DNA from: Harriotta raleighana
Taxonomy: Eukaryota
DNA length: 64,000 nucleotides
Reading direction: 5' to 3'
Assembly (NCBI GenBank): GCA_050575255.1
Contig: JBNZDD010013730.1
Coordinates: 5,820,015 to 5,884,014 of the forward strand
Position numbers and translations under genes: made by a program. The notes under the pieces are model-generated. The model was not told the DNA's origin. It ran no database searches and saw nothing but the letters and a program-made list of their open reading frames with translations. Numbering within the stretch: position 1 is the first letter of the stretch; each line of letters begins with the position of its first letter. Below, piece by piece: positions 1 through 64,000 of this stretch.

Positions 1-289
1 TGTTTCCACGAGAACGGTCTGTTGAAAAGAAAGACCAATAATTCTGAAGGTGAGTAATCTGCCTCTCCATTATTCATTACATTTCACAATATAATGGTTT
101 AGGAGCAGGCAGGGAAAAAAGCCCGCATGGAGCCCAAGGCGATAGTCAGCAATGTACTGCGATCCAGGCAATATTGGAAGGTGCATTGAAAGTGAGATGG
201 TTACCCAAATTTGAGCTTGTTTAGTGATTATGTGTCCTGGCCAACATCCCCTAAAATTAAGTCAGTAATTTTCTTCAAGGCTACTTGAG

Positions 290-402
290 GGACACTACTT
301 TGCACAAATTGGCTACCTGCGATTGCCTACAAAGTGCAGCCACTGTACTTCATGTCTTTGTTCCAATGCACTAGGTCCCGTATCAAATGAAAGGATTATT
401 AT
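290..402 (+). mobile_element. Decayed 3' fragment of the Deu/(ATT)n-tailed SINE family
   Basis: TTGCACAAATTGGCTACC motif and ATCAAATGAAAGGATTATTAT tail resemble the 3' end of the better-preserved copies at 14477 and 25075. Confidence 0.55.
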
Positions 403-2819
403 ACTTCCTTAATTACTTATTAGTGAACAGACTGTGTACCACAAGTTGCAGAGCATGAGTTTGTCTAATTTAGCCTATGATTACTGTCTAATATCAGTCA
501 AATGCCTGGGGATGTATTGAGTGAAGGTGACACAATTCTGTACCTCAAGCACTGAAGCAAACTTGCTTGTAGAGTTGACTGCAGTGATGAGGGAGCCTAA
601 AAATAAGCAAAATAGAAGAAATCCTTTTTTTGTGCTTAAAACACAGAACTGATAACAATCGAACACTAGAACAATAAAGAAAGTCAAACACAAGTTTGAA
701 TCAATCTGGAGTGCATTATGCAAAGTGCTTATTTCAATCAGAGATTTGACCTTGGTCAGCAATGCTATACATCGTGTATAACCAATTAAGGAAGTTGGCT
801 CATAATGTAATGCCAGAAAGTTAATGAGACTTTGGTAACCCTTATACTTGGGTGTAATTTATTCCTCAAACAAAGTGCTTACAAAGTAAACGGACTTGAA
901 TAAGAACGCTTGGGTCATAACAAGGCTATGTTTCATAAATGTAAAACCAGCTGTATTGTTGCATCTGTTTCCATTATGTTCTGTGGGACTATCAGCTTCA
1001 CATGCTCAAAATGTGACAAGGTCATACTGGTTAATGTGTACAAATTTGTAACGTCCTTTTTGGCCCAATGGGAAACAAAATTGATAAGGTTGTAGATTGC
1101 TTTAGGTCGCAAGTTCCTCGTGTCCTGGTGATGTAATCAATTTAGTTTTTAGGAACACTTGCTGATAAGCTGCAGTACTCACTGAGTACCAAAACTACTC
1201 TTTTTCCTTCACCGTGTCATGTACCAGGAAAACATCTGGACCTCAAAGCCCCAATCTTTATTTCCTCTCAGTCCTCTATTTTGCTTGCTTTAATAAGTAA
1301 CATTGTACCGTAGCTTCAGGATCTGCCTCGGCCCTTAATTGTTTTCTAAACAATATGGCATGGAACAGCTTTAAAAGATTACAGTTTGGAAATAACATGT
1401 GCTACGATTTCAATTTTCGACACAAAAGCTTCTGGTGTCTTGCACGTGACCCATCTTCCCATAAGGTAGAAGAATGTTGCCTGTAATCGTGTGATCATAA
1501 TGCCGCTCAGAAAGGCGAGCTTTGGATAAATTTTCTCTAAACCAGCTTTCAATCCTTTTCTTCAAATTGTGAACTATACACCGTTACGAAATCTCAACAT
1601 GGTTGCCCTCGTCTATTTGCCACAAAAGGAATATTTATTTCCAATACAAGCTAATAAAATTGACTCACTCTCAAACTGTGCACGTATGTCCCATTTATCA
1701 AATGCATGGACCACAGGATTAAAATTAAATGAGATTCATCTATTTACTTTGGATTAACAAGCACATTCTTCTGATGTACGTAAAACTATGCTCTTCAGAG
1801 TTTCCGCAACGTGCATCACTGGTCCTTTCAACACTGCGGTTGAAACTTACTACAGTATTATTATTTTTAGAATTCTTAAAATTGAGATTAACTGTCCTTT
1901 CAATTGGAACAACGGATATTTGTAGATCAGGGGGCGTCACATGGCAATCAGGACAAGTCACCAGGAATGATTGTCCTCGCTCAATAATACTGCCCCAGTT
2001 CACAAATATCTAGCTCAGCAAAGATTAGGAATCCAGCCTGGAAAGTTCGCATTCTAAACAGTTAAGCTACTCGCTGGTTAAACCTCTGAGAGCTTGAGGT
2101 TGAAATTGCTGGATTTGGTGTGGAGGCCTTGGTTAGTTTACCATCCCAAGCTCAAGGGTGTTGAGGCCAGTTGTTGAACTCTTATCACTGCTTTGGCTGA
2201 AAATAGCGACAATAGTAGAGACTATGTACTGAACCTGTGACTATCCTGCCCTAAAGAACAGCTTCGGATCATTTGATGAGTGTGTCCACAACGTTATCAA
2301 AATAATCTGTTCTAAAAAGAAAAGAAAATGATTCGCTTTTTTTTATTTTTTTTTACACACACAATAACAAAAAGCTATACTCCTTTAAGGCAGTAATACT
2401 ATCTCTGGGTTCCGCTGATATTTGTAAAGCACTCAGATTTCACGGTCGTGGTTCATGACAGTAGAAGCCCTCAATTAAATTCCAGCATTGTAAGTCATTG
2501 CTCACTATCTATTATCATCTTACATTTAATATAAGAATTTGAATTCCAATTTCACTGACCACAAGATCAATATTTCACACTTACCAGTGCCAGGAATAAT
2601 ACACGTGTGAGAAAATGAAATGAATCGTACTACAGCAGATTGGAATGACAGGCTCTTCCCAACTATTTCCAACCAGTGGTTCCGCTGGGAGCAAATGATT
2701 ATTATTTGGGTGCCCAAATTATTCTTATTTTAAAAAAATTTGAAGGGATTGTTACAAATAGAAAAGTGATCTGCCAATTGACTGATAACCGGATTCCTAC
2801 TTACTGCTAGGTAAACAGG

Positions 2820-2915
2820 AATGTGTGGAGGAAGGAAACTTGTCCAATGTTTCACCCTGCCCAGGAATCAAACCCAGATACTCTCGCTTGTGAATGCTCT
2901 AACCACGAGTTACAT
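2820..2915 (-). mobile_element. tRNA-derived SINE head fragment
   Basis: ATGTGTGGAGGAAGGAAACTTGTCCAATGTTTCACCCTGCCCAGGAATCAAACCCAGATACTCTCGC...GCTCTAACCAC aligns with the head of the copy at 25290-25393. Confidence 0.75.
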
Positions 2916-5900
2916 AATTCTATAGTCAGGGTCTTATTTATACCTTGCAAAAGTTAAAAGTAGCACAAGAGAGATAAAATTGTTGGAAACCAGCGAAGAA
3001 TACCTCCTGCTCAATGTCATTCTAAAATCTTAAATCATATTTCCTCTTGTCTTTCAGTTTGCTAAAAGAAATAACCTTTCCCTACTCCTGCATGCATAAT
3101 ATAGTGATGCGATTAAAGGTTATAGATTTTATGTATTGCTCTCTTCGTCCTTTTGAGTACATTTGTGTGGCTTTGAAGGTGACCAAATCTGAATGCAATG
3201 TGATTGATACATTATGCAGAGCAATTACACTATCCTTGGACTCAAACTCTGTGTTGTTGGCAAATGATATCAAGCATATTGTTAGAATCGTTAAACAAAA
3301 CACAATGCAACATAATGCATCTAAAGTGACAATGGGGGTCTAATTTGCAGAATTTCACAATATGGTGGGGAGTCGTCACAATATTTGCAATGATTTGCTG
3401 CCAAACGTGTTGTATAAACAGGGAACTCTGTCAGCATGCTTCATGCTGGAATCACACTTCTCAGAAGCACCTGAAGTGCTTTCAAGAAGGAGATACTGTA
3501 CAACAAATGCATAACAGAGAGACACAATTGAAGCAGGAACACAAACTCGGTCCTTCAATTGAATTTTCTTCTTGGTTTGCAATGTATAAAACACCAGCCT
3601 GTATTTTTGGCTGTTCTCAACTTCTGAATGCATTATTTCCTCTCACTTCCATACACCCACATATTTACATTAGAAATATAAAACAGTCACAGAGTTTGGT
3701 AGTGCAGTTGGTATTCAGTAAAAGCACTGTATTAGTGGAAATCCCAATCGATATACAAGTTTCTATGCAGTGGCTTAGTCCACAATTTAAATCTTATTTT
3801 CTCAGACACATCAGCTCAACTTGTTTTAAATCAATTTTCAAAAATGAAAAAAATTCTCCTTTCTTGAAATAAAGTCACTTAAAATGTCTTTGTCCTTGCC
3901 ATAAACACAGCTCCTTTTATCAAATCATTCTTATTTTGCAAATCCACATGCCTCAGAGAGGCTCCTACCGATGTGTACAATGGGATAAGGGAAAAGGTTA
4001 CCAGAAAGGGTCATTTGAGGCTAGATTTTTTTTTTTAAAAACTTGATGCAATAATGGGAAGATGAAAGGTTTGATATTCTGGGAAGATGAGAAAGAAAGG
4101 GCTGCTTGGACCTTTTTCATCCAAGCCATTTATGACCGGGACACGAATCAGCAGGAACCTAACTTTGAAATAAAACTTTGAAATTGTCCTAAAATGTTAG
4201 GAGAATCGTTTCATCCATCACAAGAACTGCAGAGGTTTCCTCGAAGTCCTGCCTGAGCCAACCAGATGAGGTCCACCCGGTTCACAGAGAAGTGTTCATT
4301 AAAGAGAAGCTTTTGGGGAAAAAAGAAAAGGTACAAAGAAAGCTCTATTCAGAGAACATAACTGCAGAGAGATAAAAGGGCCGAGTGCATTTTACTTAAA
4401 CCCGTACTATTCGATAATCTATTCTCTCCGTAGAACACTTGCAATGTTACATTAAATTCTCATGTCTTCAAATCTAAATTTAATTTCCTTTTATTCTGCA
4501 CACTCTTCCAACAGTTCATTATTTTTTTTTACTGATTTATTCATTAAACCTGGAAAGGTACAGCTGAACTGAGTTGGTCCAGACTCTTTCTATTCATCTC
4601 ATTCTTCCCTCATTGACTGCTGGCATCTGTCCCAGTTCTTGCCGCATCCCTTTCTCTAAAATGGCAACTCCTGTGCATCCTGCATTACATGCCCTTTGCC
4701 ATCACTGCTCCTCTTTAGTCTGAGCCAAGGCAAGAAGCCCAATGATGTTGGTCGATTTGGGGAGTAATAATAAAATAAGCTAGATCCAGGCATCCACGGT
4801 TATCATGTACCAGTGTTGTCGGGACATTAGGTGGTCAGTAGTCAAGCAGTGTTCCACTGATTTATTGAATAAGATAGAAGGTGACATTTATTTGTTCCTG
4901 CTGCTCAGTCTGTCTTCCGTCACTAACCTATTTGCTGTTCTACCACTACCACCATCACTTCACACAGGGACAGCTTTCTATATTTGCTCTTTTCCTTCGT
5001 TCTCTTATATATAAACATGAATAATATGAGGCTGCCAAGTTCAACATTGTGGGCAATATACCACCTGTTCTTATCACGTCAGATAGTATATTTTCAGGCA
5101 TCCCTTGTTTGAAAACACTGCATAGAAAATAGGGATCTGCAGATGTGAAACATTTAAATAAATAAACCTTACACTTGAACAATACCCTAGGTAAAATCAG
5201 TCATTGACTTCATAGCTGTTTGGGGAGTGAAGCACTTTGGGACGTTTCAATGCTGTGATAAGCCACTCTGCTAACCACAAGGATTCATTTCAAAATTAAT
5301 GTTCAGGTGATTTCTTGGCAACAGTTTTTGACAAAATGAAAGCAGTTGGGGAACAGGTTAAATATATGGAACTTGAGCATTCTTTGGGCAGTGAAGTGCT
5401 CAGTCTCCACATTTTTCTTTTGCTTCGGAGTCTCTTTGCCTTAGGGATGTGTGAGTTCATTGGCTTCCATCTTGAAAATTTTATTGAAGTTTCGAAAACC
5501 TATCTGCAGCCAAGTACCACTTGCTGAATAGAGCATTTTTTCATGCCTGCCTGTTCCACATTTGAAAATGCTTCCCTCCCTCTATTATTTTTGTTCACTT
5601 GAGAAAATCGCTGGAACATTCTATTTCAAACTTTTTCATCGCGTTTTTGAACATGGCAATGTATATATGCAGGGGATTGCAGGAACGACAGGAGAAATAC
5701 TCCATTATTCCCACACTAAATTGTATTACAGAACACACATGGGCTCTTCCGAGAATGAATTCAATTTGAAACAGTCCCGTTGGAAGAAATCAGAGGTCGA
5801 ATGGGGACAATTTCCATCTAGACTTAGATTCACGCTGTTTTCCTAGCATTTTTAATGAGCATAACTTGGAAAATTGTTGATTTGGGTTTGAATTATAAAA

Positions 5901-6030
5901 TCAGTTTTCTGCAGTTGTTTTTCTTAAAAGAACATACAGAAAAACAGCTTCAAAATTAAAACTGTGTGTAAGAATTTATTAATTTTGAACTAAGAGTAAA
6001 ATACAAATGTTAATAGCTTCAGGCTCCGCT

Positions 6031-6110
6031 TTTGTGAAGTGCTCGGGGGATGCCGCCGATCTGGAGGATGCTGTATACTGTAAATGCAAGTCATCGTGGT
6101 TGTTGTTGTT
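6031..6110 (+). mobile_element. L2-clade LINE (or L2-dependent SINE) 3' tail
   Basis: GAAGTGCTCGGGG...GGATGCTGTATACTGTAAATGCAAGT followed by (GTT)n; similar to the 3' end of the L2 at 49340. Confidence 0.7.
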
Positions 6111-8905
6111 TGCTTAAGCTGAGTAAATCCAGATCCCATGGAAATCTTTCTCCAGCAGAGTTCAGACCACGCACGTTTCTTCTTTTATTTTTCCTCTCAT
6201 TTACATTACTGGACAAAGTACTGCTTATTTTACAATGAATGAAATGTGGTGTGCAGTGTGTACCATAAGACAGAAAGGAGTTTACAATCCTCAATTACTT
6301 TGGAGTTGACATCATTGAATGATGAGGTTTTTCAAACCAAGGAAAAATAAAGTACACCCAGAAGCCGCTTAACCTCCAGTGCACGATTTAGGTGAACTGT
6401 ATTCATCATCAATTGAAGTTTGAGAACAGAAATCCCTTGTGAATTCCGATATGCAACATTGCATTAACCACATTATGGGAATTTTTTGTTGAAGGTAATC
6501 AAAAGAGATTGTAGAAGTATATGTACATTACCACAGTGTTATTTAACTCCTATAATTTATACACAGCACGTAGTCTTATGGTATGTTGTACATCAAACGC
6601 AGCTACTAACATTTGTATTTTACTCATAGTTCCACTTAAAGTATTGCTCTAATCATATTCAGATTTCTACTCATATTCTTTTAATTTTCTTTGCATCGAG
6701 TCCCAATTTTTGTTTGTTTTACTCTTTTCAGTGATACTGTGCATCTCAGTGATTGGAGCACTCCTAACCCATGAAGAATTATGGCAGTAGTTTTAGCATA
6801 TTGCATCTTTGTTTAGAAGCTTTCCATGCATTAAAAAAATACAGAGTAAAACACTGCAATTCCCTAGTATCGCTTTACTGATTCAGCAAAGACCTGAAGG
6901 AGTAGAATGTGAATACAATATAGAAGTTTTCCTGGCCGCAGTGCAATTCATCGATCTGTACAAATCCTTGCCTCCTGAGTGCATCCTCCTCACGAAAATA
7001 TGCTAGCAGTGAACTGGAAGGTGATGTTGGAAGAAATGCAGCTGATTGATTCAGACTGGATGACTTTCTAGCCTATGAACCCATTTCTTTTCGGATATTC
7101 TTCTGCTAAACGCGTTTCAAAATGTAACAGACAACCATATTTCATGTACTGTACTTTACTTTCCTGCAAATATTCACAATGCAAGCTTTCCACCTGTACC
7201 CAACACGTTTGTGAACAAATTGTGCCACTGACAGATGAGTAAAGGTTCTTTGACTCGAGAGTACTGCAGTTTGAATTTATTTTCCTTAAAATGATGTTGA
7301 CAGAATACTTTTAGCAGATACTTAGTGGGTGTAAGGAGTAAAGGAGAATACAGTGCTCTGTGATTTCTTCCCACCCAGCACCAGATGGAATCCAGCTGTT
7401 ACAGTAAGGCATTCAAGTGTCTTGGTATTTGAACTTCTACACTTGTAAAAGGCTTTCTGTACACGATAATTATTTGGGAATGTTTGCGCACTTCTCAGTC
7501 GCAGTGATACTGAGATTAGCTGTGCCCAGCTACCATTTGTGTTAATGACTATTCGAATAACACAAAATCTGGATCATCACAGGTCACGGGAAATGATAAA
7601 CTAACAATTGACCATCACATAATCACAACACTCGATTCTGTGTAAGTGACTGCACTGATAATTAAATCTGAGGAGATCAGTCTTTTAAATATTCACTGCA
7701 TAACACTGTGGAGAAGGGTGAGTACCAACTCACACTAACACCCCAAGATAAGGATGATGTTAAAGGAGTTGAATCCCTGTCATTGAATAGGGTGCTAAAA
7801 AAATTTGAACATGAAAAATGAATTTTCAAAAGGCTTATTATTAAACAGAACGGAATAGCAAATGCAGGTTCATGAAATCCATGCCCCGATTTTTGCTCTC
7901 AGTTGTGTGAAAAATATAATTGGTTATTGCCTTATACCTATCCGATTCTTTTTGCTTTGAGACGTCCCCCCAATGTCAAAGGCACTATGTCATAGTAAAT
8001 TGTAAATTCTATTGTATAGATCCCCAAAGAGATGTTCAGTGGCAGGGCTGCCACTGGTGACTTGTTTCTGTGGGAGAGGATGCAAAATAAAATTTAGAAA
8101 TTCACCAAACAGGATTTCAAAAAGAGTAACAGATGCTTAGAGCTGAACAGAAAGAACTTTCGAAAGAAAAGACAATCACATCTATAGAGCAGAGCCAAGT
8201 GCTGACTAAGCGATCTTGGGTCGGTTGGGAGCTGAAGCTTTCAAAGACCTAATTGCATCACTGCACGCGATCTTTTAATATTAGACTTACATTTTAGCCA
8301 AAGAAGCAATAAATAATATCACAGACTATTATGTATTAATGCTGAAAGCCTGTTAGAGATGGACCAAAAACCCAAAGCTGATAAAAATATATGTCAACAT
8401 TTAATGTTACACCTGATGGAGTTTTTTTGTGTTAGCAAATCCAACGGTATCCTAATGAGGTGTATTTAAGGTTATCCCAATGCACCCTACTCAAAGTTAC
8501 CTTGTTGCAGTGTAAAATGTAATCGAGCGAGCAGAATCGTTATCCATTACTCCAAACTACAATTCTATCCCTCCTTCTCAGGGTGGTATCAATATAAAAG
8601 CATAGGAGAGAACAGTCATGATGAAAGCCATTGAGGAAAAGCAGGTTTGCTTGGTGTTAAATGTTTGGGACCACAGTACAGTATGTGCCAAAGCAAACAG
8701 ACCATCGCATCCTATTTACTGATGTTGCCCAAATTTCAGATCATGAGAGCCTTGGTGTTTCAAAAGCCATTCCATACCATCAGAAAACAAATATAAGACC
8801 AACCTATAACAATCCTGAGAACCTTCCTCATGACACATCAGGTGACAGTCAGACCACTTTACTCAGTCTTGGGTCTTAATACATAGAGACATCTGTACAC
8901 ACAGA

Positions 8906-9222
8906 ATTCAACATCATTACAATCTCCCTTCCTTATATAAGAATAGAAGTCTATTTTATCTACACAGATAGTACATACAGTATACAGTATATGAATCCTA
9001 CCGATTGATTTGAGCAGTGTAAATGGAATATCAAAATTCAGCTAATTTCATTTGAACAAGGGCTTACAGTATTCAACATCATTACAACCTCCCTTCCTTA
9101 TATAAGAGAATAGAAGTGTATTTTATCTATGTACATAGTACATATATATATATGAATCCTATCGATTGACTTGAGCAGTGTAAATGGAATATTAAAATGT
9201 AGCTAATTTCATTTGAACAAGG
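8906..9222. repeat. Diverged tandem duplication, 165-bp period
   Basis: ATTCAACATCATTACAA...CATTTGAACAAGG occurs at 8906-9061 and 9071-9222 with substitutions and small indels, and no N gap between copies. Confidence 0.95.
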
Positions 9223-10834
9223 TCTTCCAGATGCAAACATTTCATAATGTAATATCTGTGAACTATTATTCCCAGATAAACACTTTTTAAAATATTCCTA
9301 ATGCCCACATTTAAATCATCTCTGCAGTCTGAAATATATGACAACAAAACAATTACACAAAGATGTATTTTAAGAATGACACACCCATTTAGATTTTTGA
9401 TATAGTTCACAATCTCTCTCCAATCTCTATTTCACTGAGGTCACCTTAACCCAGAAAAATGTTACCATCAAGATCATGAGTAAAGATCCAGGGTACAACT
9501 TTCTTACATTTCCTGTAACTAAATAGCATCAGCACTATTATGAATGATGCTAACACAAGTTAGCAACATGCAAACCATTGTGTTTAATCCCGTTATTGGT
9601 GGTGTTAAAGAGCTCCTGTGACTATCAACACGAGTAGGGGTAAATAAATTATTATGAGTGCAACTGTAATACAGTAACTGGCATCAATGTTTTTGCTGTT
9701 GTGGTGTCAAAACTGTTTTGTAGACATTTCAACAGAATAGACTACATTCCAAAAGGCCTGCTTGCACTAGGTTTCACACATTCTTATCTGCAGGATGAAC
9801 ATGCCAGAAGAACATTAGATTAGAATTTTAAAACTGATCAGGCAGTACAAAAATACAAGTTCATATGACCAAATGAGACGCTTTTGTAGCACACTGCTGC
9901 AGAAAAACAAAACAGCAGATGAGGCAAAAGAGTTTCATCGCCATTATCCAACACCCATAAGAGCTCATTTCTGTGAATGCAACAATTTAGCCACGAATTG
10001 TTCGAGAGATGGTGAGGTCCCAATGAGCAATGTTACAGATCTTATGCATCATTGATGCTGCTTTGTTGTGGAATAATTTCACACAAAAATAAAAATAGGT
10101 GTACTTTTATCAGCCCATTAGGTTCAATTTGATATTACATTTGGCAGCTTTGGAATAAATGGAAGAAAACTTAATTTATATGAGTTTTAATTTAAAGTAT
10201 TCTCCATTTTCATAGAAACTTATTGTCCCAAATAAAATATATTATTAATCGTCACATAAACCTGGCTGTGGAATTGTATTTCTTATGCACTTTTCTCAGT
10301 CTGATAATAAAATACGGATTACAGCAAGTCCCTGGAATGTCTCATCCGTTTACTTTTCCAAGTTTCCTATAAAATTTGATTAGTACATCTGAAAAAACAG
10401 AGGCCGTCTTGTGTTGTCATGCTTTGTTGTGTTGTTTCAGCAGTCAACCAGCAGAAACAGCCCCATCACAAATGAACTCTCCCAAATCCTGCTTTTACAA
10501 TTCACTCACATTCATTTATGCTCTTTTCAAACTGAATCCAAGCGATAAAAGTGGTCTTGGAATCAAATCATCACCAACATCTTGAAACTGAAGCAAAATG
10601 GATTTTTACTGCCGACATACTTTAAATGTTTTAAACCGTCCTTAAGCTTTTGAAATGTTTGCAGAATTTGGTTTCATTGTTTAACATTAAAAGAAAGTTT
10701 TTTTAAAAAAAACAATTTTGCACACACTCTTATCGTGACTGTACAGTACTTTTGTCAACCATAGCAGAGTTATTTCAGAATGAGTAACATATATCCAGAT
10801 TCTTAGTCCGAACTGCTCTAACGCAGGAAGGGAT

Positions 10835-11090
10835 ATTGGGTGGCACAGACAGATGGCAGACACCATTCAACAAAGCGAGTGTGAGGTAGTTCACTTTGGC
10901 TATAAGAACAGCAGATGGAGATACATTCCAAATGGGTGGCATTGGAAAGAGCAGATGAGCTCAATGATTTCGAGATTCAGGTGCGCAAGTCATTTTACGA
11001 CACAGAAAGCAAACAGAAAGGCTAATGGGACAACTTGCTTGCTCAAAAGAGGTACAGTATAATAGAGTATAAAACAAGACAAGCACTGGA
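10835..11090 (+). mobile_element. CR1 LINE ORF2 fragment (degenerate)
   Basis: GACAGATGGCAG...TTCAAC...GAGTGTGAGGTAGTTCACTTTGG resembles the CR1 motif W-Q-M-x-F-N-x-x-K-C-E-V-x-H-F-G; ORF track shows CEVVHFG and KANRKANG. Confidence 0.75.
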
Positions 11091-11550
11091 GTGGGGGGGA
11101 GCTGAAGTTACAGAACAGTCATTGATAGCTAGACCTCCTCTGCGGTGTTGGTTTCTGTTGGTAGTGGGACTGTCCAATGTGAAATTAAGTTCCTAGGTTC
11201 CATCTACTCCTAATTAGCTCCTCTCAACGGAGGGAGGATTGGACACTGCAATTGGTCTCCATGCTCCAAATTTGTTACCCAGGCACAGAAACAAATTGCT
11301 GGTTTGGTGAGATACCAGAAGGCCCACGTAGCCAACCCCACTTTGAATAAGCAATGTTTGCAGAACAGAGAGAAGGGGAGAATTTAACAGAATTGCAGGT
11401 GCATTTGGTCAGATTGCTATTTTCTTTGTGTATTCAGCACAGAGGAGTTACTCACCACACATTACCATATCTCGAGGTTTCACACCCTTCCAGTATTGGC
11501 AGCCGCAAAGCTTTGACACCAGACAAAGAAATTATTTTGAATTCTCGATT

Positions 11551-11644
11551 TTCTCTCTCTCTCTCTCTCCCCCTTTAGTATTTTCTTCTGCTCCTCGTTT
11601 GCCAGCCTTCCTTCTTTCTCTGCCTCTCTCTCTCTCTCTCTCTC
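11551..11644. repeat. Two (CT)n microsatellites in a pyrimidine-rich tract
   Basis: Direct inspection. Confidence 0.9.
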
Positions 11645-13152
11645 GAGTCGTGAACTGAGCCCCAATCAAAAGGAGAAACACTTCAATCCGGAATTAACAA
11701 CCCCACACCTTGAGGTGCAAAACACATCGCCAAAAAAGATTTGATAATCAAGTCAATGTTTCCTTTTTTTAAAAAAAAAATTACCTTATTTTGAATTTAC
11801 AGGATTTATTTTGAACCTAGGATTTATTTTGAAACTAGGATTGCTGCAATGCACGGNTTTTTAAAAAAAAAATTACCTTATTTTGAATTTACAGGATTTA
11901 TTTTGAAACTAGGATTGCTGCAATGCACGGAGGGGAAATCGGTTTACAGAATAGTTAAGGTTTTAGTTGGCCTTCATATAGCCACCTGCTTAATGTAACA
12001 CTAGGTATATGCTTGACTGACATATTGTAAGATTGCCAAAAGACATGTAGAAAGATAAAAAGAAGCAACCAGATGGTTACCGACAGACCTTTTTTATTAC
12101 AATAAATGAAGAACTGTATTATTTTAAACAATCTATCTGGCTGGAGATTTCCCTCCAACAAATATGATGTAAAACCAAGTAGATTCAACAACATATTTGG
12201 CTGTAACAAAGAACTGGATCATTCAGAGGAAAATTTCTGGGCTTCCCCATCGCCTAATCTGTAGAGGCAAACTTGGTGTAAATAGCACGAAGCCAGACAG
12301 TGCAGTGTATGTATTCAAATCCCAATCTGCACAGAATTTAGCTGAGTTTACGGCCACTCGCTTCATGGCTGAAGGGAGGGGAAAATCAAACTGTGTTACT
12401 ATTCCTCATCAGAAACTCGTGAAAGGCACGATACGAATGTAATTTTGTTGTTGTTGTTCTGATGCCCCCTGGTAGAAAGTGTGCTCTTGTTAGCAAAGTG
12501 TGTGAATCTGTTGACTTCCGTACTAGCATTTCACCGTATAAACTTATATATGAAGCACAGTACAAACATGTGGACGAGACACCGGATGTTAGGCTGTTTC
12601 TGTGAAACCACAACTCAAGAGTCAGTATCCTCAGGGAAGGAAAGAAGAAAATTGGTACCTTTCAAATATAGTTCAGCTAATATATCTCAGAACAACTTGA
12701 CCCCAATACCTTTAGCATATAAGCGAATATGAATTTTAAACAGGTATAAAAGGAGAGCTAATGGATATTGGTGACACTGTAGGAGTTTTCTATCTCTCAT
12801 GCCATTATTTTGTTCCGGTTTCTATCGGTATAAATTATGGGAGAGTAGAGAGCGAACATGTTGCCCATCAATCTGTGAAGCTCAGCTGAGGATATAAATT
12901 TGAAAGAACTCTGGATTTTCGTGTGAGACGACATGACTCATTGATTTCAGCTCACTTTAAAAGCAAATTATTTTAGTCTTATTAGACCAAAGACTATTGT
13001 ATTCCTTCATCACTAAACAAAATGTAATTGGAATTCATTCGATCAGAACATCTTACTACATATAAAACTAAGTAGGTTTGATTTTTCCCAAGTATATTCA
13101 TTCTGCGCTGCTGTTTACCAGATTCTGTGTCATCCTCCTAACTGTTTTTTAA

Positions 13153-13172
13153 ACACACACACACACACACAC
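13153..13172. repeat. (CA)n microsatellite
   Basis: Direct inspection. Confidence 0.9.
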
Positions 13173-14476
13173 ACCCACATAGAATCAATTGAATTGTAAG
13201 AGCAATGAGAGTTAGTTTTCCTGCAGTAATTTCTGTGTGGCATCGGAAGCAGGATTTAGAAGCCCCAAATACTAAAACCACCTGCACAAAAGTTACCTTC
13301 AATTCTACTTTTATATGTTCAATTTTAGAGATCAAGCATCATCACTACATTAACTGATCGCGAGCTATGCAAACTCCTTCATCTATGCAATCAATAGAAA
13401 AGTCAACAGTTTCACACACTGCAGCCTTCACGCACCAACGATCGGAGATGGCTGCAAAAGCAATCCAGGATTGCAGCTGCTTTAAAGTTTTGTGTGGCAT
13501 CAAATCTTGGACAGTTGATGCATTCTGCCCCTCGGATCAATGAACATAAAATATACCAGCAACGCTGTTAACTTTTACTTTTGTGAGTCTTTTGTCCTCC
13601 CTTACTCCCTCTCCGAGTAATAATGTTGCAGTGTTTTAATATTCCTGTTCCCGCTTGAGTCAGGATGCACATTTTGTCTCATGCAACGAGCGAAAGGAGC
13701 GTTAGCAGAAGACAAAATGTGCGCCTTCATCATGTGCCAAGAATGGATGGTTGACTGGAAAACAATTTTCAGAACAATCCTGCATCAATTTAAATTTCTT
13801 CCCCTCTACGTTTCTAAGGAACGCCCCAGGCAACTGCTTCGCACTGTTCAGAAATGAAACCATGAACACAGGGTATGAATGCCACAAGCACTTTCACCTG
13901 TAGCCTCAGGAAACATTACATGCTTCCCAACAGTCACACATGCGAAGAATGGGAAATTAATGAAGTTCACTGAAAGTACCACCTACATACAAGAGAAGTG
14001 ATAAACATTGGGTAGAAACAATACAGCAATCAAAAGTACGAGCTATCAGTATAATAGTTAATGGAATGGTTTGGGGTTCGACTGTATTTTAGTTGATGTG
14101 TTGCAATCTGTATAGTTGAACACAGTGCAGTACGTGGTTAGAAAATACATAACCAAAGCTTAAGCCATTGTGTTTTGTAAAAAATAAATATATACACTAC
14201 CTGACAAGCATAACCAGAATTCTGAAAACAATTTAAAATCAATTAAAGATTTCATATGTCTTAATAATCCCGTTGACCTTCTTTACCATTTTATCAAGAG
14301 TCTCACATCTTTTATTTTATTAACAAGCTTGTAGAAGAGCTGCTGTTCTCATCAGCATCAGCTTTGGCTGGTGTTTTCCTCTCCCCAGCCCAAGGGTAGT
14401 GTTAGGACCTTCTTCATTACCATCCAGCTGACAGGAGCCATGTGAGGTGATCAGCATTTAAACCATAAAATACAGT

Positions 14477-14770
14477 GGAGTCCTGTAGCTCAGTGGTTAG
14501 AACATTTGCCTTGCAAGCGAGAGACATGGCAGGGCAAAACGTTGGACCAGTTTCCTTACTCCAAGTGTCTGATAATAATTGCTCAAGAATAAAAATAAAA
14601 TAATAATTTGGTAACTCAATTCACAACTGTTTGTGGGACATTGCTGTGCGCAATTGGCTGCCATGTTTCTCCCATAGACATACAGTCAATTCACTTTACA
14701 GTATATTCTGTGAAACATTTTGAGACATCTGGAAGAAAAGTGCTCTATCAAATGCAAGGATTATTATTAT
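14477..14770 (+). mobile_element. Near full-length tRNA-derived SINE with B-box region deleted
   Basis: Head GGAGTCCTGTAGCTCAGTGGTTAGAAC (Pol III A-box); body CTGTTTGTGGGACATTGCTGTGCGCAATTGGCTGCC; tail ATCAAATGCAAGGATTATTATT shared with about ten other copies in the window. Confidence 0.92.
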
Positions 14771-16104
14771 TTTTACTGGATTATAATAAAGTCCTTCTGG
14801 TCCATGTCACAAACGTTTCAGATTTGCCAACTGGTCTATTGGTGGTTGTTGTAAATGTCACTATGGCTCATGTTGGCAAGTGCATTCTCCAGTGCTGGTA
14901 ACACAATTCCAAGCATTGCTTATTCTTCACACTATTGCTGGAATTCTTTTCTGCTGAATCGTTTTTTTTTAAAAAGAAAAAGTTGTGCTGTCTCAACTTT
15001 GAATCTGAGCTGATGACCGTATTAAACAACTTGCACAATCTACATTTAAACAAGGAACTCAATTTTTTTGGGGGGTAAAAAACATCTCGATAATACAAGG
15101 CAAGTGTAGTACATCATCCGGGGATTCTGAACGCAGCAACATATTTTTTTTTTTTTTAAATAAAAGTTTATTTTTGTTTCAATACAGCTTTTTGAGAATT
15201 GCAGTTAAAAGTCAATTCAGGAAAATCCATTTCTGTTTCCACATTCGCGTTAACCGACACACGCACAAGATGAAAAAGTGGAATTGGAAAAATAATGGCT
15301 GGAAAATTACAAAGACACACTGAATTGCAACTCAGACATTGATTTGGACAAACGTGGTTGTTGGCTTTTTGAAAACCGGGGGTGGGCGGGCGAGGAGGAA
15401 AGGAAACATACATTTAACTGGAAGTTCATGTCACTTTCTTTTATTTTGGCAGACCACAGCCAGCAAGGAAACTCATTTGCTGTTGCATTTCTGATATCAG
15501 TCCATTTTCCCGGAATTTGTCTTGCCTCAGGATTTAGAAAATCTGCTCATAATTTGACAGACTTCGTTCTTTGAAAGAGTCTGGGAAAGGAGAGTAAAGA
15601 CTCCCTGCACAGAAGCTGGTAAACCAACGTAATGTGATCTGCTGTCTGAAATGTGACTATAGGGACAAAACAGAGCATTGCCCCATTCACCCTGTCTGTA
15701 GGATGCACAATAAATCACATTTTCTGCTGTTCAAAACGACATGTCAAGGGAAAGTACCCTTGCTTGGTTTACTCTCAGTAACAGTATTTACTACTCTCAG
15801 GTACATCTCAGGTCAGTCACCTGCAGTATTCAATCGGTAGCTTGGTGCAATTTCTTCTCATCTTTGTGTGCTACCAGCAACCAGGGACAATTTGTGAGAC
15901 ATCTGTCCTTTTTACTGTCATCTCGAGCTGCATCCTATAGTTGCATTGCTTACCAAAACAAAACCGAAGAAAAAGTAGCTGTACATCGCTAGACTATTCC
16001 AAAGCCTATCCTAGGTTTTCACCAAATAATCAGGTCAGTGTCGATCAGTGGAAATGTGTCCTGAGAAGCTGCATTTCGTCTGCATATAGTTATCTCACTT
16101 CAGA

Positions 16105-16200
16105 ACCTTAACAGCTGCCAGGGGAAGGAATCTTTCATCCCATCTGTCTGGACTTGATTTGAACTTTAGTTCCAGAGAAGCAAGGACAGGTGCAACCAGC
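16105..16200 (-). mobile_element. Ancient tRNA-SINE head relic, LF-SINE-like
   Basis: Minus strand reads ...GTTCAAATCAAGTCCAGACAGATGGGATGAAAG...GGCAGCTGT (B-box plus downstream segment); a related relic lies at about 32290-32360. Family assignment is from memory. Confidence 0.4.
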
Positions 16201-17029
16201 CCGTCCCACAGAATATCTCATTTAAATGTAAATGTCTTCTCTATCCTGAACAGGAAATAGCAGATCCATCCACACAGCACACACATTGCACAAATCTTTT
16301 ATATCTGAATAAAATTAGAGAAAAACAGCATTGTCTCACTGCTATTCACATCTCCGTTCTCGAGGGCCAGCTGAGATCAGGAAATGGCATTAAAAACACT
16401 CCTTTTTCTGTGGTTTGGGATATAGATAGTGTCTAGTCATAACTTAGTCTACTGTGCATTCATGGGATTTATCTTATTTTTCTGGGAGTGACTGAAGCTC
16501 ACTTTCAGATGATAGTGGAGCGGAAGGAGAGGGGGAATGTGAAACAGGTCTGTGTTTGCTCAACAGAGATAACAGCTAGGCCACTAGAGTTGCAGGAGGT
16601 TGCAGAGATAGGGGTGAGGATGAAAATGTTGAATTCAAAGTTAGTACTCGTACATATTCAAAAACAGGCTTTGTTGCCAACAATAGAAAGTACATACAGT
16701 TGTAAATATACTGTTAAACAGCTGTACACAATATAGGGGAAATAAAATTGGCGGAAATCCAACTTTCACAACCTTGGACAGATGCAGCAACACTTAAACA
16801 CCATCGCTTGACTTACACCAATTAAACTCAATCTACCTCACCGATGAGTTATACTTAACCTGCCCAGGCATGAAGTCGCACTCCATGTTTCAGATGTAAC
16901 CAGCACTCAGTGTGAGAGGCTCATTTCCTTTGATCATATATATTCTTCACTCCTGTGCCCACACCTGTTCACCTAACCAAGAGAGAGTTTGATTTAGCAG
17001 CTAAGGAAGTTGACTCTCACCTGCAAAAC

Positions 17030-17395
17030 TCTTCACTCACAAGCACTGACTGGTCTGAACTCCTCCAACCCCACTCCTTGGTTTGCCTTCTCTTTTCAGC
17101 TTATAAAGGCTTGCCGTCCTGCCAGTCTCGCCCCATCATTGGTAGCCAAGCTTTCTGACTCTACACCCCTTTACTCCCAGAACTCCAAACATCAACCCCT
17201 CAGTGTCTCCTCCACTCTGTATCCACAGTCAAGTCTCACCTATGATCACATCCACTTTCCCCTGCTCGGTGTCTGCCCCACCACTTCCAAGATACAGTAT
17301 TACTCTTCACAAAGGGTATAATATAAATACAACAACAAATTACATTTGCATAGCCCCTTTCACATCGAGTGGATGTCCCAAGATGCTGAAACAAA
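17030..17395. mobile_element. Very decayed C-rich L2-like fragment (+) followed by an L2 3' tail (-)
   Basis: C/T-rich segment typical of L2 3' regions; 17330-17392 ACAACAACAAATTACATTTGCATAGCCCCTTTCAC...GATGTCCCAAG matches the tail at 49161. Confidence 0.5.
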
Positions 17396-18320
17396 TATAA
17401 ATTGTTATTGACCATAACCCATTCAAATTGTCTGCACTAGATCCAGTACAATACAAAAATAGACTCTTCTATTTGTAGATTGTAAACAGAATCAATACAT
17501 AAATATCTATTTAGGAGAAATTGGTACATGAGTTTTGGTCTGGGAATGTGGTGACAGATTTACACCAAAAATTCAGTAAATTTGGCAGCAAGTAGGTAGC
17601 ATGAAGCCTGTGATGTTGTCATTTGCTATTTTTACTAGTTGAATATAACATTAAAACAAAAAACACCCAACAGAACCAAATTAAAATCATATTTAAGATC
17701 ACTGAAATAGATACACTACTTGATTAAGTTTTAATCAGGAGTCATCTTTTACAGAGAAATGCAAAGGAAATAATCCAAATACACATTACTCAATCCCTTG
17801 CCATCACAAGTACAAAGTAAAAGTTCATCAGTCTTTGAAATGCACAATCAGTTGCTTTGATCACCAGACGTAATCCCTTGGTCAATGCAAGAAGTGGCCA
17901 TTTTGTGACTAATTAGCCCATGATTTCATTAATAATAGTATTGTGGAGTTAAGGCAAACTGGGATTGCACTCCAAAAACACATTTTACAAGACTTTCATT
18001 TTCCTTTTCCCTCCCCAGGCACTCACACTGACAGAAACATTCACACACAAACATGTTAAAGAACTGGAAATTTAATAATATCTTCCACAATTTAGATTAA
18101 AAAAAATATGAATGATCATTTCAGCCGAGGAAGGAAAAATAATGTTTATTAGCATCAATCAAGAATATTTTTGAACTTTGGAACTCATTACAGTATTTCC
18201 TTTGGATCTAGATTTCTATCTTCTCTTTAAATCCCTTTATGCTATATTAATATTTAATGACATGAAAATGCATGCTAACAATTACAGCCAGTCAAAGTAA
18301 TAGGAATGGCCTTAGAGCGG

Positions 18321-18605
18321 CAACAATAATAAGAGCTTTTCATTTAAGGCAGATGTCCCAAGGTCCTGGACAGTTAGGGATCCACATCCGAGCTGGTGGT
18401 TCGAATCAGGAGGGGTGGAGAGGGTAAGGGAAGGAGGATGACTGAAGGCGCACACAAAGAGGAAGTTCTTGAGACAGGTCTTACAGGAAACAAGGGAGGG
18501 GGCGAGGTGGAGGGACTGTGTGATGGTGTTCCAGAGGAATGGGCTGAAAGCCTGCCCGCCAATGGTGGGGCAGGCATTTCATGTGGTGGGGTGGAGCAGC
18601 TGGAG
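18321..18605 (-). mobile_element. L2 LINE 3' fragment
   Basis: Purine-rich on + strand (GTTCTTGAGACAGGTCTT...GTTCCAGAGG...GCTGAAAGCC); reverse complement resembles 63770-64000. Confidence 0.8.
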
Positions 18606-19095
18606 CAATAAACAAGGTAAACGGGAAAGGATGTTAGGGTACATTACAAAATCAGTTGTATTCAGATTTTCAGAATTGCTACTCGGGCTGTACAGTGCTC
18701 TGGTTAGGTTACACCTGGAGTCCTCAGTATAGTGTTGTCACTACGAAACCAGTTGACTGCCGAGACCTTGCAGGCAGTGCAGAAGAGAACAGAGATGATC
18801 CCTAATGTTAAAGTAATAAGCTAAGAACAAAAATACGACAGGCTAGGTTCTCCAATCTTTAAAGGATATGTCTCAAAGGGGTCTTTATACAGATATAAGA
18901 TTTTAAATAGGATTGAGAAAGTAAATCCAGCATAATACTTTCGGATGCACCATGACAACAGAACAATAGGACAAAGGTTTAGGGTTGCAAAGAGCATTTC
19001 TAAGAAAGACACCAGGAAAAATGTCTTTACTCAGGGTAATTAAATCTAGAACAAATTACTAGGAAGGGTATTTGAACTTAGAAGGTTGAACTCAT
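18606..19095 (+). mobile_element. CR1 LINE ORF2 C-terminal fragment
   Basis: Translation RMLGYITKSV...LLLGLYSALVRLHLE matches the CR1 motif LY.ALVRPHLEY; continues with frameshifts and stops. Confidence 0.88.
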
Positions 19096-22000
19096 TTTTT
19101 AGAAAATGATGTCTCCACATAGCAAACACACAGTCACTATGCTTCACAATAAATCCTGTGATATCCTCCCGATGTGAAAGACTATATTAAATGCAAATAT
19201 CAACATTTTAACAGAAAGTTCTGTAAGAATGTGATTAAATCTGCCATATAGCCTTCTCCAACTGAACCTCTCTCTTGATAATTGAACTTGTGATAATGAG
19301 CAGGACAAGGACATACTATAGTACATTGCAAGCAAGAGCTCCTCATATTGTTGGTATAGTTGTACTCGTGACTTGATCCAAATACAGCGGAAGAGAATTT
19401 ATAGAGTCTCTTAGTAACTGCATACTCATTAGCTATCATGTCCCTTCCTGTCCTTTGCAATGCACGCTAAAACCTTTGTTATTCAATCTTTTGGGTCACA
19501 ACATTGTATAGTTACCTATTCATGGCCTCTTACTGTAATCAAACACTCTCAGTGCAAAGTACACAGTTTAGTTCAATTAGTCCTCTTGGCACAGATTGTG
19601 CAATTAATACAGATCACTCGAAGCCACAAATAGTCACAACGTCAGGAGCATTATTTTATTGCTTGGAGTACCAATTACCATCTATAAAAGTTGTCTGTTT
19701 GAATTAAACTTTTCTATTGAACACAAAGTGGTGTAATTGAGATTCAAACACAAATTGTAAGTGGTTGTTATATAGAAGCACTAAGAAAAGATTAACTTTT
19801 CTATTAAACATAAAATGTTGCAATTGAGATCCATATGCAAATCATACATGGCTGCTATATTATAAACATATGCAGAAATTAAAACTGATGTCCTATTGCA
19901 ACCTCAGAAACATCCTTCTACCTTTACCCTCTCTACCCCATTGCATCCACAGAAACAAATACAACAGCCCAATAATTCCAACACTCGGGCAGATTCAAAA
20001 GAAGATATCACCTCAACAGGATTATCAAGGGAAGCAGAATTAGCTGATAAACTGGAGAGTATTGGTTACCTCCGGGTTAAATTAATGAATTGCAATTGAT
20101 ATAGTACCTTATCATGTCTTCGAAACATCCCAAACATGCAGTGATTTCTCCAAATTCTATTGCTTTTTAAAAAAAAAACTGACAGACTTTTCAGGTTGTA
20201 TGTCTTCTAACATTTGTTTTGAGTAACTATGGAGGGATGAACTGAGAACCAGTGGCAGGTGGAATGTTTCTTTCCTGGTAGCTAAGACACCATCTTGTTA
20301 GCAAAGTGAAGGCTAGTAAATGTGCGAGACAAATTGCAAACAAACTACAACAGCACCAATATTCCCATGAGTCAAATGTCCCTAACACTTAAATATCACG
20401 TTTGATGAGACTGGTGAACAGTCCCGAAATTACTGGCTTTGGAATTAAATGTTAAGTCTTTTGGCGATAAAGAACTTCAAAGCCACATTCCTCAGGCATT
20501 TGGTGATTCTTACAATACCCATAACAGATATACTAATATTAAATTATCGACCACTACACTGTTCTGAATTGAATGCAACACATCACCTTTATCTCTGGGT
20601 TGAGAGTTCAAATCAAGTTCTATCTCTGCAACCAAAAGTCTCCTACAACTTTTGATAATAATAATAGTAACAATTAAGGTGATAATAATAATCTTTGCCT
20701 TTTTAAATCCTTGAGATGACTCAAAGAGATTCACTGTAAAGCTCCAAGTTATCCAATAAAATTCCAAATGTTCAGATTGAAATTAGTTTAAGTAATTTTA
20801 ATCTAGTTTCATTACACCAACTCCACAGTAAAAAAAAGCTTATTCTTCAGCAATTAGTTAAAATTAAATATGCAAATCAGGTTCATTCAAAGAGGCCATT
20901 AAAGTACTTGGTGAGGCAAATAGAATTGTCACTGTTATAAGTGAGAGGAATGGAAAGGTTGGGAAGTATGGCTCTGGCATTTTTGAGAAATCTAACCTGC
21001 ATTTAGCCCTTACTATACCTGCCCCAAATGTGCATTAATAAAAGTTTGGTGCACTCATTAACTTAAAATGCATCAGTAGTACTTTAACCAGTGCTAATAC
21101 AATTAAACTTTGTTCTCATGGTCTCCAATGCAAACATAAATCTTTGCTGGTTAAACGTTTCAAAGAATACTCCAGTAACTTCAGTTCTATTCCCTTGTTT
21201 GCTTACTAACAGTACAAAAAGACACCAAATTGAACTGGCCATTGGAGAGTTTAAAGCTTTTAATGTTTCACTGGGATCTGAAGTACTGTATATGAGTGGA
21301 CATTACCATAGACTATTTATTGTTCTGTAGTCGAGCACCATATATCCCAAACTGAAGTACTGTACAATGATGCTGCAGTGGTAAATACCAAGTCCAGCAC
21401 TCCAGGTATTCACTGTTTGAACCTGTTCCAAGTGCTCAAGATTTCAAGATTTCAAATGAATGGAATGCGCAGTAGATAATTTCATTGCGCTTGGGAAAAA
21501 AAAATCCCAGAAATCATTCTGTTGTAATGATCGATTGTGAAGCGCTTCCATAGAAATGCTTCAAATATATCTCAGCAAAGCAGAGCTGCAGTGTGTAACA
21601 CTGTTTGATTGTGTCCGGGAACCAGAAATATCTCCAAACATAGCATCAACACAAAAAGCAAAACACTGCTTCAAGGAATGCTCTATTTACATCAGTAGTT
21701 GCGTAACATTGAGTAGAATAACTCCCAACAAATTCACTTTTACCTCCAGAAATCTAACTTGATGGGGGTAGGGGAGGGGAGCAAACAAACATCCAATTTT
21801 CACGCTCGTCTTTTTCTACTTATTAGATCCCAAGGTAAGCCTAACAGTGGTTGTCAGCAGGGATAAACTCAAACAGCGCAAGTCATGCACGGCTTTCTAT
21901 GATCAGTACATTTACCCAGCCAACCAAGCAGGATCTTCAGGAGGTTGTTTTGCCTTGCGAGGAAGAAACTGTATGGGACCAATTCAAGAGTTATCCAAGC

Positions 22001-24916
22001 CAGACGGCTTGTATTGGTTTCACATTGTTAGATTTGGCCCTGTTGGACAGGTACATCTCGAATTGCAGCTAATTGTGACAGACATGTAACAACCTTCCCA
22101 GAAATGTCACTTTCATTTTAAATTTAAACTCTCACATCCAATGCCATTAGATAAGCTAAAGAGAACACGTGGACCATGGGATTCGCTACGGTAAGATGGA
22201 ATAAATAGATCTCATCATTGCACAAACAAGATAATGTATTTGAGTTGCCCTAACTAATAGGAGCTTGGCCCAAACAATCCTTCTCTATGAAATATAGATG
22301 TTGACAGAATTAGGTTAAACATGAGAGTATTCCCATCAGAATTCTCTGCAAGCTTAACAATGATACAAATATCCGTGAACCTTCTGTTGAAAAGATACTC
22401 TAGACACATTTCAATACTGTGGTTTAAACTCTGAGGTCTGGAATCTGCAAACCCCTATCTCTGAATTTTCAGGCTGGGATACTCTAAAGTAAACATATAT
22501 CCTGTGGAAAAGTGGTTTGGGGACAAAGATTTATCAACTGTAGCACCTCTTCATTAGAGCATCCTGTTTAAATGGGTTATTTACTTCAATTTTTCAGCAA
22601 CAATTATACAATTAAGTGAATTTACCACTCAATGTTGATGCCACAATGTCACAGTTCAGGATTCTTTCAGAAGTTGCTTCAATCTCCTTGATCTCAAGTC
22701 CCAATCAGTCCCAACACCTTTACTCATTGTATCGCTCACCTGTTATTTTCTGAACTGGACAAACCCACACAGTCAATTGTGGTAACTGCATGTTGCTTGG
22801 TTTGACTTTGCATTCCATATAATCTTAATTCAATCGTAATCTCTCCACATGGATAATAATATGGAAGCAATGAAATGATGCAGGCACAAACAGATTACAA
22901 AGTGGCCAATAGTTACACATGACGTTCGCAACACTCACAACTTGGCAAAATTGCCTGAAATCTCATTTGTATGCAAATACTATTATAGTCAATCCAGTTG
23001 ACATATTTTCCAACAAATTGACCCTTGCTGTTCAAGAAATAAAACTTCTGGAGTTCTTTGCATGGTTGTTTAAACTGATCTATAACTGTGCACACAGTGG
23101 GAGTTTGCTCTAGCTGCACATTACAATATTTTATTATTTTAAAGCAAAGCACATTTGATTAGGTAGCTGACAAGCAATACATTAAACAAATCCTGGCCGT
23201 AACCGTATACGTTATTTAAGTGAGACAGCATATCAGCACATTCTCATCTTTTATGAATAGGCCATTAGTACATTCGGAGGCATTTGTTATGTGATTATCG
23301 GTCATTAATGTTGATTAATGGGGCAGAGTACAGGACAAAAGAGTGCAGTGGCACCATAGATCACTAGGGATGCACTGCAACTGAAAAAAGCTTGCTTGTA
23401 AGTGAAACGGATGGCTTTCATCAAGAACTAAGTGCCCGGGGAATAACAGGCGAATATCGGACAGGGATAAAAATGTAAATATCTGGTTTAGCATGGCAAA
23501 AAGGCCTGTATAGGATCACTGGGGGAGGGGGGGAAGACAGGGTTATCTAACAAGTCAAAATGTCATAACACTGGAACATTCTGAATGGAAAACAACTGAG
23601 AAATATGGTTCTGCCTTCTGACTTGTTATTCACACAAGACTTTCACAGATCAGGCTTAAGCGACTTATTTACTTTTCAGTTACACTGGAGGAAAGAGATG
23701 AGGAGGAGGCAGAGATCAACAAATTGTGTACCTGAAAACTGTCCACAAATCAGAGGTGCTTACTTGAGCAATTATATATTTATCTAAACCAAGAAACCGA
23801 ATTTCCGTCTCAGGGTTCTATTGAATTCGGGGAGACTAACTCACTGCCTAAAGTCGTTCTTGGCTTCATATAGACTTTCAATAATAGGTTCCCAGGGATC
23901 AGAACTCAAGTTTTTATTAAAAACCCTCAGAAGCTCAGGAAGACTTCAGGCAGTGAGTCATAAACAGACTGGAAAAATTTCCATATGGAACGGAACAAAG
24001 GAAGAAAAACAATCTATCATCTGAAATTCTCAGTACACCAAGATACTCTCTTTCTACATATATAATTGCTAACTGAGAACTGAAAGGATTTACAAACTGT
24101 CTCTACCCATCTGTGTAGGGCTTTGTAAGATTTCAATAACTTGCACATTAGGTAAACAGTTGGCTTGAGCAGTTATTGCAGCATTTATTGTGGGAAATAA
24201 ACATTTTAGCATTGATTTTAGCAGCTCTCAGTCATTTCTAACCCAGCTACAATAACGATTAAATGTAAGATTCAACGTGGGAGCATGAGCAGGTGTGAAT
24301 AATGGAGAACTGATAATAAGGTCATGGATTTGGGGCACCGATCTGGGAAACAACAAAAAAGATAAGGGAGAGCAAAAGGGCTACAAAACAGAGAGAAATT
24401 GAAAGTCAAAGAAAAACATCAAGGATGTAAAAAGCAAAAAAAGTTTATCGAAGAAGAAAAACAATGCTATGTTCCCTCTGTATGTGATAATGAGCAATAC
24501 ACACCCTGAAGATCCTAGATTTATGCCGACCTTCCTGATCTTTGCCAATGGAGCCCTAAGGTACACTGACCTCTACACCCATGCATTCGCCAATGAGAAA
24601 ATAAAATTAGCCAGAGGTCTTGCCTGATTGTTAGAAAATGTAAATGTGGGAATATTGGGCGAGAACAGTATTAAGCTCCAATGTCAAGCCCCCAGGTGCC
24701 AATACTAACTGTCCGGACTCACACATGAGGAATTCTTTGTAGCCTGTTGGCATGTAACAAATGGAATGAGTTATGTGCTGGGAGAAATAATTGACACTGC
24801 TAAAGTGCGTTAAACAATGTGAGTGGTTTGTGATGTAATAAGTCTAATTGTTTCGAGCTATTTCACTTGGTAATTGTTCGACATTTTCAGAGGGCTATAA
24901 TGTTTGTGTATGAATA

Positions 24917-25447
24917 AAATGCAATATACTACAGATGCTGGAAATCTGAAACAAAAACAGAAATCGCTGGGAACACTCAGTAGGTAAGCCACACATCTAC
25001 GGAAAAGGGAAAGTGAGTCAACGTTTCGGGTCCATGAATCTTTCTGACAAATGTTGACTCACTTTCCTTTCTCCATAATAATAATAATAATAATAATCCT
25101 TGCATTTGATATAGCCCTTGCACGTCTTCTGGACATCTCAAAGCGCTTGACAGAATATACTGTAAAGTGAATTGACTGTATATTTGGGGGCGAAACATGG
25201 CAGTCAATTGCACACAGCAATGACCCACAAAGAGTCGTGGATTGAAATGACCAATTTTTTTTTTTTTTTTTGAGGGATTATTATTAAGCATGTGGAGGAA
25301 ACTTGTCCAAGGTTTCATCCTGACCTGCCTGGATTCGAACACATATCTCATGTTTGTAAGGTGAATGCTCTAACCACTGAGCTACAGGAATCCAAAGATG
25401 CTGTCAGACCTGCTGAGTATTCCCAGTGATTTCTGTTTTTGTTTTTT
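24917..25447. mobile_element. Palindromic Penelope-like non-autonomous element interrupted by a SINE
   Basis: Left arm 24951-25026 (ACAAAAACAGAAATCGCTGGGAACACTCAG...GGAAAGTGAGTCAACGTTT) is the reverse complement of 25049-25074 plus 25394-25443 once the SINE is removed. Confidence 0.75.
25075..25393 (-). mobile_element. Full-length tRNA-derived SINE
   Basis: Minus strand: GGATTCCTGTAGCTCAGTGGTTAGAGCATTCACC (A-box), GTTCGAATCC (B-box), internal poly-A, tail GCAAGG(ATT)n. Confidence 0.95.
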
Positions 25448-26595
25448 AATATTTGTGTTGTATTTTAAAGAGAAATTGCAGCAGGTAACTGGTATAGCCA
25501 AAGCGTTTAACATACACAACCTAAACTAAATGTGCACCAACTCTATTGGTGATGATATTATCGCTGTTAACTACAAGATGCAAACCACAAGATACAAACC
25601 CCATGTGAAGGGCAGAATTTTAATGCCAGTTGCTGTGCAGATGTTTGTTCATCAGTACACAAAGCATCACAGCTATCCCCTTAGAATTTGAACTCCCAAG
25701 TAAAATCCAATGGTGCTCTAGGTTTATCACAAGGATGCACTTTTCCATCCCCGCCCACCCCACTCTTCAGTCAATGAATCTCTTTAATCTGTGGTGTTTT
25801 GCCCTCTGATTTTTTTTAAGGAAGAGAGAAATCAGAAATTATTGGGCACCTTCATGCAAAACTTTCCCAACCTAAGCAACGAAAGCTCTTCAGTCACTCT
25901 CTTCCTTTTTGCCGGGAAAATGTGAATTTAGCATTTAGTATGGAGCAATTATAATAGATTTATTCAAATAGCCTATTATGATTTGAAAGAAGATAACCCA
26001 TAAGCGAATCCCTTAAATGCCTGGTTGTGTGTCCTGTATAGATACCCCATGACCCCCATGGATTGTTAAGGAAAAACTACAGACTAGTAATCCACTTCTC
26101 CATCTCCAATCTTCATTCCTCCTGTGCTATCCCTCAACCGACAGCAAAAAAAAGCATTGTGTCCTTTGTTGTATAATTTGAATCCAGAGCTGAGAAATTC
26201 TTATAAATCCAGGTGTCATTTAAACATGTGGAACAGTCTTTCAAATTAATTGCCGCTACATTTTTCCTTGGCATTTGCTTGAACAGAGAACACTGCAGAA
26301 ATTTGCGAAGCTTATCTCCCATGTTCAATATTTAGTTTTGGCGAATGTCAAAAGACATTTCACAACAGAAGTCAGGTATGTTAAAGTTCCCTCCTTGCTT
26401 CCAAACAATCATTGTATCACAACCATTTGTTCTCAATCTCTTCCATTTCTTGGCAATCTTCTCATGCAATTAAATGACAAATATTTTCTCTGCCAGTTTT
26501 TTTAATATTATTGTCAGAGTCATTTGTGATTTTTCATTTAGTGCCTATGTCAATGCCAATGCTCCACTCTTTCTTCTAAAAATACTGTTGTACAT

Positions 26596-26770
26596 GACTC
26601 CCTGATGGCTCAGTGACTTTATTCCGTCAATCACTGAGCCATATATGTCGGGAAAGTGCCAAATTAGATCCTCAATCTGAATTGAGTTATCTAATCACAG
26701 TTTGGATTACTCTAGATACTCTCCAATTGACTTCTTCAATCTGGGTTAGGAAGAGGGGCCGGGAAATCTT
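26596..26770 (+). mobile_element. Ancient tRNA-headed SINE relic, second family (5' part)
   Basis: GATGGCTCAGTG A-box, ACTGAGCCAT, then TGGGTTAGGAAGAGGGG; related decayed pieces at about 2140-2250(-), 24630-24740(+), 33920-34008(-) and 47735-47900(+). Confidence 0.45.
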
Positions 26771-26872
26771 ATCATTATCCAGAAATATGAAATATTCTAG
26801 AAATATGGGTTCCAAATTTGCTCAGATTCAGGGTGAATGGGCTCTCTTGATGATATAACATCCATTTTAAAA

Positions 26873-27170
26873 ATAATAATCCTTGCATTTGATGTAGCGC
26901 TTTTCACAACTTCTAGACGTCTCAAAGCACTTCACAGAGTATACTGTAAAGTGAATTGACTGTACATTTGTGGGCGAAATGCGGCAGCCAATTGTGCACG
27001 ATGGCGTCTCACAAACAGTCATGGATTGAAGTGTTCAAATATTTTTATTATTGTTGTTGAGGGATTATTATTAAGCATGTGGAGTAAAGAAACTTGTCCT
27101 GCCTGGAATCGAACCCAGGTATCTCAATTTTCTGTAGCTCAGCGCCTTAACCACTAAGCTACAGAACTAC
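26873..27170 (-). mobile_element. Full-length tRNA-derived SINE
   Basis: Colinear with 25075-25393; minus strand has TGTAGCTTAGTGGTTAAGG (A-box) and GGGTTCGATTCC (B-box). Confidence 0.95.
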
Positions 27171-28131
27171 ACATTTTAATGATATGGAGTCCTCAGACTG
27201 AAAAACTGTGGAGGTAAAACTATCCACATAACTCAGGGGTCTGAGGGACATAAGTTGTTCCGTCAAAAAAGGTTATTTCGCTTGATTATGGTTTCTCTCA
27301 GAAGTTATGGTAACTGTGTCAGCCGCAGGAAATCAAATGTGTGGCTTCAGTTTGCATATTTCAGTCATGTTTTTATAATGATATTTAAATCTTAGTTGTT
27401 AACACTCTGCCTTGAGAGCAGCACCGAGTCTGTAGTGAAAACTTTTGCCAGAATCAGCTAAAGAAATACTGGTCCAATAGTGCAATTGCAAGTCTGATAT
27501 TCAGGGACAAGAAGTTGTAACTAACGACTTGAGGATCACTTTGTCACATGGAAACTCCTCTGTTACACAAACTGGAGAGGGGAGGGGAGGGAATCAAAGA
27601 GGAGTTATCACAAGTGAGTAGTGTACTGTACACCTCCGTCTTCTGTACAATATCTGTTTGCTACTCTTTGTTGTGAATTTTGTATCTTCAGTGAAAAGGA
27701 TATCGGCCCATATCACAAAGCGATTGTTGTCAACACAACAATATACTATTAGTAGTACAAGGAAATGTATATTACGTATCTATTTAAAGGATCCACACAT
27801 GTGCCTAATCCAATGTCCACAGATAATAAAGATTTCTGTTAATGTGCTACTTATTCAGCAAATAATTGAGGTGTGAAGCCCATACAAATATATCATTATT
27901 AAAATGCGGCAAATTAAAAAACCAACCAAATCGCAATTAACGGCTGGAAAAAGGCTCTTGATTCTGAAGAGTGGAAAGTACAATGACACAGACTGAGGTC
28001 TCAGTTAGACGTATGACTTAGGGCAAATAAAATGCAAACCATTGCTAAATGGATACAAAAACCCTACTGTTTATAGTGCAAATACAATAGCATTGAACAT
28101 CCGGAAGCCCGAGGAAATATTCCGAAGGAAG

Positions 28132-28170
28132 GTGGGTAGGGGTGGGGGCATGGGGGGGCAGTGGGGNNNN

Positions 28171-28218
<48 letters not shown>

Positions 28219-28228
28219 GGGCAGTGGA
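28132..28228. repeat. Poly-G run next to an NNNN gap
   Basis: About 47 consecutive G at 28171-28217 after NNNN at 28167-28170. Confidence 0.9.
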
Positions 28229-29925
28229 AGGGAATAACTGTTATTGTTCAGCAAGTTTCGGATTTTGGTATTTGATGAAAAGAAGGGGTGGTAAACATTA
28301 ACTTCCATGAAACTCAGGCCACTGTTCCAGCAAGAAGCATTTCCAAACAGGCAGCAGAAATGAAAAAAAGATGCAATTGAAAGTCTTGGAATGCAGGGCT
28401 ACTATACTAGATACAGCAGACATTGTTCAACAACAAGATCTCTCATCTGCCTCCAATGCAGTAGACTGACAAGTCTCTCTGAACCCTTGTAGCCTCAAGA
28501 ATTCAAAACAGATTGGAAGGGAAACCGCCTGCAAGGCAAACTTGACTGTTCGTTTGTGGCTTTAGAGAAACAAGCACTCTGTTCTTATGTCCCTAATATT
28601 TAACATTGGTTCCTTTTGAATCCCCCATTGCTGCGATAAATCAGAGATATAATGGGCCATCAATGTTGCTTCTCAGACTCAATTGCAGGCGATACATTGC
28701 TGTACAATCCTTCAGCAAGCAGCTAAACTAGGAAACTATAAGAAAAAAATCTGTGGCCAATTGTAAATTAGTCATGGGTGCAATTAGAACAAATGGTAGA
28801 ACTCCAAAATGTTACTGCAAAAACTAGGTGGCTCAAGGCTGCTATCGAAAGAATTAACAAACTCCTGGGTGATTTGAAACACAACCAACCGTGCCCTATT
28901 ATTTTTTGATTCAGTCATATTGTCTGGAAGGAACACTGCCACTCAATGTCCACTTGCAACTGTAAGCAGTTTTAGGAAAACTTTCCAGCACCTCATTTTC
29001 TGCACAAGTTAAAATGCGATATTCAAGCAACATTTTAAAGCCCAAATGTGGTTGAATTGTAATGCCATCAAGAATTAGGTCTAAGCATTTCATATAATTT
29101 TTTTGATAGAGAATAGTGTCTATGAATTTGTAGGCAAAATGTGGGGCACAATAATGTCCCACAAACAAATGTGAATAATTACTTAGATGTGGTTTGGATT
29201 AAAGAAACAATGAACATGCTGAAGAAAGTAAACTGAACTTCATGCCCAACACATTATTGAATACAACTGATTTGGTCTTGCATTGAAGAGTACATGGTCG
29301 TTTAAACAAGCAGCACAGTTTTATATAGATCCCCATGTCTCTTTTACTCAATTCCTATTTTTGGAAACATTCTTAAAATCACTGACATATTTTATATCAT
29401 GAGAATCTTATAATTTGAAAGCATTTTCAGTACTGAAAAGCATAAATTCATCATTTGCAACGTATGAAATCACTTTACACTTTTTTTTAATCAATTCATA
29501 TCTTCCTACTCTTTGTCCACAATACAGTATATGTATTTTTGAATCTTTCTGAAAGATTAACATATTCCAATTATTTTGAACCCAATACATTTTAGTCCAA
29601 ACTTCCAGCAATTTTCTAATCTTGTCTTGACAAGGTCAACCTAACAATATTATGAATCCCCTTAATCATAGTTCGATGACAGTGTTTCAAGCACACGAAC
29701 TTCCGAAGACTAAAGGTAACCAATGTAACAGCACACATTTCACAAAACAGTTATAGTGTGCAGGTTCTGTGCAGGTTCTGGGATGTTTAAATATTATGTA
29801 TTAATGTACCTGACCAGTTTTCAAGGGATGTACTGTACTGAGATGTTTCAAATCTGAATCATATTTGACATTTTTAGTTTAGTATGTATTGCTGCATTCA
29901 GAATTTAGTACCAAGTACAGTTGCC

Positions 29926-29993
29926 AACAGGCTTCGGGGCAAGCTCAAAGGGCCGAATGGCCTATTCCAGCATCTAATTCTTATGTTCTTATG
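29926..29993 (+). mobile_element. CR1 LINE 3' terminal stub
   Basis: AAGGGCCGAATGGCCTATTCC...TTCTTATGTTCTTATG, the hairpin plus octamer repeat typical of CR1 3' ends. Confidence 0.8.
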
Positions 29994-31753
29994 ATATAAT
30001 GCAACAGATTTAATAGTAAGTCAATAAAAAGTCACACGTGCCTGTAACTTTGTGCTATCTAGAGAAAGATTGGTGGTTCATACCAAGGGTTCATCACTTA
30101 CCAGAGACATTTGTGCTCACAGGGCAGGTTTTCCAGAATGCCCTTTTAAATTCTTTACTCGGAGTAGGTCACCACAGTCGACTTTTCCCAAACCCTCTGC
30201 TTGAAGGAGCCTGTCACAGAATTGAGTTGTAATGGATAAAAACGATAATGAAGAAAGTCCCAGGCCAGATTCTCGTTATGATCCCAGTTTGGTTTGGGGA
30301 GTTAATATACTGCTCACAGCAATTCCAACAAATGAGTTATATATATTATATATATTATATATATATTCTACTTGTGTATATATTTATAAAATATATGCAC
30401 ACACTCAAGTTTGTTAGTACTGCATTTCTATGATTTAATTATTTCTGCAAATGGAAACCTTTTTCAGTTGGCTTCTGAACAAATGCTTAAATTTTCTGCG
30501 AAATGTCCAATTGGATGAAGTTTGCAAAATACTGTTCAGGGAACTGTGCCCGATTTTCTTTTTCGCTTAACCACAAAGCAAAAGATTAATCTGGGGTTTT
30601 GCTTTTGACTCATTTTACATGTCACCTCTTCCATCAATATAATTGGGAAATTTGATCACATTTGTCTCAAATTATCTACACAACCCCTGGGGATGAAGCC
30701 TATAAATTCCATACACATAATGTTTTCCTCATTTATAAAGGAACAGCACAGTATAATTAGAGAACTGACAATGCAAAGGGTCACATGGGAAGTACAGTAC
30801 TGTATATTGGTAAAGTTTAGCTTGTTCAATTGAGATAAGATGTCCCTAACTGGAATGTAGATATCTGCTTCTATTGCTCACATTCTCATTGCCTATACCA
30901 TTTACTTTCTTCGTGTTTAATATATTTCAAGCAAGTCATTAAAAATGGCAATTTCTGTGGGGAGGGGGAATAGATTTACTGACAATGTTGCATTTCGTCA
31001 ATTTGCGACTGTTTCAACCGCCAATTTTCTACATGCTCTTCGGGAATGAAAAGGGATTTCAAAAAATGATCTTAATCTGTTGCAGCAGGAATTTCCTCCG
31101 ATGGACACCAGGAAAATTCTGGGCGCAGCAACTGCTAATTTAATGAATAGCAAGTTCTTTGAGATTATTAAAATAAATAAATCATATGGTAGGGTGGAAT
31201 TCAATCCCACCTGTGCACCTAGTGACATGACAAAATGCCCCAAAGGACATACAGTACAGCATTGGGAGATTAATTGCAGACATTAAATTCAACCTAGTCT
31301 TGGCCTTCATGTCTAGTTTAGCTAGTAACACCATTTTAGCTTAAGACCCAAGACTGTGCAATTTGGGGGGGAAAAAATTCAGTTCTGTCTAATCTTGGAA
31401 GCCAATTTGGTTTAAGAAATACAGAAAAATGTTTCCAAATTAAGATTGAATGTAAGACTTGCCAATAGTTCTGCAGAGTTTTAAATTTTAAGATAAAGTG
31501 GGTGTTAGACGAGTTGGAAATGTGGGCATCCGGTCTTGCAGTGTGAGATATCATGGCAGCCACAGAGAAACCAAACCAGCAGTCCTTGCTGGAGGGATTG
31601 CCTTGAAAAAATAAAATAGGCAGAGAGACAGAAGAAATCAAGACTATTACTCGTACTTCTTATCAGTGATATCACCAAACCCTTTTTATGAATGTTGACA
31701 ATGATGCTGCTGATGCTCTTGTTCAATATTCTGAATTATAATTGATGACAACG

Positions 31754-32130
31754 ATAATAATAATCATCCTTGCATTCGATATAGTGACTTACATTGTCTC
31801 AAAGTTGCTTCAAGGGATATACTGGAAAGTGCGTGACTATGTATTCTGTGGGTGAAACATGGTAATCAGTTTGCAGACAGCAATGACCCACAAACAGCCA
31901 GGAGGTGAGTGACTAATTTAATTTGGGATATTGTTGACCAGTTCACCAGAATGCCCATCGGATCTTTAACATCTACCAGAACAGGCAGCTGGGACCTCGG
32001 TTTAATGTTTTATAGAAGGACGATACCGCTGGCAATTCACCCCCTCTGCCTGCAGAACTGTCATCTGAGATTCTGAGATGTCCTAAAGTGGGGGTTGAAC
32101 CCACAGTCTTCTGACTCAGAGGTGAGAGTC
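31754..32130 (-). mobile_element. Deu-domain SINE (SacSINE1/AmnSINE1-superfamily-like), near full length and old
   Basis: (ATT)n tail; central GGATCTTTAACATCTACC...GGCAGCTGGGACCTCGGTTTAATGT...GAAGGACG matches the Deu domain as recalled; tRNA head GGGGTTGAACCCACAGTCTTCTGACTCAGAGGTGAGAG. Confidence 0.8.
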
Positions 32131-34012
32131 AGAAGACTGAGGCATGCTAGACACACACAAGATGCTGTACTGTCAACACCAGGGGTCTATTTCCCCACCA
32201 GCAAACAAGCATACTGGGGTTACGCGAGTTCTCAGAGAGAGATTGCTGGATTAGTATCACTTGGGTTACAATTCACTCCTGCTCATTAGTAACCAGACAC
32301 AGTTCTCAAACAGCCTTGGAGAGGAAACTGTTTCATCCCATCCATCTGTCTTGGTTTTCAACGAGGTTGGTGAGGTTGGTGAGGTTAAAGGATGGTATAG
32401 TGGAACCCCCAAAACCATGAAAAGCAAGGCCCCCCCACACAAAAAACCTGACTGCTAGCATCAATGATTATCTGAGCAATGCTAAACAGGAGCAATTGAA
32501 TTTAAGGTAATAGTATAATCCTCTCAGTTGATCACTCACAATCACACTGTGCATTTAAACACTTCCCTTCAAAAAATAAAGAAACAATGAATAAAAATAA
32601 AAATGTGCAGCATGGTATTTAACAGAGCTGGTTGCCATCAGATTTCACATTTTTAAACCTCCAGTTATTAAAGTTCAGTGCAGGTCACATTGTCAAGGAT
32701 AAACAATCATACTGAAGTACTTTAGTTCCAGGATAACGTGAAACCTGAAACCTGAGGTGGTTTCTTTCCAGCCACGCATGCATGCATCACTTTTGCCATC
32801 TACATACTTCTTTCAAGCTGCTCCCTACAGCAAGACATTTGATTTCTAGTAATTAATCAGCTCATCATCCACATCATGTCTCTGTCCCTGGAGGCCAGGT
32901 TACAGCCACTGATCTAAATCGGGTTCTGAAAACACAGACTGCTATTACTTACATTTTTTTCAAAAAAAAGAAGAAAACACGCTTTCTCATCGTTTCCAAA
33001 GGCTTGATGTTATTTACTGGTCTGCAAGCTTCTTTTACTGTTTTGTCAATACATTACGAGACATTTGCTCTCGTCTCACTGCACATGGACTTGAAGGGAA
33101 ATCACAAGACAGGATTCTACAATGAACTGCAGAATGATGGATTGTAAACGCAAGACGATTCATCGTCACCGTTTACGAGCGGAACGAGTGGAGACTCCTT
33201 GTATCAAAACACATTTGCATTATTTCTAAAACAAATTTCCTTTTAGTTGCATAGAAATAGCCTGCATTGTATCATCTAAAATAACTAGCTATTCAGAAAG
33301 GGATTTAGGATGCTCCAAAAATCTGGAATGAAATACTGTAGATCTGTTTGTGCAACAGCTTGAGACTCAGGTGTGGTTCATTGTAATGTTTTGCATTAAG
33401 GTTACTGACATTAAACTGCAATGAGGAAAGCATATGGTTTGCAGACTCACCATTATACTCCAATTGCATTCAATAGCAAGAAGCTTACAGTGATTGGCAC
33501 TATTTTAGTTTCAGATTCAGTCCCATTAGAAATGTCATTTTAACCAAATAGTACGTGTTATAATCAAACAAGTAACTGTCCTCCTTCAGAGTATGGGTTT
33601 CTGATGATAAGGAATACAGATTTGAGTATTACATATTATTCGTGATTGTTGTATTATTTTGGAACTAAAAAGACTCAATAACAGACAGGGAAAGGCACCA
33701 AGCTTGCGAGATCAATCACTAAAATTGTACAGTTTCCTGAATTACATTTTGCAAAAAGATTTAAAATCGTTCTTTTCCCATGACAATTATCCTACATTTG
33801 CGAAAAGAGCTTTCTTGTCTTTCCTCTTTGCCTTTTCAAGTCCTTAACTTTTTCTGGAATACAATTTAATGAGCAGCACATCCACAAATACTGCACTTGT
33901 AAATGCAGACAATGATTTCCTCGCTGTTCGATCATAGGGCTATCAAAACTCAGCTCTGATCCTCATCCAATGCCCATTCATATATAGTTTCCAGCAAGGA
34001 ATCCCCAGCTGG

Positions 34013-34153
34013 CAGACGTCGCTGGGAACACTCAGCAAGTCAGGCAGCATCTATGGAGAACGAGTTAACATTTCAGGTCGATGACCTTTTGTCAGAACTT
34101 CCCAGCGACTTACGTTTTATTTCAGATTTCCAGGACCAGCTGTATTTTGCTTT
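34013..34153. mobile_element. Second Penelope-like palindromic element with a decayed hammerhead core
   Basis: Similar to 24917-25447; GTCGCTGGGAA (34018-34028) pairs with TTCCCAGCGAC (34099-34109); minus strand 34095-34064 reads CTGACAAAAGGTCATCGACCTGAAATGTTAAC. Confidence 0.75.
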
Positions 34154-34558
34154 AGTTCTGAGCTATAGTTTAGTATGTCTACAACTATTCTCTTTGAGGT
34201 AACTGAGTGCAGACTACTGTCCCGGAGCTTGTATTTCTTTCTAATCCTCAAGAGTCAGGACTTTTCGAGTGAGGAGGAAAAAACTAGGGTCGCTTTTTTT
34301 TATTAACGAGTCAAATCAAATGACGACACCCCAAGCCTTATATTACATTGGATTCGTAATACATAAAAGCAAAACAATGCAGTTATGGGTTAACCCGGGC
34401 GGGCGAGCTGATTAATTTTGGATTAAAAGTCCCTTCAAGATACAGTACAGAAGCCTGTCTCAAACAACAAGAATTTATAGCTTTGGTCACAAGCAACTCA
34501 CAAAAAGCACGGGATACGGCGATACAGTACTTGCTGATCAGATACTTGCTGATGAGAT

Positions 34559-34828
34559 AAAAATAATAATCCTTGCATTTGGTATAGGGCCTCATCATGG
34601 CTTTGAGTTGTCTTAAAGTGTTCCACAGATCACATTGTAAATAATAACAATAATAATAATTCTTGCATTTGAAGTAGCACTTTCCACATCTTCTGGACAA
34701 CTCAAAGCACTTCACTGAATATACTGTAAAGTGAATTAACTGTAATTTTTGTGGACGAAACACGACAGCCAATTGGGCGCTGCAGCGTCCCGCACAATTC
34801 CATGGATTGAGTGACCAAATTATTACTA
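34559..34828 (-). mobile_element. Two adjacent 5'-truncated SINE copies (34559-34640 and 34641-34828)
   Basis: Two successive AATAATAAT(C/T)CTTGCATTTG tails. Confidence 0.9.
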
Positions 34829-34829
34829 T

Positions 34830-34932
34830 TGGTAGGTTTCAAGAGATATGGGGCAAAGACGGGGAATTGGATTTGTTCAGCCACGAAAGGTGGAAAAGGC
34901 TTGAGGGTCTGAATGATCTCCTTCAGTTCATA
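34830..34932 (+). mobile_element. CR1 3' UTR remnant
   Basis: TCAAGAGATATGGGGCAAAG...TTCAGCCA...AGGCTTGAGGGTCTGAATGATCTCC. Confidence 0.6.
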
Positions 34933-37083
34933 CCTCCGACCAACAGAGAAAGTTTACTCTGGGACGTGGATAACAATAGTGTTATCGCCTGCAGAGGCAG
35001 TGGCCTGACTGGGATGTGCAGATTGATCAGAACCCCTCAATCTTGCTGATGCATCAGGATTAACATAGTCCCAATTAGGATTCCCGTCCCCCAAAAAGAC
35101 AGTACAGAGGTCCACAGAGTATATAGAATTTATAAGCCCTAACTGTAAAAGCGCTGAGAAACCAGAACAAGGCAAGAATAGTTTCCACACTTCGATCTTT
35201 TCTTTTTGCTATTTAATCTTCCAAATGCACAGTCTCCATTTGTTTTACTGCACTGTCTAGTGATCCAAGAGAGTAAAAAGAATAACACAACCAGAAGACT
35301 AAGATACGTTGATGAATGCAGTCGTTACAGCGATGACGTACACTACAGTTGTTCAAGACTAATGAACAGTGAATGATTTTAAAAGTTTGCCGTTAATTCA
35401 ATTATTGGGTAATATCTTGTCTTCTTTTGGGTTAATTTAAACTTTACGGTCTGTTCCTGCCAACACAGAGAGAAAAAAACCTCTATATAAATGTTGAGCA
35501 TCCCTAAACTTTCCTCTTCTCAGCATGCTCCTAATTTGTTCTCCAGAGACACTTGGTAGTGGCTATATATTATATCATGCATATTAAAAAAAACTATCGA
35601 GCTCTAGTTGAGTTGATACTATCACACATTAGTAATCTTGTGTTGCTTGGTTATGACTGCTGGTTTACATCCTAGGCAAATTGTTAGACTTGCTCAATAA
35701 CATTGTCTCAAAACACTAGAGAATTGGATTTGGCAAAACAATGAGATGCCTCTGCAGTTACGAACCTTCAAACAAATGGAACTTGATTGCCAGCGTCTAC
35801 CTTCATTTAGGATTATCATGTAACATTGTGCTTCATTAGAATATCCTAGCTTGACGTAATGAGCCAAATTAGTTTCCAGCAGCAAAGCAGCCAAATGAAA
35901 TATCTCCAATTTCTATCGGCAGACTTTCTGGGATAAAAAATAAGAACACAATTAGGAACAGGAACATGTAATGAGCTGCAATAAAATAATTCACCATTAA
36001 ACTGCTATTTAATTGGTGATCAATATATCTGTTCTTTGCAAAAAGACATTTAATCTTACTGCAGTCAATTCCTTCATAATGATCACCCGAACAAGCTGTA
36101 CCTTTCAATGCTGTTTTATGAGGATCCAAAGTGGACAATGTGGATTTTGAACTAGCTTCGTAAAAATGACACTTTTTCATTGATAAAATTGAAAAGTTTG
36201 TCAAAACTGTGCTCTCAATACCATAGGTCCCTTTCTTTCACTTCCGAAGGCAGTGACTCATCTTGAGCTAGATTTCCAAGGTTGATAACCCTCAAATCCT
36301 CCGTCTGCCCCAATTTCCAGAAAACAACAATTTCCTTATTCATTGGCTTTAACCTCAATTCTCATTGGCAGGCGAAGATATTTTAAGTTTCTAGTTCTTG
36401 CCTATCAATACCAATAGCCCCTAGAGCTATAATCTATATATATATATACACATATATAAAATTTATATATATTTATTAAAAATATATATATTTCNTCAAT
36501 TCTCATTGGCAGGCGAAGATATTTTAAGTTTCTAGTTCTTGCCTACCAATACCAATAGCCCCTAGAGCTATAATCTATATATATATATATATACACATAT
36601 ATAAAATTTATATACATTTATTAAAAATATATATATTTCTTCCATCACGTAAAAAGCAGCTTCAAGATTTTGGATTACTCAAGTGAGGATACACACAAAC
36701 ACATACTCCTGGACCTACTTCATGTGGAACACGCAACGCAATCCTGACAAACTACAGTATTTCAAATATTTCATTTCAAGGGAGCTGTATAGGGCTAGTT
36801 TTGGGCTTGCGGTACAGCACTGATTTTTGTCTTGCAGTGATCTAAAGGTGAGATCGATATTTTGTTGCTTCCAGCAATGTAATAAATTATCATAAATAAA
36901 ATGCAATGCTGAACATAGCATTGAAAAATTGTCCAGCATAAAGGTGTGAATAAATTCAAACTTGGACAGGTGCACACAATTTTGGACCACGTCAGAACCA
37001 AAATGAGAGCTTCTTCCAGTCAAACAGCACACAATCTCCTTATTTAGAGTTTGTATTTAGAGTTTCTTTAATCCACATGCATG

Positions 37084-37259
37084 ATAATAATCCTTAAAAA
37101 AAAAATTTCAATCCACAACTGCTTGGGGGACAATTTGCTGCCGTGTTTCACCCACAAACATATACAGTCAATTCCCCTTCAGTGTATTATATGAAGCACT
37201 CTTGAGACATCTAGAAGATGTGAAAAGCACTATATCAAAATGCAAGGATTATTATTATT
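37084..37259 (+). mobile_element. 5'-truncated SINE
   Basis: TACAGTCAATTC...TTGAGACATCTAGAAGATGTGAAAAGCACTATATCAAAATGCAAGGATTATTATTATT. Confidence 0.9.
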
Positions 37260-38096
37260 GTATTTTATTAGTGAAATGGAAAATCAGCAAAATTATGATT
37301 GTAGCGATAGAGGGAACACAACACTTAACAAATTTAATAGATTGGATTTGGCATAGATTTGATGGGAGCTTGCTTGTTCCTACCTAATTGTTATCATTAT
37401 ACATTCCCCATTTCACTCAATTCAATGTTATGTTTGCTCATTTTGATCCTATGAACCACAGATGGAAGTATACTGTAATGATCTCTCCTTATTAGAACAA
37501 AATGTTGTTTTATTGCATCCAGAAACCATTACACTGAAAATCCCCCAAAGAAAGCTCTGATAGATCAATCCAATAACTCTTTTACAACATGAAGTGATTA
37601 CAATGAGCAATACACCTCTTAAGAATTGTTAGGAACCTGTAAAGCATTCAGTACATTACAGAAGCATGCAAATTTTGACATCTCATTACTTGGTTACTAT
37701 ATATCCTCATTATTGCTAAGGGCATTTGAAGGATGTCATCTGCTGTCCACATGCTTTGTTTTAGGTTTAAAAGGCGAAGGACTAAAATGCTGGAGAATGG
37801 AACATTTTTTCCACTTTCTATTCACTGGCATAATCAAGTACAGTTGTATTGCCATAATATTGTACTATGATTCATCCTTAAAAAGAACCGTTCATACTGC
37901 ACCAGTTTGTCATTTTCATTTCTAACAATATTACAAACCACATCAAGGAAAGAATACGCACGAACATTTTTTGGGACAATTTTTAATACTTCAATCTCAT
38001 ATCCATTCAACCAGATTGTGAATGCTACAACTCCGCACACAGACAGCTAGCTCCTCACAGACACACAGATTCTCAGCTCAATTTGAACCCATCAAG

Positions 38097-38139
38097 CGAC
38101 GTCGAAAAGCGCCATATCAAATGCAAGGATTATTATTAT
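38097..38139 (+). mobile_element. SINE 3' stub
   Basis: GAAAAGCGCCATATCAAATGCAAGGATTATTATTAT. Confidence 0.8.
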
Positions 38140-39775
38140 CATTTTCTCAAAGGTCATAGAGCTGTACCAGCCAGGCCCCTAAACCCACAAACTGTCTAAT
38201 TCCTCACATCCTTCATTGTTTTGAATTCCTTATTTTTAAAAAAACCCCCACTAAGTTGCATTGTTGTTTTCAGCACTCGGGAGCCACAAATGCAACTTTG
38301 AAACATGTTATTCTATTATTGCAGAGTTTCTACTTCAGCATTATTATGCTCATCAGTACAAAATAAACTACTAGACAAATCAGTCAGGGAGAGCACTGCT
38401 ATTCCTTCTCCATTATTCTAAATGTTTTCAGTCTCTATATGTCACCACATGTACATCTGACTAGCTGTGCCTCTCATCTTTCTCATCAGAGAATCAGTCT
38501 GCCGGGCAGCTGAAAGTGCTTTCATCTTTTTTCATAAGGTCAAAGTGCTCGGGCAATTTACACAAGTTGACCATTAGCAAGCAGGTGTTGACTGCAGCAA
38601 ACCAAATCCCTCCAATGACCTACTTTTATCGTGGCTTTTAAATCATTCTCTAAATTAATGAGTGATATTAAGAGATGTTGTCTATTCTTGCCAATTATAC
38701 CGAAGCGCTCTTTCTTGTAAAGGGATTAATCTTTAGGCAAGAGACAAATTAGCAACCATTTGAACCAATTTATGTAGGATCCTGGGAACTGTGTCAGGGA
38801 CAAATAATTATTGTGAGTTCAGTGAAGACAGTCAGTGCCCACTGCACTGCTGGATACGATTATAATTTGCTTGGTAGTTTTAATGGGAAACACCTGAGGT
38901 TACAAGCTGCTTAACGGAGATTGACACAACTAAATCTGAAATGTGAAAATTCCTGCTGAGAAATTAAAGAAACCTTGTTAGATGAAATGGAATATAAATG
39001 TAAAGATGTATCAAGAGGACAGCCATCCTTCATTCTACTGATACATAATTATCGCCTAAATGCTGTAATTTACACAATGAAAGGCACCATGAAATATAGA
39101 TAACAAGGGAATAAACTGCCATTGCTGATGCAACAGCCTGCTGTTTACAAACACGCTGCTCATTAATCTATATGTCTTGAACATAAATTATATTCGAGGA
39201 ATATATGACAACTGTGGAATTTTCAGGAAATAAATGGCAGATTAGGTCATAATTGTCTCGCAGTCATGACTAGTTATAATCCTTTTGTGCGGATGGCAAC
39301 ACAAATCAATGACACGGATTGGATTAGTCCTGACCTCAGCTCTTGCAACAGTTATGCCCCCAAACTAAATTTCCCCTTTCCACACACAATGCACAGTACA
39401 TAGATGTGCACATTAATTTTTAAAGTAGGACTTCCTCTGGAGTGATTTCAGGGCGTGAATCAATTCTCTGGGCTCATATAAGTGTTAGAAATTCAACAAT
39501 TACTCACGCTCTTGCAATTACTCCCGAGTGTTGATCAGTCTCACTTTCTTACTTGGTCATAAATCTCCCCCAAAGCATACTGTACTGTTTTGTTGTGCCA
39601 CCTTTTGACTCTTTTACCTTCTGCTTAGATGTAGTTACACAGGTGCTTGCCATTTTTCATGTTTGAGTATTTAGAAGACCAATCAACCAGAAGACTATTT
39701 CAGCTGAGCCTCATTACGTGAGACATATTGTTTTATTCCAGCCAGGCATTAACAAAGGTGCACTTTCCAACAGAT

Positions 39776-39796
39776 GAGAGAGAGAGAGAGAGAGAG
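39776..39796. repeat. (GA)n microsatellite
   Basis: Direct inspection. Confidence 0.9.
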
Positions 39797-42245
39797 CGCC
39801 CTGTCTGATTTTTCTCATTCCAGCCAAGACCAATAAAATCTCTAAACTAAGATAGCAAAATCCAAATAGATCTGGGACCTTTCCTATCCTTATAGTGAAT
39901 TATTGACTGGAAAACAGAATTTTGCAGAGTGTTATTTAAATAAAATAGCTTTTATTCTATTTCATGTACCACTTCTGTTCTGGTTCATCATTTCATTCTC
40001 TGTAGTTTTCCTTCTTTTATTTAACTTTTTCAGTCTTCAATGTGTTTTTTTTAGAGCAACTGGAGGTTTGGTTTCTGATCCATGTATTGGGATTAATACA
40101 ATGTTTGCAATCTCCAGTTGAGATTTTGAGAATTAATAGGCATTTAAATAGTCAAGAGGTACAATTTAAGATGTGATTTTACATATAAAACATTTACATT
40201 TATTCATAACACCCCATCATTCTGACAAAAAATAAATCCCTCCATATTTCTGAGCTTACTTTGACCTTAAGAACATGAATGCCACTTGTCTTTTGAAATT
40301 GTCTTTTGTTTTGTTGCCCTACGCAATCATCCAGTCAATATTCCATTGCAGAACTGAGTAGAATTTAATATCATTCAAAAAGAGAATAAAATTATTTTTT
40401 AAAGGATGAACAGAATGTTGGGCTGCAACATACATAATGTTTAGTTGTGTTACATCAAAGCAACTCAATCTCAGTTTACTCATAAAAAAAACTTATACGT
40501 GCTGTTTGTCGACAGAGGTTAATAATTTAGCAATGCAAATGTGTCAGCCTGTCAGTCACAGTTGGTGCTGTGGGAGGCGGGTGGTGGTGCTGGGTGTGAA
40601 TGTGTGTGTTGGGGTGGGGGGGGGGGGGGAAGTGAAAGAAAGAAAGAGGACAACATCTGTGAAGGATGTGATTAGAGCCTGACCACCCCATTCAACCCAA
40701 TGTGCCAATGGCAGATCTGGGAGTCCTGTCATTAACATAATAAAGCAACCCAACAAAAGCCTAGCAACCAGCCTGTGGACTTATGTTTATTGGATCTTTC
40801 AATTCATTCTACTGTTGAGACTTCATTTCTGTGCGAGCTGACTGATAGCCCATTTATGTTGAGATCTAACACCTGGTCTTAGCAATCAAATCCACCCAGA
40901 AAGATTCAGCATTGCACTGATGTCTCAGAACCATTTTCAGAAGCAACTCTTTAATGCCTGCTCGCGTTGCAAGTCTGTAGCAGCCACCCCATTTATATTG
41001 CTGGATGTATTCCAATGGAACACGATAGAAAAACAACTGTACACATGAATGTGCGTGCACAGGTGCTTTAAAGTAATTACAAGATCACAAGATTGGTTTG
41101 GTTTGACAAAGGCCCTTTGTCCCATCTGTCCCATTGGGAGGCAGAACACACAGCCACCTCTGACTGCAAACCTGGCTTCACTTATTGTGGTAGTAAGAAT
41201 AGTGCTATCGCTTTGAGGTGGAGCTTGTGGTCTCCATGTTTGTTTTACAAGACCACAATAATCAGAGGAGTTACAAAGACCAGCAGCTCAGTCATGGCAT
41301 CTGAGTGCATACAGGATAGAGAGCGTGTGCCTGTGTTCATAAGCAGAGATTCCTTCAAAGAATTTTTTTTGGGTGCATTTTGTGGCAGCAAGTGGAATCG
41401 AAGGGCTCCACGGAGCAGAGAAGTGTTGTAGGACGCAATAACTGGTATGTTCGCCAGCCACATGGATGGGTGGTAAAGAAAGGGATTTAGAGCTAATTTA
41501 TTGTTCCAAGTGAGTCTTCGAGTGTTTGAATCGACACCGCCCGATCTCTGAAGTGGGTCCGGATTATACTGGGAGCAATTTGGAACATGTAGATTGGAAT
41601 AAGAGTATTCAAGTCAAATTTCAAGATACATCCATCCGATGTTTGTCACATAAACATGTTGATACATAGGAAGCATTAGCATTTCAAACCCAAACAGGTT
41701 AAAGCTACAATAAGATACAGTATCTCGTGACATGACTGCAATCTCCACATACAAAAAATTGTTATCCACATTTTGTTACAATGTCAGGTAAAACTCACGT
41801 TCCAAATTTAGCATTACACTATCAAAAGGCCAACTGAGAGCATAAAATGTTGATCGATTGATGTCCTGCTGAAATAATGTACCTATAATAAACCAACAAG
41901 TGACTTATTATAGTGATGACTCTTTTCTTTGACATGGGACAAGCTCAAGAGTGAGCAGAAATACCTTAAATGATTGTAAGTAGTTGATAACAGCAGGATG
42001 ACATTAATCATCTATCGCATGGCTGCAATGTAGCAAGGTGCACGTGATGTTCTCTTGCCTTTATCCATCATTTTTACAATCCCATTACAAGTATACCAGT
42101 CACTTAGGAATAATACAGGAATAAGCTCCTCATTCCACAACAGTGACAAATTTGGTTATATTTTAAAGGAGATTTCCTTTGAAGGAGGAACGGTTTCTAT
42201 CTTTGTACAACGTGTTATGGGTTGGTGGATGACAAAGAGGTGATA

Positions 42246-42458
42246 CAGGCAGTCCTCAAGTTACGTCAGGGTTAGCTTCCTGAGATGTGGTGTAAGTCAA
42301 ATTTGTATGTAAGTCGAGTCACCCCCCTATAATGCTTTCAGTAACACACAGTGATTGGTTGTAGTGTCGTAACTTCGAGACTTTGGATGTAACTCGGACG
42401 TAATTTTACCGATATTAAGCGTCGCAACTTCGGAACGTCGTAACTTGAGGACTGCCTG
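42246..42458. mobile_element. MITE of the Tc1/mariner superfamily (Tigger/pogo-like), 213 bp
   Basis: Perfect 20-bp terminal inverted repeats CAGGCAGTCCTCAAGTTACG / CGTAACTTGAGGACTGCCTG, TA target duplication at 42244-45 and 42459-60, no ORF. Confidence 0.95.
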
Positions 42459-43670
42459 TATCTGTTTGGGTTAATACTATATCATGCACATATCTATACA
42501 CAGCTCCTGTAAATTACTTTGCATAGTTAATACTTCCCAAACTCTGTCTAATATTTAATTGGTTTCACAAAACTAATTAGTTTTAAGTTAGCCTCTTTTC
42601 AAAAAAAAATGCTCATCGCATCCACGGAAAATAAAGTCCAAGGTAATTTTCAAAATGATAATTCTGACCCCCCCTCCCCTCATAAAATGCAATATTACTG
42701 GGTGTAATCAGACCAGGGTTCAGAATTCAGGGGAATATGTCTATTTATAGCATACGCTGAAGAAAGTAGAAAATTCTAATTGAGCATTAATTTTGGATGT
42801 AGCGCAAATATGTTTCTGCAATTCTCCTAGGTCTTATGAGACATGCTGGGATCTCATCTGTAATGTAATTTCTATCTCTTGTCATTGCACAATATGCTGG
42901 ATATTTATTTTAAAACAAACGAGAGCTTTGACTAGTGAGACCTTGATGCACAGCACACTGTCTGTGTATGAATCTCATTTTAAAAGTACTGATCTGTTCA
43001 GTGTGAAAATAGAGCTGGGAACTCCAGAAAAAAATAAATCCAAACCCTTTTGTTTTAAGTACCCTAAAGGAAACTTCAGCGATCACAATTGTCACAGGGA
43101 TGGATGATGAAAGTTTTTGTCAGGGCACGGAATACAAATCACATTCCTGTTACTAACATTGCTCTTTCTCCTAGTTGCAGGCACATCATCAACCTTAATG
43201 ATAAACTCTTTCCACAAAAGTAATTCTTAAGCCTCAGGACCAAACACCTCGGTGGTATCCTGAGAGTACATTCCACAAACATCATCAATCTCCTTCTGTG
43301 TGTGATTTACAACCTCTCCTCGAAAAAAGACTCAAACTGTTCCTGATCAGGCCCTGAAGCATCAAATTGGGATTTTCCTCCTATCTGCCCTCTGAGCATT
43401 CTTGCGCACAAACATACACACATTTACACACACATATCTGGATACATACACGCCAAAAAAGAGCACTGACAAAATCCTCACTGTCAAGATTTTTTTTCTC
43501 TCTCTAGCCTTGGTTTACAATGAACAGCTGGGTTCAATTAGTTCACCGCTAGATCTTTTCCTGTTTTGGCAAAATCATACGAGCAGATGCACATTAATTA
43601 TTAATTGTTCCAAACTTGCTATAAAAATTAAGGGAAGAAACTAAAATACCATAACAGCATGACCAATGTA

Positions 43671-43717
43671 TACACACACACACACACACACACACATGCA
43701 CACACACACCCACGCAC
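43671..43717. repeat. (CA)n microsatellite
   Basis: Direct inspection. Confidence 0.9.
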
Positions 43718-45499
43718 AAAATAGCAGTTCGAAGTCGCTAAACGATTCTCGACGTGTGCATTAAAAGCAAATCAAGCTTCAGGCCGCTCTCTCGTTTACT
43801 AACACTGTGACGGGTGACACAACAGTATTCAAAGTCAATCAAGTCATCTGCTAGCAAGACCAGCACATATTGCAGGGTGTTTTGAACGCTAATGCAAGTG
43901 TTCTGTGGTTTTCACAGTACAAGATTATTTTTAAAAACTAGTTACTTAGAATATTTGTTTTACTTGCATTTTAATTGAAGTGCCTGGTGCTATTTGATAC
44001 CATTGGACTTTATTGCAGATTCCCACAAGGTCACCATTATGAGATCCTATTTCCCAGGGTTTCTGATCTAATTGTCAGTCAACAAGTTACAGTAAGCACA
44101 GCTTCCTTTGACTCTCATGGCTTTCCACTGTGGGAAAAACAAAAGACATGTGCTCCATCATTCTGTCAGGAAGGTTTCATAACAAATTACCTAGTTTCTC
44201 TCAAAAGAAAATACTGTGAAAATTTTCCAAGCTACAACAATTTTCTTGGGCTGTGGTCCGTATTCTCGTGAACGCTGTGAAACTAGTCAAGCTTCCAGGT
44301 GTAAAGAGGCAATTTTTTCGGCAGCATTCTTAAAGGACCCTGGTGTCTCCTTCGAATAAATTGTCACACAAGAGAATTTAACATGACCTTAAGTTGCAGA
44401 ATGTTTTTGAGCCCTGGTTTGGTGATTTAATGATAAACTGATATAAGTGGCCAATAATTTAAAAGGGTAGTTTTTATTTTAATAAAAAAGCTTTTTCAAA
44501 AATGACACCCTTGTCATGTCTCATCGGCAGTGACATCTTCTTCACAGAAAGTGGATGTAAAACATTTTTTTGCCAACTTTCAGAACGAACATAATCTTGA
44601 TTGTTAAGGTTGCAACAGGTTTATGCAACAAGACATGGAAAATATAATAGGAACCAGAAAACAACCTGTATTGGCTGTCAACATTGAAGAAATGTTGAGA
44701 GATTTAGGGCTCTATTTAGTCATATTAGCTTTCAAAAGGAAATATGATAGATACCTAAAAAGGAATCATTTTGCAGAGGTATGTGGAAAGGGCTGATAAA
44801 TAGAATTGAATGTCTGGTTTTGTATTTGCAATCAGTGAGAGATTATAAACCTTTTTGTGTGTAAAAAAAACATGGTGATGTATTAGTTTGGCATGTATTT
44901 ACATTTCAGTTCTTCAAATACAAGTGCTCAAACATGAGACCCGTGAAGGGAGTAAACGCTGTTGTTTTTGTTGTTTTAAGACAATCATGGGAAACTAGTG
45001 GACAAAATTAGAGGGACTCGGTTCGTATGAATGGAGGAAGATGGGCCCGAATGTTCTTAGATAATTAAAGGATTTGTATTTGTTACTGGGTCAGTGTGAG
45101 CATTGGAAGGAGTTGAGGTAAACAGAACAGTAAATCTATAAGGAAGGGAAACTGATGATTAAAAATAATTGGTGGGCAGAATGAAAATTCACCATGATGT
45201 TGAGCTGAATAATCAATAATACAGTATCATGGGTTCCCAAAGGGTCTACTGGCGTCCAGAACTACTTCACAGTTCAGGGTTCCCTTCAGTCCAGTTGAGA
45301 GGTCCAGGAATTGATCTTCTGTGCAGCAGAACCAGCTGGGCTTCCAGTCTGATTTGTGAGCAGGTTTTGTAGGAATAGGAATGGTTACTGAGGGCTAGGA
45401 AGGTTAACTCTGCAAGGCAAAGCTCTAACAAGTAGGGCTATCCTAGTTGGATCAGCCAAGGGAAGATTGTCAGCATTTGTAAGGGTGGCTTCCACCAAG

Positions 45500-45603
45500 A
45501 TCCATTTTCGCCCACAAAAAACAGTCCATTCGACAGTGTGAAGCACTTTGAGACTTCTTAATTATGTGATAAAGCGCCATGTCAAATATGAGGATTATTA
45601 TTA
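45500..45603 (+). mobile_element. SINE 3' fragment
   Basis: TTTCGCCCACAAA...GTGAAGCACTTTGAGAC...AAAGCGCCATGTCAAATATGAGGATTATTATT. Confidence 0.8.
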
Positions 45604-46831
45604 TAATCCCAACACACACACTGGGCACCGAAGCCTTGCTCTTGTCAACCTGTATCTGTATTCTGGGATCAGGTACAAAGGGTGTATTTTTCTGGGAAAC
45701 GAATATGCACTATGACAAATAGGATCCATACATATGTATGGGGATGGGTTTCACATGTATCAGATATCTGGCTGCTCCTCAAAAAATCCAGCCCTGAGCT
45801 ACAGTGTCGAATAAAACAATATAGGTATTTGATTGTGGCAATCAGAGAATAAACCCACATGATGTCAACGTATGGAGCGCAGAAACGCCATTTCAGCAAT
45901 TCAGAGCCTCTATTGATAAATTCAACATCTTAAGAGTGAACAGTAGCATGTGCATCAAGAAATCCAAGTACAGAAAGATGATGTTGTAGCTTCCCAGTAT
46001 ACACATGATCCACAGCAGAGTTCCAACCCACGTATACTGGGCCAGGTAGTGTGTAAAAGTTTCCAAACAATAACAGATCCTGTTAAGCTTTTTTTTTTTT
46101 TGCGCGGCAGCCATTTTCTAACACTTAAAAGTGTCCAAAGTGGATTAATTAAGGAGTAATGAAGTGCAGGTGTGCAATATTAGTGATTAATGTAGCCAGC
46201 GTTTAGCTCACCCCATGCCGACAGAACGGCTAATCTTGAGAAGCTATTTATAATGGCCTTGTTCTTTTCTCATTAGTGTGCTTTTTGACAGTGCTGGAAG
46301 ATGAAGCATTTCTTGCATACTAAGCACCTGTACATCAGGTAGCGCACAGGTCATCCCACAGACAAGGGACCCCTGTTTCACTCTGACAAGTAAATCCCGC
46401 GGATCAAACCCTCCTCCTCCCACCTGCAAGTCTACGATATATATATTTGTTAAGAATGAATATTGACGTTTGTAAACACTTTAAGACATGTTTGAAATGA
46501 AGCAATAGTTCACATAAAATATTTAATAAACACTCCAACAATAATCCAAAGTATCGTATTAAACAACAAATAAATTGTGGTTTAGGAGCTCAGTCAGATT
46601 TGGAGTAAATGAGCTCAAGTCTCAGGGTAAATATCAATGTTATTACCAGGCTATGTTTAATACCCTGTGCTCTCCATTCCTGTCTCCGAAGCTGCTATTC
46701 TGTTTTGCAAAAGGTGTTAAAATTGTGCAATAATTTCTCTTAAAGGAGCAGAACAGTGTTTATTTTGTGTTGAAACAAACCTTGGGTTTTGGCCCTAAAA
46801 AATTCGGACCTCAGAAGTGGATGGTGTTGAG

Positions 46832-46955
46832 ATAATCATAATAATCCTTCCATTTGATATACATAGTGCCTGATCAAATCTTTGAGATATCTCAGAAGTG
46901 CTTCATAGAAAGTGTAAAGTGTAAAGTGAATTGACTGCTTATTTTGTAGGCAAAA
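46832..46955 (-). mobile_element. SINE 3' fragment
   Basis: ATAATAATCCTTCCATTTGATAT...GTAAAGTGAATTGACTG. Confidence 0.8.
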
Positions 46956-49160
46956 CACCAAAAGAACAAAGCTGCAAAACAACATACAAGCAAATCTGTT
47001 CATAATGCTTTCTGTCAGTGGACAATTTGAAATGGAAACAGTATGACAAATAAAGAAATTTCAAGATGTACAAACTGATTTGAGCAGCAGCTGATTTGAA
47101 TGTTTTTACAGAGATAATTTTGGTATTCTCTTTTTTTAAAAAAAAAAGCTGTTAAATATCCATCAGCTGTAACTATCAGCCTTTGCAGACATCATGTGTT
47201 AAATGATTTCATACTGCTCCTTTATTAGTTACTTACCGGTCTTTGGTATCTGCCCTATAGGCTCAGCTGTTCAGGCTTTCCTTTCTTGACATGTCCCTTT
47301 CTCTAATTAAAGCTTCCATTTCTTATGCTGTACAGAGAAGCCTTTCCCCGGCATCTCCTCTCTCCCCTGTATTTTTAATATATTACAGCTTTGTTCATTA
47401 GCAACGTGAAAAGGCTCACGGCATGGGGTGCCCAATGTGATCTCAACTCTTACTCCTGACCATCTGGCTGGGGAAGCCCACAACATCAATTTCAGGGTCA
47501 TTTATAATTGGTGCTTTAAAACACATATATTTTACTGCTGGCTTCCGCACACTTGAAATTAAAAAAAATTCCTTTCTCCAGATGGCTCAGTAAGCAAAGC
47601 CATTTCTTGGTGTGAAATGCAAACTCCAAAAGCTTCAATTGCTGATCTGTGCTGGACAACAGTTAGGATGCAAACAACAACAACAACAAAATTACAGTTA
47701 CTTTCACGTTGGGAGGCACAAAAGGAAATGATCAGGATGATCACTGTCCACTGGATCTACCCTGGAAAGTGCACATGTGTGAACATGAGTGAGGACAGCT
47801 TCTGGGTTGTCTGTGACTTCCTCAATGGTCTATTGCCCTCCTGTACTGATTGCCTCGACTGGCACATAAAAAAGATCAATTTTGGGAGAAACCAGAGGCC
47901 ATCCATCAATTATTTGAGCAATGGAGCTGCACCCCAGCATGATTCAGTGTGGGGGAGTAGCGGGAATTCAGAAACAAACCGAGTTATTGTATTTTCACAA
48001 AATGTTTCAGCGACGAGCAAAAAAAAAAGTTTTTTTCGGAAATAAAATCTAACAAAGTTGTGCTTTTCTAATGCAGTGAAAACGAAAGGTTAATGCGGAA
48101 CAAAGCAACCAGTCAAATCTCTTTTCAGAAGTGGATTAAAACCCTTGCTCATCCATTATAATGACTTCCATATTGCACATACCAAAGCTTTTCCCACCAG
48201 CACACCGTACACTCAGTGTGCTTGTTAAAAAAAAATGAAAAAGGTGAGGCTGGACTCAGAGGACAAAACAATGCAAACTGATTGAGCTCCAAATCTGAAA
48301 GGAAAATAAACACATAAAATATGAGAGAACTGCAAAGATTGAAATAACTTAATGGGTAAATAAGCATTACGTGAGGATCTTGATGGTTGAAGGAAGAAGC
48401 AGGCTTGTGGTTGGAGGCACTGGAAATCCATATATTAAGGATCTTGATATAGTGCTAGTAATACAGCTGTTTGGTGTTTTCTCAAGGGCACGTATGATGT
48501 TTGATCACCAAAAAAACACAAGGAAAAAAAAGGCATCATTTGTTATTGGTTGCCTGCTGCATGTGCCATGGTTTAAGATTGCATGGGGGAGCTGCCCTAG
48601 TTTTACTCTTATTATTTTCAGGGAAATAAGATTCTTCTCATCAATCCTACAGTATGGCTGAAATATTATAAAGGTGCTTTGTTGGTACTTACGATGCATT
48701 TGACTTGACTCCTCATGCGCTAGAATTAATATATTTTCATTTTGCTGTTCAGCAGATTTCCATATCTGATTGAGACGCTCACAAGAGTTTCAGATCGATA
48801 TCTTGTATCAAAAATGTGGATTATAAAGGTGAGGAGATTTAGGCCATGTATATAAAAAACACATAAATGGTTCATGTGAAGAAGCATCACATATGAATAA
48901 GCATTAAAAAAATCCATTGGTGGATGTAAATCAACAGGAATTTTTTTTAAAAATGTGGACAGCAATTTGAGAAACTTTCTTTTGAAAGTTGCTTACTCCT
49001 TTTATAAAAGAGTGGGATTATTTGTTCACCTATCAAAACTAGTGCTAGTTCCCCAACCTGGAGCTTTCTGCAAGCCCTTTTAAGTAACTATCCAAGACCC
49101 TTTTATATGATGTTGTGGACTTGATTCTACCATTTTTGGTAAAAGATTCCATATTCTCAT

Positions 49161-49230
49161 AACAACAACAACAAAATTACACTTGTATAGCGCCTTTCAC
49201 ATGGGGAGGACGTCCCAAAGTGCTGAACAG
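49161..49230 (-). mobile_element. L2-type 3' tail stub
   Basis: (AAC)n...CTTGTATAGCGCCTTTCAC...GGACGTCCCAAAGTGCT. Confidence 0.8.
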
Positions 49231-49339
49231 TCACTTCATAGTAAAATTCTGTGAAGTGTATTTTCTCTCCAACTATGTAAATGTGAATCTTGTACATCCC
49301 CAATTTGTACTTTTTATTTCTGGTAAATCGTTAATTATG

Positions 49340-49850
49340 TTAACCATAACAACTAGCATTTACTGTATATAGCATTCTCCATGGTGGGCGCAGTCCCAGA
49401 GCACTTAATGATGGTGAAGCTTGATGCCGAGCCAGGGGGAAGAGGATATAGGGATGGCCAAAGAGGAAGCTTTTCTGGTGCAACTTGAAAACGGGGAAGG
49501 AGGCAGTTCCATAGCTTTGGGGAATAGTGGCTGAAGGCATGGCCGCCGTTGGTGGAGCAGAGGATTTGAGGGTAAAGGAGAAGGTTGGAGCCAGCAGCGC
49601 GGAGGCAGTGGGTAGTGCTGTGAGGAAATTCGAGAGGTGGTGCCCAGGCATGGAGGGATTTAAACACTGAAGTGAGAATCTTGAAGTCAATCTGCTCTGT
49701 GACAGTGAGGCAGTGGAGGTGGCAAGGACTGGGGTAATCGGAGTGTGGGTTTAGTGCGGGTGAGAATGTGGGTGGTGGAGGTTTGAATGAGTTGAATATT
49801 GTGAATGGTGGAGGAGTGGGGACCAGCAAGGAGGGCATTTGAGTACTACT
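49340..49850 (-). mobile_element. L2 LINE 3' fragment (ORF2 C-terminus and tail)
   Basis: Translation LHCLTVTEQIDFKILTSVFKSLHAWAP...AFSHYSPKLWNCL matches L2 motifs LHWLP..RI.FK.L...FK.L.G.AP and AFS..AP.LWN.LP. Confidence 0.9.
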
Positions 49851-51196
49851 CATGAGTTAAATACTCATTTTTGAGATAATATTACTTTATTTACTTTATG
49901 AAAACCATTCATAGTTTTGAAAACCTCAATTTGATACTCATTTGTTTGTTGTTGCAGAGAATCAGTTCCACCAGCAAACTAATCTGGAGTTAGTTTACTT
50001 CTCCCATGGTTGAACATAGATCCAAGATGGTTCTTGTATTTGTAACACAAGAGAGGGATCGTTGTCTAATTTTAACTGAAGGTCTCATGTATTATTGATA
50101 ATTACACTGCAGCATCATTGCGAGTATCTGATTTAACAAGGAATGTGAAAATCAGAATGATTCTTGCTCAGAACGTGCAAATTTGCCAAGTAGCTGTTGA
50201 TGTTGTTATCTATCAGCAAAGAGGGACATGGACAAAATGCAATCACCCCATGTGCAGTACCACTCTTGAAATAATGCAGATCACGGTACGATATTTGCTA
50301 ATACTATAATTCTTGAGGAGAACACTCACATTCTGCATGTAGCAGTTCACAAAGCAGGGATTTTGTCCACACCAATTTAATTGTATGCCTGCATTGTCCA
50401 CTTTACATTAAACTGATTAATATACTGTGATTTCTACTTCATTCTTGTCTAAAAATCATAAAATATTATCAAATGCCCACTGCATGATTGTCATATTTAA
50501 TTTGAGCAACTGCTGTTTCTTATTCAGGCAGCATAACATAGAACTGACAAAGTGTGAAGCATTGGTTGCCTGTACTGGTGGAAAGAGAGACGTAACTGAA
50601 AACATGTAATCCAGTCTTCCGATGAAGACCACTGAGCAATGAATTCTCAAATGCATTTTGTAAGAGAATGAAAAAGCATTGATTGAAAGCTGAGTCATAT
50701 AATCACACCTCAGTTTTTTATTTTTGATTAAATGTTTTGATTTCAAGGATATTCTTTGCATTTTCCTTTTGTAAAATGTCTGGAACCCCACACCTTTGTC
50801 ACATTCAATTTGAAGTTTTATTTTAATTATATTCACTTCAGTTTTGAATAGAAGAGTTAGGAAGAGCTGAACAGAAGAGAACAAACACAACTGAAACTTC
50901 TGGAAATTGACAATAGGTCTCTTAAATGTTAGTTGAAGGCCATTCGCTCCATTGTATAAACTGGTTATCTGGATGTAACAAAGCAATACAATTGTACATG
51001 TTAGAAGACAATTCCTCCACACTGAGGTAAAAGATTCATGTCCCAGAAGTAGTGGTAAATTCATAATTTGTTTGTGTAGAGATAAAATGCTCAAACTCTG
51101 AAACATCCTCCAGAATAATGGAAATGAATGTCAATTGATTGACCAGCCATTAAGATCATTCCTCCTGTTGGTCAATACTGGCAAGACACTTCCAGG

Positions 51197-51545
51197 AAAT
51201 AATAATCCTTGCATTTCATAAAACACCCATTCACTTTGGTGGATGTCTCAAAGTGCTTCACAAGATATACTGTAAAATGGTGTGACTGTGAGCATTTGGT
51301 GCAAATGTGACAGCCAGTATGCACACAACAATAATAATAATCCTTGCAATTGATAGAGCACTTTTCACATCTTCTAGACGTCTCAAAGCGCTTCACAGAA
51401 TATACTGTAAAGTGAATTACCTGTATATTTGTGGGCGAAATGCGGCAGCCAATTGCGCACAGCAGTGTCCCACAAACAGTCGTGGATTGAAATGACCAAT
51501 TTATTATAGGTTTTTTTTCAGGGATTATTATTAGGCGTGTGGAGC
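51197..51545 (-). mobile_element. Two adjacent SINE copies (older 51197-51327, younger 51328-51545)
   Basis: Two AATAATAATCCTTGCA tails; the second is close to the copy at 26873 and retains many CpGs. Confidence 0.92.
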
Positions 51546-51715
51546 GGAGTTACAAAGGGTGAGGTTAAAGAGGCTGAAGGCCTGACCACCGATGGAGAGG
51601 CATGCGGACATGAGACATCGAGCAGGTCGCAGCCTGCTGAGTGCAGGGAGAGTACCAGTTGATGTAGGGTCAGTAGGTCACAGACATAGGAAGGAGCAAG
51701 GCTACGGAGAGCCTT
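51546..51715 (-). mobile_element. L2 ORF2 C-terminal fragment
   Basis: Translation ALRSLAPSYVCDLLTLHQ...LHSAG resembles LAPSYLSDLL.PY.P.R.LRS. Confidence 0.75.
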
Positions 51716-54700
51716 TTTTCTACCAAAGCAGAAAAGCATGCACCAGTCTGGCTCAATTGGTAGCTCTCTCTTTAGAAGATTGTGGGTTTAACCCTCACCT
51801 TTCCCAACCTCCAAATCGGGGCTTCAAACTCGCTGTCCCACAAAACAAATCCAAACAGTTCAGAAAGTTGCAGCTTTTCAAATATTTGCCTGGGCTGAGT
51901 TAACCCATGACAGTCATGGCCACAATTGGATTGCTTGTGATCTTAGAGAGGGAGGCGGGGGGGGAGGGGGGAGGGTGGAAAACGCAGCGCTGGTTCCCAC
52001 TAGAAATCACTCTCCAGTTACTCACACCGCTCGTCTTACTTTATGTTCAGCAATCGCTTAAAAGTCNTCACTCTCCAGTTACTCACACCGCTCGTCTTAC
52101 TTTATGTTCAGCAATCGTCATCAACGATAAAAGTTATCAACAAATGTGGTGGAATTAAAGGCAGCCCCTACCATAACATGCACTGACAAAATAAATTTCA
52201 AATGGGTGTAGATATTGTGACAAAGATGACCGACTTAATATTAGGTGCCAAGAGAATGAATATTTTAATGCCGGAAAGAATTTAGATCTTTCTCGTAGAT
52301 TTATGCCAATTCTCTACATTCGGGCACCCGGCGGTTGGTGAGAGTTGAACAGTGCACAGGTTGTGTTAATTAGCTGTTGCTTCCTGTGTGTACAGTGTTT
52401 AGGTGAGGCAGACTGAAGCTGGGATGCTTCATTGCTGGCTGTTCAGCTGTCTGCATGAGAAGTGGAAATCCTTGCGATGTATGTGAAAGGCAAACTGAGA
52501 GGGTGGAGGCTGAGAAAGAAAGGAACACAGATAGCGAGAGAAAATAAAGGCTGACCAAAAAAAATAAAGTGAGAAAGGGGAGAAAAAAGAAGGAGGCCCA
52601 AGAAAGATGTGGTGAAACAGTTAGAAAGAGCCAGAAAGAAAAACTAGGCATTTTGGCTAATTGACTGTCTTGCTCATCTTGTTAAATTGTACCATTCGCA
52701 GTTGGTTAAAGACACAAAGAGATGATTGTACTCCTAGTTTGTTATTCCTTGTTACAGGATTTATTTAATTGATGTGTAACACCAACAACATCCCGAGGAG
52801 TGAAGGATCACTCGCACCCCAATAGCGTTTATTAAAGAAAACTTTTTTGACGCATATTTTATTTATTGTTTTTAACGTTCAACTGAAAACTGCAAAATGC
52901 ACGATTTCTTTTCCTGCTTAATAATCAGTTCAGAATGAAACAGGTCAGTATGTAAATCCTGTTAGTAGGCTGGCAATGGATACGCTTTCCATTGTGATTT
53001 ACAAAGGTTATTTTATTTCTGTCTTTTATGATGTTTAGTTTCATGGCAGCAACTAACTGCCTGTAATAAAACTAGCTGTCTGTGGAACTTATTTATTTTG
53101 GAAAATAAAGTACAATCTGCAGATAATGAGTTTTTAATTATACAGTATGCTGGCGTTTTGAAAGCAATTGAACGTTTTTTTAAAAAGCAGTTAATGGAAA
53201 CATAACAATTTACCATGGTGGCTGACACGAGACTTAATGATTCCAAATTATCACTGAACTCACGGTCTTATTTATTTGGGAGAATATCATTTTTTTTAAA
53301 AAGATAAGAGATGAGAGAATAAAAATTATGAATTTAAGGTTTTGTGATTCAGTTCACATGCAGGCAAGTTGCTGGGTTGAACTTTTGTAGAAAGTAATCT
53401 AAGTTTAAAATTAGCCTTTTGAAATACTAATCTTTTGTTTCCACAACTTCTTCCTATGTGTACAGTCGAGTTTCTGTGGTCTATAATCTGTTCTATATAA
53501 CAAGCAGGTCATCGTAATGCCCCGTGAAACAAATTGAGTAAGATATGTAGCTTAGAGAAACATAATGCTTTGGTATAGTTGCTGATACCTTGTCAAAACA
53601 GTACCAGCCAGAGGTCTAGCAAGTCAAACGGCTGGCAGCTGTCCAGTGCCTTAATCAGGTAACCTTTCTTCATGAGTGAGCCCAGACAATGATGCCAACA
53701 GGCTAAATTGACTTCAGAGATTATCGTAGTCGAGTTCAATCTCCTTCTTCCCCAATGGCAGCCGGACATGGAGCAGAAATCACTGGACAGCAATCGGGAA
53801 CACAAATCGTGGTAGATTTCCCCCTTTAACGGTAAGCTCCAAGCCATTTGGAGAACTCAAATCTTCACCTCAATAAGATAACCGAGAAAGCCAATTTGAT
53901 CATTGAGCTTCTGCTCTGTATAGCTCAATGATATACAGTACATGGTGTTGCCTCAATTGCTAGGCCATTGGGGAAACTATAGTATTCTGTTTTCTGATGG
54001 CTGGAAGGGGTTAGTTCTCAGTGCACTGAATGAAGACTGTCTCAATCCAATTCCCAAATGCATGAGTCAAGAGTATAAAACTACTTTCAATTCAACACAA
54101 ATTACATTCTCAGCTCCAAAAAGCCAAAAGGATGTCTGGTGTGGCGAATGGAAATGTTGCACTTGTCAGTTAAAGGTGATATTCTTAGTTTGGGGTAAAG
54201 GAACATTGCCCGGAGAACCTAGTCACATTCATTCTGTATCCATTCCATCGAAAGTCGGGTGCTGGAGCATTTAATCATTATGCTCAGTGCAAAAAGTAGG
54301 AAAATGTTCTATTCTTCAGAGCGACATCACCTCAACATGAGGAGCACTAAATTGCTCCCAATCTGCCCCACACACACACTTTCCAAGAAACAAATTTAGT
54401 AAAACTAAGCCTTTTTATTTGTCTGGGAATCATTTTAATTTTGCACCTCTTAGTGATGGAAGTGCTTGAATGCCCACATGAATGGTTTGAGTTCAGTCTC
54501 ATTACCATTGTTGTAAGCTGTTCTATGCTGTTCCTGCCATCGTCGGAGTGAGTTTGGTACTTGGCAAGCNACATGAATGGTTTGAGTTCAGTCTCATTAC
54601 CATTGTTGTAAGCTGTTCTAAGCTGTTCCTGCCATCGTTGGAGTGAGTTTGGTACTTNACAATGTTGTAGAGAAAATTGGGTGGAAAATGCACCATAAAA

Positions 54701-57332
54701 ATGCACTGATTCTGAAAGGCTAATAAACATAAGACAATATTCAAGCACACTCACATCTCTGTTATTCAACCCAAGCCTGCTATCACTCACAAACACCATT
54801 GTTTTCTGCCACCAGTCCCAGGAAGAAACAAACTACAGTATCGTTCACCATGTAATATTTAGTCACTGCAACAATCTCCAGTCAGATTTCCAACCAGATA
54901 TTTAGCCAGCTCTTTTTGAAGGAATTAATCAACTCAGCTTCCAAAGCTTTTTCTTGGGAATATTAACACTTTTCAACTTTGAACACTTGTGTGACAACTG
55001 TCAGGAGAGCCTCACAGAATGATTTATTTTTTACTGTCATCTCCAAAGATAGTGGAGAGAGAAGATATTGGCTGCATTCATTTTTCTTCCTGCTTGTAAT
55101 TCCCTTACTTGATCATTTTCCTGACATGCCTACCTGATGTATCTACAATTAATAATATGAGACCTGCCCAGCAACACAAAACATTTCTTAGTTCACAGGT
55201 CTAGAGTCTGGAAGTGGTTTCATATTGTGAAGCTTATAACTCATCTGTAGCTGCGCAACAATCTATCACCGATGCATTGATTTTCATTTTTGGGCTCTCA
55301 AAACGTACTTTAGATAAATAAAGCAACTGTTCAGCCAGTTCAAGCTGTCCTTTTCTCAATGAACTGTGTTTTGACTGTCTTCTTGATAACTTGTCCAAAC
55401 ACCAGACTTCTAAACCAAATTGACACAGGCAAGAATCTTCCTGGACAGCAGAATCTGTCAGTATATTATCGAGCAAAATATTAACGTCCTCCCTCATTTT
55501 TGAAGTTGGTTACCATGTTATTACTTGCAATCATTTTTATTGTAACTGATAACTTGAAATTTGATCACAGTGCTAATCTAAGAAGAGTAGATCGCTTCTT
55601 CCAAATGTCTGAAGCTGCCCTTGAGCCATACTTTATATTTACTGCTTACACCTGCTATGCTGGGGCAAACAAAGAAGGCATTTTTCAATTTTAAATAAAA
55701 GCAGTTAATCAATCTTTTGTTCAGGCCTGGCCTGAGAAACGAACAGGTGATTTGTAGTCAATGTTACACCAAAGTATTTAGCTATGACATTTCGAGGTGC
55801 AAAATGAATGAGAGCATTAAATGAAAGGCCTTCACCCACACAGCTCCACTCTGCAAAGTAAAGAATTAATTAATTTGATACGATCAGTACTCTATATAGC
55901 ACCAGGTTTCATGACAGCTTACTATTTTGCTGCTGCTACACTGCCTGCAGAAAAAGCTTCCGATTCAGTCATACTGTCCATTGGATGCCAGGTAGAGATG
56001 GAAGGCAAATTTGGGAATGAACTAGCTGGTAACTGAGTACAAAGCAGCATAGACTGATAGCCTGAAAGCCACATGGGCTATGTCTTGGCTGAGGAATGGG
56101 GTGGGTGACTCGAGGGAGGGAAAGCAAAATGACGAACACACAAAACAAATTGTGTCACCTCTGGTTGATAGAGTGGGTTAACACACCACTGTTTCACGTC
56201 TTGGATGCAGGTTATTTCTAGCCGAAACACAATGGGATGAAGACCCTTCAATAACAAGCTGTGCATCATCACACACAATCCACCACCACGAACAGTAGTT
56301 GTTTGCATGTTGTCCCCCTCACATCCATTCAAACTGTTGAGAAGGCTGAAATCAAACAATACCTCGCTTCTTGCTTAGTTAAACTTTTTCTGTTTCTTCT
56401 GAGCGCAAATCCACACCCACACCATTAAATTCCTCAAATTGTATTTTTTAAAATATATTGAAAAAGTGCAAAAAGATACCAAAAAAAACTCATGGCCAAT
56501 GCATCTTTAGTGCTGTCACAAACCAAACAGAGTCAAGCCCATGGTGTATAGGAACCTCATTATCTCGCCTGAAAGGAAAGGAAGAAAGAATTTAATGAAA
56601 GAATTCTTCCTCTTTGTGTCATTCAATACTGGCATCCTGTCTTAACAACTGAGCGAATCAGCTCTTGAAACACGAACATTTTTAAATATTAAATGGCCTT
56701 AAAATCAGCAAGCAACTGTCCTCATTTGTCTTGTCAGTTTCAGTCAGGATGGTACATTTTGCTTGCAGTCAGGTATTCAAATCCAGTTGGATTCATGGCT
56801 TACGATAATGCTTAATGTATCCCCTGGGATCCAAGCCAGGATGTGTCAAAGCTAAAATAAAAATTATTGGTCATTGTTAAGTAGATGAACTGTAGTGAGG
56901 TGCAGGAGGTAGGGTATTCATCCCTCGAATAACCTTCCCCAGCATGGCAGAAACAATGTGCAGTGGATGGGTGAAGTTAATTAACAACGTGGCAAGCCAG
57001 ACAGTTAGCACAACAAATGCTGCAACGAGTGCTTTAAGGGTGAGGGTTTGAGGGTTAGTGGTAAATTACATTCAGTCAAAACTTTGACCCTTTGATACAA
57101 GGAACTACAACAAAAAGAGGCACAGAAAAAGAATGTCTTTACAAAGTATCTGCCAGCTTCCCTAATTGCTTCTCACATCAGATATTCACAAGCAGAACTG
57201 AACACTAATTACTGGAGTATTTAAAGCTGTTCTGCTGCACAATGGTCATTTTTCAATAATGACGCATTTTCTGTGACTCACCCTTTAGAAAAATTGCTGG
57301 GATAATTGCTACTGTTTTGCTGAGATTTAAAT

Positions 57333-57393
57333 GACAGGGTGAACTAGATGGAGTGAATGGCGTTTTCCGACTTCTGTGTTCTTTATGTTCTTT
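57333..57393 (+). mobile_element. CR1 3' terminal stub
   Basis: GAACTAGATGGAGTGAATGGCGTTTTCC...TGTTCTTTATGTTCTT. Confidence 0.65.
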
Positions 57394-57945
57394 CAGCAAT
57401 AAAGTGGGTGGGAATGGCATGCCACAATGCCCTAATGTCAGCTCAGACAAGTTACTGTTTTACAATAGGGGTAAAGCTGAGGCTGCCTTACTCATTAGAG
57501 TCCAATTCATTAACCAAAGGTGAGTTAACAATAGTTGAGGTTTGGTCACTGAGTTCTTGTCCTTTGTGAAAATTGTTATTATTTCAGAAGACGTGAGGCC
57601 ATTTGAAATCAGCGGTTGGATTCTGTAATGGTTGTCACAAGGAACAGAGATCCAGCACACTGCTTCAAACACTCTTAGGTGCTTCCATGGTAACAGAAAA
57701 AAATCTCAGATGTATAACCAATGAAGTATGCCACTCAGGAACACTTCCTCTCTGCATTTCCACTGCTCTCCATACATCCAAATTTCCACCATGACCTAAC
57801 TGATCCTTCAGGATAGACTGCTTTTGTGACTGCAACATCAACTTTGACCACATATTAAATCTTCCCCATATGATCGTGACACTAAAAGAGAGTCAAAACT
57901 GCTTGACTCTGAAGGAAAATATCCCAAAGTTGATGCTTTAGCTTC

Positions 57946-58060
57946 AATAACAATAATAATCCTTGTATTTGGTATAGCATCTTATTACATCTTAGAGACA
58001 TCCCAAAGCATTTCACAGAATATACTGTAAAGTGAATTGACTGTATATTTTGTGGGCCAA
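57946..58060 (-). mobile_element. SINE 3' fragment
   Basis: AATAATAATCCTTGTATTTGGTATAGC...CACAGAATATACTGTAAAGTGAATTGACTGTATATTT. Confidence 0.9.
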
Positions 58061-59933
58061 TTACCAGTGCACCAGAGGAAACGATGAAGATATTTCCGAT
58101 GCGGGAAAAGCTTAAGAGAAAATGTGACTTACGTCTTGCAGCTATTTGTAAAGTACGTGTTTTTCATAAATTAGTTTTGACCATTTTTTAGCTCTTGCCT
58201 TACTTTTACATTGGGGATTGTAACCATTTTCAATGGAGTTTGAGATGCATGTTCTTCCCTAATATTTAAAGAATTGATGCTGAATCATTTATGACAATTT
58301 CAAGCTGTCATATAGGGATGTCACAAGCTCGAGATATTTCTTTTCAAATAGCACTTACCTGTCCCATAGGAATACCCTCATGAAAGCTCCTTGAGCTTCT
58401 CTGAACCATTTGCAGTGTCTGGGTGAACCTTAGATGGTATATCCTCCCCTTCAGACCATCATTTTTCAGTGTTGTAATCGCTGAACTCTTATTACATGGC
58501 ACCATGCTTTGGCATGAGTAAGTACTCACATGCAATGAACCTAAGCATGAACAATGTTATACCGCAGATCACACTCAAGCACATGGTAGGGAAAATTGCT
58601 ACTTGGGAAGTCACACAGAATAAACTTGCCTACGAGCCTCACCAAATCAACCTCATGACAAGAAGCATCTTCACTCCTACTTTTAGGTATCCAGATATAC
58701 CATTGCTTGGCATATGTGGATAATGGCTCTGAAATGTGTTGGTTAATGCTGTTAAATCGTATCACATTGGCTGTAAGGCACGTTGGAGCTTCACATGAAG
58801 TCGTAATTGTAGGGTTTTGGGTAGTTGGCCTGTATCACAGTAATTGTATCCTTTGAGAGACGCAAGAGCAGCGATCCTTCAACTGCTGCAAAAAGTAATA
58901 CTCTTCTGTGGTTGGGGCTGAGGAGCATTGTTGCATCAGAATAAAGTGAGCTAAAACCTGCATCTAACTATTCTGTATATCACTGGGGAGTGGTTGATAC
59001 TGACACTTGATGTCTAAAATGTACTCACTCTGGGGCTCAAATTTCACCAAAATGCTATTTCCCAAACCTTAAAAGACAAATAAAACATTGTGAATATTCA
59101 ACAATCCCAGATCTCAGCGTTCTGACCTCATCCCACAGACAATATTCCCTTCCCTCCTAAAGCAGCACAGAAATCAATAAGTCCTACAAAGTATATGTGC
59201 ATTTCAGTGTGTGACTAACCCCCTATTCTCAAACACTGTTCTCAAGCAGATATGTATCCATATTTTTTTTGAAAAGCAAGTGTATATAGTCATTCATGTG
59301 AGGCAGACAGGTAGACATGTGGGACAGACTCTGAATATCATACAGGTGTTACAACAGTGGCTGCACTATTTGGAGTGAGCCCAGGGGAAAATGCAAGAGA
59401 AATATGGAAGTTCTCAAAGGCAAAATGGAGAGGCATTCATGCCAATTCCTCAGAAGCCCCTTCAATATTTTTTCTCTCTGTTAAGAAAAGAAAACAAAAA
59501 TGCTTTTTTTGCTATCCAAGTGTAAAAAAAAATGAGAATGTGGGGCCTTGGGCCAACCATTTATTCATCAAACCCGTCTCACGTCAGCCAAGCTTACACG
59601 TGAAACTCCAATAAAAATAATACATTCACTTCACACACAAACAGAAAAAATCTAGACTGATGCCAAAATAATTGGAACCTATTCTCGTGCTGACTCTCTC
59701 TCTCGTCTGAAAGATAATGGAAGATTTAGCTGTTATCTCACAGCTCAGAAATGGGTGAGAGCACTGCATAGGGTAGGACTAAGCAACACATTACAGCTTC
59801 TGCTGTATTAATTTTTCTTAGACATGGGTGCCATAATGGACCATGATATCTTTGGTCGAGGGTGAGAAACACTAACAAAACTCTTTGCTCCTACGATCCT
59901 TGTGAGGACATGATTGGATTGGATTGATTGGAT

Positions 59934-60038
59934 CCTCAAAAGTATTCACTTGGTCACATAAGTTTACATGGATCCACATCTTATCCAAAATAGATAAAAG
60001 TCTCTGTTGAATGCAGCACCAATGTTGGTTAACAGAAA
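59934..60038 (+). repeat. 105-bp dispersed direct repeat, copy 1
   Basis: 94/105 identical to 61782-61886 with no indels. Confidence 0.95.
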
Positions 60039-61781
60039 TGATTGGATTGATGGTTGGATTGCCAAATGACAGTCAATGATACCACTTGAGCAAAAGACTG
60101 ATCTAATACCTCATTTTATGTCAAGGGGTTATGAGTACCTCCCATATATAATGGCATAACCCAAACTTAAAATGCTCCAAACTCGCTGATCTTTGGGTTC
60201 TTAGGAAGTGATTTGAAAGTGACATCTCTGGATCTTTTGATTTTCACTTTAATATTGATCTCATCCATTCTGATTGTGTAACAGAGCAATGTGATCTATT
60301 GAATCAGAATCCAGATTCAAGGGTCAACTCGAAGATATACAATATTATGTTATTATGTTATAAACATTTACTGAACTATCTGATTCCTTAGTTTGCTGCC
60401 TTCAATAAAAACATATCACAGTAGATGTTCAATAAGTATGTCAGAACAGGTAACCAAAGTAAAAGACAGATTTGGAGCCCGAATATATCGTGAAGGTAAC
60501 ATTATCAGGAAACAGACTGCTCTTTGCACAACCCAGTAAGCATTTTATCTTTCATGATACATTATGACATTTGCACTTCTGTTTCTATTAACCTTCAAAT
60601 GTTGAATAATGTCTCCATGTTCCTGTTTAGATAATATTCTTTGGGGAGGTAGCAATGCTAAAATACAATTTATGTTACTTATAAGCATCAGAGCTTAGAA
60701 ATAAACTGTTGATTTTAATCTGTGAGATAGTGAAATTTGGCATCATATAACACCACACCATGGGGACAAATAAGCAAAACAAATTTCCATCTTACAGCAC
60801 TATTCTGCGGAATCTACTGATATTTCCTTGCTGAAATCAAATGAAATCACGCAGGTTCATTCTGAGATAAAGAGCTCATTTACAACTTGAGTGCAAAGAT
60901 ATAATGTGGGAAACATTGGAATTAAAAAATGAAACCACAGTCTGGGGTACATTTCTTCAAACATGAAATAAAGTGTTATATCCAAACTACTTTGACAGCA
61001 TTTACACCTGGGATGAAACTTTCATGGAAATCACACCGAGGATGAAACGTTTACCTGAACCCCCCCCACCAAATAGATTGGGCTGATCTCATGTAGACTA
61101 ACGACATTCCGTGCATTGGAAATAACAAAACACAAACTTGATGCTTGATACATTTTCTTATGCTTCATCATTACATGCTGCCGTTGATGTGCTTGGAAGC
61201 TACATCTTCCTGAAGGGGACTTACATATTGGTGCAAGCAGAAAATAGTTATTGGTGTTTCCCACTGGCTGGATCGGGCCAATTATTTTAATAAAATTGAT
61301 TTTCACTGGGAATCAGGTTTGAAATTATGCTTCCCACTGGCAATGAAGTGAAAAGGGATATCCTGCCAACCCATGAGAACGTTTGAGATAGATGTGCTTT
61401 TGTTTTCAACAACAAAGGTGTCGACTGTAGAGATGAAAAATGGCATCTTGCCCTAATGAAGCTGAGACTTTAGTCATTTATTAAAGTAAAAAATAATTAA
61501 ATGCTGAGACCATTTAACATACCAATTAAATACCAAATGCATATTGATCCATAAAAGTCAAACATGTTCGGATTAGAGGCAGGGGAGAGAGAAAGGTGGA
61601 GAATAATATCATTAGAAGGAAAAATAGAGATTGTCTTTGGGAGTTTTGAATTATTTCACTCTGGGTATAAGTGATTTTGTAATGCTTTACTGTTTGCGAA
61701 GACCCGTTGAATTTCTCTTTTAAAGTGAAATGTTCTGTTTTGGCATGAAACCTTTTAAGTAACACCGTGCAGTGGTCAGAC

Positions 61782-61886
61782 CCTCAAAAGTATTCACTTA
61801 GTCATATAAATTTACATGAATCCACATCCCATCCAAAATAGGTAAAAGTCTCCATTGAATGCAGCACCAATGTTGATTGACAGAAA
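61782..61886 (+). repeat. 105-bp dispersed direct repeat, copy 2
   Basis: 94/105 identical to 59934-60038. Confidence 0.95.
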
Positions 61887-63349
61887 AGCTTTGCTTTAGA
61901 GAAACTGAACAAAATTAGCCCAAGGCTGATCTGAATGACTGATTACTAATCAAAATTACGCTTCCATTATAACGTTTCTCAAATGAAAATGAAAAATTTG
62001 AAACTGACGAGAAAAACTAGGAGAATGAAGACTTCTCTTATGGCAAGGATGTTGATGTGATGACAATTTGAATGTGTTGTTTGTGTTCTGTGTATTTTTG
62101 TGTGAGTTGAGTTTGGAGGAGAAGATAAATCAGAACTCTTGGCTAGGCTATCACTCATAAAATTACGTATTAACTACTTGAAAACCCACATATCCAGAAT
62201 AGATTCGTCGATAGCTTTGTAAAGAATGGGGAAAGATTGATTTTCTGATCAAAACATTAACAGGCTTTTATTTTATACTCAAGAGAGTCAAGAATCAAGA
62301 TTTCTGGTAGTATGCCTTTCGATTTGTACTGGAGTTGCACTTGCACTTGGAATTCAGTCAATAAACCTACATGTATTAATGTGTATGAATGTGTTGTTTG
62401 TGTGTGAGTGTGTTGGGTGTGGGGGTGAGAAGGGTGGAACAATCATGCTGTCAAAAACTTCAAGGAACAGCTTTATGACATAGAGTGTTGAGGCTGCAAT
62501 TGCCCACATACTGAGTCCTCATTCTTACCGTGTCACTGTGGGTGCGTCCTCCAGGAGATGGCAGGGACTACCTCACAGACACTGAAAGAAAACAACTTAC
62601 ATTTGTACATAGCCCTTTTTATGCAAAGACATTTCAAAGTGATGGAGGGCAAGCCGCCATGAATCACTCATCTGAATCTCAGAGTGATTCCATTCAGGTT
62701 AGGTTTCCCTCTGGTTATCAATTGAAGGATGTAGCTTTTAACTTGGATGCCTGGAAATTTCGAACATATAATAATAATTACAGTGTCTTTATATTTGGCA
62801 GAGTGCCTTTCATGAATGGATATCTCAAAGTGCTTAAATGGATACATTTTAAATGGTATTGATTGTGTGTTTCAATAGAAGCCAAACAACCAAGTCTGTT
62901 TTGTTTTTAGGCAGAAGTTGATTTACCTAATTTGCTTCCATAGAAGCCTTACAGTAATAAGGTTAAGATAATTACCTTGCAGTAATAAGGAAAAGTAAAT
63001 CTCAGGATGAAATCCAGGATCTCACTCCTACTTACATTTGTCTGTGCTCACTGTGAAGTTTTGAACCATGTAAACGGTGGAAAGACTAATTTATTTCACA
63101 GCAGTTTAGACAGAGGTTGAGTGTCAACTTGAACCTCCATAGTGGGAGATTGGCGCATTGACATTACAGTATAAGGAAGGGAAAATGTTTCTTATTTTAA
63201 AAGCTACAAAAATATAATAGCTGAGTTGTGATACTGTTCAGATGGCCCAGTCCCTTTTATACAATGGATTGTTTAGAAATAATTCCAGCAAGATTTCTAA
63301 TACTTGAGTGTGTGAGATGCAGATGCAAGATATCAATACATAACTGCTC

Positions 63350-64000
63350 CTTAGATAGCCTCCATGAGCTCCTCCAATCCGGCTTCCGCACTGCATACAG
63401 CACGGAAACTGCTCCTTTCAAGGTCACAAATGATATCCTGACCATTTGTGACCAGGGCTCCCTCTGCATCCTCATCCTCCTCGACCTATCCTCCACCTTC
63501 AATAACATGGACCATTTGATCCTCCTCCACTGCCTCTTATCCCACCTAAACCTTCAAGGTTTTGTCCTTGACTGGTTTAGGTCTTATCTTTCACACTGTC
63601 TCCACTTTGTGTCTACAAAGGATCGAATTCAAGATCCTCGTCCTCACTTTCAATGCCATCCAATCTTGCCCCTTCCTATCTCTCCGGGCTGCTGACGCCC
63701 TATCAACCTGTCGGGCCCCTCCGTTCGGCATCCTCCCATCTCCTCCATGTCTCCCGCAATCAGTGGGTCCGGGCTTTCAGCCTCTCTGCCCCTACACTTT
63801 GGAACTCCATCCCACAGTTCCTTTACCTTGCTTCCTCCCTTGCCTCCTTTAAGGTCAGTCTCAAGACCCTCCTGTTTGATCGTGCCTTCTGTTGCCCTCC
63901 CATCACTGCCCCTCCCCCATGCTCGGATCCCGACCCCCGAATGTTCAGCACCTTGGGAAGTCCTCTCGACATGAAAGGCGCTTGATAAATGTTATTGTTG
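63350..64000 (+). mobile_element. L2 LINE, 5'-truncated and internally deleted (reverse-transcriptase pseudogene fragment plus 3' end)
   Basis: QSGFRTAYSTETA..KVTNDIL..LILLDLSSTFNNMDH..WFRSYLS (RT N-terminal motifs), then RIEFKILVLTF / LAPSYLSGLL..AFSLSAPTLWNSIP..FKVSLKTLLF and tail GAAAGGCGCT..AAATG(TTG)n. Confidence 0.95.

Follow-up and report, generated by a model that had tools for sequence, protein, structure and literature searches.

Heptamers in excess across a vertebrate genome as a probable record of excision by Tigger-type transposons

The window analysed here is a stretch of 64 kb of genomic DNA in which the heptamers TACAGTA and TACTGTA together occur 46 times by exact count. The original prediction had put the number at about 45 by eye, ascribed about seven to a SINE and expected about 13 from base composition; these figures hold, since seven heptamers belong to the SINE (six at consensus sites and one in a partial copy at 51268) and the computed expectation is 13.1, and all ten coordinates that it cited are correct. 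The seven window ORFs scanned gave no Pfam match over the cut-off and showed no protein-coding exon. The sole Rfam match is a tRNA-like, SINE-derived head of a SINE copy on the minus strand at 27094-27168 (RF00005, 30.8 bits), and a weak reverse-transcriptase match under the cut-off (E 0.002) at 63225-63692 is likely a piece of a decayed LINE. The features are given below, where B and C denote contigs of two organisms about 93% alike, which were aligned to positions 1600-21599 of the window.

1851, 3494, 6076, 7147, 7400, 8677, 9670, 10742, 11053, 17293, 18189, 19531, 21284, 21358, 27624, 29523, 29831, 30793, 30798, 31250, 33334, 34441, 34523, 36753, 37471, 39578, 41716, 44088, 45220, 48648, 53141, 53934, 54834, 62950 and 63165: the 35 heptamers in unique DNA
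49361: a further heptamer, masked solely since the repeat-library seed was taken from there
14697, 25158, 26942, 34722, 51268, 51403 and 58023 (14697..58029): seven heptamers of the SINE's own sequence, no scars
1851..1857, plus strand: heptamer showing neither length change nor substitution in relative C, the contig-end distances agreeing over 1840-1882
8677..8683, plus strand: scar or, equally, tandem duplication of the adjoining five bases; 5 bp absent in B and C, with the gap at 8673
8976..8989, plus strand: head-to-tail pair of heptamers within copy 1 of a 161-bp tandem duplication, copy 2 having only a TA run
9065..9071, plus strand: junction heptamer of the 161-bp duplication, no scar
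17293..17299, plus strand: scar with cross-species support; relative C lacks exactly 5 bp and keeps a single TA, and there is no tandem duplication
18189..18195, plus strand: scar with cross-species support; relative C (2 contigs) lacks exactly 5 bp
30793..30804, no strand assigned: two overlapping heptamers with one TA in common
42244..42460, no strand assigned: 213-bp non-autonomous element in place, Tigger-like, with TA on both sides and inverted ends (21/26 matching) that start CAGGCAGTCC

The number of heptamers exceeds what the shorter words of the window predict. Markov models of orders 1-4 give expectations of 7.2, 10.7, 13.0 and 15.5 respectively, and order 5 gives 30.0; at orders 1-4 the class ranks third or fourth among 7,454 classes of 7-mer, with only simple repeats above it. 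The control words TACCGTA, TAGAGTA and TACAATA occur 2, 5 and 18 times. After repeat masking, 57,259 bp remain with 35 heptamers against 11.3 expected at order 3 and 12.6 at order 4 (Poisson p of about 1e-8 and 2e-7), and the excess proposed originally therefore persists under a Markov background, masking and control words. From these 35 against 11.3 it follows that about 22-24 of the 46 are in excess; about half of the window's heptamers are likely scars, and the remainder are SINE sequence or chance. Three further heptamers beyond those of the SINE are located within the local 161-bp duplication. About two thirds of the 35 heptamers in unique DNA exceed chance and are likely scars, single sites being assignable only with an orthologue.

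Some sites are more particular. The two heptamers at 8976..8989 are likely two scars in neighbouring TAs, and the overlapping pair at 30793..30804 likely arose when an element inserted at the TA of an older scar and was again excised; the heptamer at 1851 is either an older scar or a chance word. The 161-bp tandem duplication itself spans 8901-9231, and the contig of relative B skips 8880-9069, so that B has one copy of the unit.

The original prediction had a cut-and-paste family jumping repeatedly in and out of this region. Repeated jumping is supported, and its traces are not special to the region. We sampled 140 stretches of 10 kb from the large contigs of the 1.10-Gb vertebrate assembly, making 1.464 Mb with the window. 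This sample contains 998 heptamers, comprising 534 in unique sequence, 214 in the SINE consensus and 89 at surviving Tigger ends, with the others in other repeats or at edges; raw counts overstate scars because of the SINE and Tigger shares. In the masked sample (0.99 Mb) there are 522 heptamers against 168 expected, a 3.1-fold excess, while the other 31 TA-NNN-TA classes lie between 0.75 and 1.42 times expectation; one third of the unique heptamers in the sample are chance. The excess is thus genome-wide, and the window is ordinary in its rate, with 0.61 heptamers per unmasked kb where 138 other 10-kb stretches average 0.52. Footprints of other lengths, sought as words (TACATA, TACGTA, TACTA and cores of 4-5 bases), show no comparable excess (0.8-1.3 times). 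Heptamer density in masked DNA declines as GC rises (Spearman -0.43; 138 sampled stretches).

Whether such words arise by insertion can be read from repeat copies. A first screen of this kind classed 14 of the 998 heptamers, and 2 of 1,690 control words, as insertions of 5 bp, but it was too small alone and several of its cases adjoin the SINE's own word. Among 795 aligned SINE copies, 11 of 67 5-bp insertions made an exact heptamer, and eight of these 11 are not explicable as tandem duplications. The genome-wide test addressed one TA of the abundant SINE that has no local template. Here the clean insertions of CAGTA or CTGTA after TA that the original prediction called for are found: 113 of 143 5-bp insertions read CAG or CTG, alongside 42,081 empty exact copies of the site. 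At a non-TA joint, 0 of 16 were exact and most were local duplications; at a neighbouring TA, 12 of 20 were exact. In the first 100 of the 143 there were 76 exact insertions, and 21 of the remaining 24 were one substitution off by eye. As to length, insertions of 3-9 bp at the tested TA number 144, and of the first 100 of these 72 are exactly 5 bp; orientation is balanced (CAG:CTG = 46:54 in the first 100 of the 113 exact insertions; p = 0.48 against 50:50). Among the insertions listed at this TA, six are of 6 bp; the cores of four read CCTG or TCTG and may represent remnants of four bases or a mixture of left and right ends. A tenfold difference between the two adjacent TAs (113 exact scars against 12) indicates a strong target preference, which is unexplained.

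These insertions are independent events and not one amplified subfamily, since the scar-site copies are star-like: the 30 examined of the 143 have a mutual distance of 0.165-0.169, no closer than the 0.171 of empty copies. Two pairs among the 30 are local duplicates.

These results bear on two explanations that dispense with excision. The heptamers might derive from repeat content and slippage only, that is, from SINE words, surviving ends and local duplications; 303 of the 998 sampled words are indeed SINE consensus or Tigger ends, and three of the 11 exact SINE insertions, like site 8677, also fit tandem duplication. Yet the 3.1-fold excess outlasts masking, only 15 of 534 unique words continue with AAA as Tigger ends do, and the tested SINE TA, devoid of a local template, still yields its 113 of 143, which leaves this explanation very improbable; as a sole cause it is refuted by the masked excess, by the result at the SINE TA and by the 0 of 16 at the non-TA joint. 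Alternatively, selection might keep the word as a binding or microRNA site, TACTGTA being presumably complementary to the seed of miR-101/miR-144. That sequence match stands alone against the lack of strand bias in the window (27 TACAGTA versus 19 TACTGTA, p = 0.30), the origin of the word by insertion within SINE copies in both orientations, and the scan of the seven window ORFs, which turned up no protein-coding exon; we consider selection scarcely credible. The 5-bp insertions are, very probably, excision scars of a CAG-ended element that targets TA.

Comparison with the relatives, which the original prediction had also envisaged, found exactly 5 bp missing at three window sites, of which 8677 also fits slippage. 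Twelve of 140 indels between the window and B or C are listed, and these include three 5-bp gaps, all on heptamers (8677, 17293 and 18189); with 18 heptamers among the 128 TA-NNN-TA words of the stretch, the probability is about 0.003 for all three and about 0.02 for the two clean ones. A fourth listed indel, at 9402, adds 5 bp in C and differs from a scar by one substitution. The evidence at 17293 comes from run X9, run X5 being without depth there, and at 18189 relative B displays no gap, B's differences having been counted in part. Since B and C resemble each other more than the window and share most substitutions, the 5-bp gaps cannot be polarised, and the polarity as insertion derives from the SINE test. 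Locus pairs among the listed indels are of empty versus scar only, none having an element in one species and a scar in the other.

A candidate source is present in the genome. An inverted-repeat scan of the sample recovered elements flanked by TA on either side whose ends start CAGTAAAA, about 30 of them short and three of about 2.5 kb, as well as related CAGG-ended elements, among them the 213-bp miniature element at 42244-42460, which has related ends in two sampled stretches (L069 and L137). The same scan returned long near-perfect inverted duplications at L064 5314-6422, L135 6764-9055, L030 2802-3938 and L096 1418-2097. The three 2.5-kb elements, in the sampled loci L044, L052 and L056, are full-length, with a duplicated TA and CAGTA at the ends, and the first of them was analysed as follows.

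L044 593-3071: full-length Tigger-like element with a TA duplication and inverted ends (21/26 matching)

Its ORF encodes 571 aa from the first Met, with CENP-B_N, HTH_Tnp_Tc5 and DDE_1 all over the Pfam cut-off, and its catalytic triad, chosen by motif, is DD32D. Judged on sequence, L044 would fit Tigger, a family common in mammals, by its TA duplication, short inverted ends, single ORF, domains and a triad within DD29-36D; pogoR shares the domains and an overlapping spacing. The ORF of L044 is uninterrupted though sampled relatives are just 68-83% alike, and it is either a preserved copy or an early domestication. The genome holds 127 DDE_1 profile matches. Inverted repeats flank only four of the 20 best of these (L043-L062), and many of the 20 have open frames of 480-725 aa without inverted repeats nearby; such loci are possibly domesticated TIGD/JRK-like genes or may be truncated.

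Elements of this type also occupy the site at which scars were counted. SINE copies continuing with CAG at the tested TA number 1,164; of the first 100, read by eye, 23 still contain the element, 40 have an exact CAG scar and 8 a decayed one, the others being short variants or unclear; 19 of the 23 elements have ends like those of the families from the inverted-repeat scan. Furthermore, scars and Tigger elements are about equally decayed: Tigger ends diverge by about 10% from the majority sequence (8.5-8.8% without CpG), and the scar core shows decay of about 8% per site (113 of 143 intact across three bases). Flanking preferences in the sample run in the same direction, a purine standing beside TA in 0.64 of unique heptamers, 0.70 of Tigger elements and 0.51 of controls, and A or T two positions from TA in 0.77, 0.93 and 0.69 respectively. 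For the window's 35 sites the purine fraction is 0.74, with no shift two positions away (0.686 versus 0.687).

The original prediction had named Tc1/mariner as the family. A cut-and-paste source with CAG ends stands, but the Tc1 identity probably does not: against 127 DDE_1 matches and a DD32D triad, Tc1/mariner profiles (PF01498, PF13358 and PF01359) gave 0 matches in the genome, with 2-7 candidates scored and one search run without a positive control. The scars could still be real and yet have been left by a Tc1-like family of the Sleeping Beauty type, since vanished or decayed past detection, with Tigger as a bystander; both heptamers are canonical footprints of Sleeping Beauty (bioRxiv 10.1101/659086), and the Tc1 profile searches are weak negatives. 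Against this, the ends of all 23 elements seen in place at the SINE TA are short and either Tigger-like or similar, the inverted-repeat scan yielded Tigger-type families and no other recurrent CAG-ended family, and scar decay agrees with the age of Tigger. We therefore hold a Tc1-like source to be unlikely, and conclude that the excess words include thousands of 5-bp TA insertions whose maker was probably a Tigger (pogo-superfamily) transposase.

Scars outnumber surviving elements by an estimated 3.5-5 to 1. At the SINE TA there are 80-96 scars to the 23 elements, or 3.5-4 to 1, the scar number being estimated because every element shows CAG there and just half of scars do. An independent estimate from the sample is about 5 to 1, from roughly 330-350 excess words and the 133 surviving Tigger ends in 1.464 Mb, which correspond to about 66 elements or 45 per Mb. 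The genome total is estimated at about 2.5-3 x 10^5 exact scars and 5 x 10^4 elements, as extrapolated from large contigs only. The original statement that the family left almost only scars was right that scars are the more numerous, but overstated, given some 45 surviving elements per Mb, one of them in the window (42244-42460). Overlapping heptamer doubles number 9, where 4.1 would be expected (p = 0.025). A near-unit neighbour occurs for 72 of 534 unique heptamers, compared with 9.0% of controls, which are not matched in composition; these figures hint that scars re-attract insertions.

The chemistry of such a scar, that of the Sleeping Beauty-type footprint, is textbook. A Tigger element or short derivative would insert at TA and duplicate it, as the TA on both sides of surviving copies shows. 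By analogy with Sleeping Beauty, the transposase would then cut the element out by a staggered break, leaving CAG on each donor end as a 3-nt overhang, and end-joining over the central mismatch would give CAG or CTG about equally, consistent with the 46:54 observed in the product. Because the ends of the main family begin CAGTA, TA microhomology yields the same product, and may account for its uniformity or assist repair after the cut. The 5-bp scars would finally reach the germline and, to judge from the estimated ratio, be fixed far oftener than elements of 0.2-2.5 kb are retained. As a conjecture, this surplus likely reflects the same copies jumping repeatedly, together with selection that acts less strongly on 5 bp than on kilobases.

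The same microhomology admits a different agent, host repair, which would have removed elements by deletion between the internal TA of a CAGTA end and the far target TA, giving the same 7-mer in either orientation. The product would be identical, as the inverted repeats begin CAGTA, and some scars are lineage-specific, but there is no reason for repair to prefer this 2-bp match to others, nor for 72 of the first 100 insertions to be exactly 5 bp; moreover, removal that went on after the family's death would leave scars clearly younger than elements, and the two are about equally decayed. Host deletion is accordingly quite unlikely. Returning to excision by the transposase, we favour, with some reserve, a broader account: that Tigger jumped in and out several hundred thousand times and was repaired so uniformly that its scar became the most over-represented non-microsatellite 7-mer, about four to one over survivors; that the word count is a meter of vanished cut-and-paste activity and the first record of Tigger germline excision; and that re-attracting scars may seed ACAGT-type microsatellites.

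Repeat annotation tallies only the elements that stayed, whereas here departures can be counted at an identical target site. Departures exceed survivors about four to one, and the activity of DNA transposons in this lineage is therefore underestimated several-fold; most past activity of the Tigger-type family is likely recorded only as scars. Assemblies could now address how often elements are excised relative to being retained in a natural germline, which repair product Tigger leaves, and what share transposon scars have in the spectrum of small insertions and words. There is also a warning for motif finding, in that the heptamer would resemble a regulatory or microRNA site. In the literature listings searched (subscription journals being mostly outside), we found neither a genome-wide record of fixed footprints nor a Tigger footprint, and no Tigger excision assay; these two, the genome-wide fossil record and the Tigger-type footprint, would be what is new here, the footprint chemistry being already known.

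Sleeping Beauty leaves TACAGTA/TACTGTA as canonical footprints, with more than half of footprints non-canonical in cultured-cell assays (bioRxiv 10.1101/659086). The 7-mers here are identical, being TA, three terminal bases and TA; unlike in that assay, however, they are alleles fixed in the germline, the canonical length is seen in 72 of the first 100 listed, and the family at hand is Tigger and not Tc1. Tigger elements of the pogo superfamily have a TA duplication, short inverted ends (8-33 bp) and a single ORF of 300-685 aa encoding CENP-B_N, HTH_Tnp_Tc5 and DDE_1 domains and a DD29-36D triad, and are known from cartilaginous fishes (PMC7386202, PMC9219625); pogoR has the same domains and an overlapping triad spacing (PMC7386202). 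The source element here is like Tigger in its TA duplication, short inverted ends, single ORF and all three domains. The words 'footprint' and 'excision' are absent from the text of PMC9219625. Passer, an active element of the pogo superfamily, likewise targets TA and leaves footprints, of 0-4 bp in a cell assay, but differs from our source element in having a DD35D triad with a Brk DNA-binding domain (PMC9976928). The closest parallel in approach is the comparison of Asian with African rice, where excisions were also inferred by genome comparison of natural alleles: of 94 excisions just 8 were perfect, most having deletions or filler, and mariner insertions exceeded excisions 2.6-2.8 to 1 (PMC4423477). 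In this genome, by contrast, the scars are stereotyped and exceed elements by about 3.5-5 to 1, although the two ratios are not like for like, the rice events being recent polymorphisms and those described here cumulative.
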